Source: an uncultured Candidatus Sumerlaeota bacterium | GTDB lineage: Bacteria; Sumerlaeota; Sumerlaeia; UBA8349 | DNA: 64,000 nt | Assembly (NCBI GenBank): GCA_942493245.1 | Contig: OW818685.1 | Location: 4,770,973 to 4,834,972 of the forward strand | Direction: 5' to 3' | Part shown: positions 1 through 64,000 of the stretch, one piece after another | Layout of the letters: the number at the start of each line of letters is the position of its first letter | Position numbering within the stretch: position 1 is the first letter of the stretch | Notes under the pieces: model-generated | Databases searched by the model: none | The model's input: the letters and a program-made list of their open reading frames with translations, nothing else | Told to the model about the DNA's origin: nothing | Position numbers and translations under genes: made by a program

Positions 1-1730
1 GGCTCGGGGTCCGGTTCCTGTTTCTGAAAGGCCGCCACCACTTCCTCGAGATACGCTGCCGCGTCGAACATTACATCGAACACCTCGTCGCGCAGTTCGA
101 GGGCGCGGCGGCGCGCGCGCTCCAGAAGCGACTCGACCTTGTGGGTGATCCCCGCCGGGCGTTCGGCGCCGTACATCGTCAGGTTGCCCTTGATCGAGTG
201 CATCAGGCGGAAAACCGAGTCGGCGGTTTCGGTGTCGCGTTTCTCGTCGAGCGCCAGCAGTTCGCGATTCAAGCGGCCCAACATGGATTCGAGTTCCTGC
301 AGGAAGACCGAGTCGGGCAGCGCGCCTTCTCCCGCGTCCTCTTCCCCCGCCGCGCGGCGTTCGAGCGGCATGTGGCACGGCTCATCCGCACCTGCCTGGG
401 ACATCTCGCGCTTCGGTTTTTCGACGGCGCCGGACGGGGATACACCTCCCTTGAAACGCCCCACGGCGCTCCGGGCGTCCACCTCGACCTCGCGGCCCAG
501 AGTCAAGGTGAACAGTTCCGGCAAGTCAATCACCATGCCCAGCTGCCGCCCGCTCAGGGTCGCGGTACCCAGAAGCCCCTCGACCTTCAGCCCTTCATCA
601 AATTCCGAAATCACAATTTTCTGCGGGCTAAGGAAGTCGGAAACGCAGTAGGCAAGCCGTTCTTTCTTGTGCTCGATGATAATCACGCGCAACAGGTCGT
701 CCTGTACCTCGAGGGGCGCCTCGCCAAACACCGCCATCAAATCGAAAAGAGGCAGAATGTTCCCCAGATACATGATCGAACGGGCCCGACCCGTCGTGGT
801 CGTCACCTCCTTCACATTCACCGAAAGCGACGCCACAACCGCCGAAATCGGGAAAACAAACGTGTTGTTGCGCGCCCGCACCAGCAGCGAGTCGGAAATG
901 TTGACCGCCGTCACCAACGGCATCACCAGTGAAAAGGTCGAACCGCGTCCCGGCACACTCTGGACCCGCGTCTCGCCTCCGATGGCGGCCATCGCGTCGC
1001 GCACAACGTCCAGCCCCACGCCCCGACCCGACGTTCCAGTCGTTTCGCGAGCGGTCGAAAAACCCGGCTGGAATAGAAATTCGAACAAGGTATCCTCGGC
1101 CAAGCCTTCGGCTGTGGCTTCATCCACCAACCCCATCTCGACCGCCTTGCGCCGAATGGCGTCGAGTTGAAGCCCCCGGCCGTCGTCCACCACCTCAATG
1201 ATCGTGAAATTGTCCACGTTGCGCACCCGGACTGTAACCTCGCCCACCGGATCTTTTCCCACCGCCTGACGCGTTTCGCGATCCTCAATGCCGTGGTCTA
1301 TCGCATTGCGGATCTGGTGAGCCACCGGGTCGTAGATGCGCTCGGAGATTTTCTTGTCTATGCAGATCTCCTCGCCCTCCAGTTTGAAACGGATCGGCTT
1401 GCCCAGCCGCCGCGAGGTATCGCGCGCCAGCCGCCGGAACCGCGCAAACAGGTCCGACATGTCCACCGTCCGGACATCCGTCACCAGGTTATGGAGATCG
1501 GACGAGATGCGTGAGGAGGTGATCGCCAGATCCTTGGCGTCCTCGGACAGCATCCGGGACACGGACATGCCTTCGTGCAACTGGTGACTCAGGGCGTTCA
1601 GGTTCGCGCTGACAATAATGACCTCGCCCGCCAGTTCGAGCATCTTGTCCAACCGGCTCAGCCGCACCACCATGCTTTCTTCCCCCACGCCCACCAGGGA
1701 CGCGCGAACAGGTTCTCTGCTTTCAGACAT
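1..1730 (-). CDS. cheA: CheA-like chemosensory histidine kinase, C-terminus beyond window start. Domain order in the visible part is P3 dimerization, HATPase_c (P4), CheW-like (P5), then Hpt.
   Basis: My own translation of the minus strand from ATG at 1730..1728 runs with no stop to position 1. N-terminus MSESREPVRASLVGVGEESMVVRLSRLDKMLELAGEVIIV is the CheA P3/P4 junction. HATPase_c motifs are present (DDGRGL; GRGVGLDVVRDAMAAIGGETRVQSVPGRGSTFSLVMPL). A CheW-like block follows (LLVRARNNTFVFPISAVV...GRQLGMVIDLPELF). Near window positions 60-330 there is an Hpt domain (FLQELESMLGRLNRELLALDE...FRLMHSIKGNLTMYGAERPAGITHKVESLLERAR). The six-frame track does not list this ORF because it has no in-window stop. 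Confidence 0.8.
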   Translation of the reverse strand, partial: MSESREPVRASLVGVGEESMVVRLSRLDKMLELAGEVIIVSANLNALSHQLHEGMSVSRMLSEDAKDLAITSSRISSDLHNLVTDVRTVDMSDLFARFRRLARDTSRRLGKPIRFKLEGEEICIDKKISERIYDPVAHQIRNAIDHGIEDRETRQAVGKDPVGEVTVRVRNVDNFTIIEVVDDGRGLQLDAIRRKAVEMGLVDEATAEGLAEDTLFEFLFQPGFSTARETTGTSGRGVGLDVVRDAMAAIGGETRVQSVPGRGSTFSLVMPLVTAVNISDSLLVRARNNTFVFPISAVVASLSVNVKEVTTTTGRARSIMYLGNILPLFDLMAVFGEAPLEVQDDLLRVIIIEHKKERLAYCVSDFLSPQKIVISEFDEGLKVEGLLGTATLSGRQLGMVIDLPELFTLTLGREVEVDARSAVGRFKGGVSPSGAVEKPKREMSQAGADEPCHMPLERRAAGEEDAGEGALPDSVFLQELESMLGRLNRELLALDEKRDTETADSVFRLMHSIKGNLTMYGAERPAGITHKVESLLERARRRALELRDEVFDVMFDAAAYLEEVVAAFQKQEPDPE

Positions 1731-2160
1731 GGCTCATGGCCCTTTCGACGACCCGCTCGGCCAGCGGCGCCGTGAACGGCTTCGTCAGGTAATCGTCGGC
1801 GCCCATGCGCAACGCGCGCACCACATACTGGGCGTCCCGATGAGTCGAAATGACAATAACCGGCAGATGCCGCAGGGCCGGGCGGCGGCGGATTTCCTCG
1901 CACAGTTCGAACCCGTCCATCTCGGGCATCACCAGGTCGGTGAAAACCACATCCACCGGTTCCCGCTCCAGCACTTCGAGCGCTTCAAGCCCATTACCCG
2001 CCTCGAGGATTGTCATGTGGAGCGTTTTCAACACTTGAATTACGGCCTTGCGGATGGTCGCGTAATCCTCGACCACTAAGACGCGCAATTCCCGTTCCAT
2101 CCCGGGCCTGACAGCCTGACCCGTGGCAGAATCCCTCATATCATCTGGTGGCGTTTCCAT
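1723..2160 (-). CDS. CheY-like single-domain response regulator (receiver)
   Basis: ORF 1723..2217(-). REC motifs VLVVEDYA, VVFTDLVMPEMDG, VIVIST and TKPF. I prefer ATG at 2160 (METPPDD...), preceded by GGAGG 7 nt upstream. Alternative starts are 2100 and 2217. The stop TGA at 1725..1723 overlaps the CheA ATG (ATGTCTGA). Confidence 0.85.
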   Translation of the reverse strand: METPPDDMRDSATGQAVRPGMERELRVLVVEDYATIRKAVIQVLKTLHMTILEAGNGLEALEVLEREPVDVVFTDLVMPEMDGFELCEEIRRRPALRHLPVIVISTHRDAQYVVRALRMGADDYLTKPFTAPLAERVVERAMSHV

Positions 2161-2325
2161 CTCACCGCCTCCCCTCTCCCCCGATTCGTCCCTGAAGAAA
2201 CAAACAGTCCCGGGCACGCGCCTCCCTGTCGGCGCGGCGCTCCCGAAACAAGTAATACTTCCCCTCTTCTATCCTATCGGCCACCCAAGCGGAGACCTTG
2301 AGCGTTTTCCCCATAAAAGATACCA

Positions 2326-2577
2326 GGAACTCCTCATTGTCTAGTTTGCCTTTTCTGTTCGGGGAAAACAGAAACCATTTCTCCGTCATCCCCGCGAACG
2401 CGGGGACCCAGAGAAGCGCGAACCCGAGACAAGGAAGTCGTTCACGGCTCGGAAAAATCCAAACAGGGGGTTCCGGATCTGGGTTCCCGCTTCCGCGGGA
2501 ATGACGAATGAGGGAAAACCCCGAATAACCCATATAACCGGTAACATCATCGCTCGCCTATACAACGAGGAGTTCCT
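2326..2577. mobile_element. MITE-like non-autonomous element A, about 250 bp, with 15-bp terminal inverted repeats GGAACTCCTCATTGTC / ACAACGAGGAGTTCC
   Basis: Left TIR at 2326-2341 and right TIR at 2563-2577 are reverse complements with one mismatch. The same TIR bounds element B at 54647-54924. A TAAAAGAT motif is present in both flanks. The internal cargo is the 121-bp double-hairpin repeat at 2385-2505. Confidence 0.5.
2385..2505. repeat. Family-1 121-bp double-hairpin repeat, copy 1
   Basis: GTCATCCCCGCGAACGCGGGGACCCAGAG ... CTGGGTTCCCGCTTCCGCGGGAATGAC. The two ends are imperfect inverted repeats and each end is itself a GC hairpin. A second copy lies at 36273-36392. It generates the spurious ORF peptides VIPANAGTQ and WVPAFAGMT on both strands. 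Confidence 0.75.
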
Positions 2578-2643
2578 GTAAAAGATCCGGGCCACGCGAA
2601 ACGGTTTTCGAGTGGCCCGTACCTTCTGCGATTCTTTTCAAGT

Positions 2644-4110
2644 TCAAACCAGAAGATGTTCCAGACTGCGCAGGACGATTTCCGCGCCCGCCTTCGGGGT
2701 CAGACGGTCCATGTTCAGGATCAGGTCGTAGTTTTCGGCGGTATTGATATCGGCCTTGAAGAACTGACGGATGAATTCGGCGCGTTCGGCGTCGCCCTTG
2801 GCCAGGCGGGTTTCCGCCTCCTTGCCAGACAGGCCGTAGAATTCTTCCAGATTTCTCAGCCGCTTCTCTTTCGACGCAACCAAACGCACTCGCACCCCCT
2901 CGTGTTCCTCGAGGAGGAAGGGCGCCCCGCGACCCAGCAACGTCACCCCGCCCTGAACGATGAACGCACGGGTCACCCGCACCAGCGAACGGAAATAGTC
3001 ATCGCGGCTGATGTGCTGACCCTCGGTCAACACGTCGAGGAGGGCTTGAATGGCCCCCTGGGCGCGCTGGTCCAACCGGTCAATGATCCGCGGGCTGAGT
3101 TGCATGTCTTCGGCCACATGGTCTATCAGCTTGTAGCCGATGGTTTCGTACCCCAGCCGCTCGTGCAGAACCTCGCTGACCAGCCGCGATCCCGAACAGA
3201 ACTCGGGCATGAAGGCAATGCTGGGCAAGCGGTGGTGACCGCCTCCTTCCCCTTCCCCCATTTCGTCTTCATGCCAGAATTCCTTGAGCGACTCCTGCTG
3301 GCGGTACTCCCACTTGTCAATCTGGCGGCTGATGATGTCATGCGCGGATTCCTGGCGGCCCGTGCGCCAGATCGTGTCGCTGACACACTTCTGGTGCATG
3401 ACATCGAGAGCGCGCAGGATGATGTGCGCCGTCGTTTCCGGATTCAGACGGTCCAGGTTGATGACCAGATCGTAGTTGCACGGATCGTCAATGTCGAGTT
3501 TGTAATACTTCAGACTGGCGGCGGCGCGCTCCTCGTCGCTCTGGCGCATGCGCTCTTCCGCTTCCCGCGCCCCGATGTTGTAGAACTGCATCAGGTTGGC
3601 CACCCGTTTGTCTTCCGAAGCCGTCAAGCGGACCCGGATGCCCGCGCCCGGCCCCACCAGGAAGGGCGCGCCCCGCCCCACCAGAATGCAGCCCCCCTCG
3701 TGGATGAACACGTTGAGAACATGCACCAGATGGCGGAAATAGTCCTCCTGCTCGACATAACGTCCCTGCAGCAGTCCATCCACCATCGTCCGCACATAGG
3801 ACCGCAGCCGCTGGTCCATCCGGTCTATCATCTGGCGGCGCACGTTCATGTCCTCGGCCACTTTGTCAATGAGCGAGAACCCGAAAAGCCCATACCCGGT
3901 CCGCCGGCTCAAGACCCGGCTGACAATTCGCGAGGCGCACCCAAACTTGGGCGCCAGGGTGATGGCCGGCTTGAACGGACCCTTTCGGCCCGAGGTTTCC
4001 ACCCACGGCTGCGGACGCCACCCGACCGCCTCCTCGCGCCGTTCCTCCTGATCGCGTTCCAGTTCCCACTTCTCGATTTGATGATTAATGAAATGATCCA
4101 CACTGCGCAT
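2644..4110 (-). CDS. Tandem-duplicated cytidylate kinase-like family protein (two Cytidylate_kin2-like modules, P-loops degenerate)
   Basis: 488 aa with two homologous halves. Each has ...GRGAPFL..., VRVRL(V/T)AS(K/E)(E/D)KR..., and a (R/K)QFFKADI..ENYDLILNMDRL-type C-terminus, which matches the PF13189 family pattern. The P-loop GSGG is replaced by GCAS / CSGS. ATG at 4110 is preceded by AGGGGGT. Confidence 0.8.
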   Translation of the reverse strand: MRSVDHFINHQIEKWELERDQEERREEAVGWRPQPWVETSGRKGPFKPAITLAPKFGCASRIVSRVLSRRTGYGLFGFSLIDKVAEDMNVRRQMIDRMDQRLRSYVRTMVDGLLQGRYVEQEDYFRHLVHVLNVFIHEGGCILVGRGAPFLVGPGAGIRVRLTASEDKRVANLMQFYNIGAREAEERMRQSDEERAAASLKYYKLDIDDPCNYDLVINLDRLNPETTAHIILRALDVMHQKCVSDTIWRTGRQESAHDIISRQIDKWEYRQQESLKEFWHEDEMGEGEGGGHHRLPSIAFMPEFCSGSRLVSEVLHERLGYETIGYKLIDHVAEDMQLSPRIIDRLDQRAQGAIQALLDVLTEGQHISRDDYFRSLVRVTRAFIVQGGVTLLGRGAPFLLEEHEGVRVRLVASKEKRLRNLEEFYGLSGKEAETRLAKGDAERAEFIRQFFKADINTAENYDLILNMDRLTPKAGAEIVLRSLEHLLV

Positions 4111-4527
4111 AATCCCGTTACCCCCTGCAAGGATTTCTACCGAGACTCATTCCTCGACCGCGGCACCCCCGCGATATTTCCGGCGCTTCCCCGAGTCCCG
4201 GGGGATATGCCCGCGGACCGCCTCTCCAACAGACCCGTTTCCTCATCGGAGAAAACCGTCTGTTTCCGACCTTTTTCAACGTCTGCGGCTGTGTGCCCTC
4301 CATCCGGCTCCTGCCGAAATTCGCTTCGTTCTTTAGATTCAGTATCGCGCCGTGGGTCCGGGCCTGTCAAGGAGGGAAAACATTCATTTTTACCTGCTCC
4401 GCGCCCGGAAACAAAATCCTGTCCCCACATCTTTACCCCCCAAAAAGATGAAAACCGCCTTTATTCAGCCCATAAACTTGAAAATTTATTTTAGAGCAAT
4501 TGTCAGAAAGAACCTTCATTATTCCGG

Positions 4528-4611
4528 CTGTCGGTCCTGACGATCAGCCGTTCCGTCCCGGAGGGACGGCTGAAAAACCAGGGGTAACCGACAGCCGTCC
4601 CTCCGGGACGG
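4528..4611. other. Structured palindromic element: inverted duplication of a CCGTCCC-N3-GGGACGG hairpin enclosed by an 8-bp long-range stem
   Basis: CTGTCGGT (4528-4535) pairs with ACCGACAG (4587-4594). Hairpin CCGTCCCGGAGGGACGG is at 4553-4569 and its reverse-complement copy CCGTCCCTCCGGGACGG is at 4595-4611. It is intergenic, downstream of the giant gene and upstream of the CMP-kinase-like gene. Confidence 0.45.
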
Positions 4612-4817
4612 GGAAGACGGGTGTTCCGGAACCCAGCGCTGAAGCGCTCGGCTATTGTCAAAAGTCCCTGACGGGACTTGGGTCAGGAACACCTGACTCC
4701 GTGTCATAATGAAGATTCTTTTTGGCAAAGGCTATATCTCCAGAAAGTGGCTCTTCGATGGACGCCAGACAGACGCCTGGCGGTCCCGGGGAGTGGTATA
4801 TCCCCCTCAGGAAAAAA

Positions 4818-4862
4818 CCGGTTTCTGGGCAGGCGAGTGTCCCGCTTACCTGAGAGAAAACC
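4818..4862 (-). repeat. Family-3 short repeat (GGTTTTCTYTCAGG - GC hairpin - CCCAGAAA), diverged copy in reverse orientation
   Basis: The reverse complement reads GGTTTTCTCTCAGGTAAGCGGGACACTCGCCTGCCCAGAAACCGG. This aligns with the copies at 46731-46772 and 59203-59242. Confidence 0.55.
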
Positions 4863-5002
4863 TTGCGAAAAGGGGGCAACAACGGTTTCCATGTTCATAA
4901 AAAGAAAAGGAGGGAGAAGGCCTCCGATCCGGATTCCTCTCCCTCCTGAACCTCTTGCTTCAACTCGTCAGACCCGTCCGCTCAGAAACCGGCCTCACGG
5001 GT

Positions 5003-8000
5003 TCATTCCACGATACCTGCCGCGCTCGTGTGGATGATAAACTGCGTGACAGGCGGTTGAGCCGGTTTGAACTTCGGCCTGGCTTTCGGATCGGTCGAAA
5101 TGAAAGCCTCACCCTCGATCCGGCCCGTTTTCGACGTGGTGATGCTCTTGATCCCGCCGGTGTAGACGGCCGTGCCGTCCTCCTGGAAGCCCGCGTAGAA
5201 CTGGCCCGACACCCCGTTCAGACCCGACAGAGTCGTGATACAGGAAATCGTTCCGGTCTTCGGCTGCGCCAGCACTCGCATGCGGCTCGGTTCCCACGGG
5301 AAGCCCAGGTAGCCGCCCAGATAGACGGTCCCCACCTTGACGGTCTTCGCCGACAGAAGCGCGATCGGTCCCGCGCTCTTCAACTCCGACGTCCTCAGGT
5401 TGCCCTGCAGGATCCGGGTGCCCACCGTTGTGGTGGCATAGGCGCCCCCGCTCACCATCACCTTTGCGACCGGCCCCTGCGTACCCTGCAGTAAGCCGAG
5501 CGCCACCGGTCCACCGGTGGATTGCACCAGCGCGAAACTCGGCGCGGAGAGCCAGGTGTCCTGAACCGACAGGAGCGTTCCGCCCTTGACATCCTTATCC
5601 ACGTCGCCCAGGGCGCCGATACCCGCCTGGCTGAAGCGCTTTTCCTTCGTGGCCGAGTCTTTGAACTTGCGCGTGGCCACCTTGACGTACTTCACCGGCT
5701 GCGAGGTCAAAAGGCCCTCGAGCACTGCGCCGTTGATCGCCACCGACAGGGGAATACTTCCCACCGTCTGAATGGAGGTGACGCCAAACTCGGTAAAGTT
5801 CGTCCGCGACGAATTGTATGACGCCGTGATCTTCAACGTCCCGACGTCCCCGCCCTTGTAATCTTCCAAGCCGTTGGCCGCTGTCACCGACTTGACCGAA
5901 GAGGCCTGCATCCGGTAGATCGGCGCATCCGAGGCGAACGTGCCAAAGAGGCCCGGAATCACAACCGACGGAATCTCGCGCGTTTCGAGGTATGCGGTCC
6001 CCGGTTTCGCCACCGTGCCACTCGCCGTTCCGGCAGGCAGTCCCTTGGGCAGCCACTTGATCTTGATCGCGCTCTTGTCCGTGGTGCCGTTCAGGGTCAG
6101 GCCACCCGTGGTCGGAGTATCGAATGCCAGCGTGATGTCCTTGCTGTACGTGATCTTATACGCGCGCAGTGGCAATGTCGGGAGGAAGAGCCACCCCTGA
6201 GCCGGACCGCCCAGAGCGCCGGCGTTTTCACCCGCCGCGCCGTTGGCCGCCTGCACCCAGTAGTAGTACGTCTGACGCCGCTTCGCGGTCACATCCTCGA
6301 AACTTGCGGAGGACTGCCACAAACTGATCGCCTGCGGCGTGTCGGTCGGCGATTCGGCGCGATAGACCCGGTAGTAATACCCGTAACCCGCCAGGGGTTG
6401 CCACGAAACGTTGACCCTGCTGCCCCATTCGCCCTGACTGGCCGCCAGACCGCCCGGCGTCGGGATCGGCGCCACATAGAGCGTCGTGAACGTCCAGACC
6501 GGTCCACTGGTACTGCCAATGGCGTTCTTCGCCACCACCTTCCAGTTGTAAACCGTGTTCGATTCCAGTGAACCCGACGGCGTGAACTGCGTTCCACCCA
6601 GATCGCTCGCCATCGGCGTGGACGGCGTCGGATCGGCCGGTTTCCACAGATAGAAGTCGTGGCTCAGAGCGTTCGAGCCGCCACTCCAGTAGAACGTGGG
6701 AGTCAGCGACACATCCACCGCCCCATTCGACGGGTTGGGCCAGCTGGGCGCGCCCGGCGCCCCGACAACCCGCGTGACAAACGTGAAAATGTCACTCGAC
6801 GTCTGTCCCGCCCAGTTCACCGCCGTGACCTGCCAGGTGTACGTGGTCCCTCCCTGGAAAGTCGGACTGTTCCACCAGTAATAACTCCAGGTCGCCGATA
6901 CCGTCGTGGGGGTGGCGTCGCCCTGTTTCCAGACCGACAGAATGTAACTGTCGGCGTTGGCCGCGTCGTTCCAGTCGAAGGTGGGATCTTCCAGCACGCC
7001 TTCGGCGTTGTTCTCCGGCGAAATCAACTGCGGTTTCTCCGGGGTCACAATCGCCCGCGTCGTGAAACTCCACTCCGGACCCGGCGTTTGCCCCACCATG
7101 TTGCGAGCCACCACCTGCCACTTGTACGTTGTGGCGCCCTCGAGCATCGCGGACGGCGTGTAGTGACTCGCGGTCAGATCGGTCACGGTCGGTTGCGCCG
7201 GTTTGGCGTCCGTGGACTTCCAGAGGTACAGATCGTACTTCGAAGCCGCCGACGAGTCGGCCCAGTCCAGCGCGGTCGTCGGGAGAACCGCCGTGGCCCC
7301 ATCCGACGGAGTCGGTCCGCCCGGCTCACCGGGCAGCGCCGGCGTCTCGGTCGTGAACGACCACAACGCCCCGAGCGTTTCACCCTTGGCGTTCCCGGCA
7401 GTCACGAACCAGTAGTACTTCGTATTGCCCTCGAGCGCTCCCGCCGGTTTGAACGAACTGGCGGTCAGCCCCGACGTGGTCGGAACCGTCGGACGAGGTT
7501 GCGCGGACGGCCACAGGTACACGTTGTACCAGAGCGCATCGGTCGCATCGGACCAGTCGAGCGTCTTATCCACCGACACGTTCGTTTCACCCACATAGGG
7601 GGATGGACTGTCGGGAATCACCGGCTCGGGCGAACCCACACGCTGGGTACGGAACGTCCAGACCGGCCCGACCGTATCGCCCGTCGCGTTGCGCGCCACC
7701 ACCTGCCACTTGTACACCGTGTTGTACGCCAGATCGCCCGGATCGTACTCGGTCGAGTAGGCATAGTTGGGCCAGCCGGGTTTTCCATCCACCTCGCGCC
7801 AGACATAAATCAGGTAGTAACTGCCGGCCCGCGCGGACGCTTCCCAGGCCAGATTGATCGCCACCGAAACGCCGGTGGAATTATCGGGTGGGTTGAGCAG
7901 CTTCGGTACGCTCGGCGCGCCCTCGATATGGGTCCGGAAACTCCACTCCGGTCCGGCCTTCTGGTTGGTCTTGCCATTGACCACCACCTGCCACTGGTAC

Positions 8001-11000
8001 TCGGTGTCGAAGTCGAGATCCGCCGTCGGCTTCCACGCCGGGTCAGTCAAACCTGTTATTGTCGGCGCGACCGGCTTCGCCTGAGTCTTCTTCCACAGGT
8101 AGAGATCCCAGGAAAGCGCTCCGGCCGAACGGCCCCACGTCATCGTCGCATCCACCGGAATGGAAAGCGAAGCGTCTTCCGGGTAGGGCGAGAAGGGCGC
8201 CTGAATGTCCGTGCGGAACGTCCAGACCGGTCCTTCCGTCGAATCCACCCGGTTTTTCGCCACCACCTGCCACGAATACGTCGTCAGGTAGTCGAGGGCG
8301 GCGGGCAGCGGATACTGACTGACCGACAGCGCCTCGGCGGTGAACGTGGTGGGCACAGGTTTGTCGGCCCGCCAGAACTTCAGGTCGTAAGATGTCGCCA
8401 TCGGCGTGTCGGCCCAGTCCAGTTGCAACGCGACCGATGCGGTCGTTGCGCCGTCCGCCGGAGCGGGTTGCGCCGGGGTCTCGGGTTTCAGCAGGATCGT
8501 CGTGAAGGTCCAGGTCGGCCCCTCGGTCCCCCCCGCCGTGTTGCGCGCCACGACTTTCCACTTGTAACTGGCGTCGTAGGGCAACGTCTGCGGCGGCGAG
8601 TACTGACTCACCGTCAAACCCGACGTGGTGGGCGACCAGGGTTGCCCTTCCGTCGCTTTCCAGAGATAGACGTCGTAGGTCGCCACGCGCTTCGAGTCCG
8701 CCCAGTCCAGCGTCAAGGTGACGGGCGCAGTGGTTGAATTGTCCTCGGGGTTGGGCGTCGTGGGCGCTTCCGGCGCAGTCAGATAGATCGTCCGGAACGC
8801 GGATTCCGTACTCGCCACCGTTCCCTGTGCGTTGCGCGCCACCACCTGCCAGCGGTAATCCGTCCAGTAGGCCAGACCGCCCGGTACCTGGAAGGTCTTG
8901 CCCATCAGCCCCGCCTGAGTCGGAACAACCGGTTTGGCCTCATTCGACTTCCACAGATAGAAGTCATACGAATCGGTCAAGCCGCCGCCGCTCCAGTTGA
9001 AGGTCACATCCGACTCGACGTTGGTGGCGTTGTTGGCCGGGGTCAGCAGAATCGGGCGTTCGGGCCAGATGGACGGCGCAAACGTCACCTGATCGACCCA
9101 CCCGGCGTTACTGCCCGCCGTCCACCACCCACGCGTATAGACCCACTTGAGCGAGTGCGATCCGGCGGGCACCTCGACGGTCTGTGAGGTCCAGCCCACT
9201 TCGCCGTTGATCGAGACCTGTTGCGCATCGTCAATGTAGAACCGCAGCGTGGTGTCGGTGTGCGCCGAGAGTTTCCACCAGAACGTCAACGTGCGATGCT
9301 CGGTCGTCGAGATGTCGGCGCGCAACGTGCTCGGCACGTTATAGCCCGTGTTGCCGCTCTGCGCCGCATCAACGCCGTCGTGCGTCACCTCGGTCTGATA
9401 GAACCACGTTGCGTCCCCTTCGGTGGACCATGTCATGGGCAGCAGGTTCGCATCCACCGAGTTAGCCAGATTCTTCGGATAGACGCTCAACAGCCACGAT
9501 TCTTCGTCCGAACCCAGTTCGTTCGTGGCGCGAATGGTCACCGTGGTGACCCCCTCGGTCGCCGAAGCCCACGAGACCACGCCGGTGCCGGCGTCAATCG
9601 TCATGCCCTGCGGACCGGCCACCAGCGACCAGGCGATCGGCTGCGCGCCCTGAACCATCTCCGGTGTCGGACCGGTATAAGATTCACCGACCGAGACCGA
9701 AGCGTCGGGAATTTCAACAATGACCGGCGCCTGCGGATCAATGATATTCAGAGTCACCTGCGTCTGCATCGCGGTGCCAAGCTCCACATACCGCGCGGTC
9801 AATGTGACCTGGGATGGGGTCGGAGCATCCGGATCAATCGTGATCTCGACTCCGTTAATCTCAACATAATCCGCCGGAGCCGCCTCGAACTCGATCGTCG
9901 AGGTCACGTTCAGACGCGTACCGTTCACATAGTTGACAAACGCGCGTCCGTTGATCACATTGCCCGGACTGACGTTGATCTCAGTCCCTTCGGCCATCGC
10001 CTTCGACACCACCCGACCCACTCCGTCTTCCACCTGCGCGGAAAGCGCCTTGAGGGTCGAGGACGTCTCGGGGAAGTCCAGATAGACTTCGAGGTTGCCC
10101 GCCAGGACGCGGTGATAGAGCGACACGTAGCCCTCGCGCCAGCCGATCATCAGCGTCTGGTCGTTGTTGCTGAATCCCACCGACGCTGCGCCGATGTTCT
10201 CCTCACCCATACCCGAAGCCGGCAGGAACTCGCGGATCGTCGAGCCGTCGTTCATGTTGATGAGCCGCACCGGGCGCGCCGATTGCCCCGGCTTGCTGCC
10301 GCCCGAAACACCCACCAGCGCCAGCGTCCCATCCTCGGAAATGGCCACGGTGAAGGACGCGTCCACCGACTCGCCCATCAGCGCATCCACCGTCACACTC
10401 ATGATGAAAATATCATTGACCAGAGAGGGACCGGCGACCAGGTCCGAAATGTCGTAGGTCTCCAGATAGTACATGTGGGTCTGTTCAATATCGTCTCCCG
10501 AGACCTCCTCGGTCACGGCCACACACCGTGTGCCCAGTTCGTTCACAAACAACTGCAAGGGCGAGTGGCGCGTCTTCATGCCGTTGAACAACAGACCCGC
10601 GCTGTTCCAGATCCCGATAAACCGTTCATTGTACATGCCGCCCAGGAAGTGGTTCTCGAGGCGGAAGTCAAGAGCGCCCGCCACACGGGATTCCTCGCGA
10701 ATCTGGCTCAGGTTCGCCAGATCCCACAGCCGCACCTTCGAGTCCGCCGTCACCATCCGCGTTCCCTGCGGCGAGATGGCAAACGCAGACGCCGGGGTAT
10801 GCAGCGTTTTCCAGAGCAGATCGTTGGCCGTATCGTACATGAAGATCGAAACGCCCACGCGCGTGGCCAGTTTCGAACTGTCGTTGGTAAAGTCCATGCC
10901 CTCGAACTTCGGGTCAATGAAGTACCCGGTTTCCATCAGGCGCGTCGCGGTCATATCCACCCGGTTTGTCCCCGGTGTCCACTTCATGGTCCGCTTCGGA

Positions 11001-14000
11001 TCCTGCGTGAAGACCGTCTTGCCGTCTCCGGAGATATGCGCGCCGCTCATCGGGAAACTGTGCGCCAGCGACCCTCGGAAGATCCCGCGTCCGACTTCCC
11101 AGAACTGGAACGACGAAAATTCGCTGATCTTTTCTTCCTCGCCGATGTCCATCCCCATGAACGACACACCCACCGTCTTGCGGCCCGTCGTGCGGCCCGT
11201 CACCACATACTGACCCGACGGATCCACCAGGTAGTGGACAATCTTGCCTTCTGCCGGCGGGTGGTCCAGCCACCGCAACAACAGCCCGTCCTTGTTATAG
11301 ATCCAGGTCGAAACCGGGTCGTTCGTGGCCACATACAACTGTTCGCCGATCACCTTGGCCGCCGTCACAGCCGCCGGGTACTCGTAACGGTCTATCACCT
11401 CGAGGTCCGACTTGCGCCAGCGCGTCAGGGTCTGGTCTTCACCCGTCGAATAAAACCCGTCCGTCCCGAGGTAACCCACCGCCGTGACCGGCTTGGTGTG
11501 AACCAGCAGACCGCTCGGGCGCACCCGGGAACCATCCGTCCGGTTGAACACCATGACGACGTTATCCGCGCCACCGCTCAGCACCTGCGTGCTGTCGAGC
11601 GCCACACTCTGCGTCTTGCCCGTGTGGGCCGGCTTGAGCCATGTGAAGACATTCGTCGAGAGGTCGAACAAACCCACGCGTCCGATCTCATCGCCCACCG
11701 CCAGCATCGCCGTAGCGCCCGAACCCGAGAGCGCCGCACAAACAATTCCCGCATCGTGCGTGAACACGGTCAACGGTGTCGAGGTCGGCACATCCACAGC
11801 CCAGGTCTTGATCGTACCTTCGCCGCCCACCGTCACAATACGCGCCGCGTCCAGATACGCCACGAAGGATATCTGTCCTTCGTGCGCCATGATCACCTGT
11901 TTGATCTGGTACTGCGACGGCGTCACCCCCACCTCGTAGAGGTTGATCGCGCCCGAGCTGCTTCCCAGGGCCAGATTTTTCCCATCCGCGCTGTAGGCGC
12001 CGGACAGACCGTACCCGCCACCCGTCACCTGATAGCGTTCCCACTCGGTCTTCGGGCCGTACAGCGTCACCACCGTGTCGGTCGTGATCGTCTCGCCCGA
12101 CAGCGCCGTGTAGGAACCCGTCACGAGGTAATTGCCCGGACGGGCCGTGTAGTTCACCTTGACGTTCTGCCCCAGAATCTCCATATCCTCGGGCTTGTCC
12201 GCCGTGAGCGTCACATCGGCCGAGACGTCGGCGCTGTAGCCGTCGTCCCACCACGCCGTGTACCGGATGTTACGGAACACGCCGGGGTTCAGGGACAGGT
12301 GATTCGGATCGGCCACCAGCGACACGACCCGGGCGCCGTCCTCATTCACCAGCACCCGCGCTTCGCCGGTCAGGTTCCGGCCACTCTCGCGGTACTGGGC
12401 GCGCAGGACAAACTCACCTTCGGCGCCCGGAGCCACTGTTACGACATTCCCCTCGAGGGTGGCCATCGAGGCCGGTTCGACCTCGATCGTCACCGACGTG
12501 GCTTCCACGCCGCTGCGCGGCGTGATATCGCGCCGGGTGCTGTCGTCATAGACCAGTTCGACCGTGTAGTCCTGGCTCTCGCCCGGTTTCAACACACGCA
12601 GGCTCGGGGTGATTTCGATGCGATCGGCCTGCGAGCGCTCGTACGTTTCCACGTAGTTGTAACTCCAGGCGATCATGATCAACGAGTCGTTGCGCGCGAA
12701 TTGGACCGACCGCACCCGCACGTCCATCAGGCTCGAGTGCATCGGGTAGAAGTAGCGCAGAATGCGGCCCGTCTTGACGTCGTAGAGCCGCACGGTGTTG
12801 TCGCCGCCGATCAACAACAGCGACCCATCCTGCGAAAGCGCCGCATCGTAGTTTGTCCCCTCGAACCGGTACAACCCCACCGGCAGCTGTTTCGGCATGT
12901 CGTACATCTGGACGCCGGTGTGCGCATCCACCATCCCCACTCGTTTGCCGTCGGGGTGGTAAAGCATCTTGTAGGGCGTGTAGGGATTCGTGTTGGTCAT
13001 GTTGTACAGCACGGCGTTCGGGTCATTGGTGCGCAGGGTGATGAGCGACTTGTTGTTGGCGATCGCAAAACCCCACTTCGATCCGTCGCCGCTGAACGCG
13101 CTCTGGTAGTTGCCGTCCGGGCTGGCGTAGTTCGCGAACAGGTCACCCGTCTTGGCCGAATAGAGACGGTCGCCCAGCGCCGCCAGATTGCCATCGGGCG
13201 ACAGGCTGATGTTCGTGTAGTAATAGGTTCCCAGCGTGCGGTCGAGCACCTTCGAGAAGCCTTCGTCACTGACCGCTTCGATCTGGAAACGCCCACTCCA
13301 TTCGTTCGTGATCCACGCCACTTTCGAGCCGTCGTTCGATACATCGAAACCGTAAATTCCATTCAACCCGTCCGAGCGCCGGATCGTCTTGCCCGATTCG
13401 CGCTGCAACAGGTTCATGCCCCAGTTGGTCTCATAGAACAGCCGCGCGCCGTCCTGCGAAAGTCGCGGACGAGCGCTGTTCCAATCCGAAAAGTATCCCT
13501 GCGGACCATACTGCCCGACAAAGGAACCGTCGGAAACCAGGAACACCGCCGACGGCGCCCAGCCGTTCCCGTTCGAATTCACCATCACCCGCTGACCCGC
13601 GTCGTCGAACGTCACGTTGTCGAGGCTGCCGCCCCAGTTCCCACCCGACACGGTATTCAGGTTGATCTGATAAAGTTCCAGTCCCAATTCGTCGTACATC
13701 CGCAACATGGCCTGGTTACCCGTTCCGGTAATCATGCAAATGCGCTTGCCGTCGAACGAAACCGCGGCGCCCTGCGCATTCTGGCCCGTCAGAGAGATCG
13801 TACGCACCGGCATGTGGGTGGAGATTCTCCAAAGTTGGACCGTGGCGTCAGTCGAAGCCGTCATGAGGTGGCTGCCGTCACCCGTGAAACCCACCGCCGT
13901 CACCGCCTGGCTGTGGCCCAGGAACGCCTGCCCCACCTGTACGCCCGTTTCCGAGTTCACCAGGTACGCAAAATTGTCGCTCGTTCCCACCGCAATGGTC

Positions 14001-17000
14001 TGCCCATCCGGCGAGTACGCAATCGCGTTGACGGTCGCATTGCCCGGCACAAACTCCCAGAGTCGCCGCTGCGTGTCAATGTCAAGCAGCATTCCCTTGC
14101 CCTCGGTGATGACCATCAACTTGCTGAAGTCGGGGGACGGCACCGCATAGGTCACCAGCAGGTCGGCGAACATCGCCGAACGCAGCGAACCGGACGTGTT
14201 CAAGTCCCAGATATAGACCGCGCCATCGCGGCTCACCGTCACCGCCGCCGAGTCGTCGCTCGAGAAACCCGCGTACCGCACCTTGTCGTAGTGGTCCTTG
14301 AGCATGATCAACGGCGTATTCGACTCGGAATCGAACACCCAGGCCGAGCCCGTGTCGTAGCCCAGAATCACCCGGTTGCCCGCGTGGTTGAAGCGCCCGC
14401 TCACCCGTGTGCCACCCGGGCTGCGGTAGGTCAGCGTCCACTTCATGTTCTGGTTGGGGTTGTCGCCCAGCCCGCTGCCGACCACAAGCCGCGCCTCGGG
14501 CGCCGTGCCCGAAACCATCTGACCCGCGCCCACCCCGATTCCCTCCGACCGGATCGAGAACGTGATCTCGTCGCCGTTCTTCAGGTTCGCGAAGTTAGCC
14601 ACGGCGATCATGTCGCCGCGCGAGACAAAGGACGCGTCGAACAGGAGCGTTCCCGCGCCCGTCTCCGTGATCTGCAACTGGCCGTCACCCACCACCAGTT
14701 CGTCGCCTGCATCCACAACTCCGTCGCTGTTCTTATCCCAGTACACCCGCGCACCGCTGATGTCCGCGATCTCGATCCCCGTCATGTTGGACATATCGAG
14801 TTGGAGCGACTGCGCCTCGATGCCGGCGGGAGCCAGTTGGAACCCGAGAATCGGCACGTCGTCCTGAGACGCGCTCGCGCCGAAATTCGTCGGCGCCTGC
14901 CAGGCCGCGCTCTTCGAGAGCTGTAATGGATACTTCACAATATGCGTCACCGCGTCCGCGGCGCCGCTCACCGTAGCGGTCCCCACCAGTTTGATATCCG
15001 CGGTCGAGAGTCCGATCTTGAAACGGTTGCCACCCGACAGGTACGCAAAATCCGCCACCACCAGGTAAGCGCTTTCGGTCGCGAACGTCTGGCGGCTGAA
15101 CTCGATCGTACCGCTGCCACCCGAAACACTCACCTCCGGCGCACCGCCCACAGTCCCCTCGCCCGCATCCACCACGCCATTGCCATTGGCGTCAGCGATC
15201 AGGCTCACGCTGCGAATCTTCTGCGCGGTCAGGCCCTCAACGTTCGACAGACGCACGGTCAGGCGCTCGACCTGTTTCGTCGCATCGCCCTTCAACTGGA
15301 AGCCCAGCAACCGCACATCCTGCTGCGCGGCATAGGCGTTCAACTGGTCGGACAACTGTCCGTCCACCGGATTCGACAGAATCACCGCCGGACCCGCCAC
15401 GTGCCGCGCCGAATCCGCTTCCGTCTCGATACCCGTCCCCGCCGGAACCCGGCAGAACCGGTCGTTCAGTGACACTGTAAATCCCTGCCCCGCAACCACA
15501 TCGCGCGCGTCGGCCAGCAGAATGTACGCGCCCGACGGAGAATTCTCCGACACGAACGGGTCGGAGAAAACCACCGACTGGTTCGAGCCTTCCGTCAACA
15601 ACAACCCCGCTCCGCCCACAGTCGTCTGTTCCGAACCGCTGATGCGCCCGTCGCCATTGGTGTCCACCGCCAGGCGGAAGTTCGCCATCTGGCTCCACTG
15701 GAAGTTCCCGGCAGCCTCGCTCAAACGGAACCCGACCTCACGCACCTGCGACGCCTGGGGCGTCACCCGGAACGCCAGCAGTTCCACCGCCGAGAGCGCC
15801 GAACCCACTTCCAGATTGGTGCGTTCCTGACCCGTCACCGGGTTCACGAACCGCACCATCGGGAAAGACGGCTCCAGACTCAAGCCCGTGTAATTCACAT
15901 AATCGGTCACCGGATCACCCAGACCCGCCGCGTTGCCCACATGCCGCGGTCCGGTCGCAGAACCCCACCAGTTGTCCGGCGCGTCGAAGGCCGTCTGCGT
16001 GTTGTTGTACACCGCATAGTTCGAACTGTTCTCGAAGAAGTTCCCCGTCAGGGTCGGCGCAGTCGCCATCGCACCGGTGACCCCGTACGTGTTCCCCGTC
16101 CAGATCGTGTAGGCGTTGCCCACGAACCCACTGCGGGTCACTTCCCAGTTTCGATCCGTCTGGAACAGCAACGCCATCGGCGTTATCGTGCTCTCACAAT
16201 TCACCGACGTGAAGAAACAGCCGTCCGCGTACAACTGACCGCCCACGAGACTGTTCGCCGTATCCGGCGGCGCGACCCACACATGCGCCGCCCACCAGTT
16301 TATGTCGGTTGTTACATTGGCTTCATGCACGTAGAAGCTGCATGTTTTCAGGTTCGCCGTCCCACCGGCGTACACTTCCAGCGGACTCACTCGCGAGGAG
16401 GCGTAATACAATCGGGCCGCGCGCCCCAGGAACGCCGTCCCGGTGGCCTGCATCGTCCCATAGACCCGGATCGACGCCACCGAATCCACTTCGACGTCCG
16501 TCAGGTTCAGCGTACCGCCCGCCTCCACCACCAGCAACCGGTTCGGATGGTCCGTGACCAACGTACTGCTTGTTTCGAACGTCAGCGTCCCACCGGCCTT
16601 GACCACCACCGTTCCATTGCTGGAATACTGATCCGCATTGGTGTTGTCGAACAGGATCTGTGTGCCTTTGTTGCGTACCACCGCCGTGCCTGTCACATCC
16701 CCCCAGATCCGCACGTTCGACTGGCAGTCCTGGAACTGGCACACTCCCACGTTCTGAACACCCGTGCCGAACTTCCACCCGATGCCGTAGCTGAACCCTC
16801 TGAAGGAACAGGGAATGGGCGTCGCCTGCGTGGTGTCGTCCCCGATGCTCGCATTCGGCAGCAACCGCATCTGGACGCCAAACGATGTCCGGTTGCCGCT
16901 GAGCGTGTTGAGCGACTCGAACGAGCATCCCTTCACCTGAATCGAACTCGTGTCCGACGACGTCACAATCGCCGACCATCGCCAGTTATCCGTATAATTG

Positions 17001-20000
17001 CGCTCGATGGATCGCAGTGAACAGCGGTTCAACTCCACATTGCCGCCGTTCAGAACTTCGACCCCGTTGAACCGCCAGCTGTCGTAATACTCCGCGCGTG
17101 TGTAGAACTGGAAGTCCGCGTCAGACGCCACCAGCGTCCCACTCACCTTGATGGCCGTGAAATCCAAAGACCCGCCGTGTCGCACACGGACTCCCGGCCC
17201 GATCGTCAAAGTGACTCCAGCCGGAACCACCAGCTGCGACGTGATCAGATAATCCTTGGTCGTATCATTCCAATTCGTATTCGCCGCCAGAGTCCCTCCG
17301 ACGACGTTCTGGGCATCGTCGTCCATCTCGACCACCTGGACCTGTTTCGACACGACCCCAACCGTTGAACCGGACTCCGCGATCTGGAACTGGGTGGTTC
17401 CATTCGCCGAGTCTCCATCCGCCGCTGCCGCCAGCGTTACGGCCACCGGTGTGTTCCACGCAGACGGTTGAATCTGGAACGTCGCGCCACTCGAAACCGT
17501 CAGATCGGCGTCGCCCCCGGCCACCGCCGTCACCGCCAGCGACACCGGCGCCGAAGGCATCGCGCTGAGCCACACGTGGAAAACCGTCGTGCCCGCTTCA
17601 GCCACCGGCATCTCATCCAAATCGGTCATGACCTCAACCACAGCCGCCACGGCGGGCGAGGCATCCGCCACCCCCATCACTTCGGCGGTCAACAGGTCGT
17701 TGTCGCGGTTCACATCCTCAACCACGCTCGCATCATCGCTCCGCACGTCAAACTTCGCCGGCGTTTCCGGCGACACACTGCCCGCAGGCAGATCCACCGG
17801 CACCTCGGCGCTCGTACCCGCCGCCAGCGCCGGGATCGAGGCCGTTGCCAAAGCCGCGCCACTCGCGCCTGCCGGGCGCACGCCCAGCGTCGCCACCGGC
17901 GACTCCGGTCCACCCGCGTTGCGCACCCGCACCACCAGCCGCGCCGAACCATCCGCCTGCGCCACAGACGAAACCACTTCCATCGGACTGAGGTCCGTGC
18001 CACCCAGCGTCACCCACTGCTGGTTGTTGTATTCGTTGAATTCCGTCACGGTCGAATCCGCGTCCACCACGGCGTACAGCGTGTGCGCGCCCACCGGTTC
18101 GGGGATCGTCCAACTCAACGCGACCGTCACCGACGTGCCGCCCTCGAACCAATCGCCCAGTACCCGCCGCGCCACTTCCACGCCGCCCGCCGCCGGGTTG
18201 CCGTCGTACACCACCACCGAGGCGCCCTGCACGGGCAGGTCGCCCGTGTTGCGCACCAGAATCTCGAAATCCACCACTTCGCCCGAGAGCAACGGGCCGG
18301 CGGAATAGGTCAGGTCGCCCGGCAGAATCGCCAGATCCTTCACCAGCGCCCGCTTCACCACCGCCAGATCCGCCTGGCCGCGCGTCGGCACGCCACCGAT
18401 GGTCACCGACCCGCCGCCATCCAGCGCGATCGTTTCGGTTGTCAACGAAACCGCCTGGCGGTTGTACGCCACGGTCAGGTTCCCCAGATCGTCCCACGCC
18501 GGGGCGTACGCATACTCGATCGCCGCGTCCTGGAACAGCCGCCGATCCTGGCTCCAGACACCGGAGGCCGGATCATAGACCGTGTACATCGCGTTCGTCC
18601 CCTCGGCCGTCTGCGCCTGCCAGATCAACCCAAGGTTCCCGTCGGGATTCGGAGCCAATGCAAAGTCCATGAAGCCCATCGAGTTCGAGTTCGCCCGCAC
18701 GAGCGAGGTCGTCGTCTCGAAATTCTGGTTCATCACCAGGTCGCTGCCCATCTGCCACACCAGATACGTCTGGCCCGTAGCCGTCACGGCGGCCCGGATC
18801 GAATCGTCCAGAACCGCGTTGTTCGTCAACCGAGCCGGCGCGCTCCACGATGAGCCGTTGTATTTCGTGTAATACACTTCCGTGTCTTGCGTCGAGCTGG
18901 TCGCCAGATCGAGTTCGCGCGTATAGGCGTACACGGCCAGATTCCCCGCGCCCGCCAGCGTCTCCGCGCGCTCGCCGGTCAGGTTCGCCACGAGCGCAGC
19001 CGGGGCCGACCAGGTATTCGCATTCGCGTCGAACCGCGCCCAATGCGCCGTCGTCGGAGCCGCGTCGCTCCCGACGAAATAATTTTGCGCGTTCGACTTC
19101 CACGTCAGCAACACGCTGCCGTCCGCCATCGGCCCGCACAACTGCGGACACTGGTCCAGGTACGCGTTGTCCGTCAACGCCACCGGTGTTGACCACGTGT
19201 GGGCCGAGTGGTCCCACCGCGCCCAGACGATCTCATACAGCGGCATGATGACGTCCAGGTTCGCGGTCGTCAGGTTCGGATCCTTCACCCGTTCCCACAC
19301 GGCCACCGCGTCGCCATCGCCGTCGAACGCCACCTGGGGCGCGAACTCACCCTGAGTGTTCGTCTGGATCGGCGCCGGGGCCGACCAGGTTGTCCCGTTG
19401 TAATACGTCCAGTGAATATCCGCGAACTGCAAGTCCGCCCCACCATTGTCCGCCGAATAAAGCAACATCAACGTCGAGCCGTGCGAGGCCAGCGCCGGAG
19501 AGGAATCCGGGTACACATTCGTCACCAGCGTCAGGTCCGCCTGCTCCAGACCCGACGTCACACTCTCTCCGTCCGCCTTGACCAATCCCTCCGCCGCAGC
19601 CCGCACCGGCTGCGCACCCGACGTTCCCAGCATCCGGAAACGATCCAGCGGCGTCTCGCCCGATTCGGCAGACTGAATACCGACCGATGCGCCCGAGGCC
19701 ACAAACTGGCTCGGACCGTTGGCCAGGTAGGCCCGCGACACGGGCCGCTGCCCCGTTACAGAAACGCCATCGGCCAGGAGCGAATTGGGACTGAAGAGCG
19801 CGACGATCCCTTCGCCTCCCTCTGACGGGTAGGTCAGGAACGGATACTCGCCCTTGACCACTTCCATGTCTTTCCACTTGAAGATCGCCCGGACCAGCGC
19901 CTTGAACTCGATCCCCTTGAATTCCGGAATCTGCAAGATGCGCGTTTTCAGCGCCCCCTCGCCACCCACCGACAGCTCCGCCGTCAGCGCCTTATAGAGG

Positions 20001-23000
20001 CGTGGGTTGTAAACCGCGCTGAGCGACGCGCCGAGCTCCGTATCCAGGTTCTCGATCCGCACCGGGGACACGCACAACTGCGCCTCGCCCTTGCCACTCA
20101 AGCCCCCCACAATGTCGAGCCGCTGGATCGAATTGATGTCGAATTTCCACTTCTTCAGATAATCCAGGAACCGGGCAATCTGACCACCCGGGAAGAGGTC
20201 CGTCAGGAGAAACGAAATGATCGTGTCCTTGAACGCGACCTCCAACCCCACCACCGCCTTCTCGAACGACACCCCGGCCAGCGGTGTCGCCTTGCCGCTC
20301 ATCGTGAACGACGGCTTGATCTCCACCTCTTTTTCTCCGTAACGGAACAGCACCTTGCGGTGGTTGTTCCGGTCGCGCTCATTGCCCCGGTAATACTTCT
20401 TCCCTTCGGACAACTTCTTCGCATCGTCGTCCATCGAGCCATTGATCCCCACCGACCACTCGCCGTTGGTCAGTTTATAGATCAAGCCCAGGACCACTTC
20501 GACTTCCGGCCCGAGATAGCCGAGGAAGGGCAGGTTCTTTGTGTTTTTCAGTTTGACCAGCGTCACCTCGCCGCTCAGGAACAGATCCAGGTCCGTCGGC
20601 GTCGTAGGAATCATAGACAGAATCAGACGGAACAGTTCGGGCAACGCCACCACGTTGATTGGCTCGACCCGCTCGGCCTTGCGGCCTTCCTGGTCCTCGG
20701 CCACCACCGTGATCGCGTAACGCCCCAGATTCGTCACGCCCGAGAACCACTGGCTCACGTCGAACTCGAGTTCGAAGAAGTCCGGCGCAGGAGTCCCCAC
20801 TTCAATTTCTTTTGTCTCTTTCGTATCGTTCGACGAGAACGTGACCTTCTTCGGGGTGCCCCCGTTCCAGTTCACGTTCACCACATACTTGTCCCTGAAA
20901 TTGCTCAACCCGGCCAGCAACACGCTCTCGCCGCTGCCGTAGCTCAGTTTGCCCGCCGCGATGGACGGTCCCACCGTCTGCTCCGGCAATGTCAGGTCTA
21001 TCACCACCTGTGCCCCGTTCGACGGAGGCTCGATCGGAAGGGCGTTCTCCCCGTAGCCGTTCTTCGACACCGTCACCACCCGGGCGTCGCTCTCGACCAG
21101 GTCTGCCAACTGGTACTTGCCGTCTGCGCCGCTCAACACCTCGCGCGACGGCGGCTGATTCTTGCGAATCCGCGCCGCCACCGTAGCACCCGCCACCGGC
21201 TTGCCGTCTTTGTCGGTAATCGTTCCCACCACGGTGAACGGTTTGGCCACGGTCAGGACCGACAGGCTCTCGCCCGTCAGTTTCTGTCCCCCGCGCGTGT
21301 TGGCCGAAATGCTGTACCGGATCGGGTACGACCCCGGCTCGAGCGTCTTCCCCTCGGGCAGGGTATAGGTTGCCACCCACTCACCCGCGCCGTCGGACCA
21401 TTGCAGTTTCCCTTCGCCCCGCGCCGTGCCCGAGTTGTCCGTCAGTTTCCACGTAAATTCGTCCGCGTTCTGGTTCGTGATCGGCTGCTGGATCAGATCC
21501 GTCGCTCGTGCCCGGACGTCTAGCGTCCGCGTCAGACGGTTGTAGTTCTCCGACGATTCGATCGTTACACCCGACGAAAGGGAACGGTAATAGACCCCCG
21601 CTCCTTCCTTCCAGACGTAATCCGCGGCGCTCGCGCTGCGCGCCGCCATGCGCTCGAACGCCGGCGACCCTTCACTGTCCGAAACACTCTTGGCCGCCTT
21701 CAGGTCGCTCGCGTTGCACGAATAGATCTGAGCCGGTTCGCCCGCCACACCTTCGTACATCCAGGCAAAGAATTCCTTGCCAAAGCCCCCCGCCACCTCG
21801 GGATACCGCGCCGCATACGAAAGCAGCGTCGGCTCCCTGACCCCGGTTCCCCCCAGGTTCACCGGGTCGCCATTCGACTCGATCCGCTGCCAGTACATCG
21901 CGTTTGAGGTCGAACACCACACAATATCCATCTGACGCGCGCCGCTCGAAGCGATCTGCGGACCGCCGTAGGTCACCAACACATTCCGATCGGGAGAAAT
22001 CTCATGGTAGAGTTTCCCCTTCCACTTCAACCCCTTGCGCGCATGGACCACCGACCAGGTTGTCCACGCCGGGTCAGGAGCCGCCCCCTTGGCGTCTTCC
22101 TTGTGCCGCCATACCACGTGCAGGTTGCCCGTCGAGTCGTATGCCAGGTCCGGACGCCCGTAGCCATCGAACGAATAACTCCCGAACGCCACACCAAACT
22201 TGCGCGAGAACGGCGCCCACCGCGTTTCGGTAATCGGATTCCCATCGGTCCCCAGTTCGACCGTCGCGATGAAATTGATGCCGTTGGGCGCCGGGGTCGC
22301 GTCATCGTACACCCGCCCCTCGCACACCACGATCGGCTGTCCCGCCGGGGTCAAGGCAATCGCCGGCCAATTGTATTCCTGGTTTTTGTATGTCGAGGAC
22401 GGATAGATCTGGAACGCGCGCGACATCTTGTACACGCCGTCTTCGATCCGGATGTAGTTCAAAATGCTGCGGCTCGTCGTCGCGTGGACCACATGCACGA
22501 CGCCCGCCTTGTCCACCGCAATGCGCGGCACCAGCACCGCCGAACTCGACGAGCGGTAGATTTCCTTGGCCGGCACCACCACCTGGTAATCCTTGTCTAT
22601 CTTCGTGTACCACAGGTTGTTGTTGGCCTTCCAGATGATGTGCGCATTCCCCGCGCCGTCAATCGCCATATCCGGCACCGACGCGTTCTGTCCCTCGGGG
22701 CTGACCAGTTTCGCCGGATACTGGTCGTTATCCAGGATCGTCAGCGTGTGGACGTTGTTCACCCCGATGTCCACATTGCCCGGCGAACCGGTCACCGTTG
22801 CCACAATTGTCTCTTTCTTTTCCTTCTCCTGATCGTCCACAATCGCGAAGTTCAGGAAACTCGAACTGGTCCCCTTATAAATCGTCACCGTCATCTGAGA
22901 CGGGGGGTAGTAATCCTTGTCCGCCTGCGCCGTACCACTCAGCGCGTACTGAATCGCGATGTCTTCCGGAGCGACCTCCGACAACGTCACCGTCGCCGTA

Positions 23001-24241
23001 AACGACCCGATACTCTCGAGCGCCGACGCCTCGGTGGCCTGAAACTCCACCCGCGCCTTCTCGTTGTCCACAATCGTCATCGTGTGGGTCGCGATTTCGC
23101 CCAACCCCGCGTTGCCCGGCTTGGCCAGAGTCAACCCGACCGTTTCCAACCCCTCGAACTCGGTGTCTTCTACGATCTTGATCGGAATGTCAACCTGAGC
23201 CGTTCCCGGCTGGAAGGTCACGCTCGACACCTCGGGCGCCTGGTAGTCCTGCCCGTTGCCACTCGGCAACGCCGTCCCGCTCAACCCATATTGAACGACG
23301 ATTGTCTCGGTCGAGGCGCGCGACAGCTGCGCCACCACCGTCACATCGCCCGCAGACTCCAGCACCCGCGAATCCGCCTTGAAGAAACTGACCGTGGGCG
23401 GCTCATTGTCCTTAATCAACAACGTGAAATCCGGCGCACCGCCGACCTGATAGGGCGGCACACCGCCCGACGCATCCGCCGGCAGCAGTTCCAGCACGAC
23501 ACTCTCCGTCTGGATTTCCTCTTCTGTGTCATTGGTCACCTGAATCGGAATCGTCACCGACTCCGCGCCCGTCGGAACCGCCAGCGTTCCCGTCAACGTC
23601 CCATAGTCCACACCCTGCGACGCCGTTCCCGTCACGCGGTACGCCACGTTGATCGGACCGTCCGGCGCGGGCGAGAGCGCCACCTGAACGGCCACCAGTC
23701 CGGCATCCTCCTTCACCGTCCGCGCCGAAGTCACAAACGACACGCTTGGCGTGTCGTCGTCGCGAATCTTGAGCGCAAACCGTCCGCTGTTGCCCGGCGC
23801 TCCGGCCTCAGCCTGAACCGCGTCGGCCAACTCCAACTCGACCGTCTCGGTGTTTTCCGGCTCAGCGTCGTTGGTCAACGCCACCGCAATCTCAGCCACC
23901 GCCGCCGCGCCGCCGTTGGCCACGACCGCGACGGAACCGCTCAGGGCCGTATAATCGGCGCCTGGCGTCGCAGTCCCCCCGACAGTGTAGTCAATCGTCA
24001 GCGGTTGGGGCAACGGATCTCCGGTCAACGATTCCACCAGCACGTTCACCTTGACCGTGCCCGCGCTTTCGTTGTACGTGGCCTCGGGCGCCAGGAAACG
24101 CGCCGAGATCTCGGCGGCCGCCTGGCACTGTCCCGCCAGACTCCACCCCAGAAGCAGACACAGCGCCCCGGCGCCGATGCCCCGGCTCCAAGACCCCGCG
24201 CGCCCCAAGAATCCCGCTTTGGATGTGAACTGAGAAAACAT
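5003..24241 (-). CDS. Giant (about 6,412 aa) secreted multidomain surface/adhesin-like protein
   Basis: Single uninterrupted frame (ORF 5003..24472). The likely start is ATG 24241 (MFSQFTSKAGFLGRAGSWSRGIGAGALCLLLGWSLAGQCQA, a signal peptide) with AGGAAAGG about 10 nt upstream. Domains recognised, N- to C-terminus:
- about 4 Calx-beta repeats
- BNR/sialidase-like propeller
- Ig-like plus CarboxypepD_reg-like (TVVGTITDKDGKPVAGATVAARI)
- a Lys-rich lower-GC module
- a second BNR-like propeller (YYNGTTWSAP, SAHTWSTP, NANTWSAP, NGSSWSAP)
- CARDB
- right-handed beta-helix (NxxS/T-rich)
- dockerin/VCBS-like Ca loops (DANGNGVVDAGEG, DKNSDGVVDAGDE)
- WD40/TolB-like propellers flanking a Big_2 domain
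- about 10 Fn3 repeats (TYxWQVVA(R/K)N)
- an about 400-aa C-terminal region of unknown type. Confidence 0.9.
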   Translation of the reverse strand: MFSQFTSKAGFLGRAGSWSRGIGAGALCLLLGWSLAGQCQAAAEISARFLAPEATYNESAGTVKVNVLVESLTGDPLPQPLTIDYTVGGTATPGADYTALSGSVAVVANGGAAAVAEIAVALTNDAEPENTETVELELADAVQAEAGAPGNSGRFALKIRDDDTPSVSFVTSARTVKEDAGLVAVQVALSPAPDGPINVAYRVTGTASQGVDYGTLTGTLAVPTGAESVTIPIQVTNDTEEEIQTESVVLELLPADASGGVPPYQVGGAPDFTLLIKDNEPPTVSFFKADSRVLESAGDVTVVAQLSRASTETIVVQYGLSGTALPSGNGQDYQAPEVSSVTFQPGTAQVDIPIKIVEDTEFEGLETVGLTLAKPGNAGLGEIATHTMTIVDNEKARVEFQATEASALESIGSFTATVTLSEVAPEDIAIQYALSGTAQADKDYYPPSQMTVTIYKGTSSSFLNFAIVDDQEKEKKETIVATVTGSPGNVDIGVNNVHTLTILDNDQYPAKLVSPEGQNASVPDMAIDGAGNAHIIWKANNNLWYTKIDKDYQVVVPAKEIYRSSSSAVLVPRIAVDKAGVVHVVHATTSRSILNYIRIEDGVYKMSRAFQIYPSSTYKNQEYNWPAIALTPAGQPIVVCEGRVYDDATPAPNGINFIATVELGTDGNPITETRWAPFSRKFGVAFGSYSFDGYGRPDLAYDSTGNLHVVWRHKEDAKGAAPDPAWTTWSVVHARKGLKWKGKLYHEISPDRNVLVTYGGPQIASSGARQMDIVWCSTSNAMYWQRIESNGDPVNLGGTGVREPTLLSYAARYPEVAGGFGKEFFAWMYEGVAGEPAQIYSCNASDLKAAKSVSDSEGSPAFERMAARSASAADYVWKEGAGVYYRSLSSGVTIESSENYNRLTRTLDVRARATDLIQQPITNQNADEFTWKLTDNSGTARGEGKLQWSDGAGEWVATYTLPEGKTLEPGSYPIRYSISANTRGGQKLTGESLSVLTVAKPFTVVGTITDKDGKPVAGATVAARIRKNQPPSREVLSGADGKYQLADLVESDARVVTVSKNGYGENALPIEPPSNGAQVVIDLTLPEQTVGPSIAAGKLSYGSGESVLLAGLSNFRDKYVVNVNWNGGTPKKVTFSSNDTKETKEIEVGTPAPDFFELEFDVSQWFSGVTNLGRYAITVVAEDQEGRKAERVEPINVVALPELFRLILSMIPTTPTDLDLFLSGEVTLVKLKNTKNLPFLGYLGPEVEVVLGLIYKLTNGEWSVGINGSMDDDAKKLSEGKKYYRGNERDRNNHRKVLFRYGEKEVEIKPSFTMSGKATPLAGVSFEKAVVGLEVAFKDTIISFLLTDLFPGGQIARFLDYLKKWKFDINSIQRLDIVGGLSGKGEAQLCVSPVRIENLDTELGASLSAVYNPRLYKALTAELSVGGEGALKTRILQIPEFKGIEFKALVRAIFKWKDMEVVKGEYPFLTYPSEGGEGIVALFSPNSLLADGVSVTGQRPVSRAYLANGPSQFVASGASVGIQSAESGETPLDRFRMLGTSGAQPVRAAAEGLVKADGESVTSGLEQADLTLVTNVYPDSSPALASHGSTLMLLYSADNGGADLQFADIHWTYYNGTTWSAPAPIQTNTQGEFAPQVAFDGDGDAVAVWERVKDPNLTTANLDVIMPLYEIVWARWDHSAHTWSTPVALTDNAYLDQCPQLCGPMADGSVLLTWKSNAQNYFVGSDAAPTTAHWARFDANANTWSAPAALVANLTGERAETLAGAGNLAVYAYTRELDLATSSTQDTEVYYTKYNGSSWSAPARLTNNAVLDDSIRAAVTATGQTYLVWQMGSDLVMNQNFETTTSLVRANSNSMGFMDFALAPNPDGNLGLIWQAQTAEGTNAMYTVYDPASGVWSQDRRLFQDAAIEYAYAPAWDDLGNLTVAYNRQAVSLTTETIALDGGGSVTIGGVPTRGQADLAVVKRALVKDLAILPGDLTYSAGPLLSGEVVDFEILVRNTGDLPVQGASVVVYDGNPAAGGVEVARRVLGDWFEGGTSVTVALSWTIPEPVGAHTLYAVVDADSTVTEFNEYNNQQWVTLGGTDLSPMEVVSSVAQADGSARLVVRVRNAGGPESPVATLGVRPAGASGAALATASIPALAAGTSAEVPVDLPAGSVSPETPAKFDVRSDDASVVEDVNRDNDLLTAEVMGVADASPAVAAVVEVMTDLDEMPVAEAGTTVFHVWLSAMPSAPVSLAVTAVAGGDADLTVSSGATFQIQPSAWNTPVAVTLAAAADGDSANGTTQFQIAESGSTVGVVSKQVQVVEMDDDAQNVVGGTLAANTNWNDTTKDYLITSQLVVPAGVTLTIGPGVRVRHGGSLDFTAIKVSGTLVASDADFQFYTRAEYYDSWRFNGVEVLNGGNVELNRCSLRSIERNYTDNWRWSAIVTSSDTSSIQVKGCSFESLNTLSGNRTSFGVQMRLLPNASIGDDTTQATPIPCSFRGFSYGIGWKFGTGVQNVGVCQFQDCQSNVRIWGDVTGTAVVRNKGTQILFDNTNADQYSSNGTVVVKAGGTLTFETSSTLVTDHPNRLLVVEAGGTLNLTDVEVDSVASIRVYGTMQATGTAFLGRAARLYYASSRVSPLEVYAGGTANLKTCSFYVHEANVTTDINWWAAHVWVAPPDTANSLVGGQLYADGCFFTSVNCESTITPMALLFQTDRNWEVTRSGFVGNAYTIWTGNTYGVTGAMATAPTLTGNFFENSSNYAVYNNTQTAFDAPDNWWGSATGPRHVGNAAGLGDPVTDYVNYTGLSLEPSFPMVRFVNPVTGQERTNLEVGSALSAVELLAFRVTPQASQVREVGFRLSEAAGNFQWSQMANFRLAVDTNGDGRISGSEQTTVGGAGLLLTEGSNQSVVFSDPFVSENSPSGAYILLADARDVVAGQGFTVSLNDRFCRVPAGTGIETEADSARHVAGPAVILSNPVDGQLSDQLNAYAAQQDVRLLGFQLKGDATKQVERLTVRLSNVEGLTAQKIRSVSLIADANGNGVVDAGEGTVGGAPEVSVSGGSGTIEFSRQTFATESAYLVVADFAYLSGGNRFKIGLSTADIKLVGTATVSGAADAVTHIVKYPLQLSKSAAWQAPTNFGASASQDDVPILGFQLAPAGIEAQSLQLDMSNMTGIEIADISGARVYWDKNSDGVVDAGDELVVGDGQLQITETGAGTLLFDASFVSRGDMIAVANFANLKNGDEITFSIRSEGIGVGAGQMVSGTAPEARLVVGSGLGDNPNQNMKWTLTYRSPGGTRVSGRFNHAGNRVILGYDTGSAWVFDSESNTPLIMLKDHYDKVRYAGFSSDDSAAVTVSRDGAVYIWDLNTSGSLRSAMFADLLVTYAVPSPDFSKLMVITEGKGMLLDIDTQRRLWEFVPGNATVNAIAYSPDGQTIAVGTSDNFAYLVNSETGVQVGQAFLGHSQAVTAVGFTGDGSHLMTASTDATVQLWRISTHMPVRTISLTGQNAQGAAVSFDGKRICMITGTGNQAMLRMYDELGLELYQINLNTVSGGNWGGSLDNVTFDDAGQRVMVNSNGNGWAPSAVFLVSDGSFVGQYGPQGYFSDWNSARPRLSQDGARLFYETNWGMNLLQRESGKTIRRSDGLNGIYGFDVSNDGSKVAWITNEWSGRFQIEAVSDEGFSKVLDRTLGTYYYTNISLSPDGNLAALGDRLYSAKTGDLFANYASPDGNYQSAFSGDGSKWGFAIANNKSLITLRTNDPNAVLYNMTNTNPYTPYKMLYHPDGKRVGMVDAHTGVQMYDMPKQLPVGLYRFEGTNYDAALSQDGSLLLIGGDNTVRLYDVKTGRILRYFYPMHSSLMDVRVRSVQFARNDSLIMIAWSYNYVETYERSQADRIEITPSLRVLKPGESQDYTVELVYDDSTRRDITPRSGVEATSVTIEVEPASMATLEGNVVTVAPGAEGEFVLRAQYRESGRNLTGEARVLVNEDGARVVSLVADPNHLSLNPGVFRNIRYTAWWDDGYSADVSADVTLTADKPEDMEILGQNVKVNYTARPGNYLVTGSYTALSGETITTDTVVTLYGPKTEWERYQVTGGGYGLSGAYSADGKNLALGSSSGAINLYEVGVTPSQYQIKQVIMAHEGQISFVAYLDAARIVTVGGEGTIKTWAVDVPTSTPLTVFTHDAGIVCAALSGSGATAMLAVGDEIGRVGLFDLSTNVFTWLKPAHTGKTQSVALDSTQVLSGGADNVVMVFNRTDGSRVRPSGLLVHTKPVTAVGYLGTDGFYSTGEDQTLTRWRKSDLEVIDRYEYPAAVTAAKVIGEQLYVATNDPVSTWIYNKDGLLLRWLDHPPAEGKIVHYLVDPSGQYVVTGRTTGRKTVGVSFMGMDIGEEEKISEFSSFQFWEVGRGIFRGSLAHSFPMSGAHISGDGKTVFTQDPKRTMKWTPGTNRVDMTATRLMETGYFIDPKFEGMDFTNDSSKLATRVGVSIFMYDTANDLLWKTLHTPASAFAISPQGTRMVTADSKVRLWDLANLSQIREESRVAGALDFRLENHFLGGMYNERFIGIWNSAGLLFNGMKTRHSPLQLFVNELGTRCVAVTEEVSGDDIEQTHMYYLETYDISDLVAGPSLVNDIFIMSVTVDALMGESVDASFTVAISEDGTLALVGVSGGSKPGQSARPVRLINMNDGSTIREFLPASGMGEENIGAASVGFSNNDQTLMIGWREGYVSLYHRVLAGNLEVYLDFPETSSTLKALSAQVEDGVGRVVSKAMAEGTEINVSPGNVINGRAFVNYVNGTRLNVTSTIEFEAAPADYVEINGVEITIDPDAPTPSQVTLTARYVELGTAMQTQVTLNIIDPQAPVIVEIPDASVSVGESYTGPTPEMVQGAQPIAWSLVAGPQGMTIDAGTGVVSWASATEGVTTVTIRATNELGSDEESWLLSVYPKNLANSVDANLLPMTWSTEGDATWFYQTEVTHDGVDAAQSGNTGYNVPSTLRADISTTEHRTLTFWWKLSAHTDTTLRFYIDDAQQVSINGEVGWTSQTVEVPAGSHSLKWVYTRGWWTAGSNAGWVDQVTFAPSIWPERPILLTPANNATNVESDVTFNWSGGGLTDSYDFYLWKSNEAKPVVPTQAGLMGKTFQVPGGLAYWTDYRWQVVARNAQGTVASTESAFRTIYLTAPEAPTTPNPEDNSTTAPVTLTLDWADSKRVATYDVYLWKATEGQPWSPTTSGLTVSQYSPPQTLPYDASYKWKVVARNTAGGTEGPTWTFTTILLKPETPAQPAPADGATTASVALQLDWADTPMATSYDLKFWRADKPVPTTFTAEALSVSQYPLPAALDYLTTYSWQVVAKNRVDSTEGPVWTFRTDIQAPFSPYPEDASLSIPVDATMTWGRSAGALSWDLYLWKKTQAKPVAPTITGLTDPAWKPTADLDFDTEYQWQVVVNGKTNQKAGPEWSFRTHIEGAPSVPKLLNPPDNSTGVSVAINLAWEASARAGSYYLIYVWREVDGKPGWPNYAYSTEYDPGDLAYNTVYKWQVVARNATGDTVGPVWTFRTQRVGSPEPVIPDSPSPYVGETNVSVDKTLDWSDATDALWYNVYLWPSAQPRPTVPTTSGLTASSFKPAGALEGNTKYYWFVTAGNAKGETLGALWSFTTETPALPGEPGGPTPSDGATAVLPTTALDWADSSAASKYDLYLWKSTDAKPAQPTVTDLTASHYTPSAMLEGATTYKWQVVARNMVGQTPGPEWSFTTRAIVTPEKPQLISPENNAEGVLEDPTFDWNDAANADSYILSVWKQGDATPTTVSATWSYYWWNSPTFQGGTTYTWQVTAVNWAGQTSSDIFTFVTRVVGAPGAPSWPNPSNGAVDVSLTPTFYWSGGSNALSHDFYLWKPADPTPSTPMASDLGGTQFTPSGSLESNTVYNWKVVAKNAIGSTSGPVWTFTTLYVAPIPTPGGLAASQGEWGSRVNVSWQPLAGYGYYYRVYRAESPTDTPQAISLWQSSASFEDVTAKRRQTYYYWVQAANGAAGENAGALGGPAQGWLFLPTLPLRAYKITYSKDITLAFDTPTTGGLTLNGTTDKSAIKIKWLPKGLPAGTASGTVAKPGTAYLETREIPSVVIPGLFGTFASDAPIYRMQASSVKSVTAANGLEDYKGGDVGTLKITASYNSSRTNFTEFGVTSIQTVGSIPLSVAINGAVLEGLLTSQPVKYVKVATRKFKDSATKEKRFSQAGIGALGDVDKDVKGGTLLSVQDTWLSAPSFALVQSTGGPVALGLLQGTQGPVAKVMVSGGAYATTTVGTRILQGNLRTSELKSAGPIALLSAKTVKVGTVYLGGYLGFPWEPSRMRVLAQPKTGTISCITTLSGLNGVSGQFYAGFQEDGTAVYTGGIKSITTSKTGRIEGEAFISTDPKARPKFKPAQPPVTQFIIHTSAAGIVE
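6250..9100 (-). repeat. Tandem array of about 10 fibronectin type III-like repeats inside the giant CDS
   Basis: Repeated about 95-aa units ending ...Y(K/R)WQVVA(R/K)N..G.T.GP.W(T/S)F(T/R)T. Confidence 0.7.
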
Positions 24242-24680
24242 GGTGGACCACCTTTCCTGACCCGGCGACCGTCTTGAACGGCCCTCCCGGGTTCTTTGAA
24301 AAAAATACCCTCTGCGCCTCGATAGATCTTCCGTTCGGAAACGCAAAGACGATGAGTCGGGCAGGCGCACTTCGCCCGCCGGTTGAAAAAGCGCCCGGTC
24401 ATTCCACAACCAGACGCCAAAACCCGTCTGCAAAAGACGGGGGAAAACCAGACACACAGGGTGTTGACGCAACTGCGGGGAACCGGCCCGGGGAACACCC
24501 TCATCCGAGACTCGTTCGCGGGGGACAAAAGCATTCCCCCATCTCGCCCCGGAAAACCATTCCGACTTTTGATGACTGTGTACAGACCTCTAACGGTTCT
24601 TCTGTCACAAAAAAACCGCCCCATCCCCACGCACAAGAAATTTGGAAAACCCGCGCAAAACCACACTCTTCCACATATAT

Positions 24681-24709
24681 AGGATACAGCCACCCCTTGA
24701 GCCTGTCAA
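24681..24709 (-). promoter_or_regulatory. Candidate sigma70-type promoter for the giant gene (TTGACA-17-TATCCT)
   Basis: On the minus strand, CTTGACAggctcaaggggtggctgTATCCTatatatg. The -35 is at 24709..24704 and the -10 at 24686..24681. This would give an about 430-nt 5' UTR. Confidence 0.35.
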
Positions 24710-24799
24710 GCGGAACCCGGGAAACGCCGGTCAGCCCGGAGGGGAAACGAGTCGTCCTGGCGCTCGCGATCTGGATCGTTTCAGGAGGCCCCCTCCCCG

Positions 24800-24839
24800 A
24801 AAAAAACCACCCCCTGTGGGTTGAAACCACAGGGGGTGG
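24800..24839 (-). terminator. Rho-independent terminator downstream of nrdJ
   Basis: On the minus strand there is a 13-bp perfect stem (CCACCCCCTGTGG / CCACAGGGGGTGG) with loop TTTCAAC, followed by TTTTTTT. Confidence 0.7.
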
Positions 24840-25107
24840 GACCAATTGCCGGGGAGGTGGGAGATTTAGAGAGGTTCCACAGGAGGGGGAACCATCATAA
24901 GAGTAATCACTTGGAGGGAGAGAGAAAGGAAAGTGATTGGGAACGCGAGCCGGAATCAGAGGGAGGCGTCGCGCGCTTTTTCCCCGGCAAACTTTGACGT
25001 GAAGGACCGACTCGGGGCAAATACACCCCTTCTGCCAGCCCGTCCCCGTCTAAACTATCAAAGAACCCGGCGCGCGGCCCGGAGGCTGCGCCCGCGCAGA
25101 CTGTCCG

Positions 25108-28100
25108 TCAGGAGCACCCCATGGACTGCCCGCAGTTCAAACACTTGTAACACGATCCGTTACGCACGGTGATGTGCCCGCACATGTCGCACAGGGGGGC
25201 ATCGCCCGCCGCGGCCAGCTGGTAATCCACCGGCGAAGCCATCCGCTGCGCCTCCTGTTCGAGAAGGATCTCAACATACGGATCGGAGTCCGGCTTTTCC
25301 ATCTCCTCGAACGCGGGCGCATAAACAGCGTCCTGAGCCGTAGCGCCCCCATTCGACCCACTCGAACCGTTGCGCGGCGCGCCCGTCTTCAGTTCCTGCA
25401 AATCTGGCCGCGACGCGAATCCGGGATCTTCCTGGGCCAGTTTCGCGGGCTCCTTCACCACGGGTCCGCGAATCACCTTGGCGCGCGGCCACACGGGCGT
25501 TCCCAACCCCGCCGTCACGCCCACACGCTCGCGGTCCTTCTCCCAGTCGGGCTTGACCTGGCAGAACTCCGTGCGGCCCAGATACTCGAGACCCAGCACG
25601 CGGAACACATAATCAATTACCGACGTGGCCATCTTGATGTTCGGGTGGTCGCACACCCCGCGCGGTTCGAAGTTCGTATAGGTGAACGTGTCCACGAATT
25701 CGCGCAGCGGCACGCCGTACTGAAGCCCCTTCGAGACGGCGATGGACAAGCACATGATAAGCGAACGGAAGGTCGAGCCTTCTTTGTGCATATCCACAAA
25801 AATCTCGCCCAGGCGTCCGTCTTCATACTCGCCCGTGCGCAGATAAACCTTGTGGCCGGCCACACGCGCCTCGACGGTGATGCCCCCGCGGCGCTGTGGC
25901 AGGAAACGGCGGCGCGGCTCGCCCTCGACCAGTTCCGGGAACATCTCGAGCTGGCCCGTCTCGCTGCGCACCGGCGTCAGGTCGCTCTTCTTTTTCTCGT
26001 CTTTCTTCTTCGACGAGAGCGGTTGGCTGCTCTTGCTTCCGTCGCGGTAAATGGCCACCGCTTTCAGGCCCAGTTCCCACGACTGGCGATACACCTGTCC
26101 GATCTGGTCGGCCGTGGTCGAGTGGGGCAGGTTGACCGTCTTGCTGATCGCGCCGCTGATGAACGGCTGCACCGCCGACATCATCAACAGGTGCCCCTGC
26201 GGCAGAATCGCCCGCACCCCGAGCGCCCCGCACCGGTTCGCGCAATCGAACACCGGATAATGCCGCGTCTCGAGGTAAGGCGCACCCTCGATGGTCATGC
26301 TCCCGCACACCACCCGATTCGCCTCTTCCACTTCGTAGGAAGTGAACCCGAGCGCCTCGAGCAGGTTGAACTGGGGCTTCTTTTCGTAATCCTCGTTCTT
26401 GAACCCGAGCCGACGCATCCCGTCCGGCCCCAGATTGTGCGGCGAGAACGCGTGTTCGAGCCGCACCACGCCATGCAGCGCCTTTTCAATCCTGCGAATG
26501 TCCGTCAACTCGAGACCCTTGTCCAGCAGGGTCTTGACGTTGATCACCGGCGCGTTTTCCAGTTCCTGCGTTCCGAGCACATACTGCAGAATCGCCTGAA
26601 CATGATCCTGCGCATAACCCAACGCGCGCAATGCGCGATTCACTGAACGATTGACAATCTTGAAGTAACCGCCCCCGGCCAGTTTCTTGAACTTCACAAG
26701 CCCGTAGTCCGGTTCGATGCCCGTTGTGTCGCAATCCATCAACAGGCCGATCGTGCCCGTGGGCGCCAGCACACTGACCTGCGCGTTGCGGAAACCCCAC
26801 TTCAATCCGCCCTCGATCGCCGCCTCCCACTGCTGGCGCGCGCTCTCGATCAGCGTATCGGGGCAATACTTTTCGTTGATCTTCTCGACCGCATGGCGAT
26901 GCTTCCGAATCACCTTCAGCATCGGCTCGCGGTTCTCTTCGAACGCATCGAAGGCCCCCTTGCTCCCGGCAATCTCGGCCGACACCCGGTAGGCGTAGCC
27001 GGTCATGATCGCCGTGAGCGCCGCCGCCCAGGCCCGGCCGCCGTCGCTGTCGTAGGGCAGCCCCTGCACCATCAGGAGCGACCCCAGGTTGGCGTATCCC
27101 AACCCGAGCGGACGGAACCGATGGCTGTTGGCCGCGATCTCGCGAGAGGGATAGGACGAGAAATCCACCAGAATTTCCTGCGCCAGGGTGAACACCCGGA
27201 TCGTCTGGAGGTATCCCTCGATGTCGAAAACGTCATCCTCGCCCATGTACTTCAACAGGTTGATGGACGCCAGGTTGCACGCCGTGTCGTCCACAAACAT
27301 GAACTCCGAACACGGATTGCTCGCCCGGATCGGCCCGCTGTTGGGGCACGTGTGCCACTCGTTGATCGTCGTATCGAACTGCAATCCCGGGTCTGCGCAC
27401 TCGTACGCCGACTCACAGATCTCGCTCATGAGGTCCGCCGCCGGAAACGTCTCACAGACCTCGCCCGTCGTGCGGAAACGCGTCTTCCAGTCGCCCCCGT
27501 CCTGGCAGGCCCGCATGAACTCGTCGCTGACGCGCACGGAATTGTTGCTGTTCTGACCCGAAACCGTGTGGTACGCTTCGCCGTTGAAATCGGACGGATA
27601 GCCCGCCTCGATCAGCGCCCGCACCTTCTTCTCTTCTTTGCTTTTCCACGCCACAAAGTCCCGGATCTCGGGATGGTCCGCGTCCAGACACACCATCTTG
27701 GCCGCGCGCCGCGTCGTCCCGCCGCTCTTCGTCGCGCCCGCCGCCCGGTCGTACACTTCGAGGAAACTCATCACCCCCGACGACGTGCCGCCGCCCGACA
27801 GATGCTCCTGCCGCCCGCGCAGGCTCGAAAAGTTCGTGCCCGTGCCGGAACCGTACTTGAAGATCCGCGCCTCTTTCTTCATCAGATCGAAGATGGACAT
27901 CAGATCGTCATTGACCGACTGAATGAAACACGCCGAGCACTGCGGACGCTCGTAATTGTGCGCCAGTTCAACCGCCTGACCGCTCGCCTCGTCCCACGCC
28001 CAGTTGCCCCCACTGCCCTGAATGCCATATTCATCGAACAACCCGCAATTGAACCACACAGGCGAGTTGAACGCCGCAAACTGGTGCAGCAACAACCAGA

Positions 28101-28443
28101 TCATCTCCTGCTCGAACACCGTTGCGTCCTCGGGCGAGTCGAAATACCCCCCCATGCGCTCCCCCGCCGCGCGAATGGCCCGCGCGATACGACCCACCAC
28201 CTGCTGGACGCTTGCCTCATGATCCAGCACCCCCTCGCGTCCGCCCGAAACTCCGGCCTTGCGAATGTATTTCGAAATCAGAATGTCACTCGCCAGCTGC
28301 GACCACTTGGAAGGCACCTCAATGTCATGCATCTCGAAAACAGGTGAACCATCCGCATTCCGAATGACGCAGCTGCGCTTCTCGTACTCGACGGTCTCGA
28401 ACGGATGGACATCCGGGGTTGTGAAACGGCGCTTCAGATTCAA
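25108..28443 (-). CDS. nrdJ: Adenosylcobalamin-dependent ribonucleoside-diphosphate reductase (class II RNR) with C-terminal Zn-ribbon
   Basis: 1111 aa with class II RNR motifs and a C-terminal CDMCGHITVRNGSCYKCLNCGQSMGCS. The start is TTG at 28443..28441, preceded by GAGGAAAGG. Confidence 0.9.
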   Translation of the reverse strand: MNLKRRFTTPDVHPFETVEYEKRSCVIRNADGSPVFEMHDIEVPSKWSQLASDILISKYIRKAGVSGGREGVLDHEASVQQVVGRIARAIRAAGERMGGYFDSPEDATVFEQEMIWLLLHQFAAFNSPVWFNCGLFDEYGIQGSGGNWAWDEASGQAVELAHNYERPQCSACFIQSVNDDLMSIFDLMKKEARIFKYGSGTGTNFSSLRGRQEHLSGGGTSSGVMSFLEVYDRAAGATKSGGTTRRAAKMVCLDADHPEIRDFVAWKSKEEKKVRALIEAGYPSDFNGEAYHTVSGQNSNNSVRVSDEFMRACQDGGDWKTRFRTTGEVCETFPAADLMSEICESAYECADPGLQFDTTINEWHTCPNSGPIRASNPCSEFMFVDDTACNLASINLLKYMGEDDVFDIEGYLQTIRVFTLAQEILVDFSSYPSREIAANSHRFRPLGLGYANLGSLLMVQGLPYDSDGGRAWAAALTAIMTGYAYRVSAEIAGSKGAFDAFEENREPMLKVIRKHRHAVEKINEKYCPDTLIESARQQWEAAIEGGLKWGFRNAQVSVLAPTGTIGLLMDCDTTGIEPDYGLVKFKKLAGGGYFKIVNRSVNRALRALGYAQDHVQAILQYVLGTQELENAPVINVKTLLDKGLELTDIRRIEKALHGVVRLEHAFSPHNLGPDGMRRLGFKNEDYEKKPQFNLLEALGFTSYEVEEANRVVCGSMTIEGAPYLETRHYPVFDCANRCGALGVRAILPQGHLLMMSAVQPFISGAISKTVNLPHSTTADQIGQVYRQSWELGLKAVAIYRDGSKSSQPLSSKKKDEKKKSDLTPVRSETGQLEMFPELVEGEPRRRFLPQRRGGITVEARVAGHKVYLRTGEYEDGRLGEIFVDMHKEGSTFRSLIMCLSIAVSKGLQYGVPLREFVDTFTYTNFEPRGVCDHPNIKMATSVIDYVFRVLGLEYLGRTEFCQVKPDWEKDRERVGVTAGLGTPVWPRAKVIRGPVVKEPAKLAQEDPGFASRPDLQELKTGAPRNGSSGSNGGATAQDAVYAPAFEEMEKPDSDPYVEILLEQEAQRMASPVDYQLAAAGDAPLCDMCGHITVRNGSCYKCLNCGQSMGCS

Positions 28444-28602
28444 GAGACAAACCTTTCCTCACGTCCACATAGGGACATTGCCCCGCAGACGACAGCACTT
28501 CAAACGGCACCGACCCTCGCGTCAGATTCCCTCCGGCGTCCTCCGGCCCCTTCTCTGAAGACCACCGAAAAGACCCGGTATGCCCGTCCTGACTCGATCC
28601 CC

Positions 28603-28655
28603 CCACACGCGGCGATGTGTTCGAGTATTCATTGGAATCGCCACTACATGTGTGG
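28603..28655 (-). promoter_or_regulatory. Two NrdR-box-like palindromes in the nrdJ leader
   Basis: On the minus strand the boxes are CCACACATGTAGTGG and ACACATCGCCGCGTGTGG, about 35 nt apart, just downstream of the candidate promoter. Confidence 0.35.
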
Positions 28656-28668
28656 CTTGAAGGCTAAA

Positions 28669-28697
28669 TAGATACTACTCCTTGTATCGTTTGTCAA
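28669..28697 (-). promoter_or_regulatory. Candidate sigma70 promoter for nrdJ (TTGACA-17-TATCTA)
   Basis: The -35 TTGACA is at 28697..28692 and the -10 TATCTA at 28674..28669, in an AT-rich patch. This would give an about 220-nt leader. Confidence 0.4.
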
Positions 28698-28946
28698 GAG
28701 GGGAGTTATATCTTGTATTTCTCCGCAGGCGCTTACCAGCACCCGACTTAGAAACAGGGGGCGAAAAAAGGCAAAAAAAAATCTCCGAAAGAAGGGGAAA
28801 ATTTGCGTTTCCTCCTTCCCGCGGAGATTCGTCCGTTAAACGGGAACTCTGACAATTAAGATTGGAGCGAATGATAAACCCGACAGGACTTATTTGGGCG
28901 ATTCTGAATGGCGAATCCCGAACAAAAAGGGAGTCTCTCCATCTCC

Positions 28947-29828
28947 TCATCGCCACCGCAACCGGCGCATTTCGCCGTCGCGCTCGCGTTCGCCCCCCAC
29001 GACGCGCAGGGTGAAGACCCCCTCCTCTTCTCCCAACGCCGCTTCGACCCACCCCACCGGTTCCTTCCGGGCAAAGCTGTACCCCATCGCGGGTAGATTC
29101 ACCAGATGCAGGCCGTCCTGTTCGGCGTAACCGTAAACGTGTGAATGTCCGAACACAATCGCCTTGACCTGCGCGGCGGGCCGCGCGATCTCCAGCAGGT
29201 CGGGCAAATCCTTGGGCGTGTGGTGGACAAACAGCAAAACAGGCTTCCGACTCGTATGCTCTTTCAGAAAGTCGCCCAACCACACCTTTTGCGCCTCACC
29301 CAGTTCGCCCGCGTCCACATTGACCCCCTTGTTGGAATCCAGAACAACCAGTGTGCAATCCTTCCCTTCCTCAACCAGGATCCGTCTCCCGTCCACCGGT
29401 TGAAGTCTTTTGTGTTTTTCCGGGAAGGTTTTCGCGCAATTATCCCGGCTGTCGTGATTGCCAAGTGCCAGCAGAACCGGCCCGCGTTTTTTCAAAGGCT
29501 CGAGTATTTTCCGAATCAGGACATAATCGTTAGCCTGACCGGTCAGGCGCGCCAAGTCGCCGGTAACGACAGATCCCCCGATCTCGGGCCGGGCGACAAT
29601 CTGCCGGACCGCCTGCTCCAGATTTTCCGCCGGACCGAAGTGAAACAAACTCGACGACGGGCTGGGTGGCGTTCCCTCGCCCGGAATATGGACATCGCTC
29701 AGAAACGCCCAGACTCGCGCCTGCGACGAATGACGGGAAAACGAGGAACACCCAGTCAAACCCCATACCGCTCCCGCGGAACAAAGTCCCCCGAATAAAA
29801 ACGCGCGTCTTGTGATTCGATTCCGCAT
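28947..29828 (-). CDS. Calcineurin-like metallophosphoesterase (CpdA-like) with Tat signal peptide
   Basis: MRNRITRRAFLFGGLCSAGA is a twin-arginine signal. Metallophosphoesterase motifs are present: LSDVHIP, GNHD, VLLFVHH, GHSH. AAGGAG lies 7 nt upstream of the ATG. Confidence 0.85.
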   Translation of the reverse strand: MRNRITRRAFLFGGLCSAGAVWGLTGCSSFSRHSSQARVWAFLSDVHIPGEGTPPSPSSSLFHFGPAENLEQAVRQIVARPEIGGSVVTGDLARLTGQANDYVLIRKILEPLKKRGPVLLALGNHDSRDNCAKTFPEKHKRLQPVDGRRILVEEGKDCTLVVLDSNKGVNVDAGELGEAQKVWLGDFLKEHTSRKPVLLFVHHTPKDLPDLLEIARPAAQVKAIVFGHSHVYGYAEQDGLHLVNLPAMGYSFARKEPVGWVEAALGEEEGVFTLRVVGGERERDGEMRRLRWR

Positions 29829-29888
29829 CGCTCTCTCCTTACTTTTTCAGATGAAGTGGGAACGGATTGTTTGAAAGGCCGGAACGGT

Positions 29889-31688
29889 TCACTGGTCCAG
29901 ACACCGCGCCACCGCCGCCGCCAGATCGGCTTTCGCCACCGGCTTGACCAGATACTCGCGAATCCCCAGGTCGGCAGCCTTCTGGGCGTCGAACGTCTCA
30001 CTGAACCCGGAACAGAGCAGAATGGGCAGATCGGGCCGGACCGACAAAATCCGCTGCGCCAGATCGGCCCCCGACATCTTTGGCATGGACATATCGGTAA
30101 TCACCAGGTCGCAAAGTGAAGGATCCTTCAGAAACATCGCCCAGGCGTCCACGGGGGACGTCAACGTCTGGACCTGATAGCCCAGGCTTTCCAGGACCCG
30201 TTGTCCCAACCGAGTCAGCGTCTCCTCATCATCCACAAAAAGAATCCGTCCGGTTCCGTGGCGAGGCGATGCCGAATCGTCCGAAACAGGCGGCGGTTGC
30301 GTTTCCTCTTCCGCACGGCAACAGGGGAAATACAGACTGAACGAAGTCCCCGAGCCGACCCGGCTTTTCATCGAAATATAGCCTCCCACACTCTTGACAA
30401 TCCCCAGAACCACGGACAACCCCATACCCGTCCCTTCTCCCCGGCCCTTCGTGGTGAAATAGGGATCGAAAATTCGCTCCAGATGCGACTCCTCGATACC
30501 GCAACCCGTATCGCTGACGATAAGCCGCACATAATCGCCCGCGGGTACCTCGCCCTCGACACAAACGACCTCGCGATCCCGCAGCGAGACAGGGGACAAC
30601 GACACGCGCAGGATGCCGCTTCCCTGTTCGCGCATCGCGTGGTAGGCGTTGGTGCATAGATTCATAACAACCTGATGGACCTGTGTCGCATCGCACCGGA
30701 TAACGCCACACCGCCGATCGAGAGATTCCTCGATCTCAATCGTCGAGGGGATCGTGGCGCGAATGAACCGCACCGCTTCCTGCACGACCGGTCGGATATC
30801 GGCGGGGAGAAACTTTTCCTCTTCATGCCGGGAAAATCCGAGGATCTGCCGCACGATTTCCTTCGCCCGGTGTCCGGCCTTGATAATCTCGTCGTAGTTG
30901 CTCACATCGAGATTCGCCGCCAGCAGATCCTCTCGCCCCAGATCGGCATATCCGATAATCGCCGTCAGAATGTTGTTGAAGTCGTGCGCGACCCCGCCCG
31001 CCAGCGCCCCCATCGCCTCCATTTTCTGGGCTTGCCGCAACCGCTTTTCCTCTTCCTCGCGCATTTGTTCTATTCTTTTCCGTTCGCTGATGTCGCGTAC
31101 CACCGCGATCACCCGCAGTTCGTCTCCCACTTCAAAGCGGCTCAGGGCCACCTCGACCCAGAAAACCTCTCCATTTTTGCGCCGACACTGCCATTCAAAA
31201 AGTTGGGGACCTTCCTGGGACGCCTGGCGAATCCGCCCGCAGGCCGTTTCCTGATCGTAGGACGACTGCCCTGAACTCAAGTCTCCCACCGACAGGTTCA
31301 ACGCTTCCTCCCGCGTGTATCCAAACGTGTTCAACATCGCCTGGTTCACATCCAGGATTTTCCCCTTTTGTGCGTCATGGATAAAAATGGCTTCCTGCGT
31401 TGAATTGAAAACCATCCGATAATTCGCTTCCGCCTGTCGCAACGTCTCCTGCGTTTGGGCCTCTTTCTTCAACTCTCTTAAAAAAAGCATATAGAGAATC
31501 CACGCCAGAACCGCCGTGTACACCCACCCCTTCACCATGGAAGCAATGGAAGCCCAGTCGCGATCCGGAATCAGCCACGCCACCAACTGATCGGAACACA
31601 GAATCCACAAGGCGGACAAAACCGCGTAGATCCCCGCAATACGCAAGGCGCTCTTCGCCGGAGAAGAGGGGGGTACGAGAGGCGTCAT
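29889..31688 (-). CDS. Membrane-anchored PAS sensor hybrid histidine kinase with C-terminal receiver domain
   Basis: Two N-terminal TM segments, then PAS, HisKA (HDFNN), HATPase_c, and a canonical REC (ILFVDDEE, DLVITDMSMP, KP). I prefer ATG 31688 (GGAGGGGGAC upstream) over the ORF-track start 31805. Confidence 0.85.
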   Translation of the reverse strand: MTPLVPPSSPAKSALRIAGIYAVLSALWILCSDQLVAWLIPDRDWASIASMVKGWVYTAVLAWILYMLFLRELKKEAQTQETLRQAEANYRMVFNSTQEAIFIHDAQKGKILDVNQAMLNTFGYTREEALNLSVGDLSSGQSSYDQETACGRIRQASQEGPQLFEWQCRRKNGEVFWVEVALSRFEVGDELRVIAVVRDISERKRIEQMREEEEKRLRQAQKMEAMGALAGGVAHDFNNILTAIIGYADLGREDLLAANLDVSNYDEIIKAGHRAKEIVRQILGFSRHEEEKFLPADIRPVVQEAVRFIRATIPSTIEIEESLDRRCGVIRCDATQVHQVVMNLCTNAYHAMREQGSGILRVSLSPVSLRDREVVCVEGEVPAGDYVRLIVSDTGCGIEESHLERIFDPYFTTKGRGEGTGMGLSVVLGIVKSVGGYISMKSRVGSGTSFSLYFPCCRAEEETQPPPVSDDSASPRHGTGRILFVDDEETLTRLGQRVLESLGYQVQTLTSPVDAWAMFLKDPSLCDLVITDMSMPKMSGADLAQRILSVRPDLPILLCSGFSETFDAQKAADLGIREYLVKPVAKADLAAAVARCLDQ

Positions 31689-31974
31689 GAAACCGTCCCC
31701 CTCCCCAGTGGGGTCCACATTCTCCTCATACTCCCCTTCCAGAAACCCACCGCGTAGAGAATCATCGAGAAGGCGCTCCCAAGGATATTCAAAGACAAAA
31801 ATCAAAAAACTCTTCCTGTACCAGGGAGAAGCCTACCCTTTTCGTCCACCTGCCTCAAGCAAAATCATAACACGCAAAAAGGCCGCGTCCGAAATTACGG
31901 GGACATGATCTCTCCCCTTCCGGACCGGCCTCGTTGCAAAGATGGAAACCTTTTCCATCCGCCGCGCCGCACAC

Positions 31975-34479
31975 TCAAATAAACAGGTTCACCTGCCCTG
32001 CCGAAGCGGCGCCCAGGTACATGGCCACGCCTCCTTCCTCGATTCCTTCGATCAATTCCTCACGCTTGATCCCCATCAAATCCATGGACATGGAACAGAC
32101 CACCAGCCGCGCGCCGCCCTGACGGGCCGACTGAATCAATTCGCCCAGCGCGGGCACCTTCTTCTGGCGCATGATCCCCTTGATCATAGCCAGTCCCATT
32201 CCGGCCATCTGCATTTTCGACAACGCCAGTTTTTCCGGCCCGCGCGGCATCATCCACCCGAACATCTTCTCGACCAGATTCTTCTGTACCGGTGGCGGGT
32301 TGTCGCGCCGCAGGATATTGATTCCCCAGAACGTGAAGAACAGCGTCGGTTTCAGCCCCATCGCCACCGCGCCATTGGCAATGATAAACGCCGCCACCGC
32401 CCGGTCGAAATCGTTGCTGAACACCACAATCGTCATCCCCTGCTGGCCCGGCGTCTGAGGCGCCGGACAAACCGCCGGAACAGCCGAGGCGCCCGCCACC
32501 GCCTTTTTCACGATCGCCCGGTTTTCTCCAGCGCCCGGCGTCACCTCGACCAGCGTGTGGCCCGTCGTCCGGCACCACGCGGGCAAATCGTTGCAGAATG
32601 CCGAGTCGGATGTCAGAATCTCGACCGCATCTCCCACATTCACCCCATCCACCGCTTCCTTGAGCAGCAGAATGGGACCCGGACATTGCAGCCCCCGCGC
32701 ATCCACCCGTTTGGTCACTGTCGGAGCCGATGCGCCACCACGGGAGTTTCCACTCGGTGCCGACGTGAAGGATGCCCCCGATTTTGATCCCGTATCGTCG
32801 CGCAGCGGCCCGCGCGGCTGTTTCGCCGTCTGGTTCTTCGCCATCAGGTACGTCTTATATCCCCCCGTCAAATTCCGGCAGGCAAATCCCTTTTGCGCCA
32901 GAATCCGGCACGCCAGATACCCGCGCAACCCCACCTGGCAATACACCAGAACTTCCTTGTCACGCGGAATCTCGTCCAGCCGCCCGCGCAATTCGTCCAC
33001 CGGGATGTTGTTCGCTCCGGGAATCGCCCCAGCCGCCACCTCGGCGCCCGTGCGCACATCGAGCAACCATTCGTGTGGCTGCGGGTCAACCACATCCTCG
33101 ACATGACACACCCGCATGTCGCCTCGCAACACGTTAGCCGCCACGAAGGCCGCGAAATTGACCGGATCCTTCGCCGACCCGTAGGGCGGCGCATAGGACA
33201 ATTCCGTCTCCTCCAGATCGAAAACCGTCATCCCCGCCTGAATGGCGGTGGCGAATACATCAATCCGTTTGTCTATTCCCCTCGGTCCTACCGCTTGCGC
33301 CCCCAGCACCCGACCGTCCGACGGATCGAACAACAACTTCAGACTGATCTGCGTCGCACCGGGATAGTATCCGGCGTGGTGAGCCGGGTGAACATAAATC
33401 TTCTCATAGCACCGGCCCAGCCGCTTCAACACCTTTTCGCTCGACCCGGTCATGCCGATGGCCAGCCCGAACACCTTGCAGATCGCCGTGCCCTGGGTCC
33501 CCCGCCACGGGCGCGGACGCCCGAACAGGTGATCCGCCACCAGTCGCCCTTGCCGGTTCGCCGGACCCGCCAGCGGCAGCAGCGCCATCCCACCGCTCAT
33601 AAAGTCCCGCGTCTCGATCGCATCGCCCACCGCATAGATAGCCGGGTCGGACGTGCGCAGATACTCGTCCACCGCGATCCCGCCCAGCGCGCCAATCGTC
33701 AGCCCCGCCTCGCGCGCCAGTCGCACCTCGGGCTTGACCCCAATGGCGAGAACCGCCAGTCCGCAGGTCAGTGTGTCGCCCGTGCTGAGGTGAACTTCCA
33801 GGCCCGTCTCGGTTTCCTGAAACGCGGTCACCGAAGTCTCCAACCGCAGATCCACCCCGTGGCGTTGCAATTCATCATGGAGAGGCGCCACCATCTCGGC
33901 ATCCGCCGGTCCCATCACCTGAGCCGCCAGTTCGACCAAAGTCACCTTCAACCCCCGCTCGCAGAGCGCCTCAGCCATCTCCAGACCGATATACCCACCC
34001 CCGACCACCACGGCGGACCGTGTGGCCGATTCCCCCAGGATGGACAGAATCCCATCCATGTCCTCCATGTTGCGCAAGGTGCGCACGGAACCGCTTTCCA
34101 CGCCCGGAATCGGAGGACGCACGGGTTCCGCGCCCGGACTCAGCGCCAGCGCGTCATACGCCTCGGTGTACTCGCGCCCGGTCTCCCGGTCGCGCACCAC
34201 CACCTGACGGTTTTCACGATCAATTCGCAATACCTCGTGGCGCACCCGCACATCCAGGCAAAACACCTGCTTCAGCCGCTCGGGTGTCTGGACCAGCAAC
34301 CGATCACGCTGCTCAATCACCCCCCCGATGTGGTAGGGCAACCCACAGTTGGCGAATGAGACATACGGCCCGCGTTCGAGCAGCACAATCTCCGCCTCTT
34401 CGTTCAACCGCCGCGCCCGCGCGGCGCAAGACGCCCCGCCCGCCACTCCACCCACCACCACCAGCTTGCGTACAGACAT
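31975..34479 (-). CDS. CoA-disulfide reductase / NADH oxidase-family flavoprotein fused to rhodanese, TusA-like and DsrE-like domains
   Basis: FAD/NAD(P) Rossmann motifs (VVVGGVAGG, VVVGGGYIGLE). Redox Cys in SFANCGLPY. Rhodanese active-site YCQVGLRG. TusA CPGP motif (LQCPGPILLLKEAV). The C-terminal DsrE/DsrF-like domain begins MTIVVFSNDFDRAVAAFIIANGA. Confidence 0.88.
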   Translation of the reverse strand: MSVRKLVVVGGVAGGASCAARARRLNEEAEIVLLERGPYVSFANCGLPYHIGGVIEQRDRLLVQTPERLKQVFCLDVRVRHEVLRIDRENRQVVVRDRETGREYTEAYDALALSPGAEPVRPPIPGVESGSVRTLRNMEDMDGILSILGESATRSAVVVGGGYIGLEMAEALCERGLKVTLVELAAQVMGPADAEMVAPLHDELQRHGVDLRLETSVTAFQETETGLEVHLSTGDTLTCGLAVLAIGVKPEVRLAREAGLTIGALGGIAVDEYLRTSDPAIYAVGDAIETRDFMSGGMALLPLAGPANRQGRLVADHLFGRPRPWRGTQGTAICKVFGLAIGMTGSSEKVLKRLGRCYEKIYVHPAHHAGYYPGATQISLKLLFDPSDGRVLGAQAVGPRGIDKRIDVFATAIQAGMTVFDLEETELSYAPPYGSAKDPVNFAAFVAANVLRGDMRVCHVEDVVDPQPHEWLLDVRTGAEVAAGAIPGANNIPVDELRGRLDEIPRDKEVLVYCQVGLRGYLACRILAQKGFACRNLTGGYKTYLMAKNQTAKQPRGPLRDDTGSKSGASFTSAPSGNSRGGASAPTVTKRVDARGLQCPGPILLLKEAVDGVNVGDAVEILTSDSAFCNDLPAWCRTTGHTLVEVTPGAGENRAIVKKAVAGASAVPAVCPAPQTPGQQGMTIVVFSNDFDRAVAAFIIANGAVAMGLKPTLFFTFWGINILRRDNPPPVQKNLVEKMFGWMMPRGPEKLALSKMQMAGMGLAMIKGIMRQKKVPALGELIQSARQGGARLVVCSMSMDLMGIKREELIEGIEEGGVAMYLGAASAGQVNLFI

Positions 34480-34566
34480 ACGAATGATTCCTCCCTCAAT
34501 GTGTTCCGGAATCGGCTTCCCGCGGCCGGGTCATCCGGGATCGAACTTCTCATACGACTCAATGCC

Positions 34567-34893
34567 TCAACCTGCGCCCGCTCGATCTTCCGGTGAGGAC
34601 TCGATTCCACAGGCGAAGCGGATACAATCGAGCATCCGCGGCAACCGGGGATTCACCACCCGGTAATAAACAGCCCGCCCCCGCCGTTCGCTCCCAAGCA
34701 AACCGTGCCCCTGGAGCAATCGCAGATGCCCACACGTCTGATGCTCCGAAAGACCGCACAGCCGCGCCACCTCGCGCACCGGGTATTCCCCACCCAACAG
34801 AATCTCCACCATGCGCAGACGCGCCGGGTGCGCCATGAGGCGAAAACATTCAGCGGCTTTCTCAAGTTGTTCGTACGGAATAGATTCTACCAT
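34567..34893 (-). CDS. ArsR/SmtB-family regulator, BigR/SqrR-like (candidate persulfide-sensing repressor)
   Basis: Winged HTH ...HPARLRMVEILL....VREVARLCGLSEHQTCGHLRLL. Cys residues sit in AECFRL (N-terminal helix) and LDCIRFAC (C-terminal). The gene lies directly upstream of the Cdr-rhodanese-TusA-DsrE gene on the same strand. Confidence 0.8.
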   Translation of the reverse strand: MVESIPYEQLEKAAECFRLMAHPARLRMVEILLGGEYPVREVARLCGLSEHQTCGHLRLLQGHGLLGSERRGRAVYYRVVNPRLPRMLDCIRFACGIESSPEDRAGAG

Positions 34894-34945
34894 ACCCCAC
34901 CCCTCGCCAGGCAAACTGAAAACGGGACATCTACGCCCCGCACAG

Positions 34946-34983
34946 ATATTGATATATCAAGACCTCTCGATATGTCAATATAT
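34946..34983. promoter_or_regulatory. AT-rich palindromes upstream of the ArsR gene (candidate operator)
   Basis: A perfect 12-bp palindrome TTGATATATCAA (34949-34960) and TCGATATGTCAATATAT (34967-34983) lie in the promoter region of the ArsR-Cdr operon. Confidence 0.4.
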
Positions 34984-35286
34984 TTCTCTATGCCTTGACC
35001 CAGACACAGGGAACACAGAAACGACACCCACCCGAAGGGATGCCCCCAAGACGCCCGTGCCACCTCCTGCGCGCGTCTGCGCTCCCTCACAGATCCGGAG
35101 TTTTTCAACCTTGCTTGACACGCCCACCCCGGACGTTTATGATTCCAGATAGACTGAGGGGTGGGGCATTCCGGGCACAACGAGATTGGGGACACACACG
35201 GTGAACTCCCCGTATCGGCCAGGTGCCTCGAAAACAGACCTGATCCCCATCCCCCAATACGTCACACGACAAGGAGATCTGCTTCG

Positions 35287-36084
35287 ATGGTGTTTCATCG
35301 GATTTTGGGCGGCCTGATCCTGGCCGGGTTATTGAGTGTTGTCTGCGGTTGCCGTCACTCCTCCCCCTATCGCTACGCCGATGGGGTCTTCCAGTACTCG
35401 ACCCTGCAGGCCCTGCTCGAGGGAGTGTACGACGGGGAGTTGGAGTGCGGCGAACTGCTCTCTCACGGCGACCTGGGAATTGGAACCTTCAACGCGCTCG
35501 ATGGGGAAATGATCGTTCTGGACGGGCAATGCTATCAGGCGAAAGCGAATGGCTCGATCCAGCGCGTCCCGGGAAACTGGAGCACCCCCTTCGCCACCGT
35601 CACCCCGTTCGACGAAGACGAAATTCTGCACCTGGGACAGGTCTCCTCTCTGGATGTCTTCACCGCCACGATGGATAAGGCCGCAACCAACCGCAATCTG
35701 CCCCTGGCGTTTCGCGTGGACGGAACCTTCACCTATATCAAGACGCGCAGTGTGCCTGCCCAGAAAAAACCCTACCCGCGTCTGGCCGACGCGGCCAAAC
35801 GGCAAAAAGTCACGGAAATCAAGAATGTGACCGGAACCATTGTCGGATTCCGCCTGCCACAGTATCTCAACGGCGTCAACGTGGCGGGGTACCACATGCA
35901 CTTCATTGACTCGAAACACCGCTGGGGCGGGCACGTACTGGATTTCTGGGCGCCTGCGCTGCGCGTGGCGCTCGACCCCTCGACCGATCTGCGCATCGTC
36001 CTGCCCCAGACCGACGAGTTCGCCCGGGCGAAACTGACTGAAAGCAAGGAAGCCGAAGTCCAGGCCGTGGAACGCGGAAAATAA
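35287..36084 (+). CDS. alsD: Alpha-acetolactate decarboxylase with N-terminal signal/lipoprotein-like peptide
   Basis: GVFQYSTLQALLEGVYDGE...GDLGIGTFNALDGEMIVLDGQCYQ is the ALDC signature. ATG 35287 has AAGGAG 11 nt upstream. The N-terminus is MVFHRILGGLILAGLLSVVCGC. Confidence 0.85.
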   Translation: MVFHRILGGLILAGLLSVVCGCRHSSPYRYADGVFQYSTLQALLEGVYDGELECGELLSHGDLGIGTFNALDGEMIVLDGQCYQAKANGSIQRVPGNWSTPFATVTPFDEDEILHLGQVSSLDVFTATMDKAATNRNLPLAFRVDGTFTYIKTRSVPAQKKPYPRLADAAKRQKVTEIKNVTGTIVGFRLPQYLNGVNVAGYHMHFIDSKHRWGGHVLDFWAPALRVALDPSTDLRIVLPQTDEFARAKLTESKEAEVQAVERGK

Positions 36085-36085
36085 G

Positions 36086-36157
36086 AGGGGACACGGGCGT
36101 TCCGCCCGTGAAGCGGTTTGGATCATGGGTGGGACGCCCATGCCCCCTTTTTTTATT
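36086..36157 (+). repeat. Family-2 REP-like palindromic element (a), doubling as an intrinsic terminator after alsD
   Basis: GGACACGGGCGTTCCGCCCGTGAA ... GGTGGGACGCCCATGCCCCC is followed by TTTTTTT. It shares the CAYGGGCG-N3-CGCCCRTG core with the elements at 42976, 54724 and 56578. Confidence 0.6.
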
Positions 36158-36272
36158 GTGTCAATCGATCCTTTTGCAAAAGTCGTTGAATGACTCGATT
36201 TTCAGGTGAGCATTGAGGGTTTATCCTTCTCCGATCTTGCGACTTAAACCTCCCGGCACTCGTCTCCCTTTT

Positions 36273-36392
36273 GTCATCCCCGCGAACGCGGGGACCCAGA
36301 GGAGCGCGAACGGGAAAACAGGGGGGGAACTCAGGGGAAACGCAATCAACCAGAACGTCCCGGATCTGGGTTCCCGCTTTCGCGGGAATGAC
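36273..36392. repeat. Family-1 double-hairpin repeat, copy 2
   Basis: Near-identical ends to copy 1 (GTCATCCCCGCGAACGCGGGGACCCAGAG ... CTGGGTTCCCGCTTTCGCGGGAATGAC). It is flanked at about 100 bp on each side by the perfect 12-bp palindrome CTTTTGCAAAAG (36171-36182 and 36473-36484). Confidence 0.75.
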
Positions 36393-36515
36393 GAAAAGTG
36401 GAATGGCGTTTAGACCCGAATGTAAAAAACATTCAAAACGATCAACCCAACTTTGTCGCCGTTTACTCCATACTTTTGCAAAAGGCTCAATCACCTCGAA
36501 AAGGAGACCGGAAAG

Positions 36516-37085
36516 ATGCCAACGCTTCACGAAGTCGCCCAGAAACACCGCACGGTGGAACAGGGAATTCTGCCCGAACTGGTCTTGCGGTGGTCGCCGC
36601 GTTCGATGACCGGCGAAGCGCTCACCCGCGCGGATCTGCTCCCTCTCTTTGAAGCAGCCCGCTGGGCGCCGTCGAGTTACAACAACCAGCCTTGGCGCTT
36701 CCACTACGCCTTGCGCGGCACGCCCGGTTTCCAAAAACTCTTCGCGCTCCTGATGGAGGCCAACCAGGCGTGGTGCAAGAATGCCGGCTGTCTGATGGTG
36801 GCCGTGTCCAAGAACACCTTCGATTTCAACGGCCAGCCAATGGTCACGCATTCGCACGATACGGGCGCAGCCTGGCATGCGATGGCCATCGAGGGCGTGC
36901 GGCGCAACCTGCTGGTCCACGGCATGTCGGGTTTCGACTACGAAGCGGCGGCCCGGGCGCTGGCGCTCCCCGAGGGGTTTTCGGTCGAGTGCATGATCGC
37001 GGCTGGGTACCCTGCCGAAGGGATCGAGCAGGAGACGGTCAACGACCGTAAAACGGTGGATGAAATCGCCATTGAAGTTTCCTGA
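36516..37085 (+). CDS. Nitroreductase-family oxidoreductase
   Basis: Family-like motifs include RWSPRSMTGE, RWAPSSYNNQPWRF and HDTGAAWHAMAIEGV. ATG 36516 has AAGGAGA 8 nt upstream. Confidence 0.85.
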   Translation: MPTLHEVAQKHRTVEQGILPELVLRWSPRSMTGEALTRADLLPLFEAARWAPSSYNNQPWRFHYALRGTPGFQKLFALLMEANQAWCKNAGCLMVAVSKNTFDFNGQPMVTHSHDTGAAWHAMAIEGVRRNLLVHGMSGFDYEAAARALALPEGFSVECMIAAGYPAEGIEQETVNDRKTVDEIAIEVS

Positions 37086-37218
37086 TATTCCGGGTAAAGA
37101 GAACGGGTGATTTCTGGCATTCAGGCGTTGAAAAGCGCCGGGTGATCCAGAAAATCCGCATCCGGCCTGGTCCGAATGCACCCGCGTTCGATTTTTCTGT
37201 CAATGGAGCGACTCCTCG

Positions 37219-38898
37219 ATGGCTCAGCAATATGTATTTACGATGTACCGCATGACGAAACGCTATGGCACGCGTCAGATTCTTCAGGACATCAATCTCT
37301 GTTTCTACCCGGGCGCCAAGATCGGCGTGGTCGGCAACAATGGTTCCGGTAAGTCCACCCTGCTGCGCATCATGGCCGGAATTGACACCGAGTTCGACGG
37401 CCAGGCGGCTCCCGAGAAAGGGGTGCGGGTGGGGATGGTCGCCCAGGAACCCTATCTCGATCCGGAGAAGACCGTCCGCGACATCGTCGAAATGGCTTTC
37501 TCGAAGACCAAGGATCTCCTGACCGAGTACGACGACCTGACCGCGAAGATGTGCGAGGACCTCTCGGACGACGAAATGCAGAAGGTCATGGACCGCATGG
37601 CCCGGGTCCAGGACGCCATTGACGCTGCGGACGGGTGGGAACTCGACCGCCAGATCAGCGGCGCCGCCGACGCGCTCGTCCTGCCGCCCGACGACTCCTC
37701 CGTCAATGTCCTCTCGGGCGGCGAGCGCCGCCGCGTGGCCCTCTGCCGCGCCCTGCTCGAAAAACCCGACATCCTCCTGCTCGACGAGCCGACCAACCAT
37801 CTGGACGCCGAAACGGTCGAATGGCTCGAAGAACAGCTGCGCGAATACCCCGGTACGGTTATCGTGGTCACGCACGACCGCTACTTCCTCGACAACATCA
37901 CCAAATGGATTCTCGAACTCGACAACGGACGCGGAATTCCCTTCGAGGGGAACTACTCCTCGTGGCTCGAACAGAAACTGGCCCTGCTGGTGGCCGATGA
38001 AAAGAAAGACTCCGAGCGCCGTAAATCGCTCGAACGCGAACTCAAGTGGATCCGCATGAGCACATCGGACCGCTTGGAACTTTCGCGCGCCCGCGTGTCG
38101 GAGTACGAGCAGTTGGTGGCCCGCGAAGCCGCCGCCAGCGCCGAGGGGGAACGCGGCGTGATCGAGATTCCGCCGGGGCCGCGTCTGGGCGACAACGTCC
38201 TCGAATTCAAGAACGTCACGAAGGCCTACGGCGGCAACGTGCTGATCCAGGATCTGTCGTTCATCGTCCCCAAGGGCGCCATCATCGGAGTGGTCGGCCC
38301 CAACGGCGCGGGCAAGACCACCATGTTCCGCATGGCGCTGGGACTGGAAGCCCCGGACTCGGGAACCGTCTCGATGGGCGAGACGGTGGAATCGGCCTAC
38401 GTGGACCAGATGCGCGACGACCTGAACCCGGAGAATGCCGTGTGGGAAGAAATCACCGGGGGCCAGGAAGAATTTCTGCTCGGGAACCGTTCGGTCAATT
38501 CGCGCGGGTACGTTTCGCGTTTCAATTTCCGGGGACAGGACCAGCAGAAGATGGTCGGCAATCTCTCGGGAGGTGAGCGCAACCGGGTCCACCTGGCCAA
38601 ATTGATCCGGCGCGGCGGAAATTTTCTCTTCCTCGACGAACCGACCAACGACCTCGACGTGGGCGCGTTGCGCATGCTCGAAGACGCCATCCAGAACTAC
38701 TCGGGCTGCGCCATGATCATCAGTCACGACCGCTTTTTCCTCGACCGCATCTGTACGCACCTGCTGGTGTTTGAGGGCGAAGGCGTCGTGCGCTGGTTCC
38801 AGGGCAATTTCCAGGACTACGAACACTACCGCCGCGAGCAACTGGGGGGCGATCTCTTCAAGAACCGTCGGAAACGCTACCGCAAACTGGCGCTCTGA
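37219..38898 (+). CDS. ettA: ABC-F ATPase, energy-dependent translational throttle EttA
   Basis: 559 aa and close to collinear with E. coli EttA/YjjK (GAKIGVVGNNGSGKSTLLRIMAGID..., LSGGERRRVALCRALLEKPDILLLDEPTNHLDAE, HDRYFLDN, EGNYSSWLEQK). Confidence 0.95.
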   Translation: MAQQYVFTMYRMTKRYGTRQILQDINLCFYPGAKIGVVGNNGSGKSTLLRIMAGIDTEFDGQAAPEKGVRVGMVAQEPYLDPEKTVRDIVEMAFSKTKDLLTEYDDLTAKMCEDLSDDEMQKVMDRMARVQDAIDAADGWELDRQISGAADALVLPPDDSSVNVLSGGERRRVALCRALLEKPDILLLDEPTNHLDAETVEWLEEQLREYPGTVIVVTHDRYFLDNITKWILELDNGRGIPFEGNYSSWLEQKLALLVADEKKDSERRKSLERELKWIRMSTSDRLELSRARVSEYEQLVAREAAASAEGERGVIEIPPGPRLGDNVLEFKNVTKAYGGNVLIQDLSFIVPKGAIIGVVGPNGAGKTTMFRMALGLEAPDSGTVSMGETVESAYVDQMRDDLNPENAVWEEITGGQEEFLLGNRSVNSRGYVSRFNFRGQDQQKMVGNLSGGERNRVHLAKLIRRGGNFLFLDEPTNDLDVGALRMLEDAIQNYSGCAMIISHDRFFLDRICTHLLVFEGEGVVRWFQGNFQDYEHYRREQLGGDLFKNRRKRYRKLAL

Positions 38899-39062
38899 CC
38901 GATTGACCCCTTCCATAGTCCGGGCTTTCAGTGCTTGTAAATAAAGGGACATCCATCCTGGTGCGACGCTTCGTTTGCCCCAGGCGAAAATTTATCCGCG
39001 CCGTTGGCGCGCTTCAACTGCGGTAAATGGGAAAACATTCTCCCCGGACGGGGTTCGCAACC

Positions 39063-40265
39063 ATGCAACGCCAGATTCTGCACATGGACATGGACACGTT
39101 TTTTATCTCGGTCGAGCGGTTGCGCGACCCCTCTCTGTGCGGAGCGCCGGTGGTGGTGGGATCGGACAATCCGATGGCGCGGGGAGTGGTGGCCAGCGCC
39201 AGTTACGAGGCGCGGCGGTTTGGCATTCGGTCGGCCATGCCGCTGCGCGAGGCGTATTACCTCTGCCCTCAGGCCCGTTTCGTGAACTGCACGCCGGGGG
39301 CTTACTCGGAGGCGTCGCGCGCGATTCGCTCCCTGTGCGAGGAGGTGGCGCCCGTGGTCGAGATGGCCTCGGTGGACGAAGCGTACCTGGACCTGACGGG
39401 AACCGACCGGCTCTACGGCCTGGCCGGGTGTGTGGCCGACCGGTTGCAGCAGCGGATTGCCACGGAGCTGCGCCTGCCGGTTTCGTTCGGCTGGGGCGAG
39501 AACAAACTGCTGGCCAAGGTGGCCTCGGCGTACTCGAAACCCCGCGGGCTTTTCCGCGTTTTTCCAGGACAGGGGCGGGCCTTTCTGGCGCCGCTCGAAC
39601 TGCGCCGCCTGCCGGGAATTGGCCCGAAAAGCGCCGCGCTGCTCGGGCGGTACGGCCTGAAGCGGATCGGCGATCTGGACCGGATCGGCGAGCGGTGGCT
39701 GGGCGAAACGCTGGGCGAAGGCGGGCGTTCCCTCTACCACCACGCCCGGGGCGAGGACTCCTCGCCGGTCGTTCCCTGGCGCGCCGCGCAGTCCGTCAGT
39801 CGCGAACATACCTACGATAGCGACACGCCGTGCCGTTCCGAGCACCTGGCCACGCTTTCTTTCCTGAGCGAGCGTGTGGCGGCAGGCCTGCGGCGCGAGC
39901 AGAAACAAGCCCGCCGCGTCACACTCAAACTGCGCTACAGCGACTTCCAGACACTCACACGGGCCACCACGCTACCGGCCTCGACGGCGGACGACCGGGT
40001 GATTTACCGCACGGCCGTCGCCGCGCTCGATGCTCTCTGTCAGCGCCCCGTGCCGGTGCGGCTGTTGGGCGTGTGCGCCAGCGAACTGGAGAGCGGCGAC
40101 GGGTGGGAGCAGTTGGATCTTTTCGCCGCGCCGCGCGACGAACGGTTCGAGCAGGTGGCGCACGTGATCGGCCGCATTCGCGATCGGTACGGATTCAGCG
40201 CCATTCTGCGCGCACGCTCCTGGGAGGCGAAATCCCCCCCTGGGCCGGGTCGTCCGGCGAAGTGA
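39063..40265 (+). CDS. dinB: DNA polymerase IV (Y-family)
   Basis: MQRQILHMDMDTFFISVE..., GIRSAMP, SVDEAYLDL. I prefer ATG 39063. Confidence 0.9.
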   Translation: MQRQILHMDMDTFFISVERLRDPSLCGAPVVVGSDNPMARGVVASASYEARRFGIRSAMPLREAYYLCPQARFVNCTPGAYSEASRAIRSLCEEVAPVVEMASVDEAYLDLTGTDRLYGLAGCVADRLQQRIATELRLPVSFGWGENKLLAKVASAYSKPRGLFRVFPGQGRAFLAPLELRRLPGIGPKSAALLGRYGLKRIGDLDRIGERWLGETLGEGGRSLYHHARGEDSSPVVPWRAAQSVSREHTYDSDTPCRSEHLATLSFLSERVAAGLRREQKQARRVTLKLRYSDFQTLTRATTLPASTADDRVIYRTAVAALDALCQRPVPVRLLGVCASELESGDGWEQLDLFAAPRDERFEQVAHVIGRIRDRYGFSAILRARSWEAKSPPGPGRPAK

Positions 40266-40473
40266 AGCGTGAGTGTCGGGACAGTAAAAAAAACCGGAAG
40301 TCTTTGGACTGGGGTGTTCGCTTTCCCTTGCGTTGGGTAGGGGAGCGGGCATAAAATACACGTGGATAGAGATTCGAGAACCGCTCTATGGCCGATTTTC
40401 AGTAAATGTCCGCCAGAAAAGAATCCGAGCGGCAGGGGTTGGTCTTTCTCCAGAGAATGCGAAAGGAGACGTG

Positions 40474-41229
40474 TTGTTGCAAACATTAGCCGTTCAGGGA
40501 CTGGTGAAAAAGTTCAACTCGCGCACAGTAGTCAATCATGTGGACTTGCAGGTCAACGACAACGAGATCGTGGGATTGCTGGGTCCGAATGGAGCGGGAA
40601 AGACGACCACTTTCAGTATGATTGTCGGGATCACGCGACCCAATGAGGGTCAGATCCTGTTCAACGATACCGATATCACCCAATTGCCCATGTACAAGCG
40701 TTCTCGCCTGGGGGTGGGATATCTGGCCCAGGAGGCGTCGGTTTTTCGAAAACTGACCGTAGAGGAAAACGTCCTCGGCATCCTGGAAACCATGAAACTG
40801 AGCCGCGCCGAGTGCCGCGACCGGCTGGAGGTTGCGCTTGAGGAACTCGGGCTGGCGCACCTGCGCAACAGTCCCGCCTACACCCTCTCGGGTGGCGAAC
40901 GCCGCCGGGTCGAGATTGCCCGGGCGCTGGTGACGGAACCGAAATTCATGCTGCTCGACGAGCCGTTTTCCGGCGTGGATCCGCGCGCGGTCGAAGACCT
41001 CCAGGTCATCATCCGCCAGATGCGCGCCAAGGGCCTCGGCGTGCTGATCACCGACCACAACGTGCGCGAGACGCTGACCGTCACGGATCGCGCTTATGTG
41101 ATCCATGAAGGAAAAGTGATGATTTCCGGAAACGCGGAGACGCTGATCAACGACCAGCGCGCCCGTGAGCTTTACTTTGGCGAAGGATTCTACATGCGCC
41201 TCGACAATGAAAACGGGGAGCAGAACTGA
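40474..41229 (+). CDS. lptB: LPS export ABC transporter ATP-binding protein LptB
   Basis: GLLGPNGAGKTTTF, YLAQEASVFRKLTVEEN, LSGGERRRVEIARAL, LLDEPF. The start is probably TTG 40474 or 40477, after GGAG. Confidence 0.9.
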   Translation: MLQTLAVQGLVKKFNSRTVVNHVDLQVNDNEIVGLLGPNGAGKTTTFSMIVGITRPNEGQILFNDTDITQLPMYKRSRLGVGYLAQEASVFRKLTVEENVLGILETMKLSRAECRDRLEVALEELGLAHLRNSPAYTLSGGERRRVEIARALVTEPKFMLLDEPFSGVDPRAVEDLQVIIRQMRAKGLGVLITDHNVRETLTVTDRAYVIHEGKVMISGNAETLINDQRARELYFGEGFYMRLDNENGEQN

Positions 41230-41373
41230 GAGAAAGGAGGCGGTTATTTTATAAGCGGAGCAAAGCGGCATCAAGGAACCCGGTGTTTCGCGGCTTCAGC
41301 CCTCAGCCCGGAATCCGGGGGGCATCCAGCCCCAGGTTGGGGCGTTCCACATCGCATAGAAGGAGACGTTTCC

Positions 41374-41973
41374 ATGTCCCCACGTATCATGTGTCACCAT
41401 CATGAATTGAGCGATCTGGATCGCGACATGATTACCCACAAGATAGGGAGCCTGAAGAAGTTTTTCGACCGGATCCGCGAGATCAGCGTGATTCTGGACG
41501 AAGTACGGCACGAGTGCCATGCCGAGCTGTTGATTTTCGGACCGCAGCTGAGCCTGCGCGTCAAGGAAACAGCCGAAGACATGCGCACGGCGTTCGAGGG
41601 GGCGTTGAACAAAGCCGAACGCATTCTGGCCAAAACAAAAGACAAGAAGTGGGGAGGAAAGAAGCACGTCGGAAACATGACCATCCGGCGATTCGAGCCG
41701 ATCACGGGCGAACCCGTCCCGGCCACTGCCGTCGTTGCGGAAGCGGAACTGGCAGTGGAACATCTCGAGCCGGAACTTCTGACGCTCGATCAGGCTCGCG
41801 ACGAGGTACACCGCCGTAAAAACGGCATGCTGGTGTTCGTCAACCAGAAAACGGACGAAGTCAATATCCTCCACCGGAACAGCAGCGGCCAACTGGAATT
41901 GATCGAGTTGACGGGAACCGTCCTCTTTCAGCCCACCGCACTGGACCTGGCCGAAGCGGTCGAAGGAGTTTGA
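41374..41973 (+). CDS. hpf: Ribosome hibernation-promoting factor, long form
   Basis: 199 aa with an N-terminal RaiA/HPF fold and the C-terminal dimerisation domain of long HPF. AGGAGA lies 7 nt upstream. Confidence 0.88.
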   Translation: MSPRIMCHHHELSDLDRDMITHKIGSLKKFFDRIREISVILDEVRHECHAELLIFGPQLSLRVKETAEDMRTAFEGALNKAERILAKTKDKKWGGKKHVGNMTIRRFEPITGEPVPATAVVAEAELAVEHLEPELLTLDQARDEVHRRKNGMLVFVNQKTDEVNILHRNSSGQLELIELTGTVLFQPTALDLAEAVEGV

Positions 41974-42116
41974 AATACCCTCCGAACCGGACGTCGCGCA
42001 AAGGCTCCGGTTCGGGAGTTCCATCCGGAATGAACGCATCTTTCTCTTCCGGTTTTCAGCGGATTTCATAACAGCACGGGTTTGAGGATCGGGTTGGATT
42101 CATGAATACCGCTTCT

Positions 42117-42164
42117 TGCCGCATCCCGCCCCCTTCGGAGAGCGGGGTGCGGCAATCTCTTGTT
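42117..42164 (+). terminator. Candidate intrinsic terminator after hpf
   Basis: A GC-rich imperfect hairpin (CCGCATCCCGCCCCC TTCG GAGAGCGGGGTGCGG) is followed by AATCTCTTGTTT. A 10-bp stem CCGAACCGGA/TCCGGTTCGG also lies at 41986-42022. Confidence 0.4.
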
Positions 42165-42185
42165 TAACGCAAAGGTGGTACGCAC

Positions 42186-42953
42186 ATGGAATGGATTCAG
42201 GAACTCCTCAAAAGAGTGAGTCCGGAAACGCTGCTGTTTCTGATTCTCATCGCACTTTCCCTGCTCTCCCGCCTCGTGCAATACGTCGGGGTTTTTCTGC
42301 GAAAGGTCTCGAATGGAGCAAAACCGACGCCACAGCAGGAAGTGCATGGATCCCTTCGCGAACCGCGGGCGCGGTCTGCCGAACCGGGCCAGTCGGAACC
42401 GGCCCGCGCCTCAACGGTCCCCGAGAATCCCGTCCCGGAAGCCTCGACGCGTCCGAACAAGCCTCTGTCCGGGCGTCCATCCCTGGAAACGCTGGCCGAG
42501 AAAATGATCCGGGAAATCGAATGGGCGATGAAAGAGCCCTCCTCCAGCGAGACCCCGCGCAATGCTCCGCCCCCCACCCCTCCGGAGGAGGCCCCACCCA
42601 AGTCGGCCCCGGCCCCCGTTCCCAAACCCGTTGCCGCCCCGCAGCCCTCCGCTGTCCTGAGCCGTTCCGCCTTACCGCCGCGCAGATCGAAAGGCTTGTC
42701 CGTCCGGCCTGTGGCGGTTCCGCCTCCCCCGGCGATGACCTCGCGTGCCATACAGACAGCCGCCGATGGGCGCCGCCTGACCGATTCCGGCATTGAAATC
42801 CAGGAAGCCGCCGTGATTCAGGAGGCCCGCTTCGAGCACCTCGCCGTGCTGCGCTCCCCCGAGGACATCCAGAAGGCCATCCTGTTGCACGAAATCCTCT
42901 CGCCCCCCGTCTCGATGCGCCCCCGCCGGTTTGTGCATTCGCGCGCGTCCTGA
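42186..42953 (+). CDS. Hypothetical single-pass membrane protein with a Pro-rich low-complexity linker
   Basis: An N-terminal TM helix (LLFLILIALSLLSRLV) is followed by a Pro/Ala/Ser-rich region and a structured C-terminal segment. AAGGTGG lies 8 nt upstream. The overlapping minus-strand ORF 42247..43587 is an Arg-rich antisense artefact. Confidence 0.55.
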   Translation: MEWIQELLKRVSPETLLFLILIALSLLSRLVQYVGVFLRKVSNGAKPTPQQEVHGSLREPRARSAEPGQSEPARASTVPENPVPEASTRPNKPLSGRPSLETLAEKMIREIEWAMKEPSSSETPRNAPPPTPPEEAPPKSAPAPVPKPVAAPQPSAVLSRSALPPRRSKGLSVRPVAVPPPPAMTSRAIQTAADGRRLTDSGIEIQEAAVIQEARFEHLAVLRSPEDIQKAILLHEILSPPVSMRPRRFVHSRAS

Positions 42954-42975
42954 CGCATCGAGAGTGTTTCAAGAA

Positions 42976-43137
42976 GAGGCACGGTTGTCTTGCCCGTGAA
43001 GCAAGAGGAGGCACGGGCGTTCCGCCCGTGAGTCGGTTTGTCCCGCCGGCGCGGTTCCGATGGAAACTCGGGGGAAGGTTCCAGATTTCGGAGGCCCTTA
43101 TAATATGGACAACATGGTCGGGACGCCCATGCCACCT
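42976..43137. repeat. Family-2 REP-like element (b)
   Basis: The left end has a tandem of GAGGCACGG...GCCCGTGAAG and GAGGAGGCACGGGCGTTCCGCCCGTGA. The right inverted partner is GGTCGGGACGCCCATGCCACCTC at 43118-43137. Confidence 0.6.
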
Positions 43138-43300
43138 CATACGTGCCCCCGTCTTTTCAAGACCCGGAGTCTCTTGACAGAACCATTTCAAAGAAAAACA
43201 CCCACTGATACAAATATCAAAATCCCCCGATGCGAAAGATAACGAGACCCACCCCATCATGACTTTTTTCCCCCACGCCTGCCCGACCGAATCCATCGCG

Positions 43301-44278
43301 ATGGACCGCATCCGACTCGACGACGCCACGTTTGCCCTGCGCGTCGAGCGTCCCGACGAAGCGGCCGACCTGCGCGCCTCACTCGAACGGGTGGGACTGT
43401 TGCACCCGCCTCTCGTGCGCGCGACCAGCCAGGGGGATTTCCAGATCGTCTGCGGGTTTGCGCGCCTGCGTGTCTGGCGCGCCATGGGGCAGCCGAATGT
43501 TCTGGTCCGGATAGCCCCTGAGACGGCCTCCCCCGCCGACCTGCTGCGGGTCTCAATCGAAGAGAACCGCGCCTCGCGCGGGCTCAACCCGGCGGAGGAA
43601 GCGCTGGCGCTCGATAAACTGTCCGTTCACCTGCCGCGTAAGGTTCTGGTCACCGAGGTTCTGCCGCAGCTGGGCCGCAAGCCCGCCGAGGTTATCCTCG
43701 ACCGCCTGCTCGGCTGGCGCCGTCTGCCCGATGCGGTGTGGCGCGCGCTGGCCCTGGGTGAGATTGCCGAAAGCGCCCTCGACCACCTCAAACCGTTCTC
43801 CCCCGACGATCAGGTCATGGCTATCCGGTGCGTGGCGGCGCTGCGTCTGAGTTCGGGCGCGACGCGCGACTTCTGCCGCCAGGCCTTCGACGTGACGCAA
43901 CGCGACGGCGTGACGCTGGACCAACTGACGCGCGAACTGGGGTTGAACCTGGAGGTAGAACCGGAATTGTCCGATCTGCCGACTTTGCGTACGCGCTTTC
44001 TCGACGCATTGCGCCGCCGCCGCTGGCCGGTCCTGACGCGGCTCGAGGCGACCTACGCCGAACAGCACCGAGCGTTGCAACTGCCAGGCACGATCCGGTT
44101 GCGTCCACCGAAAGATTTCGAAGGTTCCGACTGGCGGCTCGAAGCGACGCTCACCAGTCCCACCGACCTGCGCCAGGCGATCGAACTGCTCCTCAACCGT
44201 CTCGACACGCGCACCGAAGAAGTTCAGGGGCTTTTCGACCTGCCGGTGGAAAAGCCGGGGGGGGGTGATCATTCCTGA
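43301..44278 (+). CDS. ParB/Srx-like N-terminal domain protein with uncharacterised C-terminal region
   Basis: RIRLDDATFALRVERPDE...LRASLERVGLLHPPLVRATSQGDFQIVCGFARLRVWRAMG matches the ParB-like nuclease/CTPase N-domain pattern. An alternative start is 43259. Confidence 0.65.
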   Translation: MDRIRLDDATFALRVERPDEAADLRASLERVGLLHPPLVRATSQGDFQIVCGFARLRVWRAMGQPNVLVRIAPETASPADLLRVSIEENRASRGLNPAEEALALDKLSVHLPRKVLVTEVLPQLGRKPAEVILDRLLGWRRLPDAVWRALALGEIAESALDHLKPFSPDDQVMAIRCVAALRLSSGATRDFCRQAFDVTQRDGVTLDQLTRELGLNLEVEPELSDLPTLRTRFLDALRRRRWPVLTRLEATYAEQHRALQLPGTIRLRPPKDFEGSDWRLEATLTSPTDLRQAIELLLNRLDTRTEEVQGLFDLPVEKPGGGDHS

Positions 44279-45162
44279 TTTCGCAGGCGTCCGAGCAATT
44301 TTTCCAGTTCGAGCGACAGGACCATCTCGCATTCGCCCGGCTGCGGGAAAGTGACGGCGACGATTTTCGCCTCGCGCACGGCTTTCTCGACCGTCGCCCG
44401 AGCGTCCGGATCGGTGGCCATGCGCATGCGCACGGTGTAGTTGGGTGTCAGCATTTCCTCGCCCACCTGTTGCAGCAGGACCGCGCGGGCGTCCTTCTGC
44501 GCCACGCGGTAGGCTTCGCGATCCTCGGCGGTCTGCGCTTTCTGAATCCGGGCTTCCTTGCGCGGCTGGGCGGGTTTGGTGGCGGCGCTTTCGCCCGCCA
44601 CCAGATCGGCGAGGGGCGCCAGATCCAATTCCGCCTGCAGGCGGTAGGTGTCGGCATTCTCGGTGGTTGAGATGTCCTTGAACCGCGTTTTGGTCCGGAT
44701 GGTTTCCTCGATTTTCCGCTGGAGATCCGGACGCGTCTGCATCAGGTGGGCCAGGGGCTGTTCCGCCGTGGCGGGCAGCTGGAGCACCCGCGCGGCCAGC
44801 CGCCGCAGCGCGGCGTCGCTCGCCTGACGCCGCGCGGTCAGCATTGCCTCGACGGGGGTTTGCGCCCCTTGCGGCAGCCGGGCTTCTCCCGGCTCCTCCA
44901 GGGTTTCCCGCGCCCAGTTGGGCAACACCCCCGGGGCTTTGGCGGTTTTGGCCTCCGGCGCGCTCAGCGTTTTCGCGTTGCCAAAGGAACCGTGGCCGGT
45001 GGCGAAGAGCGGTTCCGTTTCCGGGGTCTTAAACCGGGAACACGCCGTCATCAGGCTCAAGGCCCACCCCAGCGCGGCAGCGCACATGAGTATGCGCCCC
45101 ACGCTTACGCCCCTGCGGGATCCGAAACGCGCGATTCTGCTGGCGATGCGGGAAATATCCAT
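44269..45162 (-). CDS. Hypothetical lipoprotein
   Basis: Signal peptide with lipobox (ALSLMTAC). A strong RBS AGGAGG lies 7 nt upstream of ATG 45162. Its 3' end overlaps the 3' end of the convergent ParB-like gene by 10 bp. Confidence 0.7.
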   Translation of the reverse strand: MDISRIASRIARFGSRRGVSVGRILMCAAALGWALSLMTACSRFKTPETEPLFATGHGSFGNAKTLSAPEAKTAKAPGVLPNWARETLEEPGEARLPQGAQTPVEAMLTARRQASDAALRRLAARVLQLPATAEQPLAHLMQTRPDLQRKIEETIRTKTRFKDISTTENADTYRLQAELDLAPLADLVAGESAATKPAQPRKEARIQKAQTAEDREAYRVAQKDARAVLLQQVGEEMLTPNYTVRMRMATDPDARATVEKAVREAKIVAVTFPQPGECEMVLSLELEKLLGRLRNQE

Positions 45163-45438
45163 ACCCTTCCTCCTGGCCGATTCCCTCTATATTTGCGGGG
45201 AGAATCTCCGAAACATTCCCTTGGAACTTGCGCCCTCGACAGTCTCCTGTCCCCTGATCGGCACGCGGATAAACTCGCCCCAATCCGCCGTCATTATAGG
45301 AAGGCCCTCCTTCGGGCGATAGTTTTTTTTCCGGTCCGTGACACGCGTTCTGAACGGTGAGCCGGCTGAAGAACGGCGCGCCCACGGATTTTCCGGAGCG
45401 CGCCGTTTCAACCTGGCTTTCGAGGCTAAAAGCCGTCG

Positions 45439-46017
45439 TCAGAACTGGACCTTGGGCGCCTCGCGTTCGGCGGCGTCCTCGACCTCGAAGAACTCGGCGA
45501 TCTGGAAGTTGAACATCCCGGCGATGAGGTTGGACGGGAACATCTGGATCTTGTTGTTAAAAAGCATGACCTGATCGTTGTAGAACTGACGGGCGAAGCC
45601 GATTTTGTTTTCCGTGGAGGTCAGTTCCTCCTGCAGCGCCAGAAAGTTCTGATTCGCCTTCAGTTCCGGGTAGTTTTCCACCACCAGGAAGAAACTGCCC
45701 ACCGCCCGGCTCAACGCCGCTTCGGCCTTGGCCTGTTCGCCCACGCCGGAGGCCTGCGCCGCCAGGTTGCGCGCCTGCGTGACACTTTCGAGCGTCCCGC
45801 GCTCGTGCTTCACATACCCCTTGGCCGTCTCGATCAGATTCGGGATCAGATCGTGGCGGCGCTTGAGCTGGACGTCAATCTGCGCCCAGGCGTTCTTGAC
45901 CTGATTGCGCAAGCCGACCAGCGCGTTGTACAGCACCACAACCACCAGCGCCAGCAACCCGACCAGCAAAACCAGACCGCCCACCCCCACCATTGCCAGA
46001 AACGCCAGTCCTTTCAT
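45439..46017 (-). CDS. lemA: LemA-family protein
   Basis: MKGLAFLAMVGVGGLVLLV..YNALVGLRNQVKNAWAQIDVQLKRRHDLIPNL...ENYPELKAN... The start at 46017 follows GGAG. Confidence 0.88.
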   Translation of the reverse strand: MKGLAFLAMVGVGGLVLLVGLLALVVVVLYNALVGLRNQVKNAWAQIDVQLKRRHDLIPNLIETAKGYVKHERGTLESVTQARNLAAQASGVGEQAKAEAALSRAVGSFFLVVENYPELKANQNFLALQEELTSTENKIGFARQFYNDQVMLFNNKIQMFPSNLIAGMFNFQIAEFFEVEDAAEREAPKVQF

Positions 46018-46068
46018 TCTGTTCTCCTGCCCCCGCGGATGCGCCATGTCTCGGGCACCCCGCTGCTC

Positions 46069-46527
46069 TTAAGATTGAGAAGATGGAGGGGGGACCAGTC
46101 CCCCGGTTTCCGAGCCAAAAAGATCTTTCAGAAAATCCGAAACCGTCGCGTTGTTCAAAGCGCCTCCCTGGCGCAGAACCGTGGCCAATTCGCCCCGGTC
46201 GAACCACAGGCCGTCGCCCTGCGGGCAATGGTCGAAAAGAACGGGCGTTTCGCCTGCGACCAGTTCCTTGGCCATCTTCTTTCCGCAGATCGGGCACGGG
46301 TGCGGTTTTTCGCCGCCGGAATAAGCCGCTTCCCCCCGGCAGGCCAGAAAATCGCGCCCTTCCTGCTCGTCGCTGAACAGCAGTTCGAGTTCCCCGGCGT
46401 CGAGCCAGACGCCCCCACAGGTCGTGCAATAATCCACCTCGACGGCGTCATATTCCAACACAACCATTTGTTCCCGGCAAACAGGACATTTCACGATCCC
46501 GCCAACCTTTCTCTCAGAAGTTTCCAT
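46069..46527 (-). CDS. Double zf-TFIIB-type zinc-ribbon protein
   Basis: Two copies of CPxC...YCxxCGGVWLDAGEL / CPICGKKM...HCPQGDGLWFDRGEL. Confidence 0.75.
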   Translation of the reverse strand: METSERKVGGIVKCPVCREQMVVLEYDAVEVDYCTTCGGVWLDAGELELLFSDEQEGRDFLACRGEAAYSGGEKPHPCPICGKKMAKELVAGETPVLFDHCPQGDGLWFDRGELATVLRQGGALNNATVSDFLKDLFGSETGGLVPPPSSQS

Positions 46528-46730
46528 AAGACCAAACCGAAAAGACTTTAGTGAAGCGATGGGGATATTGTCAAGCGAGAACCGTATGCCGCAAGTTTAC
46601 CGGATGGGTGGCTCGGTTGACGTTAGCGGGTGTGGCGGTGGAAAAGAGGGCCGCTGAGCAACAGGACAATTTGGGGGTTCAGGAGGATCGGGAACCGGAT
46701 CGTTTAAAAAAACCGCAGGAAACGCCTATA

Positions 46731-46772
46731 GTCCGGTTTTCTTTCAGGCGGGCGTGACGGCCGCCCTCCCAG
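46731..46772 (+). repeat. Family-3 short repeat copy
   Basis: GTCCGGTTTTCTTTCAGGCGGGCGTGACGGCCGCCCTCCCAG. Compare 59203-59242. Confidence 0.6.
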
Positions 46773-47003
46773 GAACTGCGCGCCGCTGTTTGAGGGATGT
46801 TCCAGGGGCGCGCTTTTTATGCGCGAGTGCTCACTATTGAGCATGTTGCTCAGAAACGGCTACCGGCGTGCCTGATTGTGATTAATAACAACCGCTCAAA
46901 TTGGGGGGAGATAAAGTAGTCTGATCTTCACCTGTTCCGGAAATAATTATTCAGAGATCTCATAATAAAGCGATTATGTCACGGATCAGGGTCTTTGTTT
47001 TTC

Positions 47004-47018
47004 TGGCCCGGATCTTGC
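47004..47018 (+). promoter_or_regulatory. Candidate sigma54 (-24/-12) promoter upstream of gspE/pilB
   Basis: TGGCCCGGATCTTGCGC against the consensus TGGCAC-N5-TTGCW. GG is at 47005-47006 and GC at 47017-47018. It sits about 190 nt upstream of ATG 47211 in an AT-rich intergenic region. Confidence 0.4.
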
Positions 47019-47210
47019 GCAAAAATGAGCAGGCGTTTTCACCCTCCGGCGGAGAGGGAACGTAGTGAAAGGCTTTTTGATCAGATGCTGAAATAAAAGA
47101 TACATAAAAACTGAAAATAAGTATAGCAGAAAACAGACTTGTATTATACGCTCTTGAATAGAGAATGGTTCTTTGCGGTTTTATTGAGAACATAAGGTGG
47201 CGCGATAAAA

Positions 47211-48971
47211 ATGAACTTTGAGCCTGTTAACACCAAAAGACCGGGTATGCGGGGTAAGGGGGAGAAACTGGGGGATCTGCTCTTGAAAAAGGGAGCCATT
47301 TCGCCCGAGAATCTCAAAACCGCCTTGAGTTACCAGCGTAGCACCAAGGAAAAGCTGGGACTGATTCTGCTGGAGATGGGTGTGACCAGCGAAGCAGATC
47401 TAGCCGAGGCGCTTGGGGTGCAGTTCGATTTGCCGTTTGTCATGGTTTCACAAGAGGAGATCGAGCCGCAGGCCCTCAGTGTCATTCCCCGGGAAGTGGC
47501 GCTCAAGCACCAGATTCTTCCCATGCGGGTTCAGGGGAATGACTTGACCATTGCCATTTCCGACCCAAGCAATGTCTTTCTGCTCGATGAATTGCGCATG
47601 TTGACGCAGATGCGAATCCATGCGGTCATTTCCTTCAACACCGATATCACACGGGCGCTGTACCGTTATTACGGCGTCCCGGTTGAAACGACCAACAGTG
47701 TGGATGAAATTCTAAGTCAAATGGATGATGGGCAGGTCGAAGTCATTCAACGGTACGAAGATGCCAGCGAGGAAGAAGACACGGATTCGGCATCCCGCGT
47801 GAGTGACGCTCCGATTATCAAGCTTGTCAACGCCATCATTTCCGAAGCGATCCGCGCTCGAGCCTCCGATATTCATATCGAGCCGTTCGACGCGTCGGTG
47901 CGGTTGCGCTACCGGATAGACGGCGTCCTGCAGCAGCGTCCGGATCTGCCCCGCAGCCATCAGAACGCCATCATTTCCCGCATCAAGATTCTCTCGGGGA
48001 TGGATATCGCCGAGAGGCGGTTGCCCCAGGATGGCCGTTTTCGTGTGCGGAGTGGAGGCAGCTCCGTGGACCTGCGGGTCAACACCGTGCCCACGCCCAG
48101 TGGCGAAAAAGTTGTGATGCGGTTGCTCGATCAGTCCAATCTGATGGTGAACCTCGAGTCGCTCGGGTTCATGCCAGACGATATGGCGCGATTCCAGCAG
48201 GAGATCCACAAGCCGTGGGGGATGTGCCTGGTAACCGGGCCGACCGGCAGCGGCAAATCCACGACTTTGTACTCGGCTCTATCGAGTATCAACTCGCCGG
48301 GGAAAAATATCAGTACCGTCGAAGATCCGGTCGAGTACCGCCTGCCGGGGATCATTCAGGTGGCGGCCAACGACAACATCGGCCTGTCGTTCGCCTCAGC
48401 CCTGAGGGCGTTTCTGCGGCAGGATCCGGACATCATCATGGTCGGGGAAATTCGCGATCTGGAAACGGCCCAGGTAGCCGTGAAAGCCGCCCAGACGGGG
48501 CACATGGTGTTCAGCACCCTCCACACCAACGACGCGGCCAGCGCCATCAGCCGGTTGACCAATATGGGAGTGGAACCGTTTCTGATCAGCGGGTCTCTGA
48601 ACATGGTGGTCGCCCAGCGTCTTGTGCGGCGCATCTGCAAAAGTTGCAAAGAGTTTTATGAACCCTCGGAACAGATTTACAAAGACCTGGGGATGAACAC
48701 CGAAAAAATGATGCCGGCCTTGTACCGGGGGTTGGGGTGCGAAGCGTGCAGCATGAATGGCTACAAGGGCCGTGTGGCCCTCTACGAGGTGCTTACCGTT
48801 TCCGACAACCTGCGCGACGCCATCGTCGAGGGAGCCAATGCCACGGCGCTCAAGCGTCTGGCCCTCAAAGAGGGGATGCGCAGTCTGCGCGGATCGGGAA
48901 TTTTGAAAGTCGTCGAAGGAATTACTACGGCCGATGAAGTGCTGGCCAGCACTGTGATGGATCCTCTTTGA
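47211..48971 (+). CDS. gspE: Type II secretion / type IV pilus assembly ATPase (GspE/PilB family)
   Basis: 586 aa with an N-terminal GSPII_E_N domain, Walker A GPTGSGKSTT, Asp/His boxes, and a C-terminal tetracysteine (CKSC...CEAC). AAGGTGG RBS. Confidence 0.93.
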   Translation: MNFEPVNTKRPGMRGKGEKLGDLLLKKGAISPENLKTALSYQRSTKEKLGLILLEMGVTSEADLAEALGVQFDLPFVMVSQEEIEPQALSVIPREVALKHQILPMRVQGNDLTIAISDPSNVFLLDELRMLTQMRIHAVISFNTDITRALYRYYGVPVETTNSVDEILSQMDDGQVEVIQRYEDASEEEDTDSASRVSDAPIIKLVNAIISEAIRARASDIHIEPFDASVRLRYRIDGVLQQRPDLPRSHQNAIISRIKILSGMDIAERRLPQDGRFRVRSGGSSVDLRVNTVPTPSGEKVVMRLLDQSNLMVNLESLGFMPDDMARFQQEIHKPWGMCLVTGPTGSGKSTTLYSALSSINSPGKNISTVEDPVEYRLPGIIQVAANDNIGLSFASALRAFLRQDPDIIMVGEIRDLETAQVAVKAAQTGHMVFSTLHTNDAASAISRLTNMGVEPFLISGSLNMVVAQRLVRRICKSCKEFYEPSEQIYKDLGMNTEKMMPALYRGLGCEACSMNGYKGRVALYEVLTVSDNLRDAIVEGANATALKRLALKEGMRSLRGSGILKVVEGITTADEVLASTVMDPL

Positions 48972-48996
48972 TCCCCCGCTTTCCCCTTGAAAATTC

Positions 48997-49044
48997 CGGG
49001 CGTTCGGTTTTCCCATCGGAGAGCCGGACGCCCGACGGGTTTTA
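48997..49044 (+). terminator. Candidate intrinsic terminator after gspE
   Basis: Stem CCGGGCGTTCGG / CCGGACGCCCG (one mismatch), followed by ACGGGTTTT. Confidence 0.45.
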
Positions 49045-49127
49045 AAACACCCACCGAAACAGCAACATACTTTCTCTTACGCAAATCCATTGCATCCGCC
49101 CCCTCTCTGAGCTTATTCTAATTATGG

Positions 49128-51359
49128 GTGTTCTATTCAGTCGAGTGGGGGAGACACCGGGCCGTGGATGACTCGGAAAAAACACGCGAAGCGTTGCTTG
49201 CGGAAGTACGCGACTTGCGGCTTCGGCTTCAAGCCGCGGAAATCGAAAACCGGCGGGCCGACGCCTCCTGGTATGAAGCGACGCTGCACGCCTGGCAAAA
49301 CAGCGAGGAGCGCTACCGCCGCCTGGTGGAGTATTGCCCGGATGGAATTGCGGTCCACTGCGAAGGCCGGATCGTGTTTGCCAATCCGGCGATGGCGGAA
49401 ATCCTGGGAACGACCCCATCCGAACTTCTGGGAAAAACTCTCTGGGAAATCGTGCATCCGAATTGCTGGAACGTTGTCCGCGAGCGGCTCGATCTGTTGA
49501 TTCAGAAGGGCGAAACGGTTCCCCGGATCGAAGAGAAGATGGTCCGCCTCGACGGTTCAACGGTGGACGTGGATGTGGTGGCGTTGCCCTTTCTTTACGA
49601 AGACCGGCAGGCGGTTCAGATTCTGGTGCGCGATATCTCCCGGAACAAATGGGTCGAGGAGGAACTGCGCGAAAGCGAGAAACGCTTCCGGCGGATCACC
49701 GAGGCGGTGACGGATTACGTCTATAGGGTTTACGTGGATCAGGGCCGGCCGGTCCGGACCATTCACGGCTCGTCCTGCGAAAAAGTGACCGGTTACACTC
49801 CCGAGGAATTCGCGGCGGACCCATTTCTCTGGATCCGGATGGTTCCCCCCGAAGAGCATGAAATTGTCCACGCGCAGATTCGGCATGTTCTGGCGGGTGA
49901 GGAACCGGAGACGATCGAGCACCGGATCATTCGCAAGAACGGCGAGGAACGCTGGATCTGCAATACACAGGTGCCGCACTATGACCCGTCGGGGCAGGTC
50001 TTGTGTATTGACGGTTTGATTCGCGATATTTCCAAGCGCAAACGCGCCGAACGCGAGCGCAACGAGATGCAGGCGCTGGTGCAGTCGGCCCGCAAGCATG
50101 AGAGCCTGAGCGTGCTGGCGCGCGGCATTGCCCACGATTTCAAGAACATCGTGACGGTCATGTCGGGTTTCGCGGCAGTCGCTCTGGGGAAGATTCCGGG
50201 CGAACACCCGGTGACGGAGTGCCTGCGTCATATCCGGGCGGCGGGTGAGCGCGCCGTCGAACTGGTCAACCGGGTTCTGCTTTTCAGTCAGGACCGGGCC
50301 GAGGGAAGCCATCCCATGCGGTTTCAGGATGCGGCGAATGAGACCGTGGCCTTGCTCGACAGCATTCTGCCGCCCAAGGTCCATCTCCGGTCGCGGATTG
50401 CGCCGGATTGCAGCCACATTTGTGCGGACCCGATTCAGATTCACCAGGTGGTTATGAATCTGTGTACCAACGCCCTGCATGCCATGCAGGACGGGCGAGG
50501 GGGAACGCTGACGGTCGAGTTGGAAGAAGTGCGTCTGGATGCTCCGTGGGCGACTCGGCAGGTCACCCTGTTGCCGGGGCGCTATGTGCGCCTGAGCGTG
50601 GCCGACACCGGGTGTGGAATTCCCCCGGAGATTCTGGACCGGATCTTCGAGCCTTATTTCACGACCCGCAACGGGGGAGAGGGAACCGGTCTGGGGTTGG
50701 CGACGGTCCAAGGGATCATCAACAGCTATGGGGGAGCCATCACCGTCCAGAGCGAAGTGGGGCATGGGAGTGTTTTCCGGGTTTACCTGCCCACTTGCGG
50801 CACCCCGCCACTGGAACGGGCGCCCGAAGGCGAAGGCCAGGAACCGGAACTCGTGATGGATGCGGTCTCGGAAGAACGATCCCCGGAGCCGCCTGTCGAG
50901 GAGCCGTTCGAGTCGCTCCCGCCGGTGTCCGGACGCCCCTGGATTCTTCTGACCGATGTGGACTCCGCCATTCTGAATCTGGGGCAAATGGCACTCGAAT
51001 ATATGGGGTACCGGGTGTTGCCTTTCGATTCTTGCGAGGACGCCCTGCAGGCCTACCGCGAGGCGCCGGATCGGTTCGACCTGGTGGCGACGGGTCTGAT
51101 CTTTCCCGATCGCTCGGGATTCGATTTCCTGCGCGAAGTGCGCGAAATCTGTGAAACACAAGTGGTGGTCCTGCTGGCCGGGGAAGATCAGATTCTGGAC
51201 AGCAACGAAGTCTTGGACGTCGGTTTCGACGACTGGCTGGAAAAACCCTTCTCCACAGAGGCCCTCGTGGATTTCGTCAAGAAAACACTGGCCCGTTTCC
51301 CGAAGAAAACGCGGGAAGAGAAAGAGCCGGGAGAACTTCCGGAAGACGCAATCTACTGA
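49128..51359 (+). CDS. Cytoplasmic multi-PAS sensor histidine kinase with C-terminal pseudo-receiver domain
   Basis: PAS/PAC repeats, HisKA (ARGIAHDFKN), HATPase_c, and a REC-like C-terminus in which the phospho-acceptor position reads DLVATGLIFPD (Gly in place of Asp). GTG start at 49128. An alternative start is GTG 49164. Confidence 0.82.
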   Translation: MFYSVEWGRHRAVDDSEKTREALLAEVRDLRLRLQAAEIENRRADASWYEATLHAWQNSEERYRRLVEYCPDGIAVHCEGRIVFANPAMAEILGTTPSELLGKTLWEIVHPNCWNVVRERLDLLIQKGETVPRIEEKMVRLDGSTVDVDVVALPFLYEDRQAVQILVRDISRNKWVEEELRESEKRFRRITEAVTDYVYRVYVDQGRPVRTIHGSSCEKVTGYTPEEFAADPFLWIRMVPPEEHEIVHAQIRHVLAGEEPETIEHRIIRKNGEERWICNTQVPHYDPSGQVLCIDGLIRDISKRKRAERERNEMQALVQSARKHESLSVLARGIAHDFKNIVTVMSGFAAVALGKIPGEHPVTECLRHIRAAGERAVELVNRVLLFSQDRAEGSHPMRFQDAANETVALLDSILPPKVHLRSRIAPDCSHICADPIQIHQVVMNLCTNALHAMQDGRGGTLTVELEEVRLDAPWATRQVTLLPGRYVRLSVADTGCGIPPEILDRIFEPYFTTRNGGEGTGLGLATVQGIINSYGGAITVQSEVGHGSVFRVYLPTCGTPPLERAPEGEGQEPELVMDAVSEERSPEPPVEEPFESLPPVSGRPWILLTDVDSAILNLGQMALEYMGYRVLPFDSCEDALQAYREAPDRFDLVATGLIFPDRSGFDFLREVREICETQVVVLLAGEDQILDSNEVLDVGFDDWLEKPFSTEALVDFVKKTLARFPKKTREEKEPGELPEDAIY

Positions 51360-51488
51360 GCCTTTTACAAAAGTAATTGGGTCTGCGGCGAAAAAGCGGG
51401 GAGATTTTTTGGCGAGAACGCATGTTCATTCACCTTTACCGCTCAGATCGCCTTTTTTCGACTTTTTCAGAGGTTCGATACTATTCAG

Positions 51489-51705
51489 GTGGCCCCGAAG
51501 GGGCCTCCCGATCAGTAGCCGTGGGTGACCGAAGGGAACCCACGGACAGGGAATTGCCTATTTCGCACCCTGAAGGGGTGCCCCAACGAAAGTGAAATCA
51601 ATGATTGGGGAACCCCTTCGGGGTTTGATTTATTATGGGGACATATTCCGTAGGTTCCCTTCGGTCACCTACGGCTACTGAAGGGGAATCCCTTCGGGAT
51701 TCAAC
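51489..51705. repeat. Cluster of six GC hairpins with CGAAGG/CCTTCG loops; two 32-nt units are inverted copies (MITE-like, family 4)
   Basis: U2 AGTAGCCGTGGGTGACCGAAGGGAACCCACGG (51514-51545) and U5 CCGTAGGTTCCCTTCGGTCACCTACGGCTACT (51648-51679) are reverse complements with 2 compensatory changes. Four further hairpins (GGCCCCGAAGGGGCC, GCACCCTGAAGGGGTGC, AACCCCTTCGGGGTT, GAATCCCTTCGGGATTC) lie between and around them. Confidence 0.55.
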
Positions 51706-51847
51706 AACAACATCTTTCCTTTGAGCCTTTAAAAAGTATCCGGTAAACAGCGAAGACTTTTGCAAGAGGCTCTACTGAAGAATCGAGAAAATCCCCGAGT
51801 TTCCGGTAAAGCCGCTCTTCTATTGTGCCGATAACATGTTCGTGGGC

Positions 51848-51876
51848 TTGAGATTTCAGGCGCACAGAGGTAAAAT
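51848..51876 (+). promoter_or_regulatory. Candidate sigma70 promoter for the comEA-like gene (TTGAGA-17-TAAAAT)
   Basis: -35 at 51848-51853 and -10 at 51871-51876, about 65 nt upstream of ATG 51945. Confidence 0.45.
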
Positions 51877-51944
51877 AGCGTTCCGCTGTGGCGCTCAGGT
51901 GAAGCAAGCCGCGCACGAGCGATCCGGAATCCGGGAGAGGTGGC

Positions 51945-53264
51945 ATGGTCAATCGAAACACGGAAAAACGCGGTACAAACGGGTGGCGCCAGTGGGCGCC
52001 GTTTGTGGGAATTCTTGCGTGGGTGGGACTGGGTCTTTTTTTGCCAGACCCGACGGTACGAGCGGTTGACACGCCGTCGGGGAAAGCGCCGGTTTCCGTG
52101 GCGTTGCCTTCGGCAAGCGCGAAGGCTTCCCTGGGAAAATCTGTTCCGGCTCAATCGGCCAACGGGACCCCTGATCGAACGGTAAAACCCAAAACCGCGA
52201 AATCCGAGGCGAAAGCGGCAAAACCGGAGAAAGTCTCCACCCCGGATGCGACCGTTCCCCGCAATGCCGCAACTCCTGCGGCAGCCCCCCTCCAAGGGCC
52301 GAAAGTGTACCCGATCACCAGCGTTTTTGTGAAAGAAGAATTGCCGGAAGAGAAAACATTGCCCCCGCCTCCGCCCCCTGCGCCGCTGGATCTGGGAGTG
52401 GCGCCAGAAGTGCAGCTGTTTCCGGAGTGGGCCAGGTCGGCCACCTCGGCAACCCAGTCTCAACCATTTCCGTCCGGAGCGGTCGCCGATGCGCGTGTCT
52501 CGACCCAGACGGCTGTTGCGAAAACGCCCGAACCGGCTCCTGCTGGTCCTCCGGAGCCTCAAGACCCTGAGGGGGCTGCTCCCGGGCAATCGAGCGGGGT
52601 GAAAGCCGTGTCGGCCCCGGCATCGGTTCCTTCGAAGGCGGATTTCGTTCTGGCCGCCTCGGAAACAACAGGAACACTGAATTCGACTCCGCTTGCGACA
52701 CAACCGGCGCAGATTGCCGCGGCTGCGCCTACCGCAGTCGTTGTTCCTAAGTCTGGTCCTGCAACCGCCAAAGCGCTCACCGCAAAGAACGGCCAAAAGG
52801 GATCTGGGGTCAAAGTTTCTCCGTTCCCAACACCGTCCATCAAGCCTCCGTCGCCCACCGCGCCCACAAAAGAAAATCCGCTCGACTTGAACACGGCCAC
52901 CCGCGCCCAATTGATGGAGTTGCCGGGTGTGGACGGAATTCGGGCCGATTTGATTCTGGCGCATCGCCGCGCCATCGGATCGTTTCGGGCAGCCACCCAG
53001 CTACGCGAAGTGTATGGGATTTCCGACACGATCTGGGAACAGGTGGCGGATCTGGTGATCGCGGTTCCGGGCGCAACAAGTAAACCGGGCAGGGCTGCCT
53101 CGGCTTCGAGGTTGCCGCTGGACAAGGTACTCAAACCCGCGCTCCCCCAATCGCCCGTCCGTCCGAAATTGCCCACCCCCCCTGCGCATCCTGTCGCGCC
53201 AGCCGGGACGGCGTACCCGGATTTGTCCACACGGCCTTCGGCTACTCCCCTTGCCGGGAAATAA
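51945..53264 (+). CDS. ComEA-like helix-hairpin-helix DNA-binding protein with N-terminal TM anchor and long Pro/Ala-rich linker
   Basis: The TM segment is WAPFVGILAWVGLGLFL. The HhH core is LDLNTATRAQLMELPGVDGIRADLILAHRRAIGSFRAATQLREVYGISDTIWEQVADLV. GGAGAGG RBS. Confidence 0.8.
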   Translation: MVNRNTEKRGTNGWRQWAPFVGILAWVGLGLFLPDPTVRAVDTPSGKAPVSVALPSASAKASLGKSVPAQSANGTPDRTVKPKTAKSEAKAAKPEKVSTPDATVPRNAATPAAAPLQGPKVYPITSVFVKEELPEEKTLPPPPPPAPLDLGVAPEVQLFPEWARSATSATQSQPFPSGAVADARVSTQTAVAKTPEPAPAGPPEPQDPEGAAPGQSSGVKAVSAPASVPSKADFVLAASETTGTLNSTPLATQPAQIAAAAPTAVVVPKSGPATAKALTAKNGQKGSGVKVSPFPTPSIKPPSPTAPTKENPLDLNTATRAQLMELPGVDGIRADLILAHRRAIGSFRAATQLREVYGISDTIWEQVADLVIAVPGATSKPGRAASASRLPLDKVLKPALPQSPVRPKLPTPPAHPVAPAGTAYPDLSTRPSATPLAGK

Positions 53265-53335
53265 GGGGCCGGTTTCCGCCCCCCGATACCCCGGTCTGAA
53301 AGCGCCTTTCTGTCCACTCGTTCTCGGAACACGAT

Positions 53336-54586
53336 ATGGAGATCCCCGGTTTGCCGTCTGAAGCATTACCCCGCAAACGTCCGGACAACGGAACGCGGTT
53401 CGGGCTTTATGTGCATGTGCCCTTCTGTCTGTCGAAATGTCCGTATTGCGACTTCGTTTCGTTTCCCCCCGAAATTCTGGATGATGCGGGACGGGACGTG
53501 TTAATGCGCGCTCTGGAGGCCGAACTGGCGCTGGCGTTGCGCTCGTTTCCCGAACTGCGCGGGCAGACGCTCGACACTGTGTATTTTGGCGGCGGAACCC
53601 CGTCGCTCCTCGAACCCGCCACAATCGGCCATCTGTTGGATCTGGCCCGCTCGGCGTTCCAGTGCGGCGATCTCGAAGTGACGATCGAGTGCAACCCTGT
53701 GACCGCGCAGGTGGAACGTCTGGCGGCTTTTCAGGCGGCGGGGGTCAACCGGATCAGTCTGGGAATTCAAAGTTTCGATCCTGAAACCCTGCAACGTCTG
53801 GGCCGCCGCCACTCCGCCGATGAAAGCCACGACGCCTGCCAGCGCGTGCGGGATCTGGGGTTTCGGTCGTGGGGCCTGGATCTGATATTCGGGGTACCGA
53901 CCCCTTCTGAGGATCGCCAGACACCGGGCCATCCGGTGCCGAATAAGGATGAGGAACTGGAGCGTTTCGCCCGCGACCTCGAAACCGCCATCTTGTGGCA
54001 ACCACCGCATCTGTCGGTCTATGGAATGACGCTCCATGAAGGAACGCCGTTTCACGAGCGGCATGCCGCGGGAAATCTGGTTCTGCCGGACGAGGAAACG
54101 CAGCGCGATCTATTTCTTCTGACCCGGCGGCGGTTGACCGAAGCGGGGTGGCGCCATTATGAGATTTCGAATTATGCCTGGCCGGGGCACGAAAGCCGCC
54201 ACAACACGCTTTACTGGACCGGGGGCGAATACCTGGGGCTGGGCGTGAGCGCGCATTCGTATTTCGCGGGTCAACGCCGGGCCAATCCGCCGGAGGTTGC
54301 GGTGTATCTCGGCCGGGTCCACGCGGGGTGTTACCCGGCGGAGGCCGAAGCGCCCCCGTGCGAGCGGTCGTTGCGGGGCGAGCGGATCATGCTGGCCCTG
54401 CGGCAGGTCGAGGGGGCGCTCCTGGCCGAGCTGGACCGTTCCCTGGGGTGCCATTTCCGCAAAACCTACGCGGTCGAACTCGCGCGCCTGTGTGAAAACG
54501 GTTTATTGTGGATGGACGAGAACCGCGTCGCGTTGACCGAAGAGGGGCTGCTGCTGTCCGACAGTGTATTTGAAGAATTCTTTTGA
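53336..54586 (+). CDS. hemW: Radical SAM heme chaperone HemW (HemN-like, oxygen-independent coproporphyrinogen oxidase family)
   Basis: YVHVPFCLSKCPYCDF (CxxxCxxC), GGGTPS, and a HemN C-terminal domain. Confidence 0.9.
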   Translation: MEIPGLPSEALPRKRPDNGTRFGLYVHVPFCLSKCPYCDFVSFPPEILDDAGRDVLMRALEAELALALRSFPELRGQTLDTVYFGGGTPSLLEPATIGHLLDLARSAFQCGDLEVTIECNPVTAQVERLAAFQAAGVNRISLGIQSFDPETLQRLGRRHSADESHDACQRVRDLGFRSWGLDLIFGVPTPSEDRQTPGHPVPNKDEELERFARDLETAILWQPPHLSVYGMTLHEGTPFHERHAAGNLVLPDEETQRDLFLLTRRRLTEAGWRHYEISNYAWPGHESRHNTLYWTGGEYLGLGVSAHSYFAGQRRANPPEVAVYLGRVHAGCYPAEAEAPPCERSLRGERIMLALRQVEGALLAELDRSLGCHFRKTYAVELARLCENGLLWMDENRVALTEEGLLLSDSVFEEFF

Positions 54587-54646
54587 TCCAACACGGAATG
54601 AGACGCGTGTTGATTTTTCAACGGGTTTTCCGGTCCCGGGTCTGCG

Positions 54647-54924
54647 GAACTCCTCATTGTCTATATGACCTAAAACCAAGATCTCCCATCTTCGGGCCTT
54701 CACACAGGGAGAAAGGCGGTTCCGAGGTGGCATGGGCGTCTCGCCCATGAAGGGTCTCCGGAACAAAAGACCCGAAATCCCCGGTCCTGCCGATGAGAAC
54801 GTCGGCAATTCACGGGCGGGACGCCCGTGCCACCTCCGGGCCATCTCCATTTTGCAGGACGAGGGACTTCCCTGTATCCCCCCTCGAACGACAACCTCAC
54901 AATTCGCCGGACAATGAGGAGTTC
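54647..54924. mobile_element. MITE-like element B, 278 bp, with perfect 15-bp TIRs GAACTCCTCATTGTC / GACAATGAGGAGTTC, flanked by a 14-bp direct repeat GTCCCGGGTCTGCG
   Basis: TIRs are at 54647-54661 and 54910-54924. The direct repeat GTCCCGGGTCTGCG lies at 54633-54646 and 54927-54940, a target-site-duplication-like arrangement. The internal cargo is the family-2 REP pair (54724-54836). The same TIR bounds element A at 2326-2577. Confidence 0.6.
54724..54836. repeat. Family-2 REP-like element (c)
   Basis: GAGGTGGCATGGGCGTCTCGCCCATGAA ... TTCACGGGCGGGACGCCCGTGCCACCTC. The terminal 28-bp arms are inverted repeats. Confidence 0.7.
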
Positions 54925-55021
54925 GTGTCCCGGGTCTGCGTATTTTCCAGTTTTCCCTTGCAATTGCCCGGCACGGTTCCCACAATCCCTTCATTATTGG
55001 GTCGGGAGGAAATGACCGAAA

Positions 55022-55786
55022 ATGGCCGGAAAGATTCAACTGCGTAAACGCTTGAGTGAAGACACGGAATACTACGATCAGGATGTGATCGAGAAGTATA
55101 TTGATTTTCTGGAGGAGAAAGGGCGGCTCGAACGAGTCGGAAACCTGCTCCTGGACGCCCAGGCGTTGACGCGCCCCTTCGCCTGCGATACGGCGCAGTG
55201 CGTGACCTGTGGCAAGGGGGGACGCGGACGCAAGAAACTCAGTTCCTGCTGCGAGGTTTATACGCCGCGCCTTTCGACCCGCGAGCGCGAGTGCCTCGAC
55301 GCGATTCTCCCCGCGCTCTACGAGCGATTCCCCCGTCTGGAAAAGGCGATCGAGAAGGCGGGCGGGTATTACGAGTGGGACGAAGGGTACGACCGCATGG
55401 TGAACAAGAACGGCAACGGCCTGTGCGTCTTCATGACGCCGGACACCGACGAGTTCGGGTTCCATGCGTGCAAGATCCACGCCTGGTGTCTTGAGACCGG
55501 TAAATCGCCTTTCGACTACAAACCCTCGGCGTGCGTGATGTTTCCGCTCTTTCTGCTCGAGACGGGCCGCGACGATGGCACCGTCCTGCTTTCGGTTCAC
55601 AGCAAGGAAATCATGACGATGGGCGAAACGGACGACGGGAGCTATCAGGAGGTCGGGTGCCTGAAAACCTCCAGGTTGGATGCTCCGCCCGCCTATATCG
55701 AAATGCGGTCCACCATCGAGAATATGTTCGGCGCCCGGGTGTGGCAACAGATGGATCGGGCTCTGAAAGCGCGTGTCGAGAAATAA
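55022..55786 (+). CDS. YkgJ/UPF0153-family Cys-rich (putative Fe-S or Zn-binding) protein
   Basis: CDTAQCVTCGKGG...SSCC and LCVFMTPDTDEFGFHACKIHAWCLETGKSPFDYKPSACVMFPL match the CxxCxxCC / CPFL...C.IY..RP..CR.FP family pattern. Confidence 0.75.
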   Translation: MAGKIQLRKRLSEDTEYYDQDVIEKYIDFLEEKGRLERVGNLLLDAQALTRPFACDTAQCVTCGKGGRGRKKLSSCCEVYTPRLSTRERECLDAILPALYERFPRLEKAIEKAGGYYEWDEGYDRMVNKNGNGLCVFMTPDTDEFGFHACKIHAWCLETGKSPFDYKPSACVMFPLFLLETGRDDGTVLLSVHSKEIMTMGETDDGSYQEVGCLKTSRLDAPPAYIEMRSTIENMFGARVWQQMDRALKARVEK

Positions 55787-55861
55787 TCGGTGGCTCGATC
55801 GCGCCGTCCCGGCCCGGGAGGCCGGGTTTTCCGTTCGCTCCAGAAATTGAAGGATTTGCCG

Positions 55862-57808
55862 ATGGATAGCATGCCCCCGGAGGCCGTCGCCCCGTGTGTT
55901 GTGACTCGACGCCCCTCGAGCGGCGGAACGGGGCGTTTTTTTCTGCTGATATTCGGGTTGGCGCTTCTGGTGCGGGTGGCTGGGTTGGACGTGTTTCCCC
56001 CGGGGCTGTGGATGGACGAAGGGCTGAAGGGCATGGACGCGTGGCGCACCTGGCACGCAACGCGCTACGGTCCCGCCACCGGTCCCCTCTGGATCTATCC
56101 GGACATTTTTCCCCGCGAGCCGTTGTTTGTCTGGATTCAGAGCGTGGCGGTCACGCTCGGCGGGCCACGGGTGATCGTCCTGCGGTTGACGTCGGTGTTG
56201 ATCGGCTGTCTGGCTTGTCTGGCTTTTTTCGGTCTGGTGCGCTCGCTGGAACGGGAACGCGGCGCGCGGTTCGCGCTTGTGGCGGCGTTTGTGCTCTGTA
56301 CACTGCACTGGCATGCGCATTTCAGCCGATTGATCTTCCGGACCAATCTGGTCCCCCTCGTGGCGTGCTTGCTGGTGTGGGCGCTGTCCGCCGCCCGGCA
56401 TCGAGCGAACGCAGACCGCACAGGCGTGTTGCCATGGATCGCAGCCGGACTGTTCCTGGGTTTGGGATTTTATACGTATCTTTCCTGGTATTTCTTCCTG
56501 CCCGTGGCCGCCGTGTGGTTCTGGGCGCTGGCGGGAGGGGGTTCGCAAGCCCAGGAAGGTGACATGGGTGTTCCCCGAGGTGGCACGGGCGTCCCGCCCA
56601 TGAACGCAGTTGAAAATCATTCTCAGTCCCAGGAGGAACCCCTCACGGGCGAGACGCCCGTGCCACCTCAAACGGTCCCTCCTCTGGTTGTACAACCTCC
56701 GTTCGTACCTCCTCGGAAGAGGACAACTTTCTGGACCGCGCTGGCCGGAGTGTTGATCGGGGCGGTTCTGATCGTCTCGCCCCTGGTGGCGCATTATCTG
56801 TCCTCGCCCGGCGATCTGGTGGGGCGTCCGCAGGCGGTTTCGCCCCTTCAGAAGGGGTGGAAGGCCGGGTTGCAGCTCATGGGGCGCAATGCGCTGGATG
56901 TGGCCCTGATGTTCTCCTTCCGGGGCGACCATGTGGGGAAACACAACATTCCGGTCGAGACCGCCGAGGGGGAACGCCCCTATGGCAAGCCGGTTTTCGA
57001 TCTTGTGTGGTCCTTGTTCTTCTACGCGGGGTTACTCCGGGCGGGGTGGGAGGTCGTGCGCCGGGGCAAACAGTGCCGGCAATCTCTTGCCTGGTTCGCC
57101 TGGTTGGGGTGCATGTCGTTGCCGTCGGTGGTCACGCAGACCGATTCGGTCAACATGCTGCGCAATCTGGGAGTGACGCCTGCCGTGGCGTATTTTGTCG
57201 CGCTTGGCTGGTGGTGGGGGTATGAATCGGTTCAGCGCCTGGGCGCGGCGGTATCGTCCGAGGCGCTCGCGAGACGGAAACGGCTGCTGGGGGCGCTGCT
57301 GATCGGCCTGCTGGTCTATGGGGCCGGGTATCAGGTCTATAAGCTCTGGTACCTGCACCCGCAGGCGCCGGGGATGCAGGACCAGTTCAATTTCTACCAC
57401 GTGGCGCTGGCGGAGATGTGCGAAATCCCGCAGGACGCCCCTCAGACTCCCTCCGTGACGTTTGTACCCACGGACTACTACGAGCACCGGACTTTCGGGT
57501 TTCTGACGATCGAGCGCGGCGACATCCTGCCGCTCGACCCCGTGGCGCTTCTGTCGCGCCCGCTTGCGGGCAAGGCCCGTGTGGACCACCGGGTGATCTG
57601 TACGGACTACAATCCGCGCAATCTCAAGAGTTTGCGGACGCTTTTTCCCGACGCGTGGGTTGAGTCGAACACAATTCTGGTGCAGCCGCCCGGTGGCGGT
57701 CCCGAACAACCGGTGGCGCTGATGCTCCACATCCCCGCTGACAGTCTGTTGCCGCGCGCCGAGGCCAAACGCCAGGCGGCGCGGTTGCAGTTGAATACGC
57801 GGTACTGA
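55862..57808 (+). CDS. GT-C fold membrane glycosyltransferase, PMT_2/ArnT-like (GT39/GT83-like), carrying an in-frame REP insertion
   Basis: Multi-TM N-terminus with a DE-containing first periplasmic loop (GLWMDEGLKGMDAWRTW) and a soluble C-terminal domain. I prefer ATG 55862 (GAAGGA 7 nt upstream). The repeat at 56578-56669 is translated in frame as ...GDMGVPRGGTGVPPMNAVENHSQSQEEPLTGETPVPPQ... Confidence 0.78.
   Translation: MDSMPPEAVAPCVVTRRPSSGGTGRFFLLIFGLALLVRVAGLDVFPPGLWMDEGLKGMDAWRTWHATRYGPATGPLWIYPDIFPREPLFVWIQSVAVTLGGPRVIVLRLTSVLIGCLACLAFFGLVRSLERERGARFALVAAFVLCTLHWHAHFSRLIFRTNLVPLVACLLVWALSAARHRANADRTGVLPWIAAGLFLGLGFYTYLSWYFFLPVAAVWFWALAGGGSQAQEGDMGVPRGGTGVPPMNAVENHSQSQEEPLTGETPVPPQTVPPLVVQPPFVPPRKRTTFWTALAGVLIGAVLIVSPLVAHYLSSPGDLVGRPQAVSPLQKGWKAGLQLMGRNALDVALMFSFRGDHVGKHNIPVETAEGERPYGKPVFDLVWSLFFYAGLLRAGWEVVRRGKQCRQSLAWFAWLGCMSLPSVVTQTDSVNMLRNLGVTPAVAYFVALGWWWGYESVQRLGAAVSSEALARRKRLLGALLIGLLVYGAGYQVYKLWYLHPQAPGMQDQFNFYHVALAEMCEIPQDAPQTPSVTFVPTDYYEHRTFGFLTIERGDILPLDPVALLSRPLAGKARVDHRVICTDYNPRNLKSLRTLFPDAWVESNTILVQPPGGGPEQPVALMLHIPADSLLPRAEAKRQAARLQLNTRY
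56578..56669. repeat. Family-2 REP-like element (d), intragenic and in frame within the GT39-like gene
   Basis: GAGGTGGCACGGGCGTCCCGCCCATGAA ... TCACGGGCGAGACGCCCGTGCCACCTC. The arms are 25/27 inverted repeats. The length is 92 bp, which is not a multiple of 3, so either the local frame is preserved only together with adjacent sequence, or the predicted protein skips the element. Confidence 0.65.
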
Positions 57809-57899
57809 GCCTTCCGGCTCGAAACCCGCGCGATAAGGCCATCTCGCGGCACTCGCGGGGCCTGTTCCATCTTCTCCGCTGAAGGAAGGTCTTTCACCC

Positions 57900-59003
57900 A
57901 TGTATCATCCCGCGCCGAAATGCGCCTTTTTCCGCTCTTCTCTTTCTTTTCTGTTGAGCGCAATTCTGCTCTCGATATGCGCCTGTGCGTCGCCGAAAAG
58001 CGCTCCCGCCTCCCCGATAGTCGTTCAGGACGAGCGCGTCCCGCAGGACCGCAGCGTACTCTATGAACAGGTCACCCAGGCCTGTGTCGAGATTCTGTCA
58101 GAGGGGCATCTGGCCGGAAGCGGATGGTTCTGCTCACCCGACGGGCTGGTGATGACGGCGGGGCACGTCATGGAAAAGCCGGATATGGACCTGGAAGTGA
58201 TTGCGGCGCCGGACAAGCGGTACAAGGCGCATCTGGTGGCGCTGGACCGGGGACACGATCTGGCGTTGCTCCAGGTGGAGGACGCGAAAGGGCCGTTCTC
58301 CACCCTGCCGCTGGCCCAAAGCATGCCCGCCGTGGGCGAGGACGCGTTTGTCTTTGGCATGCCGATCTACCGCCATGCGGTCCTGTTGACCGGGCAACCG
58401 GCGCGTCAGGGAACCACGTTCGAGTGGCTCGGGCCGGAAACGTCCTACGCCGAGATCGTCCACTTTCACGGGGCTTCGCCGCAAGGCACGTCGGGCGGAC
58501 CGTGGATCAATCCTCAAGGAGAAGTGATCGGGCTGCAATCTTCGATGATGTCGCTCAACGACGCCCCGATGGGGATCGCCTTCGTCGCGCCGCTGGGAGC
58601 CATCCGGCGCCTGATCGAAACCCGTCGGCACGCCGAGACGCCCCATCTGGGGTGCGCGTTCGATGAACTCTGGGAGCACGACCCCGGTTTCATCCGCTCG
58701 TTCCCGGCAGGCACCGAGGGGTTGGTGGTGCGCATGCCCGCGAAGGACAGTCCAGCGGCCAGGGCGGACCTGCGAGAACTCGACTGCATCACCGCCGTGG
58801 ATGGCAAAGCGGTGCGCTACCGGGATCAGGTGGTGGGCGCCATGCGGGCCAAAAAACCGGGCGAGACGATCCGGTTCTCCGTTCTGCGCAAAGGGGAGGC
58901 CGCCCGAACGGTCGAAGTCGTCCTGAGTTGCCTGGAAAAAGACTGGCAGGCGGGGAAGACACAGAGGACGGAACCGGAAGCCAAGGAAGAAGCGGAAAAG
59001 TAA
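57900..59003 (+). CDS. Trypsin-like serine protease (S1C/HtrA-like) lipoprotein with C-terminal PDZ domain
   Basis: Lipobox LLSICAC. Catalytic triad context MTAGHV, DLALLQV, GTSGGP. A C-terminal PDZ-like region. GAAGGAAGG RBS. Confidence 0.85.
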   Translation: MYHPAPKCAFFRSSLSFLLSAILLSICACASPKSAPASPIVVQDERVPQDRSVLYEQVTQACVEILSEGHLAGSGWFCSPDGLVMTAGHVMEKPDMDLEVIAAPDKRYKAHLVALDRGHDLALLQVEDAKGPFSTLPLAQSMPAVGEDAFVFGMPIYRHAVLLTGQPARQGTTFEWLGPETSYAEIVHFHGASPQGTSGGPWINPQGEVIGLQSSMMSLNDAPMGIAFVAPLGAIRRLIETRRHAETPHLGCAFDELWEHDPGFIRSFPAGTEGLVVRMPAKDSPAARADLRELDCITAVDGKAVRYRDQVVGAMRAKKPGETIRFSVLRKGEAARTVEVVLSCLEKDWQAGKTQRTEPEAKEEAEK

Positions 59004-59202
59004 ACCAAGCCCAGAAAAGAAGAACAGGGAGAACCGCAGCCCTCTCCCCCGTCAAACCGGTCGAGCGGATTTCCCGCATCTGGCCTTTCTTCTGACTCTC
59101 GCCCCAAGGCATGCGGATTGACCAGAGCGCCTCATACTGATTGCTTGTCCATAAACCTGAGAACCGCGGTTGAACCTGAATACCGCAGTTGAACGCCTGT
59201 CG

Positions 59203-59242
59203 TCCGGTTTTCTTTCAGGCGGGCGGGACGCCCGCCCTCCCA
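59203..59242 (+). repeat. Family-3 short repeat copy
   Basis: TCCGGTTTTCTTTCAGGCGGGCGGGACGCCCGCCCTCCCAG, with a perfect GGGCGGG-ACG-CCCGCCC hairpin. Confidence 0.6.
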
Positions 59243-59476
59243 GAAAGCCCACCCAAAGGGAGAACGGATTGCCCTCTTTTTTCCCCTCTTTACATGGCGT
59301 CAAGACCCGTTTCTTCGTTTCAACTGCTGTCTTTGAGATAAATAGTTATCACTTTTCTCAAAACGATCATCGTGGCAGCCAGCACCGCCAACCTCGGATA
59401 AGAGCGGGTTTTTGACCGGTCTCCTGCCGCAAGAGATGTTGAAGAGACCCTGCCCCATCCCTTGTGAGCGATTCCC

Positions 59477-60220
59477 TTACGCCTTCTCGATCTCGCTGCG
59501 CCAGGCGGCGACTTCGGCCCGGATAGCGCGCAGCACGGCGAGCGACTCGTTGCCCAGAAGGGGGTGCGCTCCGGCGACGGGAGAAACATCGCTGAGTCCC
59601 CGATCGTCATGGTCGCCCAGGCCCGATGTCCCGAGATGGCGCAGGTAGGTCATAATCAGGTCGCGCAGTTCGGTGGGACGTCCGATGCCGCGAAACACGG
59701 CCTGATTCAGCGCGCCGCTTTCGTAGGGATTCTCCGGGTTGGGGGCCGAGCCCCGCCCCGCCGTGTCCACCACCAGGTCGTACAGTCCGAAATACCGCTG
59801 GACCGGTCCCTGCTCGATGCGCATGTTCTGGATGTTCTCGAACGTCAGGGTCACCTCCCGCACTTCGATCACCCCCTCGCGGATGCGCAAGCTGCGGTCG
59901 GTGATGAGGTAGAAACGCATCTCGTAATCCAGGCGCGTTACGACGTAGAAAAACACGGTCTTCCCCACCGCAAAAAACAGAATGGCCACCGCGGCCAGGA
60001 GACCGAGCCAGGGATTCGCCACCAACAAGACCAGCGCAACAACCGCTTCGGCAATCAGGACGGGTACCAACCCCATCCACATCATCAGCATCCGGTAGCG
60101 CAGATAGGCGGGCGCGGCGCGGAACACCTGCACGGAATCGTGCGACCCGGCGGGTGGGTCCGGCGGCTCGTGCGGAGAACGCAGCAGGTCGAGAACAATG
60201 CCTTTCAACTGTTCATACAT
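59477..60220 (-). CDS. Membrane-flanked bacterial PH-domain protein (bPH_2 / YdbS-like)
   Basis: Two TM helices, then YLITDRSLRIREGVIEVREVTLTFENIQNMRIEQGPVQRYFGLYDLVVDTAG. I prefer ATG 60220 (MYEQLKG...) with GGGGAG upstream. Confidence 0.78.
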   Translation of the reverse strand: MYEQLKGIVLDLLRSPHEPPDPPAGSHDSVQVFRAAPAYLRYRMLMMWMGLVPVLIAEAVVALVLLVANPWLGLLAAVAILFFAVGKTVFFYVVTRLDYEMRFYLITDRSLRIREGVIEVREVTLTFENIQNMRIEQGPVQRYFGLYDLVVDTAGRGSAPNPENPYESGALNQAVFRGIGRPTELRDLIMTYLRHLGTSGLGDHDDRGLSDVSPVAGAHPLLGNESLAVLRAIRAEVAAWRSEIEKA

Positions 60221-60242
60221 GGGTTCCGACTCCCCACTTTCA

Positions 60243-61754
60243 TCAAGGTTGCGTTCGAGGCACAAAGATCGTCTTGGGGCGCGTCTTTCCCCCGCTGACG
60301 GGCCAGAACACATCGGGCCGGGGAAAAACCGGCCCGGCTTCCTCATAATACTGATCCCATCCATGCGGAAGAGAATGTCCATCAAACAGAATTTCGGCAA
60401 AACGTTGTTCTCGAACGGCCTGATTCAAACTTTCCCAGACACAGACCGGAACCTGTTCTTTCCCGCCGGCAAGAACGCGAAATGGAGAATAGTAGGTAGC
60501 CCGAATCGGTTTCCCTGCCATGGGACCAAGATGGCCGTGGAAGGCGACCCAAACATCGCCTTCCACGTGTTTCAGACGTTCAACCAAGGCCTCCCCCGCC
60601 TCACGATCCGCCCGGGACGGTACTCGGATGCGCGGGTCGTAGGCAACCAGGGCAAATTGGACAAGAAGCAAAAAATAAAACGCCATCTGGATTTTGGGGG
60701 ACTGGAACCTTTGGGCCGCTTTCTGGAACAGGATTCCCACTAAAAGCGCAAACAGGGCACAGTCGGGCATGAGGGAATTTTCAGCGCCCCCTTCCGACCA
60801 TTGGCCAATCCAGGACGCAATAAGAAATCCGCCTCCCAGAGTCGGCAGGAAGAGTTGCTCCCGCCAGGTTTTCCAGTTCCGTATCCCCAGATACAATCCC
60901 CCGAGCGCGGCAATGGAAACAATCGGCATCTTGATTGCGACATGACGTGTCCAGAAATCAAGCCCGTGGCCGATGCGTAACGAATGCTCAAACAGATAAC
61001 CCCACATATACGGACAGAACCACCCCTCTTGCCAGACATCCATCGCGAAGGACCCTCCGACCACGAGTAAGCCAAAGGGGAGCAAGAGCCATCCGGCACG
61101 ACGGGGATGGAGGACGGAGACGATGCACAAAACAGGAAGAGAGGCGGGTAACGCCGTTTGTTTCGTGAAGACCGCCAGAGCCAGAAGAATTCCTGTCGAT
61201 ACGTCCGCCAGGGGAGTCTTTCCGAAACGAAGCAGGTACATCGCCGACAAAAGAAGAAAAAGTAGCAACGAGTCCACCCGCGCCACATCGAACCACCCGC
61301 CGCAAACTCCGTAGGAGGCCGCATAGAAGCCCGCGGAAAGAAACGCGAAATAACGGGAGTCCGTTTCCCGTCGGACATAGGCAAAAAGTATCCCGAGACA
61401 CCCCACGGACGCAACCACGGAAGCCAGGCGCAGCACCCACAGATTAAACCCCAGGCACTGGGCAAGACCAGCCGAAAGATAGTAATACAGGGGAGGATAA
61501 ATACTCGGAGAATAATCCAGAGACGGTTTTGCGTAGAGGGGCAATCCTTGCAGGATTCGAGAAACGTGATCCGCCAGAACCCCCTCGAAAATCTCCAGTT
61601 CGAACGGGTACCCGATCCGCAACAGAACCAGCCCGAAATAGAGAAGAAGCGAACCTGTCGACGCAACCAGGAGCGCCCCGCGCATCAGGCGAACGCCCGG
61701 GGTGGGGAGGGTGGGCTTGTGTCCCGGCAGGACCGCCGAAGTTTTGGAATGCAT
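60243..61754 (-). CDS. Polytopic membrane protein with C-terminal periplasmic domain (putative GT-C-like glycosyltransferase), paralog B
   Basis: 503 aa with about 11 hydrophobic segments. Paralogous to the upstream gene: shared LLRIGYPFELE(I/T)FEG..ADHVSRILQG, YPPL(Y/F)YYLSAGLA, WFDVARVDSL, and GAENSLMPDCALFALL(V/M)G. Its ATG overlaps the upstream stop (TGATG). Confidence 0.75.
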   Translation of the reverse strand: MHSKTSAVLPGHKPTLPTPGVRLMRGALLVASTGSLLLYFGLVLLRIGYPFELEIFEGVLADHVSRILQGLPLYAKPSLDYSPSIYPPLYYYLSAGLAQCLGFNLWVLRLASVVASVGCLGILFAYVRRETDSRYFAFLSAGFYAASYGVCGGWFDVARVDSLLLFLLLSAMYLLRFGKTPLADVSTGILLALAVFTKQTALPASLPVLCIVSVLHPRRAGWLLLPFGLLVVGGSFAMDVWQEGWFCPYMWGYLFEHSLRIGHGLDFWTRHVAIKMPIVSIAALGGLYLGIRNWKTWREQLFLPTLGGGFLIASWIGQWSEGGAENSLMPDCALFALLVGILFQKAAQRFQSPKIQMAFYFLLLVQFALVAYDPRIRVPSRADREAGEALVERLKHVEGDVWVAFHGHLGPMAGKPIRATYYSPFRVLAGGKEQVPVCVWESLNQAVREQRFAEILFDGHSLPHGWDQYYEEAGPVFPRPDVFWPVSGGKTRPKTIFVPRTQP

Positions 61755-63328
61755 CAGGCTTGTCCCCCCGATTCCGTCTGGGCCGCCGGTTGCGGCAGGG
61801 ATGGCTCGGTTTCGTTGCGGGGCCGGGGGACAAAGATTGCCTTGGGCCGCGTTTTGTAACCGGTCACCGGCCAGAATACGTCGCGCCGTTCAAAGACCGG
61901 CCCGGCGTCCTGATAGTAGGCGTCCCATCCCTCGGGCAGGGAGTGCGCGTCGAACAGAATTGCGGCGAAGCGTTGCTCGCGGACGGCGCGATCCAGACTT
62001 CCCGGAAACGATGCCGGTTTGGGTTCTCCCAGGGAAGACATCGAAATCAGAGGTTGATAATAGATCGCCCGAATCGGTTTCCCGGCCATCGGTCCGAGAT
62101 GACCGTGAAAGGCAACCCACACGTCGCCCTCGATTCCCTTCAACCGCTCGATCAGCGCTTCACCCGCCTCGCGGTCCGCCCGCGAAGGAACCAGTGGACG
62201 CGGATCATAGACCACCAGACCGAATTGAATCAGAACCAGGGCGTACAGGAACGTCTGCTTCCGGGGCGAGGTTGTCTGTTCCAATCCTTTCTGGAGCAAA
62301 ACCCCCATCAGAAGCGCGAAGAGCGCGCAACTGGGCAGGAGAGCGTTTTCGGCGCCCCCGACTGACCAGCGACCGATCCAGGCCGTTGCCAGAAGCCCCA
62401 GCGCCAGCGCGGGCAGAAAGAGCCGATCGCGCCAGTTTGTCTGGCCAGAAAAACCTCTCCAAAGCCCCAGCAGCGCGGCAATAGAAATGAGAGGCATCTG
62501 CCGGAAAACATGCCGGACCCAGAAATCCGCTCCCTGCCCCGGCCGCAAAGCGTGTTGAGCCAGATGTTCCAGAACATACGTCCGATACCACCCGCCCTCA
62601 TGCAAACGGTCCAGGAGAAAGGAACCTCCCCCCAGAAGCAGTAAAAAGGGAACCAGACACCAGACCGCCCGGCGGGGCCGGGCTAACGTGACGGCGCACA
62701 GGGCGGGTAGAACCGCTGAAAACGCAGTCTGTTTGGTAAACGCCGCCAGAACCAGTAAGGCTCCCGCCAGGAGACCACCCCCTGGCGTTTTCTGGAAACG
62801 AAGCCCATATACACCGGCCAACAGAAAAAACAGGTACAGAGAATCCACACGCGCAACATCGAACCACCCCACGCAAATTCCATAGGTGGCCGCGTAGAAA
62901 CCCGCGGAGAGAAACCCACAAAAGCGAGAACCGGTCTCGCGCCGGACATACCCATAGAGAATCCCCAGACAGCCCACCGAGGCGAAGACGGAAACCAACC
63001 GCAAGACCCACAAGTTCACCCCAAAGACCCACGCCAACCCCGCCGAGAGATAATAGAAAAGGGGCGGGTAGATGTTCGAGACAAAATCCACCGACGGGGC
63101 CACATAGATGGATTTTCCCTGGAGAATCCGGGACACATGATCCGCCGTCAACCCCTCGAACGTTTCCAGTTCGAACGGGTAGCCGATCCGCAACAGGACG
63201 AGAATTGCATACAGCAGAATCGAGCCGCCCGCCGCCACCCCCACTGCTTTACGCAGCAGACCGGACATTGCCGACGACGACCACCCGGAGCGCCACGGCG
63301 CGAGGGATGGGGTTTGTTCCGGATTCAT
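61754..63328 (-). CDS. Polytopic membrane protein with C-terminal periplasmic domain (putative GT-C-like glycosyltransferase), paralog A
   Basis: 524 aa and collinear with paralog B, including the C-terminal EGDVWVAFHGHLGPMAGKPIRA(I/T)YY...FDxHSLPxGWDxYYxxAGPVF motif. GGAAGGG RBS upstream of ATG 63328. Confidence 0.75.
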   Translation of the reverse strand: MNPEQTPSLAPWRSGWSSSAMSGLLRKAVGVAAGGSILLYAILVLLRIGYPFELETFEGLTADHVSRILQGKSIYVAPSVDFVSNIYPPLFYYLSAGLAWVFGVNLWVLRLVSVFASVGCLGILYGYVRRETGSRFCGFLSAGFYAATYGICVGWFDVARVDSLYLFFLLAGVYGLRFQKTPGGGLLAGALLVLAAFTKQTAFSAVLPALCAVTLARPRRAVWCLVPFLLLLGGGSFLLDRLHEGGWYRTYVLEHLAQHALRPGQGADFWVRHVFRQMPLISIAALLGLWRGFSGQTNWRDRLFLPALALGLLATAWIGRWSVGGAENALLPSCALFALLMGVLLQKGLEQTTSPRKQTFLYALVLIQFGLVVYDPRPLVPSRADREAGEALIERLKGIEGDVWVAFHGHLGPMAGKPIRAIYYQPLISMSSLGEPKPASFPGSLDRAVREQRFAAILFDAHSLPEGWDAYYQDAGPVFERRDVFWPVTGYKTRPKAIFVPRPRNETEPSLPQPAAQTESGGQA

Positions 63329-63367
63329 CGAACGCGCCCTTCCGCTTTTTTCGGGAAGTTGCCCATT

Positions 63368-63967
63368 TCAGACCTCGCTTTTTTCAACCGAATCGGTCTG
63401 TGGGGCCGGTTGGGAATTCCGGGAGGCGGACTGAAGGCGGCGCAGAGCGGCCAGGTCGGTGTGGATGGCGCGCAGGAGTTCCAGCGCTTCTCCGTCCGAT
63501 TGCGCGACGGACGGGGCGGCCGTGCCGGAGACCGCCGTCTCGGACGCATCGAGACGCCGTCCCCGCATTTTTCCATAGAAGAAATCGCGCAGGGCCTCGT
63601 ACTCCTCGATCCCCTGGATACTCATTTCGGCTCCGGCGGCGCCCGAGGCGGTCTGCACCTGGAGCGTGGCCAGTCCGAACCAGCGTTCCAGAATGCCCCG
63701 TGTGAGGTGGATATCCTGAATCCGCTTGTAGGTCAGGTTGATTTCCTTGCGGAACAGGATGCCCCAGCTCATGCTCACCCCTTCGGCATCGAAGCGGTAG
63801 CGCAGGGTGTGGTACTTGAAAAACATGGGAGGGAAAACCAGAGGAAATAACACATTGGCCAGGAGACTGCGGATGAAATAATAGTACAACAGTTTCTGTG
63901 AAGGCCGTGTGATCGAAAAAATACGCGCCTCGGAGGGAGCGTGGCGGGTCGTGGCGGGATTCAACAT
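63368..63967 (-). CDS. Membrane-flanked bacterial PH-domain protein (bPH_2 / YdbS-like), second copy
   Basis: YRFDAEGVSMSWGILFRKEINLTYKRIQDIHLTRGILERWFGLATLQVQTASG. ATG 63967 has GGAGAGGTGG upstream. Confidence 0.72.
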   Translation of the reverse strand: MLNPATTRHAPSEARIFSITRPSQKLLYYYFIRSLLANVLFPLVFPPMFFKYHTLRYRFDAEGVSMSWGILFRKEINLTYKRIQDIHLTRGILERWFGLATLQVQTASGAAGAEMSIQGIEEYEALRDFFYGKMRGRRLDASETAVSGTAAPSVAQSDGEALELLRAIHTDLAALRRLQSASRNSQPAPQTDSVEKSEV

Positions 63968-64000
63968 GGGAACCACCTCTCCAATGGATAATGGACAATT

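Follow-up and report, generated by a model that had tools for sequence, protein, structure and literature searches.

CheA is among the most studied of the signalling kinases. In the canonical enzyme, exemplified by those of Thermotoga maritima and Escherichia coli, five domains follow one another in the order P1-P2-P3-P4-P5, and it is still debated how the mobile P1 gains access to the active site of P4 and how this access is controlled by receptor arrays. Departures from the canonical layout include the bipartite CheA3 and CheA4 of Cereibacter (Rhodobacter) sphaeroides and CheAs whose Hpt domain is encoded as a separate gene (PMC10782961); split CheAs of this kind show that phosphorylation by the P3-P4-P5 core does not require P1 to be joined to the core's own N-terminus (PMC10782961). 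In the CheAs typical of the alternative-cellular-function (ACF) and type IV pilus (Tfp) chemosensory systems the Hpt domains are N-terminal, and a receiver is often present at the C-terminus (PMC10782961). The study of Berry, Andrianova and Zhulin (2023) treats the domain composition of CheA and not a permuted order; the first ACF block of its Table S2 has no 'CheW,Hpt' entry, and the portion of that table consulted holds no Phycisphaerae or Sumerlaeota entries (PMC10782961). In the literature that we searched (CheA domain order and rearrangement, C-terminal Hpt, Planctomycetes) no description of the architecture reported below was found, the largest survey of CheA architectures consulted being silent on a permuted order, and the family that bears it is apparently undescribed there.

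The window analysed here is a stretch of 64,000 nucleotides from a contig of an uncultured Candidatus Sumerlaeota bacterium. A gene for a CheA with permuted domains runs off its beginning and is preceded by a gene for a single-domain receiver. The features of this region, all on the minus strand, are as follows (the basis of each assignment is given in brackets).

1..1730, minus strand: permuted CheA gene, codons 1-576 of 716 (translation, Pfam, 100% identity to the protein P0001)
3..317, minus strand: P1/Hpt phosphotransfer domain, residues 472-576 in the window, ending at residue 589 outside it (Pfam, phmmer, AF2)
318..497, minus strand: disordered tether joining P5 to P1, residues 412-471 (AF2 pLDDT of about 30, low conservation)
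498..899, minus strand: P5 CheW-like coupling domain, residues 278-411 (Pfam, AF2, Foldseek)
915..1469, minus strand: P4 ATP-binding kinase domain, residues 88-272 (Pfam, conservation, Foldseek)
1470..1670, minus strand: P3 domain for dimerisation, residues 21-87, folded as a helical hairpin (Pfam, AF2, Foldseek)
1723..1730, minus strand: 8-nt overlap ATGTCTGA, holding the ATG of the CheA gene and the stop codon of the receiver gene (sequence)
1723..2160, minus strand: single-domain receiver (REC) of 145 aa (Pfam Response_reg, 5e-31)
2161..2643, minus strand: intergenic region upstream of the operon, presumed promoter region (no sigma-70-like site on the minus strand)

The CheA reading frame is free of stops over 576 codons, from the ATG at 1730-1728 to position 1, and its 3' end, comprising the last part of P1, a linker and P2, lies beyond the start of the window. 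Since a TGA at 1736-1734 stands in the same frame two codons 5' of the ATG, no further extension at the 5' end is possible. The full-length protein is represented by P0001 (716 aa), which is 100% identical to the window translation across its 576 aa. Each of the four Pfam matches in the window fragment exceeds its curated cut-off, and together with P0001 they give the domain order P3, P4, P5, Hpt, P2. All four domains by which Berry et al. (2023) define the core of a CheA, namely P1, P3, P4 and P5, are thus present, and P2 adjoins P1 as it does in canonical CheA, but P1 and P2 come after P5 instead of opening the protein. Only 20 residues precede P3 (1-67 in 38 homologues), which bears out the first-pass annotation in its claim that an N-terminal P1/P2 is lacking. 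That annotation had also anticipated further domains beyond the window, and P0001 indeed ends in a P2. It gave no strand for the gene, which lies on the minus strand. Therefore, the whole P1-P2 module has been shifted to the C-terminus, and the proposed circular permutation of a five-domain CheA is a true one.

The kinase core is readily recognisable. The dimerisation domain is matched by Pfam H-kinase_dim over residues 21-84 (25.4 bits against a cut-off of 23), consists in the AF2 model of helices 24-50 and 59-87, and is covered by a Foldseek match to the P3-P4-P5 structure of T. maritima CheA (1b3q, 2.8e-30), as well as to 4xiv. In P4, matched by HATPase_c over residues 138-272 (6e-16), the N box (HQIRNAIDHG), G1 (DDGRG), PGFST and G2 (GRGVG) motifs are present, and their residues are invariant among 38 homologues of 34-93% identity; Foldseek TM-scores (target-normalised) to solved CheA P4 structures reach 0.97. 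The coupling domain, matched by the CheW family over residues 282-408 (6.3e-12), is modelled as all-beta with a pLDDT of about 85 and resembles the corresponding parts of the CheA P4-P5/CheW complexes 2ch4 and 3ur1. It is conserved to nearly the same level as P4 (0.61 vs 0.63 in the 38 homologues). As a whole, P3-P4-P5 matches CheA crystal and cryo-ET structures in Foldseek searches and superposes, with an identity of about 30%, on 1b3q, 3ja6 and 6s1k. The full-length AF2 model has a pTM of 0.47, at which relative domain placement is unreliable, and no P1-P4 geometry was drawn from it.

The Hpt domain located C-terminal to the CheW-like domain had been recognised in the first-pass annotation by the peptide FRLMHSIKGNLTMYGAERPAGITHKVESLLERAR, which corresponds to residues 507-540 (window 111-212, minus strand). 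Pfam Hpt matches residues 475-563 (3.8e-10), and the domain consists of five helices in the AF2 model. The phospho-acceptor, His511 of the motif HSIKG, has its codon at 198-200 (minus strand). In phmmer searches the domain matched CheA P1 of E. coli, Salmonella and T. maritima (8c5v_C at 9e-12, 1i5n, 1tqg), with His511 aligned to the known phospho-acceptor His48 of E. coli CheA, and E533 to the Glu in 'THLMENLL' of the E. coli protein. Residues H511, K514, G515, H530 and E533 are invariant in the 38 homologues (34-93% identity). P2, which follows, scores 22.2 bits in P0001, just under the Pfam cut-off of 23, and rises above this cut-off in P0006 (27.0), P0022 (24.6), P0121 (29.2), P0125 (36.4), P0126 (36.2), P0127 (28.1), P0131 (25.9) and P0135 (76.8 bits). 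A profile of the C-terminal domain has as its best PDB sequence match 1u0s_A (E 0.006), in which CheA P2 of T. maritima is bound to CheY. The permuted protein resembles the CheAs of T. maritima and E. coli in having five domains that are recognisable by sequence and fold, and the T. maritima enzyme in having a P2 of the same type, and differs from them in the rotated order, with P1 tethered to the C-terminus of P5.

Position of an Hpt domain C-terminal to the ATPase is shared with the hybrid kinases ArcB, BarA and TorS, of which it is typical. The domain might accordingly be read as a relay domain of that kind and not as the direct substrate of P4, with the primary phospho-acceptor located elsewhere, for example on a separate Hpt protein; some relatives do encode an additional single-domain Hpt protein adjoining the locus. 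However, in the hybrid kinases a HisKA H-box is present and the Hpt is fed by an internal receiver; the permuted CheA has neither. Furthermore, its Hpt is of the CheA P1 type (best PDB sequence matches, HSIKG, paired Glu, five helices) and is followed by P2, and most loci, those of the close relatives included, contain no separate Hpt gene. We consequently regard the relay reading as very unlikely.

An unusual domain order could also arise artificially, if adjacent genes for P3-P4-P5 and P1-P2, such as bipartite CheA systems possess, were fused by a frameshift introduced during sequencing or assembly, or if an upstream P1 were lost in the same manner. The segment at which such a fusion would fall, the tether between P5 and P1, is of low complexity and poorly conserved: the majority-residue frequency over the 38 homologues is 0.29, as compared to 0.56-0.66 in the domains, and the other linker of the protein is likewise poorly conserved. 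Nevertheless, the tether is 40-70 aa long (median 58) and always in frame in these homologues, and more than 100 clusters defined at 90% identity, originating from NCBI, JGI, ENA and Logan assemblies and from several phyla, contain the same single reading frame and align collinearly with the CheA over 94-100% of the query. The first-pass annotation had named two findings that would speak against the permutation, an in-frame stop between the CheW-like and Hpt regions and an upstream P1 joined through an unnoticed frameshift. Neither was encountered: relatives of 89-91% identity from independent assemblies keep the single uninterrupted frame, and a family P1 HMM run against the entire window in six-frame translation detected one Hpt only (314..9, minus strand, score 145.6; next match at E 3.9), no second one being found with a search for the H[ST][ILVM]KG motif either. 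With a single Hpt in the window there is no hidden upstream P1, and the likelihood that the arrangement is an artefact is, in our estimation, negligible.

The gene upstream of the CheA most likely begins at the ATG at 2160, which is preceded by a GGAGG 7 nt upstream and gives a receiver of 145 aa, in agreement with the 143-145 aa of several close and planctomycete homologues. The GTG at 2217 chosen by the ORF finder would yield 164 aa, and the N-terminal extension that it implies is absent from every receiver homologue compared. In eight orthologues from different phyla the canonical active site (the phospho-Asp in TDLVMPEMDG, STH, and the K of KP) is invariant. The beta4-alpha4-beta5 region (STHxDxxY...GADDY..KP) is also invariant across phyla; it forms the face contacted by P2 in 1u0s. 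The earlier designation of the gene as CheY-like stands as far as a single-domain receiver is concerned, but an identity as CheY does not, the protein scoring 78.9 bits with the NCBIfam CheY equivalog NF007901 against a cut-off of 189. On this sequence comparison, orthology to flagellar CheY cannot be claimed for it, and since the score is so far below the cut-off, 'CheY-like receiver' is a safer name than 'CheY'.

The receiver ends in ...AMSHV-TGA, and its stop codon overlaps the CheA ATG, as had been noted before: the 8 nt are shared by both genes and can be read directly from positions 1730..1723 of the minus strand. Translational coupling could take place at this overlap, which recurs in most related loci from other phyla. 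It likewise measures 8 nt in L001, L002, L004, L005, L007, L008, L010 and L013; it is 11 nt long in both L006 and the contig encoding P0068, and 4 nt long in L009, and in L012 it is replaced by a gap of 49 nt. A scan of positions 2100-2700 yielded no sigma-70-like site on the minus strand and, on both strands, nothing resembling a terminator, and neither Rfam families nor tRNAs were found in the window.

In related loci the two genes form part of a three-gene cassette, in which the receiver and the permuted CheA are followed by a protein of dual-receiver type. The full cassette is present in L001, L004/L005, L006, L007, L009, L010, L012, L013 and the P0068 contig; in L002 and L003 the gene at the third position is cut by the contig end. 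The genes flanking the cassette vary from locus to locus. In the Sumerlaeota genome studied here, the third gene probably lies just outside the window, as suggested by the relatives of 89-91% identity. Its product is composed of an N-terminal receiver-like domain, a linker and a C-terminal receiver. The N-terminal domain is non-canonical and has invariant residues of its own, whereas in the C-terminal receiver the DD acidic pair at the end of beta1 is replaced by S.S. Lacking the usual acidic pair, this receiver may deviate from normal phosphorylation. The protein has an invariant Asp, D243 in L001 numbering.

Chemosensory genes are sparse in the surroundings. Neither MCP nor CheW, CheR or CheB genes were found among the about 30 large ORFs of the 64-kb window, and most related loci similarly have none of the four beside the cassette, whose three genes stand alone there among unrelated ones. 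These observations, and a third gene that is nearly always present and encodes a receiver-like domain with invariant residues, would fit a self-contained soluble phosphorelay that operates independently of receptors and has left the chemoreceptor arrays, in which P5 is kept for structural reasons or in order to bind the N-terminal domain of the third protein. Yet P5 is as conserved as P4, and in two lineages the cassette does stand beside CheW, CheR and CheB genes: in L012 and in the P0068 contig these are located divergently upstream together with the gene for a single-domain Hpt protein, and the P0068 contig additionally contains an MCP and a second CheW gene downstream. In the basal member, P0135, CheW and CheR lie directly upstream. 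Chemoreceptor genes are, moreover, often scattered through genomes, far from che operons. Taken together, a receptor-independent relay appears unlikely.

The loci with chemosensory neighbours beside the cassette are L012, the P0068 contig and L011. Downstream of the permuted CheA in L011 is a gene that opens with a canonical P1; a recent tandem duplication was considered and rejected, the two Hpt domains being 19% identical.

The neighbourhoods examined are devoid of flagellar genes. Around P0135, genes for REC-SpoIIE, STAS and REC-RsbW-like proteins accompany CheW and CheR, all of them downstream of a secretin gene, and in the Phycisphaerae the loci directly follow genes for a secretin, a PAS kinase, HD-GYP, STAS, T2SSE (MshEN) and T2SSF proteins. 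Absence of flagellar neighbours, with partner-switching or secretin/T2SS-type genes near some members, is reminiscent of ACF and Tfp systems, but unlike the CheAs typical of these, the permuted family has neither an N-terminal Hpt nor a C-terminal receiver. All Sumerlaeota MAGs have been reported to contain type IV pilus genes (PMC8092238). As an output of the system, classical flagellar chemotaxis is less likely than a response that is non-flagellar or of the 'alternative cellular function' type.

Judging from the conserved sequence features, the product of the gene is probably a histidine kinase of the CheA class that is catalytically competent. In it P1-P2 has moved from the N- to the C-terminus to give the order P3-P4-P5-P1-P2, and it would work in the following manner. 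The protein would dimerise via P3, and P4 would take up ATP and phosphorylate His511 of P1. The disordered tether of about 60 residues, emanating from the end of P5 and not from the start of P3, would carry P1 to the active site. P2, situated beside P1, would dock the small receiver encoded directly upstream, whose synthesis is presumably kept in step with that of the kinase by the overlap of stop and start codons, so that the phosphoryl group could pass from His511 to the receiver aspartate. The third protein would be a second likely target, serving as a sink or output. Because P5 is intact, chemoreceptors and CheW remain the most likely source of the input; their genes would lie elsewhere in the genome, whereas some relatives have such genes beside the cassette. 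We can also envisage the cassette as an ancient self-contained module representing a new chemosensory class, in which attachment of P1-P2 to P5 would rewire the kinase, for example by enabling autophosphorylation in cis or by leaving P5 to be bound by the receiver-like domain of the third protein and not by a receptor array. We are rather doubtful of this scenario; if true, it would explain how the cassette travels between phyla without receptor genes.

A tree of the P3-P4-P5 core was constructed with 127 canonical relatives. In this tree, which was built by neighbour-joining only and with taxa chosen by their similarity to the family profile, all 28 permuted sequences, P0135 included, were united by one split in 200 of 200 bootstraps and formed a clade separate from the 127 nearest canonical representatives. 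Permuted CheAs are a rare family of single origin, distributed in several mostly uncultured bacterial phyla. Split CheAs suggest a plausible intermediate, in which separate genes for the core and, behind it, for P1-P2 were later fused. Unlike the split CheAs, however, the permuted CheA is one polypeptide with a conserved flexible tether, a conserved partner cassette and a clade of its own.

Members of the family are easily overlooked. With the NCBIfam CheA equivalog models the protein scores 246-274 bits, against cut-offs of 793-950, and the names in public records are inconsistent ('CheW', 'Hpt domain-containing', 'ATP-binding protein', 'hypothetical protein'). Since curated models and automatic annotation miss or misname them, such kinases are probably undercounted in censuses of the chemosensory systems of Sumerlaeota, Planctomycetota and uncultured groups related to these. 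The family constitutes a natural experiment, in which P1-P2 has been placed on the opposite end of the kinase and has been maintained there under strong constraint across several phyla. That the module is kept on the end of P5 in all of them indicates that its point of attachment is not essential, and the permuted CheA offers a ready-made variant for models of tether geometry and of phosphorylation in cis or in trans.

The kinase gene at the edge of the window is a minus-strand reading frame that runs without a stop to the first base of the sequence, and its stop-free stretch carries four Pfam domains, each above the curated cut-off. The features are as follows.

1–1730, minus strand: permuted CheA ORF, ATG at 1730–1728, 576 codons, stop-free to the window's first base
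Residues 21–84 of the permuted CheA: H-kinase_dim
Residues 138–272 of the permuted CheA: HATPase_c
Residues 282–408 of the permuted CheA: CheW
Residues 475–563 of the permuted CheA: Hpt
1723–2160, minus strand: single-domain receiver, 145 aa from its ATG, GGAGG upstream; Response_reg 5e-31 (Pfam)

The C-terminal Hpt that the first-pass annotation had placed on a P3-P4-P5 kinase is thus borne out by the Pfam order within one uninterrupted ORF; the peptide singled out there corresponds to residues 507–540, with the codon for His511 at 198–200. The proposed overlap between receiver stop and CheA start was also found, the stop codon lying inside ATGTCTGA (1730..1723; 8 nt shared with the kinase start). 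It had been objected that an upstream P1 might have been split off through a frameshift. This can be ruled out, since an in-frame TGA lies two codons 5' of the kinase ATG and a family P1 HMM run against all six frames of the 64-kb window retrieved this Hpt and no second one.

The remainder of the protein was recovered from a database entry, P0001, a 716-aa protein from an NCBI contig of 5,996,854 bases that is identical over all 576 residues and whose relatives at 87–92% identity include proteins labelled Candidatus Sumerlaeota. The 140 additional residues complete P1 and add a short linker and a ~100-aa C-terminal domain. The last scored 22.2 bits against Pfam P2 (cut-off 23), and eight other members exceeded the cut-off, with a maximum of 76.8 bits in the divergent homologue P0135. 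The top PDB sequence match to a profile of this domain was the P2-CheY complex of T. maritima CheA (1u0s_A, E 0.006), and the isolated domain gave a confident AlphaFold model (pLDDT 92.8). Sequence and model together identify it as P2. In the alignment of P1 with CheA P1 of E. coli, Salmonella and T. maritima, His511 coincides with His48, the known phospho-acceptor, and E533 with the Glu of the E. coli 'THLMENLL' motif. In the full-length model, a P3 hairpin, P4 and P5 are followed by disorder at 414–471, a P1 of five helices and, after a short linker, an alpha/beta P2; CheA P3-P4-P5 structures match the core at ~30% identity. By the identities of these domains and their order (P3-P4-P5-P1-P2), the protein is a five-domain CheA of the classical kind, completely circularly permuted at the level of domains; this supports the first-pass interpretation and extends it by a P2 encoded beyond the window.

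An alignment of 38 full-length homologues (34–93% identity) revealed invariant residues in the acceptor motif (H511, K514, G515 and N516, as well as H530 and E533), the N box (H138, N142, H146 and G147), the G1 box (D182, G184 and G186), the PGFST segment (G223, S225 and T226) and the G2 box (G235–G239). The majority-residue frequency is 0.56–0.66 in the five domains, 0.29 in the P5-P1 tether (40–70 aa, median 58) and 0.33 in the P1-P2 linker (17–24 aa), a pattern expected of folded domains on flexible tethers under selection. An assembly artefact is excluded because more than 100 clusters at 90% identity (NCBI, JGI, ENA and Logan) are collinear over 94–100% of the query and the single ORF is kept in close relatives from independent assemblies.

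When the family profile was run against 1.84 billion representative proteins, ~30,900 CheA-like proteins were retrieved at E ≤1e-30. Among the best 150 of these, only 15 full-length representatives and seven fragments are collinear with the permuted order. Within the same 150, full-length members of the main family (13 single-stretch matches and P0125) scored 611–1044 bits and canonical CheAs, with the core at the C-terminal end, at most 598 bits; the more distant permuted protein P0135 scored 536 bits and therefore lies within the canonical range. Every representative tested with Pfam, P0135 among them, showed the order P3-P4-P5-Hpt-P2. A neighbour-joining tree, hence distance-based, was built from 155 sequences of the P3-P4-P5 core (387 columns), its 127 canonical taxa being the ones closest to the family profile. 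All 28 permuted sequences formed one split in 200/200 bootstraps, and the result was unchanged without P0135. This single clade points to a permutation that arose once, long ago, and then spread. Named members belong to Sumerlaeota, Planctomycetota (Phycisphaerae, Sedimentisphaerales), Myxococcales and deltaproteobacterial 'Adiutrix'-like lineages.

P0135, encoded in the 5790–13119 region of locus L011, is the most divergent permuted CheA: its 830 aa include ~190 extra residues between P5 and P1 to which no domain was assigned, and HTLKS replaces HSIKG. The gene that follows, cut off by the contig end, opens with a canonical CheA-like P1 (FRAAHSIKG); this P1 and the Hpt of P0135 share only 19% identity.

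Genomic context was compared in 11 related neighbourhoods on 14 contigs. A receiver of 116–145 aa precedes the kinase in all except the basal P0135 locus, and receiver stop and kinase start share an overlap of 4, 8 or 11 nt, the sole exception among receiver-bearing loci being L012 (49-nt gap). A third gene, with a product of ~300–325 aa, begins 2–60 nt after the kinase and is absent only from the Myxococcales locus and P0135. It is full in L001 (91% identical), and in L002 and L003 (89% identical) the contig end truncates a gene at the same position; the window's own copy would sit beyond position 1. In the product of this third gene, a connecting segment joins an N-terminal domain, which has invariant residues of its own, to a C-terminal receiver that keeps the phospho-Asp and Lys and lacks the acidic pair. 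The N-terminal half, in which Pfam detected no domain, looks receiver-like, and only two PDB matches, 3eq2 and 3luf, align with the protein in two stretches. The cassette's three genes behave as one unit, since the flanking genes vary between loci. The beta4-alpha4-beta5 region of the receiver is invariant across phyla and is probably the surface on which P2 docks.

Pfam detected no MCP, CheW, CheR or CheB among the ~30 large ORFs across the window, and most related loci likewise lack them. Taken at face value, this would suit a receptor-free relay. P5, the CheW-like domain, is conserved to the same degree as P4, and in the planctomycete-like lineage of L012 and the contig of homologue P0068 an operon of CheW, CheR, a single-domain Hpt and CheB diverges from the cassette, the P0068 contig also carrying, downstream, a second CheW and an MCP that includes a carbonic-anhydrase-like domain. 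CheW and CheR also come immediately before P0135, whose cluster further contains a secretin and partner-switching genes of the REC-SpoIIE, STAS and REC-RsbW-like types. We consider a receptor-free relay improbable and infer that the kinase is still receptor-coupled, through MCPs and CheW encoded elsewhere.

The chemoreceptor on the P0068 contig (JGI 3300072015, genes at 14559–16286 in locus coordinates) is a Pro_CA (beta-carbonic-anhydrase-like)-MCPsignal protein, an unusual sensor domain, and adjoins CheW and the permuted-CheA cassette. The stand-alone Hpt (123–125 aa) lies between cheR and cheB in L012 (7418–7795, minus strand) and on the P0068 contig, as a second histidine phosphotransfer protein for that system. 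The order before P0135 in L011 is REC-SpoIIE, STAS, REC-HATPase_c_2, STAS, CheW, CheR.

On the output side, the Phycisphaerae loci directly follow genes for a secretin, PAS kinase, receiver, HD-GYP, STAS, T2SSE (MshEN) and T2SSF, and type IV pilus genes are reported from all Sumerlaeota MAGs, flagella from some subgroups only (PMC8092238). A non-flagellar output is the more likely one in this organism. The window encodes a T2SSE/PilB-type ATPase with MshEN (47211–48971, plus strand), ~45 kb from the CheA and followed by a PAS-PAS-HisKA-HATPase-REC hybrid kinase (49128–51359, plus strand); a similar T2SSE (MshEN)/T2SSF/secretin/STAS/HD-GYP cluster stands immediately upstream of the cassette in L004 and L005.

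Elsewhere in the window, a 488-aa protein (2644–4110, minus strand), encoded ~480 nt before the receiver-CheA operon on its upstream side, consists of two tandem Cytidylate_kin2 (PF13189) halves and is not kept beside the cassette at other loci. A single 6,489-aa ORF (5003–24472, minus strand), with four Calx-beta, CarboxypepD_reg and CARDB domains in its N-terminal half and several WD40 beta-propellers and a Big_10 domain in its C-terminal half, looks like a giant surface or secreted protein. An 834-aa pyridine-nucleotide disulphide oxidoreductase fused to rhodanese, TusA and DsrE-like domains (31975–34479, minus strand), a sulfur-trafficking architecture, adjoins a PAS hybrid kinase (29889–31805). 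At 36153–38952, 41296–44332 and 54503–56944, several large ORFs of 257–813 aa on various strands gave no Pfam match at E ≤0.001; given the high GC content and the many long ORFs overlapping on opposite strands, some may not be genes.

In the permuted kinase, P3 would mediate dimerisation and P4 would bind ATP and phosphorylate His511 on a P1 swinging on a ~60-residue tether from the end of P5. P2 would dock the co-expressed receiver, to whose Asp the phosphoryl group would move on, and the dual-receiver-type protein could serve as second acceptor, sink or output. Work from the Parkinson laboratory established that in canonical CheA a free P1 is phosphorylated in trans by the P3-P4-P5 core, and that P2 is dispensable but speeds transfer. 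CheAs are also split in nature, as in R. sphaeroides CheA3/CheA4 and separate Hpt genes (PMC10782961). These precedents make a relocated tether plausible.

As defined by Berry, Andrianova and Zhulin 2023 (PMC10782961), the CheA core requires P1, P3, P4 and P5; all are present here, so that by domain content the protein is a CheA that departs from the canonical form in order alone. The lack of both a HisKA H-box and an internal receiver rules out an ArcB-type hybrid kinase. Curated CheA equivalog models score it at 246–274 bits against cut-offs of 793–950, and public records name members 'CheW', 'Hpt domain-containing protein', 'ATP-binding protein' or 'hypothetical protein'. The full-text literature searched contained no account of a permuted CheA; an earlier brief mention elsewhere is possible. 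The text of the 2023 survey covers composition, duplications and fusions rather than order (PMC10782961); its data set appears to be drawn from RefSeq genomes, and the permuted family comes almost entirely from MAGs. As judged from sequence, the permuted CheA is a real, rare architectural variant that apparently arose once, is clearly constrained in function and belongs to a conserved three-gene cassette. It is a known kinase rearranged, not a new kind of system.

Follow-up and report, generated by a model that had tools for sequence, protein, structure and literature searches.

Two intergenic elements of a Sumerlaeota genome very probably belong to a dispersed family of small nonautonomous transposons

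The 64-kb stretch of DNA analyzed here (the window) contains housekeeping genes, and the named homologues of the product of one of its genes, hemW (53336 to 54586), are from Sumerlaeota (BRC1). Two short elements that share terminal inverted repeats (TIRs) are located between genes of the window, and we annotate both as complete MITEs. Element A (2324 to 2578; 255 bp with the terminal CAG/CTG counted) is flanked by the stop of a cytidylate-kinase-like gene (2644 to 4110, minus strand) and a response-regulator gene. The arms of element A (2324 to 2344 and 2558 to 2578) are complementary at 19 of 21 nucleotides (90%), and the element is bordered by the decamers TAAAAGATAC (2314 to 2323) and TAAAAGATCC (2579 to 2588), which are assigned as the left and right copies of its target-site duplication in a register fixed from 13 elements and agree at 9 of 10 positions. 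Element B (54644 to 54927; 284 bp) is found between hemW and a DUF3109 gene (55022 to 55786). It has a perfect 15-bp core TIR with the terminal triplets GCG and GTG, and the two copies of its duplication, TCCCGGGTCT at 54634 to 54643 and again at 54928 to 54937, are identical at all 10 positions. Elsewhere in the window, a giant ORF on the minus strand (5003 to 24472; 6,489 amino acids) contains internal repeats of ~285 to 290 bp and probably encodes a surface protein of repeated domains.

The core 15-mer, GAACTCCTCATTGTC, occurs in the window at four sites when up to two mismatches are allowed: perfectly at 2327 to 2341 (+), 54647 to 54661 (+), and 54910 to 54924 (-) and with two mismatches at 2561 to 2575 (-). 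The expectation is 0.10 sites, and none of 100 dinucleotide-preserving shuffles of the window had four. A and B have in common only 17 bp at the left terminus and 15 bp at the right terminus. The interiors differ, as the preliminary description of this DNA had stated, A carrying a double-hairpin repeat and B a REP pair of the CACGGGCG type. In RNA folding, A and B each form a nested long hairpin (z = -7.4). The longest stop-free stretches are 78 amino acids in A and 94 amino acids in B; the ORF across A had no Pfam match, and no Rfam family scored above the threshold in the window.

Copies of the repeat were also found outside the window. A scan of a genome collection with the bare 15-mer gave at least 119 loci; the matches listed are almost all isolated chance matches, as expected from the size of the collection. 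GAACTCCTCATTGTC is also the in-frame ELLIV of the prepilin motif FTLIELLIV, so that pseudopilin genes are included when the 15-mer is counted; such in-frame prepilin 15-mers are seen at L008, L032, L041, L074, and L104, and pseudopilin genes are numerous in these genomes. Among the matches listed, only two Sumerlaeota loci, L009 (a 230-bp element) and L014 (a 290-bp element), combine an inverted partner at MITE distance with an extended CAG...TCT end, and it was these two that revealed the extension of the repeat by CAG outward and TAG inward. A metagenome scan with the 19-mer CAGGAACTCCTCATTGTCT gave 32 loci. Family-type ends are present at 22 of them, which include further independent complete elements, and the other 10, representing six distinct places, are apparent chance matches in unrelated, often low-G+C, coding DNA. 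Scanning a viral collection gave no family match. With repeated samplings of one locus collapsed, the window, two labelled Sumerlaeota MAGs, and the metagenome contigs together hold 13 independent complete copies of 137 to 403 bp, in addition to at least seven unpaired family ends. Proteins encoded at L123, L134, and L148 are identical to, or cluster at ≥90% with, NCBI proteins of "Candidatus Sumerlaeota bacterium," and the isomerase of L134 shares a 90% cluster with a protein of the source contig of the window. Several of the metagenome contigs terminate inside family copies.

The TIR consensus, CAGGAACTCCTCATTGTCTAG, is 21 bp long including the terminal CAG/CTG; over 33 ends, positions 1 to 21 are kept, and position 22 is the first that is not conserved. 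Within the elements, CAG stands before the 15-mer and the stop codon TAG after it. Outside CAG...CTG, the adjoining 10 bp on the two sides agree at 110 of the 130 positions that the 13 independent elements provide, compared with 26 to 52 of 130 in unrelated registers, and the match signal decays symmetrically, from 110 to 62 to 65, when both flanks are slid together. The decamers themselves differ from site to site (e.g., ATCTCTCCCC, GGTTACACGG, CCGCTAGTCC, and GTAGAAGCGC). The element at L127 has no recognizable duplication when read in the 10-bp register (1 of 10 positions). The preliminary description, which was made from A and B, had proposed a MITE-like family with shared 15-bp TIRs that is moved by a transposase in trans. 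The family is borne out by at least 13 independent elements from several genomes of Sumerlaeota, and the TIRs recur beyond the two places in the window, at elements with their own 10-bp duplications; however, their length is 21 bp and not 15 bp. Likewise, the flanking repeats pointed out earlier, 14 bp at B (GTCCCGGGTCTGCG) and TAAAAGAT on both sides of A, are present, but they do not give the length of the duplication, which in the register of the 13 elements is 10 bp (and not 8 bp in the case of A).

One detail at B departs from this pattern. Its left terminal triplet (54644 to 54646) is GCG, the family triplet being CAG, and GCG is also found directly after the right-hand decamer (54938 to 54940), which is why the direct repeat at B looks 13 to 14 bp long. 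This may be a coincidence, a 13-bp stagger in that single event, or a later change, and the simple 10-bp model leaves the effectively 13- to 14-bp flanking repeat of B unexplained.

No empty site was seen among the loci first fetched, as expected, because all of them had been fetched via their TIRs. Empty-site polymorphism, which the preliminary description had named as a point to check, was found for B and for another copy. The latter is a 197-bp type-B derivative that is present upstream of a fucose-isomerase-like gene at L134, L150, and L162. At L163, where the flanks are 93% identical, the gap in the alignment is exactly 207 columns long, the sum of the 197-bp element and a decamer, and GGGTTTGAAA is left as one copy. 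The same two flanking genes, again without the 197-bp copy, are found at L165 (86% to 89% identical). For B, the corresponding site was available from four assemblies (L166 to L169) of the closest available relative, in which DUF3109 is 87% identical to that of the window. In these, the hemW 3' end is followed by a 125-nucleotide spacer and the DUF3109 gene, with no element. When 54644 to 54937 are removed, the window is collinear with L168, and the distance from the stop codon to a conserved TTTTCCCTTGCAATTGCC box, counted by hand, is 70 nucleotides in both the window and the relative. Since the TIRs and the duplication of B are perfect and the 87%-identical relative is without it, B is suggested to have moved after the split from that relative.

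The same region of a 77%-identical relative (L152, 3025 to 3190; L153, 2140 to 2305) has a degenerate, internally deleted type-B copy directly after hemW, which has lost its left TIR and its second REP and has GACAATGAGGCGTTTctg as its right end. The gene downstream of this copy differs from that in the window, so that the copy may or may not be orthologous to B. The 87%-identical relative has no copy there, and the arrangement reflects either independent insertions close to the 3' end of hemW or a loss. For A, the two loci with kinase genes 90% (L158) and 85% (L159) identical to that of the window have no TIR downstream. Both synteny and alignability with the window are lost exactly at the kinase stop codon, and because the similarity ends there, these loci do not represent a clean empty site for A.

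The interiors of the elements fall into subfamilies and contain hairpin modules, some of which also occur alone. The double-hairpin module of A (GTCATCCCCGCG...CGCGGGAATGAC; 2385 to 2508; 124 bp) has a solo counterpart in the window at 36273 to 36395, in an unrelated context and without the GAACTCC TIRs, and both arms of the two copies are 88% identical. Related double hairpins without TIRs are present downstream of the orthologous cytidylate-kinase-like gene at L158 (11590 to 11700) and L159 (1239 to 1334). A double hairpin thus lies 3' of the same kinase-like gene in the window and at both of these loci; the TIR shell is found only in the window, and the orientation of the window hairpin relative to the gene is opposite to that at L158 and L159. 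The subterminal sequence of A has a short, weak resemblance to that of the type-C subfamily (L127, L149, and L151), in which hairpin-containing indels vary, and on this likeness A may be related to type C.

The type-B subfamily includes B of the window and the elements at L014, L120, L122, and L148, together with the shortened L134, L126, and L131. Homology between the full-length copies extends over the whole element (67% to 82% identity), the REP pair and its spacer included, and B itself is 75% to 82% identical over its whole length to the elements of L014, L120, L122, and L148. In B, the pair (GAGGTGGCATGGGCGTCTCGCCCATGA ... TCACGGGCGGGACGCCCGTGCCACCTC, with the conserved spacer) occupies 54724 to 54840, and similar pairs occur in the window at 36083 to 36149, 42971 to 43138, and 56577 to 56669. 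The pair is kept in the full-length copies examined (B, L014, L120, L122, and L148), and the L134 variant lacks part of one arm. Because the full-length homology takes in both the pair and the spacer, we consider the REP pair ancestral to the type-B subfamily.

In the type-4 subfamily, forms of 403 bp (L146) and 187 bp (L123) differ by a module that is bounded by CCCCGAAGGGG hairpins. The same module is found alone in the window at 51501 to 51692, where it has 46-nucleotide inverted arms and is 82% identical to interior positions 126 to 285 of L133/L146; its boundaries, at CCCGAAGGG hairpins, are those of the segment present in L146 and absent from L123. Subfamily divergence combined with the gain or loss of small hairpin modules is the simplest account of the interiors, the direction (insertion or deletion) being unproven. 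Nested insertion, which had been proposed for the interiors in general, is supported for the double hairpin of A and for the center of the type-4 subfamily because both also occur alone, but not for the REP pair of B, which was inherited by the whole subfamily.

Some other arrangements of repeats were observed in the same data. (i) L133 (reverse strand, 2855 to 3105) and L148 (1948 to 2251) are 99.8% identical upstream and then diverge: L148 continues with a full type-B copy and pgk and L133 with a left-truncated type-B copy, 11 bp, a type-4 copy, and a different gene, an arrangement that suggests rearrangement at clustered MITEs. (ii) The REP pair at 56577 to 56669 is situated within a continuous 672-amino-acid ORF (55790 to 57808, plus strand), just downstream of the end of a PMT_2 glycosyltransferase domain; the hairpins are either a translated insertion or part of two genes read as one. 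(iii) The solo double-hairpin module is flanked by inverted 20-mers with the palindrome CTTTTGCAAAAG (36164 to 36183 and 36472 to 36491). The sequence by these 20-mers (AAGTCGTTGAATG.CTCGATTTT.A.GTGAGCATTG...) is found again in another Sumerlaeota MAG (L160, ~4780 to 4870), where an isomerase gene lies downstream of it, and they may represent a second repeat or MITE family or an operator pair. (iv) A 55-nucleotide intergenic repeat with a GGCGGGACGCCCGCC hairpin is present at 46721 to 46775 and 59192 to 59246 (91% identical) and also at L159 (3108 to 3154).

TIRs, duplications of fixed length, dispersal in multiple copies, empty sites, and modules occurring alone were all observed directly for this family, and we regard it as very probable that A and B are copies of a small nonautonomous transposon (MITE) family dispersed through Sumerlaeota (BRC1) genomes. 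As to how such elements would move, a DDE-type transposase encoded elsewhere would bind both TIRs and cut at the CAG/CTG termini, and the element ends would be joined to target DNA whose strands are cut 10 bp apart; repair of this stagger would produce the 10-bp duplication. The subfamilies (type B with its REP pair, type C, and type 4) would have diverged while hairpin modules were inserted into, or lost from, their interiors. Which transposase is responsible and how it cuts and joins the DNA are our inference.

Transposition by IS200/IS605 elements is not known to leave a duplication, and IS630 elements duplicate TA. The two enzymes considered in the preliminary description, IS200/IS605 TnpA and IS630, are therefore at odds with a 10-bp duplication. 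Members of the ISAs1 family have terminal inverted repeats of 14 to 22 bp that start with CAGGG and 10-bp direct repeats (PMC11946415). Because the TIR of the Sumerlaeota elements is 21 bp long and starts with CAGG and the duplication is 10 bp, we propose an ISAs1-type DDE enzyme acting in trans as what would be the best fit. The TIR starts with CAGGA, positions 4 and 5 being the same in 33 of 33 ends, and thus matches four of the five hallmark bases. We found no transposase gene in the 64-kb window and, in 345 kb of Sumerlaeota-like DNA, no two TIRs spaced as in an IS, and a tblastn search of this ~345 kb with Escherichia coli YhhI, a distant query, gave no match to an ISAs1-like gene.

Three candidates for a parent element or a related signal were rejected. 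A TIR pair 2.9 kb apart in L124 is not an IS, as its right "TIR" is formed by the ELLIV codons of a pseudopilin gene. In L121/L133, family sequence runs into a promoter, a ribosome-binding site (RBS), and an ATG that could be taken for the start of a transposase, but this is more likely a truncated type-4 copy beside a host gene; the contigs stop seven codons into the putative gene, and L148 has the neighboring type-B site otherwise arranged. Finally, the outward-facing end GAGGAGTTCCTG stands directly before an ATG in L125/L145, as an RBS would, but that locus is an apparent chance match to the 19-mer, and in A and B this end is not placed directly before an ATG.

Other readings of the elements were weighed against the MITE interpretation. 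That the 15-mer is a chance or coding sequence, with A and B representing fragments of pilin genes, is next to impossible in our estimation. GAACTCCTCATTGTC does read E-L-L-I-V, the core of the prepilin motif FTLIELLIV; a pseudopilin ORF of L124 (2594 to 3244, minus strand) contains the exact 15-mer in frame, and 5 of 120 genome-collection matches listed consist of FTLIELLIV or similar prepilin N-terminal codons. However, the CAG before and the TAG stop after the 15-mer in the elements are not pilin codons, and the sites are paired in inverted orientation and flanked by duplications. It is also extremely unlikely that A and B are invertons, i.e., segments with their own promoter or regulatory cargo that are flipped by a site-specific recombinase. 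Families of invertible promoters under the control of one invertase do have shared inverted repeats and differing interiors, and here, too, one inverted repeat bounds intergenic segments of 130 to 400 bp with differing interiors, both window copies being upstream of genes. Inversion, however, yields no direct duplication, whereas the copies have their own 10-bp duplications, and relatives differ by the presence or absence of entire elements. Moreover, resampled loci (L120/L130/L140, L134/L150/L162, L014/L144, and L122/L124) each show one orientation relative to the flanks, and no recombinase gene was found nearby.

The alternatives that concern the interiors and the enzyme carry more weight. 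The interiors could be independent internal-deletion derivatives of different larger parents, with the solo modules as leftovers of decayed MITEs, an origin that we hold to be possible but doubtful. It agrees with the retention of the REP pair and spacer in the full-length type-B copies examined, which points to inheritance and not to a recent insert, and the short type-4 form of L123 could have arisen by deletion between two CCCCGAAGGGG hairpins. On the other hand, the solo modules at 36273 to 36395 and 51501 to 51692 and the solo REP pairs at 36083 to 36149, 42971 to 43138, and 56577 to 56669 are sharply bounded and have unrelated flanks with no degenerate TIR near, and the double hairpin occurs in relatives without any TIR. 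A further reading holds that the hairpin modules (the 124-bp double hairpin, the CACGGGCG REP pairs, and the 190-bp module with 46-nucleotide arms) can move by themselves and insert by preference into the MITEs, or travel inside them, so that TIR shells are the vehicles that disperse REP-type hairpins in Sumerlaeota genomes and two mobilization systems are coupled. We consider this unlikely; its driver might be an unusual or host-domesticated transposase, with no parent IS visible. As for the enzyme, the MITEs could have been moved by an IS4-family or other DDE transposase rather than one of the ISAs1 family, from a parent IS that is perhaps extinct, and we retain this as a tentative, less favored option. 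Some IS4 subgroups (IS231, ISH8, and IS4Sa) start with CA and have 8- to 12-bp duplications, features that are also compatible with the Sumerlaeota elements. A non-ISAs1 enzyme would agree with the start CAGGA instead of CAGGG and with the lack of an ISAs1-like gene in the Sumerlaeota-like DNA searched, and copies only 67% to 82% identical imply that many insertions are old, as they would be with an extinct parent. Against this, the combination of a 21-bp TIR, a CAGG start, and an exact 10-bp duplication is that of the published ISAs1 description (PMC11946415), and B, which is perfect in its TIRs and duplication, is missing from the 87%-identical relative.

The MITE family described here is apparently undescribed and comes from a poorly studied phylum, and it falls into the known category of type II MITEs. 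Its structure is well defined, and there is direct support for its mobility. A full-text literature search gave no relevant MITE or IS paper on Sumerlaeota. Within the literature searched, this is the first defined mobile element for Sumerlaeota/BRC1, a phylum known almost only from MAGs, for which the consensus of the TIR, the length of the duplication, the subfamilies, and empty sites are now available. The 21-mer can be used to flag contig breaks and misassemblies in MAGs of Sumerlaeota and the insertions as strain-level markers, and annotation is now possible for the intergenic hairpins, which gene callers read through. The general understanding of MITEs is unchanged by these elements, which are an ordinary kind of mobile DNA.

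Prokaryotic MITEs have been defined in the literature, type II MITEs share only the TIRs with the parent IS, and stable stem-loop transcripts are typical of MITEs (PMC10969869). The Sumerlaeota elements resemble MITEs in being shorter than 500 bp, noncoding, and intergenic, in having TIRs within the range of 4 to 30 bp, and in being flanked by direct repeats. Presence or absence with a single target copy at the empty site, another mark of MITEs, was observed at L163. As in type II MITEs, the likeness between the Sumerlaeota subfamilies is confined to the TIRs, and stem-loop folding is predicted. Unlike AT-rich MITEs, they are G+C-rich (54% to 59%). With ISs of the ISAs1 family (ISAs1, H-repeat/IS1358, and Frankia Francci3_2330), they have the TIR length and the 10-bp direct repeat in common, but there is no transposase gene between their ends, and the fifth base is A and not G.

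The inner modules share with REP/BIME sequences, which are mobilized by RAYT (TnpA-REP) transposases, the form of G+C-rich imperfect palindromes in inverted pairs with variable spacers; they are intergenic and multicopy and may belong to the REP/BIME or IS200/IS605-type class; no RAYT gene was found in the window. The outer elements differ from both REP/BIME and IS200/IS605-type elements in having TIRs and a 10-bp duplication. The Correia elements (CREE) of Neisseria, a bacterial MITE family that has been well studied, are abundant intergenic elements of ~100 to 160 bp with long TIRs, internal-deletion variants, and hairpin-forming transcripts, and their insertion duplicates TA. The Sumerlaeota elements are likewise intergenic, with long TIRs, internal size variants, and hairpins, but they differ from the Correia elements in their 10-bp duplication and in the unrelated sequence of their TIRs. 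The inner hairpins of A (GTCATCCCCGCG...CGCGGGAATGAC) are presumably closer to the neisserial dRS3-type ATTCCC...GGGAAT than to the Correia ends.

Follow-up and report, generated by a model that had tools for sequence, protein, structure and literature searches.

The closest described relatives of the protein analysed here belong to the Pfam family PF13189 (Cytidylate_kin2), a family that is already known and is uncharacterised. It is large (the profile of a single module from this study alone retrieves 8769 cluster representatives at E<=1e-3), and its members, none of which has a known function, routinely carry the erroneous annotation 'cytidylate kinase' or 'AAA ATPase'. In the literature, we found no functional paper on PF13189 members. 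Two structures of the family, 3hdt ('putative kinase' of Clostridium symbiosum) and 3fdi (an uncharacterised protein of Eubacterium ventriosum), are unpublished structural-genomics entries, each with two chains. Several NMP-kinase-fold modules in one polypeptide are found in adenylate kinase 5 (AK5), whose domains keep a canonical Walker A motif and catalytic activity. In a 64-kb stretch of DNA from an uncultured Candidatus Sumerlaeota bacterium (the window), we characterised a fused form with two PF13189 modules; this form, with its Pro, Gln and Cys substitutions, is new.

Results

The gene (Table 1) starts with ATG and encodes 488 aa, its listed coordinates including the stop codon; in the alignment, the N-terminus lines up with those of 12 orthologues. 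In Pfam, the whole protein matched PF13189 with 207.9 bits in two stretches. The earlier note had claimed two full Cytidylate_kin2 modules in one polypeptide, with an HMM search against PF13189 as the check. Scanned separately, the N half scored 105.8 bits (aa 50-220) and the C half 107.8 bits (aa 298-468), each over profile positions 2-175 of 176 and far above the gathering cut-off of 28 bits, which bears the claim out. The two halves are 44% identical across 234 residues (E = 2e-66). Trp15 of the first leader helix never varies in A1/A2 and is conserved in 88% of single-module relatives; in single-module proteins, the profile match begins at profile positions 3-8.

Table 1. Features of the two-module gene and its borders (window coordinates)
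Feature	Position	Strand	Basis and remarks
Complete two-module PF13189 gene	2644..4110	-	ORF list, Pfam, orthologue alignment, dN/dS
N-module, aa 1-245: leader helix, linker, NMP-kinase-fold core	3376..4110	-	PF13189, N-module clade, dN/dS
C-module, aa 246-488: second leader helix, acidic/Gly linker, second core	2644..3375	-	PF13189, C-module clade, dN/dS
Leader helix 1, aa 4-25, motif xQIxKWE	4036..4101	-	Model helix, low pLDDT; Q11, W15 conserved
Leader helix 2, aa 256-281, RQIDKWE (inter-module linker)	3268..3345	-	Model helix; R262, Q263, W267 invariant
N-module P-loop-equivalent, F56-G-C-A-S-R61	3928..3945	-	Read from sequence; clade consensus G-C-G-S-R
C-module P-loop-equivalent, F304-C-S-G-S-R309	3184..3201	-	C305, G307, R309 invariant in 13 orthologues
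Sigma-70-like promoter	4341..4370	-	Consensus scan, 10/12 matches
Conserved non-coding leader, ~225 nt, promoter to start codon	4111..4335	-	Conserved blocks vs L001
Terminator-like hairpin, ends CUUUU, 17 nt past stop codon	2580..2627	-	dG, shuffles
MITE-like dispersed repeat	2385..2507	.	Borders gene downstream; boundary marker, not part of the gene

A unit of ~240 aa, composed of an N-terminal amphipathic leader helix, a linker and an NMP-kinase-fold core, was tandem-duplicated once, early in Sumerlaeota. N-modules form one clade and C-modules another, and these are sister to the single-module proteins P0016 (also from Sumerlaeota) and P0017. Mean identities are 53% among N-modules, 50% among C-modules and 38% between the two; the copies diverged into an N-type and a C-type module, each conserved since. 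The fused architecture is rare, with 3 architectures in the best 150 of 8769 matches, and P0019 and P0133 represent separate, independent tandem duplications.

Relative to the orthologue of 90% identity (L001), dN/dS was 0.109 for the N-module, 0.113 for the C-module and 0.11 for the gene. Both halves are under purifying selection. The full-length two-module architecture is kept in 13 orthologues, down to 48% identity, and the identical sequence was found again in independent assemblies. On the strength of the selection and conservation data we reject the view that the gene is functionless, whether as a duplicate in decay or as an artefact of fusion; the non-canonical loop motifs in both halves might have pointed that way, but the view is almost certainly wrong.

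Using Foldseek, we matched the modelled modules to 3hdt and 3fdi with E-values of 7e-9 and 9e-7, TM-scores (target) of 0.84 and 0.89 and rmsd of 2.0-2.2 A; profile-to-sequence comparison with the same entries gave E = 7e-17 and 8e-15. Generic NMP, gluconate and dephospho-CoA kinases ranked after them. The model reached a pTM of 0.71, even though pLDDT falls below 50 for 127 of its 488 residues; modelling is poor in the leader helices and in residues 79-120. By our own arithmetic from the definition of pTM, a lone confidently placed module of ~190 residues would score at most ~0.35-0.4. Because 0.71 exceeds this bound, the model points to a fixed two-module assembly and is compatible with the pseudo-dimer proposed earlier. 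In such a protein, the modules would pack together as a fixed intramolecular pseudo-dimer, which may stand in for a homodimer, the probable form of single-module relatives. The independent duplications and the two-chain entries 3hdt and 3fdi fit a dimeric functional unit.

The loops of the two modules occur in the contexts APKFGCASR and MPEFCSGSR. Direct reading agreed with the earlier note that they are GCAS and CSGS, with neither GSGG nor a Walker A motif. In the orthologue alignment, G57 and R61 of the N-module loop are invariant, and in the structure model this loop sits between strand 49-54 and helix 60-71. In an alignment with the CMP kinase 1q3t (DGPASSGKST), which is low-scoring, Ser60/Ser308 occupy the position of the Walker Lys and Arg61/Arg309 that of the Ser/Thr; the beta1-loop-alpha1 placement of the loop agrees with the structure model. 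Across PF13189, the same alignment shows the Lys position taken by Gly or Ser and the Ser/Thr position by Arg or variable residues. A 'degenerate P-loop', pointed out in this protein by the earlier note, is therefore nothing peculiar to it, since the entire family is without the Walker Lys and Ser/Thr. The motif G-[SA]-G-G, preceded by 'SR' after beta1, occurs in neither window module. Among 148 close single-module relatives, GSGG itself is found in just 30% and G[SACT]GG in 43%, and a four-residue motif of the GSGG type is not truly defining for PF13189; the conserved parts are the 'SR' Arg and the first Gly.

Three other substitutions, which the earlier note missed, set the clade apart in the alignments. 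The first loop Gly, present in 97% of the 148 single-module relatives, is the invariant Cys305 in the C-module; the Arg of the beta1 'SR' and the Glu of 'DE', each 89% conserved in the family, are replaced by Pro and Gln, respectively, in both modules of the Sumerlaeota two-module clade. The Arg after the loop, found in 29% of single-module relatives overall, was considered as compensation for the lost 'SR' Arg; this was discarded, as relatives lacking the 'SR' Arg seemed no richer in it (about 1/4-1/3, an estimate by eye and not a count). Most of the core and lid residues conserved in the family are retained: the GRG Arg146/394, Arg159/407, Arg169/417, Asp192/440, Arg195/443, Asp214/462 and Asn218/466.

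Such a constellation of Arg and Asp residues, together with the invariant Arg61/Arg309 after the loop, could still support catalysis. The protein might then be an active phosphotransferase, that is, a small-molecule or nucleotide kinase in which Arg61/Arg309 take the place of the Walker lysine and one or both modules are catalytic, as in tandem adenylate kinases. The NMP-kinase fold is kept, purifying selection is strong, and only small residues (G, C, A, S) make up the loops, as would fit an anion hole; the GRG arginine, 'RVRLxAS..R' and the lid 'D..R' match DGRD and KIFLVAS..ER of CMP kinases. However, none of the family members examined has a Walker Lys or a Mg-coordinating Ser/Thr, many relatives have a bulky residue (R, L, Q, M or H) at the third loop position, and conserved Arg and Glu are lost in both modules of this clade. 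Moreover, TIGR02173 (archaeal-type Cmk) gave 51.4 bits against a curated cut-off of 102.1, with aa 137-236 aligned only. Taken together, an active kinase is conceivable but unlikely. Because the TIGR02173 score is below the cut-off and neither the Walker Lys nor the Walker Ser/Thr is conserved, the two-module protein is almost certainly not a cytidylate kinase by its sequence, and the label 'cytidylate kinase', used by JGI, should not be applied to it. A role in a defence system was also rejected: the only match, weak at 26 bits over 51 residues, was with the kinase portion of pVip-kinase and reflects generic fold similarity.

In the window lineage, the gene is an autonomous transcription unit with its own promoter, a leader of ~225 nt and a terminator. 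The promoter consists of the -35 hexamer TTGACA (4370-4365), an 18-nt spacer and the -10 hexamer GATACT (4346-4341), and L001 carries the same two hexamers. Homology of the window to L001 at the DNA level covers 2644-4433 at 85%, with dS of 0.51 inside the gene, and the flanking DNA beyond 4433 is unrelated. A 97-aa ORF (4137-4430) in the upstream block was dismissed as coding sequence; the leader is non-coding, because indels relative to L001 break the frame. A search of the leader against Rfam gave no match, and its predicted fold was not significant (z -1.0), with one true compensatory pair between the two sequences compared; on these grounds a riboswitch or other known RNA is unsupported. 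The contig of P0002 could not serve as a third leader sequence, as it begins inside the gene. Downstream, the hairpin has a dG of -28.2 kcal/mol (z -4.9), and 0 of 200 shuffled sequences were equally stable. The MITE-like repeat has a second copy at 36273-36401, and a third lies just downstream of the L001 orthologue (11597-11710).

As the earlier note had stated, the gene lies on the same strand between a giant gene (a 6489-aa ORF at 5003..24472) and cheY-cheA, represented by a Response_reg protein (1723..2217, 107.6 bits) and a CheA-like ORF with H-kinase_dim, HATPase_c, CheW and Hpt domains that runs past the window start; the gaps, however, are wide, with 892 bp of non-coding DNA to the giant ORF and about 430 bp to the Response_reg gene. 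Given the shared strand and adjoining position, the protein could assist the cheY-cheA chemosensory pathway or the giant surface protein. Against this stand the gaps, the gene's own conserved promoter and terminator-like hairpin, and a terminator-like site 3' of the giant gene. Homology with L001 breaks off precisely at the stop codon on one side and at 4433 on the other. The earlier note had offered conservation of the neighbourhood as a test; no relative shares it, including L001 (90%) and L017 (85%), which with the window present three different contexts, and neither che genes nor a giant gene were found near the orthologue at any of 11 other loci. With a context common to no relative, such a link is effectively refuted and highly improbable, and for the window this removes the functional tie suspected between the gene and its chemosensory and giant-protein neighbours.

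A different neighbour was found elsewhere. By the definition used here, which is our own and unpublished, a Usp/two-module PF13189 pair has a tandem universal stress protein (Usp) gene on the same strand and at most ~160 bp upstream. Such a tandem-Usp gene precedes the two-module gene by 22-161 bp in 8/8 other lineages (L002, L003, L004-6, L007, L011, L012/13, L014 and L015), and in 5 lineages the two-module gene is directly upstream of a V-type ATPase operon. Based on tblastn, the pairing is absent from the window and L001, and no Usp gene, intact or degraded, and no V-ATPase gene occurs elsewhere in the 64-kb window or in L001. Among single-module relatives of two clades, L018 has a Usp gene 5 kb away and L019 and L020 have none; linkage to Usp as a general trait of the single-module family was thus unseen in two clades, a sample too small to generalise from.

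Linkage to a stress-protein gene also bears on the cysteines of the loops. Cys305, invariant in 13 orthologues where 97% of relatives have Gly, and Cys58, present in most N-modules, might form a thiol switch that acts on ligand binding or on interaction with Usp under oxidative stress. In the model, Cys305 is just ahead of helix 308-319, and the thiols would lie in an anion-binding loop at the N-terminal end of alpha1; the pKa of a thiol is commonly lowered at the N-terminal end of a helix. Yet the argument is purely positional, ~10% of single-module relatives have a Cys at loop position 2 to which no significance has been attached, the spacings C-x3-R and C-x2-R are unlike the CX5R loops of phosphatases or arsenate reductases, and no thioredoxin or peroxiredoxin genes are linked. 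We regard such a redox switch as very unlikely.

Discussion

We favour, with a little better than even confidence, the reading that the two-module protein binds a ligand as a pseudo-dimer, transfers no phosphate and acts together with Usp. The earlier note had suggested a non-catalytic or regulatory role, and a non-kinase ligand-binding or regulatory protein indeed seems the most reasonable reading, 'non-catalytic' being drawn from sequence. At the remodelled sites, a ligand that is anionic or phosphorylated, most plausibly a nucleotide, would be bound but no phosphate transferred, which would make the protein a sensor or regulator rather than an enzyme. Jointly with the two-domain Usp, it may constitute a stress- or energy-state-responsive pair.

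Adjacency to Usp alone does not prove interaction, and the 2+2 domain count of Usp and the two-module protein suggests a matched complex. A bolder proposal is that the two proteins form a 2+2-domain hetero-complex whose remodelled, Cys-bearing anion loops sense the adenine-nucleotide or redox state and which controls the expression or activity of the neighbouring V-type ATPase; we think this rather improbable. If true, it would be a new type of pseudo-kinase energy/stress sensor and would provide the first function for PF13189, with its thousands of members. The Sumerlaeota clade offers three handles on the family: a natural fused dimer, which suggests that the working unit is dimeric; defined substitutions that purifying selection has kept fixed in the putative active site; and a tight, conserved pairing with tandem Usp, frequently together with a V-type ATPase operon.

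Cmk (EC 2.7.4.25; 1q3t, 2cmk, 2h92) has the P-loop NMP-kinase fold in common with the window protein, and the two share homology in the core and lid, namely the DGRD arginine and the K/R-I-F-L-x-A-S..E-R block. Unlike Cmk, the window protein has no GxxxxGK[ST], reaches half the curated cut-off with a structural TM of ~0.5, and has an additional leader helix and a tandem architecture. Among the fold matches of its modules is PDB 2bwj, which we take to be human AK5, a multi-domain NMP kinase; AK5 and the window protein are alike in having multiple NMP-kinase-fold modules, with no sequence relationship past the fold. The UspE-type tandem universal stress protein, the neighbour in other lineages, is likewise an internally duplicated small protein of a nucleotide-binding fold, one (Usp, PF00582) that is unrelated to that of the two-module protein.

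Closest are the single-module PF13189 proteins. They have the same fold as each half of the window protein, share with it the GRG, R..L.AS..R, D..R and YD..N motifs, and likewise miss the Walker Lys; the N-terminal Q..W leader helix is present in their nearest representatives (225-255 aa) as well. The window protein differs from them in its two modules per chain, in Arg to Pro and Glu to Gln, and in the Gly to Cys change of the C-module, and in most Sumerlaeota the two-module gene is tightly linked with a tandem Usp gene.

Two PF13189 modules in one protein

Against Pfam, the whole 488-aa protein matched PF13189 (Cytidylate_kin2) with 207.9 bits in two stretches. Compared alone, the halves scored 105.8 bits (N, aa 50-220) and 107.8 bits (C, aa 298-468); both matches span profile positions 2-175/176 and lie far above the gathering cut-off of 28 bits. 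This HMMER comparison bears out the earlier note, which had read two Cytidylate_kin2-like modules in one polypeptide. The two halves are 44% identical across 234 residues (E = 2e-66), and the repeated unit exceeds the Pfam domain, with ~45 extra residues, including a helix, ahead of each module. Based on the curated model TIGR02173 (CMP kinase), for which it scored 51.4 bits (cut-off 102.1), the protein is not classed as a CMP kinase.

Features of the two-module gene and its surroundings in the window
Feature	Position	Strand	Details	Source
Two-module PF13189 gene	2644..4110	minus	ATG start, 488 aa	ORF list
Leader helices	aa 4-25 and aa 256-281		motif xQIxKWE	sequence alignment and model
Giant ORF	5003..24472	minus	6489 aa	ORF list
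Receiver-domain protein	1723..2217		flanks two-module gene	Pfam
CheA-like ORF	1-1730	minus	runs off window start	domain scan
Terminator-like site	4925-4909	minus	after giant gene
Sigma-70-like promoter	4370-4341	minus	TTGACA-18-GATACT, ~230 nt upstream of start codon
Hairpin	2627-2580	minus	after stop codon, ends in CUUUU; dG -28.2, z -4.9

Distribution, duplication and selection

A search across 5.8 billion proteins recovered 15 relatives; the full-length ones were all of two-module size (473-495 aa), and every named one came from Sumerlaeota or Sumerlaeia. Three of 185,579 GTDB species genomes carried the gene, each from Sumerlaeota. An exhaustive search of 1.84 billion representatives with a single-module profile gave 8769 proteins at E<=1e-3 and 452 at E<=1e-30. 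The best 150 of the 8769 matches were nearly all single-module proteins of 225-255 aa; the single-module matches began at about profile position 3-8 and therefore include the leader helix. Among these 150, only three two-module architectures appeared: the Sumerlaeota cluster, P0019 (493 aa) and P0133 (388 aa).

In a neighbour-joining tree, the N-modules all fell in one clade and the C-modules all in another, and both grouped with the single-module proteins P0016 and P0017. P0018 (204 aa), probably a fragment, was placed inside the C-module clade. Mean identities were 53% (N-N), 50% (C-C) and 38% (N-C). The separate clades and these identities indicate that the module was duplicated in tandem once, long ago in the Sumerlaeota lineage, and that the copies then diverged into two module types, each conserved. 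The halves of P0019 paired together, as did those of P0133, indicating at least two independent duplications elsewhere. P0016 comes from Sumerlaeota, so genomes of this group retain a canonical single-module paralogue too.

Relative to the 90% identical orthologue on L001, a contig of a relative, dN/dS was 0.111 overall, 0.109 in the N-module and 0.113 in the C-module (dS = 0.51). Judged by the value of ~0.11 in each half, both halves are functional.

Predicted structure

An AlphaFold2 model based on an alignment of 13 sequences had a mean pLDDT of 68.9. Both cores were confident (blocks at pLDDT 78-94), and the leaders, the inter-module linker and residues 79-120 and 337-346 were poorly modelled. 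The pTM of 0.71, reached despite pLDDT below 50 in 127 of 488 residues and a single core of only ~190 residues, implies by its definition that the two cores have confident positions within a single predicted frame. For each module, the top structural matches were the PF13189 entries 3hdt and 3fdi (TM 0.84-0.89, rmsd ~2 A), which are unpublished structural-genomics entries with two chains each; gluconate, adenylate, dephospho-CoA and CMP kinases came next (TM ~0.45-0.55). That fusion recurred independently and that both entries have two chains is consistent with a working unit that is a dimer; the two modules of the window protein would form a fixed intramolecular pseudo-dimer.

A remodelled loop region

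The P-loop position reads F-G-C-A-S-R in the N-module (aa 56-61) and F-C-S-G-S-R in the C-module (aa 304-309), with the GCAS and CSGS that the earlier note had given and called degenerate. Both modules indeed deviate from the canonical motif, but such deviation is a family-wide trait: of 148 single-module relatives, only 30% have GSGG as the four-residue loop, 43% have G[SACT]GG and 63% have nothing but small residues there, and the third position of the loop is often R, L, Q, M or H. Given this variability, GCAS (clade consensus GCGS) lies inside family variation.

The Walker Lys and Ser/Thr are essential for P-loop phosphotransfer. In an alignment to the CMP kinase 1q3t (DGPASSGKST), loop position four takes the place of the Walker Lys and the next residue that of the Ser/Thr; this domain alignment is weak, but consistent with where the model puts beta1, loop and alpha1. 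At these two positions, canonical PF13189 proteins have Gly then Arg/His (3hdt GSGGR, 3fdi GSGGH), and both modules of the window protein have Ser-Arg. Read from these residues, the entire PF13189 family lacks both essential residues. The main rival explanation, an unconventional but active kinase, would use the arginines of the Ser-Arg pairs (Arg61/Arg309); we consider it unlikely.

We surveyed all 25 columns conserved in >=80% of single-module relatives in ten N-modules and ten C-modules. The majority were retained in both alike, among them W15/W267, D99/D347, G145-R146-G147 (and 393-395), A164/A412, R169/R417, R195/R443, D214/D462 and N218/N466. The Arg of the beta1 'SR' (89% in the family) was replaced by Pro in 10/10 N-modules and 7/10 C-modules, the Glu of the 'DE' motif (89%) by Gln in 10/10 and 9/10, and the first loop Gly (97%) by Cys in all ten C-modules. 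As fixed, clade-specific changes at otherwise conserved polar and glycine positions, these substitutions speak for remodelling of the site rather than decay. A redox switch via the conserved loop cysteines is possible, and we rate it as very improbable. In the reading that we prefer, the remodelled loop regions and the retained Arg/Asp constellation would bind a ligand that is anionic and probably a nucleotide, with no transfer of phosphate.

Neighbourhood in the window

The flanking genes are those named in the earlier note, the stop of the giant gene lying 892 bp and the receiver gene ~430 bp away. The note had placed the two-module gene between these neighbours on the same strand and made conservation of the neighbourhood in a relative its own test. 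At the DNA level, L001 matches the window at 85% over exactly 2644-4433, a segment made up of the gene and the 323 bp before it, with both promoter hexamers unchanged; outside this segment the two DNAs are unrelated. The L001 orthologue is flanked by ankyrin-repeat genes, and that of L017 (85% identity) by NTP-transferase and GHMP kinase genes on the opposite strand. Neither che genes nor a giant gene occurred near the orthologue in any relative's locus examined, and by that test the neighbourhood hypothesis is refuted. As predicted from the promoter and terminator-like elements, the two-module gene carries autonomous transcription signals in the window lineage.

Several further features were observed. 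The CheA-like gene begins directly after the receiver gene; its domain order is H-kinase_dim, HATPase_c, CheW, Hpt, with Hpt after CheW rather than leading. In the giant ORF, a signal-peptide-like stretch seen by eye apparently follows an internal Met, which makes a start downstream of the listed TTG probable. The ankyrin-repeat genes on both sides in L001 (5407-9396, 1329 aa; 11820-12797, 325 aa) are unusual for bacteria.

The non-coding block 4111-4433 (minus) is ~85% identical to L001 although dS in the gene is 0.51. It holds the promoter hexamers and a ~225-nt leader in which several blocks are invariant and one pair is compensatory (CGGC/GCCG against CGGT/ACCG); the leader had no Rfam match and a fold z-score of only -1.0. 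On the two sequences compared, the block may serve as a regulatory leader. A perfect inverted repeat of 20 bp, its loop 19 nt long (4553-4611, dG -51.7 kcal/mol, z -7.65), sits between the promoter and the giant gene; it is single-copy in the window and could be a terminator, insulator or repeat element. Adjoining it, 4632-4678 (+) gave a full-length, sub-threshold match to the Rfam Acido-Lenti-1 sRNA (28.4 bits, gathering score 37, E = 9e-4; local fold z -3.0). A MITE-like dispersed repeat of ~125 bp occurs at 2385-2507 and 36273-36401 and in L001 at 11597-11710, with imperfect ~28-bp terminal inverted repeats (GTCATCCCCGCGAACGCGGGGACCCAGAG ... CTGGGTTCCCGCTTCCGCGGGAATGAC) and a short GC hairpin in each. 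In the window and L001 alike, one copy sits just downstream of the two-module gene, exactly at the end of synteny, and may mark a rearrangement hot spot.

Linkage to Usp and V-type ATPase genes

In all eight other lineages with visible upstream DNA (L002, L003 after frameshift correction, L004-6, L007, L011, L012/13, L014 and L015), a tandem-Usp gene precedes the two-module gene on the same strand, 22-161 bp away. This Usp gene encodes a UspE-like protein of 296-335 aa with two Usp domains. A V-type ATPase operon (E-like, DUF2764, A, B, D, I, K) lies downstream of the two-module gene in five lineages (L004-6, L007, L010, L011 and L012/13). No Usp or V-type ATPase genes were found in the 64-kb window or L001, and no Usp gene adjoins two single-module relatives.

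In L003 (8612-10972), both the tandem-Usp and two-module genes are frameshift-split, with frame switches at ~8990 and ~9980 (tblastn), which explains the short 336-aa and 172-aa gene calls; the frameshifts are probably long-read assembly indels. The ATP-binding Usp motif is G-x2-G-x9-G-[ST]. By eye, domain 1 of the Usp partners (e.g. L004 1452-2360, L002 613-1503) has a shortened form, G-x2-G-x6-G-A-S, and the second domain lacks all the glycines (N-T-R-S-R...R-T), so only domain 1 is a plausible nucleotide binder.

We are highly confident in the descriptive part of our explanation: a PF13189 protein with two modules that go back to an ancient duplication and are both under purifying selection, the absence of the Walker Lys and Ser/Thr, substitutions specific to the clade, transcription signals of its own, and Usp/V-ATPase synteny elsewhere. 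That the protein would be a sensor or regulator acting with the tandem Usp, the pairing being unlinked in the window lineage, is tentative. Taken together, the two parts form the best explanation, which we hold to be somewhat probable. The earlier note's observation was confirmed and its interpretation partly supported.

We found no published link of the PF13189 family to Usp and no assigned function in the literature; two Sumerlaeota genomics papers mention neither. The protein itself is already catalogued as a 'cytidylate kinase-like family protein': its exact sequence is on record in NCBI, and the name given to members of its 90% cluster is 'cytidylate kinase-like family protein [Candidatus Sumerlaeota bacterium]'. 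New here is the recognition that Sumerlaeota have a variant of their own, fused long ago and remodelled at its site, whose pairing with tandem Usp and often V-type ATPase is conserved.

Follow-up and report, generated by a model that had tools for sequence, protein, structure and literature searches.

A gene of 19.2 kb, located in a window of 64,000 nucleotides (the whole stretch of DNA that was analysed), encodes a giant protein that ends in a conserved C-terminal domain (CTD). Judged by its sequence, this domain is a family hitherto undescribed and missing from Pfam and NCBIfam, and it is probably a surface tether or a sorting tag of exported proteins. Giant mosaic surface proteins are common, and size and a list of modules are by themselves unremarkable. 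The useful part of the gene is its end: a conserved, confidently modelled β-helix that marks many exported proteins with unrelated cargo. Should the CTD act as a tether or sorting tag, it would offer a handle to predict the surface proteome of Sumerlaeota and other carrier lineages and a bait to find the partner machinery by phyletic profiling, and it would also be a candidate display scaffold. The features of the gene are collected in Table 1.

A C-terminal domain shared by unrelated exported proteins

The CTD forms the extreme C-terminus of the giant protein, with no residue after it. With a profile seeded by the giant and P0001, a full HMMER scan finds 93 protein clusters that carry the domain. 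A word-indexed homolog search is nearly blind to the family, as it gave a single CTD match, and still a single one with a profile of 18 sequences. The giant's domain (aa 6018-6412) is 23-39 % identical to those of 17 family members. It is terminal, with at most 10 residues following, in 58 of the 70 members examined, and 36 of the 53 CTD proteins that start with methionine have a signal-peptide-like N-terminus according to a heuristic (not SignalP). The cargo is varied and comprises Peptidase_C10, M6, S8, C11, multihaem cytochromes, VWA and SBBP. Several CTD proteins can occur in one genome, with at least six on one contig of 5,996,854 bp and two in GCA_030154545.1.

An FN3-like adaptor motif, 'YRV.RA...Y.YWV.A', directly precedes the CTD in most of the fetched homologs, and the succession of stalk, FN3 adaptor and CTD is the usual order in the family. 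Modules are shuffled within the family, as the FN3-like repeat, the Calx-beta array and the Ig/He_PIG unit of the giant also occur in other CTD proteins. In P0059, a β-helix of the CTD type is N-terminal, after the signal peptide. The initial annotation recognized no C-terminal anchoring or sorting signal in the giant, a view that gives way to the conserved FN3-like module and the widespread domain that follows it.

The structure model of the CTD is a confident right-handed β-helix (solenoid), for which a Foldseek comparison with the PDB gave no significant match. No catalytic constellation is apparent in the domain, since its conserved residues are nearly all G, A, I, Y or F. Across five neighbourhoods, namely those of the giant gene and of four other CTD loci, no partner gene for the CTD was found.

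Comparison with known export and anchoring systems

T9SS cargo obeys the same logic, in that numerous cargo proteins, unrelated to each other and encoded at dispersed genomic sites, combine a Sec signal peptide with a conserved CTD. In T9SS, the CTD is an Ig-like sandwich of ~80-100 residues, whereas the present one is a β-helix of ~395 residues without a match to T9SS CTD models. Identity as T9SS cargo (Por_Secre_tail CTD) was rejected, as neither NCBIfam nor Pfam models match the last 697 residues of the giant or any of 18 CTD members. TPS domains lie at the N-terminus, contain NPNL/NPNGI motifs, correspond to Pfam Haemagg_act and have a TpsB gene beside them. In comparison with HMW1, EtpA, HxuA and FHA, the giant's domain is C-terminal, lacks the motifs, an HMM match and a TpsB neighbour, and shows an identity of 8-10 %. 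Its likeness to TPS domains is at the level of the fold only, given the outcome of the Foldseek search. Membership of the TpsA proteins was likewise rejected: there is no N-terminal TPS domain, and no TpsB (Omp85/ShlB) gene occurs in the window flanks or at the four other CTD loci.

The remaining systems differ more plainly. PEP-CTERM, LPXTG and GlyGly-CTERM sorting relies on a C-terminal signal made up, in this order, of a short motif, a transmembrane helix and a basic tail. It was rejected here, as the giant has no LPXTG, PEP occurs only internally, and neither a C-terminal hydrophobic stretch nor a model match is present. The reported absence of LPXTG, PEP-CTERM and a T9SS CTD is borne out by motif scan and models, which are also negative for RTX nonapeptides and GlyGly-CTERM. 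T1SS RTX adhesins (LapA/SiiE/MpIBP type) lack a Sec signal, carry GGxGxD nonapeptide repeats towards the C-terminus and are encoded next to ABC/MFP genes. The giant has a signal peptide, not one GGxGxD motif, and as neighbours an RNR gene and a cytidylate-kinase-like gene, and this assignment was rejected as well. Type V autotransporters possess a C-terminal 12-stranded β-barrel translocator; they were dismissed, the CTD being modelled confidently as a β-helix and not a barrel, and no autotransporter model matching.

It could be imagined that the CTD is not an anchor, but a secretion signal read by a dedicated outer-membrane translocon, comparable to T9SS or TpsB; it may then be cleaved, and the protein released or re-attached. 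We regard this as rather unlikely. With its ~395 residues, the domain greatly exceeds known C-terminal signals in size. NPNL/NPNGI motifs are absent, Haemagg_act and T9SS models do not match, and none of the five CTD neighbourhoods contains an Omp85/TpsB-like or other candidate gene. Furthermore, the N-terminal position of the β-helix in P0059 counts against a strictly C-terminal sorting signal.

Fibrillar adhesins share with the giant a signal peptide, long Ig-like/FN3-like/Calx-beta arrays, binding-type propellers, the lack of a catalytic domain, and a stalk adjoining the terminal module. The stalk repeats typical of such adhesins are present as nine FN3-like and four Calx-beta domains, the CARDB region and three 140-aa repeats. 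For the other two hallmarks, an adhesive domain and a cell anchor, the sequence offers candidates only: the propellers, the β-helix and the CTD. The giant differs from these adhesins in having no LPXTG, T9SS CTD, PEP-CTERM, autotransporter barrel or RTX/T1SS signal, in ending in an undescribed β-helix, and in that ~2,700 of its residues are essentially without detectable relatives.

Giant genes have also been reported from Omnitrophota and other uncultured phyla (bioRxiv 10.1101/2023.11.21.568195), as have 'huge proteins' of >5,000 aa (PMC11573180). Common to these and to the present gene are a very long single ORF, an uncultured lineage, many poorly annotated β-rich regions and a proposed role at the surface or in adhesion. 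At 6.4 kaa, however, the present protein is much smaller. The C39 peptidase, SecA-related, transmembrane and adjacent-secretion-gene features of the Omnitrophota giants (bioRxiv 10.1101/2023.11.21.568195) are all without a match here, and the giant is defined instead by its terminal β-helix family.

A single intact gene

On the minus strand, the frame stays open from 24472 down to the stop codon at 5003-5005. The first ATG in frame is at 24241, with an RBS-like GGAAAGGTGG just upstream. By our own arithmetic, the chance of 6,412 stop-free codons is ~1e-80, at a GC content of ~62 % at which ~3 % of random codons are stops. An ortholog (L025) on an independent metagenome contig is collinear with aa 1-1630 at 86.9 % identity, begins at the same ATG and is uninterrupted by stops through 1,629 codons, with a dN/dS of 0.11 relative to the giant gene. 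Independent sequence support thus covers the first 4.9 kb, that is, the N-terminal quarter. On these sequence data, the ORF is genuine and evolves under purifying selection, and its initial description as a single 19.2-kb gene for ~6,400 residues holds.

An assembly chimera or pseudogene, in which the frame would be an artefact joining repeats of different loci, is extremely improbable. The source is probably a metagenome-derived genome, and independent confirmation is confined to the part covered by L025. Nevertheless, 6,412 codons cannot stay open by chance, and the stalk repeats are mutually only 28-48 % identical (internal alignment), so that no collapse or mis-joining is expected. The terminal order of stalk, adaptor and CTD is moreover the norm of the family, and the dN/dS value in the tested part (aa 1-1630) is low.

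The neighbouring RNR shares 92 % identity with its counterpart in a Sumerlaeota MAG, which places the window in Candidatus Sumerlaeota. For Sumerlaeota, scavenging of chitin and cellulose has been inferred (PMC8092238). Scans of the window found no tRNA or Rfam element marking an integration site. A mobile island was rejected because neither the giant gene nor its L025 ortholog was seen to have a transposase or integrase as a neighbour.

Table 1. Features of the giant gene and its flanks (window positions)
Feature	Position	Strand	Basis
Whole gene	5003..24241	-	6,412 codons + stop at 5003-5005
Sec-type signal peptide, aa 1-42, predicted cleavage CQA|AAE	24116..24241	-	read from sequence
Four Calx-beta domains, aa 42-494	22760..24118	-	Pfam PF03160, E 5e-41, 4 stretches
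β-propeller-like region 1, aa ~510-895	21557..22714	-	sequence reading; 'P.IA.D..G..HVVW'-type blade repeats
CarboxypepD_reg Ig-like domain, aa 1003-1085	20987..21235	-	Pfam PF13620, E 5e-12, 46 bits vs cut-off 32
Strongly conserved 275-aa domain, aa 1201-1475	19817..20641	-	constraint vs ortholog
β-propeller-like region 2, aa 1571-1960	18362..19531	-	internal blade repeats, blade ends 'G(T/S)(T/S)WS.P'
CARDB region, aa 1969-2190	17672..18337	-	Pfam PF07705, E 5.9e-16, 2 stretches
Putative right-handed β-helix, aa ~2315-2790, ends in NWWG	15872..17299	-	internal repeat
Three ~140-aa repeats, aa 2797-3243	14513..15853	-	internal HMM, 3 copies, E ~1e-62 to 4e-66
WD40-type β-propeller block 1, aa ~3260-3870	12632..14464	-	Pfam WD40 E 4.6e-21, several Beta-prop_* models
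WD40-type β-propeller block 2, aa ~4065-4720	10082..12049	-	Pfam Beta-prop + WD40 at aa ~4051-4507
He_PIG Ig-like domain, aa 4838-4913	9503..9730	-	Pfam PF05345, E 4.2e-6, 27.6 bits vs cut-off 24
Nine tandem FN3-like repeats (stalk), aa 5067-5927	6461..9043	-	Pfam Big_10 + fn3; internal HMM
Divergent FN3-like 'adaptor' (YRVYRA...YYYWVQAA), aa 5941-6011	6209..6421	-	internal HMM
Conserved C-terminal β-helix domain (CTD), aa 6018-6412, ~395 aa	5006..6190	-	
Sigma70-like promoter candidate TTGACA-17-TATCCT	24681..24709	-	~440 nt upstream of ATG
Weak terminator-like hairpin with T-run	4909..4925	-	~80 nt past stop; consensus scan

Modular architecture

The N-terminus, with basic residues, a 16-residue hydrophobic core and the site CQA|AAE (MFSQFTSKAGFLGRAGSWSRGIGAGALCLLLGWSLAGQCQA|AAE), fits a Sec signal peptide, as had been proposed; its start is conserved and its core identical in the L025 ortholog. 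A lipobox is absent on reading of the N-terminal sequence, and a lipoprotein identity was rejected on that ground. A hydrophobicity scan detected no transmembrane-like internal stretch.

Over the 6,412 residues, six families pass the Pfam cut-offs: Calx-beta, CarboxypepD_reg, CARDB, WD40-type propellers, He_PIG and fn3/Big_10. The initial annotation counted a dozen module types, and those beyond the six are seen solely as internal repeats or motifs. A PHROG search of six unassigned regions was negative. The boundaries of the Calx-beta domains were set by an iterated internal HMM. The CARDB region matches PDB 2kut (E 1.2e-5), and an internal HMM recovers its first copy only (aa 1969-2074). Each of the ~140-aa repeats has one D.N.DG..D loop of a Ca-binding type, at aa 2860, 3017 and 3169; EF-hand and Dockerin matches from Pfam are below threshold. 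WD40 block 1 is related to PkwA (E 1.5e-10 in a PDB sequence search), and block 2 has internal similarity to block 1. The He_PIG domain matches the N-terminal Ig domain of PDB 4nzj (E 4e-4). No described family spans the whole protein, which agrees with the earlier remark that its module combination is not a described one. The stretch aa 560-3260 (2,701 aa) has one local match among 5.8 billion proteins, at aa 2209-2314, in a low-sensitivity word-indexed search.

Two regions had been called sialidase-like, and a third pectate-lyase-like. Sialidase/BNR (GH33-like) propellers are characterized by Asp-box repeats (S-x-D-x-G-x-T-W), FRIP and an Arg triad. Membership was rejected, as the giant contains neither strict nor relaxed Asp-boxes, no FRIP and no BNR/BNR_2 HMM match. 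Propeller-like region 1 has a weak match to NCBIfam NF053835 'PDIAV' at aa 556-639 (32.9 bits vs a cut-off of 90), and Pfam, PDB-sequence and PHROG searches were negative for it. Region 2 has just two 'G.[TS]W[ST]' matches and none to Pfam, NCBIfam, PHROG or PDB-sequence entries. A six-bladed propeller fold is possible. The third region, the putative β-helix, repeats aa 2300-2400 at aa 2550-2650 and has its NWWG at aa 2757. It has no match to Beta_helix, NosD, GH28, PL or pectate-lyase models, nor to any other in Pfam, NCBIfam, PHROGs or PDB sequences, beyond a G8 match below threshold (E 0.018), and a pectate lyase or pectin-lyase-fold enzyme was rejected.

These calls had suggested a secreted giant enzyme-adhesin that degrades or binds glycans, its propellers and β-helix acting on polysaccharide. 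This now appears unlikely. Pfam and NCBIfam models and motif scans found no catalytic carbohydrate-active domain in the 6,412 residues. The degrading activity suggested earlier is unsupported, as GH, PL and sialidase models do not match and neither an Asp-box nor a FRIP motif occurs. PDB sequence searches turned up only CARDB, WD40 and Ig-like relatives, and the conserved positions of the CTD are structural residues. A glycan-binding role is a guess.

Possible function

The inventory consists of Ca-binding-type Ig-like domains, four WD40-type propeller regions, two propeller-like regions, a probable β-helix and a nine-unit stalk. Going by domain types, from which ligand binding is assumed, ~6,000 residues are β-rich, non-catalytic interaction modules. 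We give about even chances to the giant being a Sec-exported surface fibril or adhesin-like protein, tethered, as we infer, by its C-terminus. The CTD is most likely cell-proximal because it closes many signal-peptide proteins with unrelated N-terminal parts, and because the repeat stalk always adjoins it. The signal peptide would direct Sec export; at the cell, the CTD would act either as a tether to the envelope or as a tag for a sorting machine whose genes lie elsewhere in the genome. In this arrangement, the propellers, the β-helix and the conserved 275-aa domain would extend tens of nanometres from the cell and could there bind particles, polymers or other cells. No secretion genes were seen adjoining the giant gene or the four other CTD loci, consistent with machinery, if there is any, at a distant site.

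More tentatively, and on balance doubtful when taken as a whole, the CTD and its FN3-like adaptor may be the recognition or anchoring module of an unrecognised display or secretion pathway in Sumerlaeota and other, mostly uncultured, bacteria. This pathway would be analogous in function to T9SS-CTD/TPS targeting, distinct from it in structure, and would handle dozens of cargo proteins as unrelated as peptidases, multihaem cytochromes and adhesins, the 6,412-aa protein being the largest so far.

A point against the tether reading is the segment aa 1201-1475, the most conserved internal domain, which could be an effector. No other part of the N-terminal quarter is as constrained: relative to the ortholog, the segment has 94 % amino acid identity and a dN/dS of 0.057. 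By eye, it contains more lysine and alternating hydrophobic residues than neighbouring sequence. Pfam, NCBIfam, PHROGs and the PDB hold no match to it. The giant could thus be a contact-dependent weapon of a predation type, delivering this segment to other cells as an effector or membrane-active module. The constraint and the composition just mentioned speak for this, as does the link of Omnitrophota giant proteins with attack on other cells (bioRxiv 10.1101/2023.11.21.568195). It is nonetheless very unlikely: no toxin, peptidase, lipase or pore-forming model of Pfam, NCBIfam or PHROGs matches, no immunity-like small gene is evident beside the giant gene, and a single-sequence AF2 model of aa 1192-1482, with a pLDDT of 32, gives nothing positive. 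Under strong constraint and with no detectable relatives, the 275-aa domain is a target for structure determination.

Flanking signals

In a consensus scan, the hairpin past the stop codon showed no enrichment over shuffles. The promoter candidate upstream of the gene, as a pattern match only, was seen once against 0.1 expected.

The C-terminal domain family

The giant (6,412 aa) was initially annotated as having no C-terminal sorting signal. This holds for the known signals, and the protein fails the tests for the known anchoring and secretion classes (T9SS CTD, PEP-CTERM, LPXTG, RTX/T1SS, autotransporter, TpsA), but its last ~395 aa form a conserved domain (CTD). A word-indexed search with this domain returned one relative, P0001, in which it is likewise terminal. 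Searching 1.84 billion cluster representatives with a profile made from both sequences gave 93 proteins with E <= 1e-3, of which 64 had E <= 1e-10 and 24 had E <= 1e-30. Among the 70 matches that reach the profile end, 58 carry the CTD within 10 residues of the C-terminus. Two proteins are exceptions to this placement, and one is clear: in P0059 (955 aa; cluster members annotated as Candidatus Sumerlaeota) the CTD (aa 41-457) is N-terminal, between a signal peptide and a clostripain (Peptidase_C11) domain. At least two CTD clusters stem from Sumerlaeota.

The host proteins are about 500 to 3,994 aa long, the giant being the longest member seen here, and 36 of the 53 that begin with M have a signal-peptide-like N-terminus. 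The regions upstream of the CTD are mutually unrelated; among them are multihaem cytochromes c, peptidases (Peptidase_C10, M6, S8, C11), VWA, SBBP and RCC1 propellers, and Flg_new_2 repeats. Most of the inspected homologs carry, ahead of the CTD, the FN3-like 'YRV.RA...Y.YWV.A' module that serves as adaptor in the giant. A single genome can encode several such proteins: at least six lie on one 5,996,854-bp NCBI contig, apparently a complete genome (P0018, P0021, P0029, P0031, P0035 and P0102), and two in GCA_030154545.1. The FN3-like repeat type of the giant recurs in the CTD proteins P0012 and P0025, and its Calx-beta array and Ig/He_PIG unit in P0070, which indicates that the family evolves by module shuffling. 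Another member, P0005 (1,948 aa), carries multihaem c-type cytochrome domains in a long array as its cargo; were the CTD a surface tether, this protein would be a surface-displayed electron conduit.

None of 18 aligned CTDs matched Pfam, NCBIfam or PDB sequences. The AlphaFold2 model based on this alignment is all-beta (mean pLDDT 92.3, pTM 0.92). Sequence identity between the CTD and structures resembling it is just 5-13 %; Foldseek gave no significant match, its best rows again being domains of two-partner secretion (TPS). To judge from the model, the CTD would be similar to TPS domains in fold only, and it has no NPNL or NPNGI motif. The positions kept in at least 80 % of the members are occupied almost exclusively by G, A, I, Y or F, together with K6060, Q6181, K6191 and S6204, a pattern that fits a scaffold and not an active site.

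Integrity of the reading frame

On the minus strand of the window, a frame without stops runs from 24472 to the stop codon at 5003-5005. Its first ATG, preceded by GGAAAGGTGG, is at 24241, exactly where the initial annotation had placed the upper end of the gene. At ~62 % GC, ~3 % of random codons are stops; an open frame of 6,412 aa is therefore not a matter of chance (~1e-80 by our own arithmetic). A scan of JGI metagenome contigs provided one relative, on Ga0116170_10003649 (L025). Its positions 6428-11314, where the contig stops, align collinearly with aa 1-1630 of the giant, with 86.9 % protein and 84 % DNA identity and no stops in 1,629 codons. DNA similarity sets in just 75 nt before the ATG, and the ortholog shares this start; both points support the start codon. 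The overall dN/dS of 0.11 (Nei-Gojobori, aa 1-1630) points to purifying selection. Over this stretch, constraint is strongest in aa 1201-1475 (94 % identity, dN/dS 0.057; pLDDT 32 in a single-sequence model) and weakest in the signal peptide and the linker aa 1476-1570. Independent sequence support covers aa 1-1630, the distal 14 kb lying outside it. That the frame is an assembly artefact is hardly credible: the ortholog is collinear, stop-free and under selection, and the nine FN3-like repeats are just 28-48 % mutually identical, making repeat-driven misassembly unlikely. Neither the giant nor the neighbouring 834-aa protein has an exact or self-match in large protein and contig collections, in which the source genome seems not to be represented.

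The N-terminus, MFSQFTSKAGFLGRAGSWSRGIGAGALCLLLGWSLAGQCQA|AAE, fits a Sec signal peptide: it contains three basic residues and a hydrophobic core of 16 residues, its cleavage site is of the small-x-small type, and a lipobox is absent. Further hydrophobic windows above KD 1.6 occur only at aa ~103 and ~4164, within predicted soluble domains, and none near the C-terminus.

Modular architecture

Six families exceed the Pfam cut-offs in the giant (see table). Propeller and beta-helix folds are quite possible for the two propeller-like regions and the helix-like region, which have no matches in PHROGs or among PDB sequences. The initial annotation had taken such regions for sialidase-like and pectate-lyase-like modules, a reading without support from models or motifs: GH, PL, BNR, sialidase, Beta_helix, NosD and pectate-lyase models of Pfam and NCBIfam do not match at E <= 0.01-1, Asp-boxes (strict or relaxed) and the FRIP motif are absent, and the second propeller-like region has only two 'G(T/S)(T/S)WS' blade ends. 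Nothing indicates catalysis, and a glycan-active enzyme-adhesin is improbable.

Features of the giant (aa) and of the window (nt)
Feature	Position	Strand	Basis or remark
Calx-beta x4	aa 42-494		Pfam; boundaries from internal HMM
Propeller-like regions (two)	aa ~510-895, 1571-1960		internal repeats/motifs only
CarboxypepD_reg	aa 1003-1085		Pfam
CARDB	aa 1969-2190		two Pfam stretches
Probable beta-helix	aa ~2315-2790		internal repeats/motifs only; NWWG at its end
Three ~140-aa units	aa 2797-3243		internal repeats/motifs only; D.N.DG..D loop in each
WD40-type propellers, two blocks	aa ~3260-3870, ~4065-4720		Pfam; PDB match to PkwA
He_PIG	aa 4838-4913		Pfam; PDB match to Ig-like domain
fn3/Big_10, nine tandem repeats	aa 5067-5927		Pfam; internal HMM
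Divergent tenth repeat (adaptor)	aa 5941-6011		internal HMM
CTD	aa 6018-6412
Weak terminator-like hairpin	4925-4909	-	pattern match only
Giant gene	5003-24241	-
Sigma70-like promoter candidate	24709-24681	-	pattern match only
Terminator after RNR	24839-24807	-	pattern scan; 13-bp stem and T-run
Class II ribonucleotide reductase (RNR)	25108-28443	-	upstream neighbour of giant gene
Second, similar hybrid kinase	29889-31805	-	upstream of RNR region
834-aa fusion protein	31975-34479	-
GspE/PilB-type ATPase	47211-48971	+
Adjoining hybrid kinase	49128-51359	+
PMT_2-type paralogs (two)	60243-63328	-
ORFs of 150-640 aa (several)	141-932, 1618-2079, 36153-37181, 37039-38952, 42247-43587, 54503-56944		no Pfam match

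Possible role

The giant combines a Sec-type signal peptide, repeats and propellers, no detectable catalytic domain, and a terminal beta-helix common to diverse exported cargo. Cargo, stalk, adaptor and terminal domain is the module order of C-terminally anchored surface proteins. By this analogy the CTD is most likely cell-proximal, and the giant would work in the manner of C-terminally anchored fibrillar adhesins. The CTD could hold the protein to the envelope or be the part that a sorting apparatus, with genes elsewhere, recognizes; five neighbourhoods yielded no partner gene for it. Reaching outward, the N-terminal ~6,000 aa would form a Ca-stiffened fibril and present the propellers, the beta-helix and the conserved aa 1201-1475 domain to ligands. 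Attachment to particles or other cells is plausible for a polymer-scavenging lineage; Sumerlaeota are inferred to be scavengers of chitin, cellulose and protein (PMC8092238). As a whole, an exported surface fibril with a cell-proximal CTD, as tether or sorting element, has about an even chance of being correct. That the CTD is instead the secretion signal proper is unlikely, and a carrier of contact-dependent effectors is very improbable.

A giant mosaic surface protein as such is of a familiar kind. UniProtKB holds > 41,000 proteins over 5,000 aa, mostly eukaryotic (PMC11573180), and a link to adhesion is frequently drawn for giant bacterial proteins (bioRxiv 10.1101/2023.11.21.568195). What is new is the family that the terminal beta-helix defines.

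Genomic context

The RNR shares 92 % identity with its counterpart in a Candidatus Sumerlaeota MAG (contig L001). Published genomes of this phylum measure 3.3-3.8 Mb at 56-60 % GC (PMC8092238); the giant gene would take up ~0.5 % of such a genome. It lies between the RNR and a cytidylate-kinase-like gene and adjoins no secretion genes, and the promoter and terminator pattern matches suggest a monocistronic unit. Synteny with L001 extends from ~34994 to 24807 and is then lost, exactly at the strong terminator after the RNR. In L001, the closest sampled genome, no giant gene follows the RNR (10748-14836), and on L025 the ortholog neighbours aconitase-family, biotin carboxylase and BCCP genes (1-6354). 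The gene therefore occupies different housekeeping neighbourhoods, at a locus rearranged between close relatives. Transposases and integrases are absent from its surroundings both here and on L025, and the whole 64-kb window has no tRNA genes and no Rfam families at the gathering threshold. The ~490 bp between the RNR terminator and the start of L025 similarity (24316-24807), which include the promoter candidate, occur in neither L001 nor L025.

Elsewhere in the window, a GspE/PilB-type secretion ATPase (T2SSE and MshEN), 23 kb from the giant gene, adjoins a hybrid PAS histidine kinase/response regulator. The 834-aa protein fuses pyridine-nucleotide disulfide oxidoreductase, rhodanese, TusA and DsrE-like domains; it resembles proteins of the sulfur-transfer or CoA-disulfide-reductase type and is ~90 % identical to its L001 counterpart over the 489 aa aligned by tblastx. 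Finally, two PMT_2-type (dolichyl-phosphate-mannose-like) glycosyltransferase paralogs lie in tandem.
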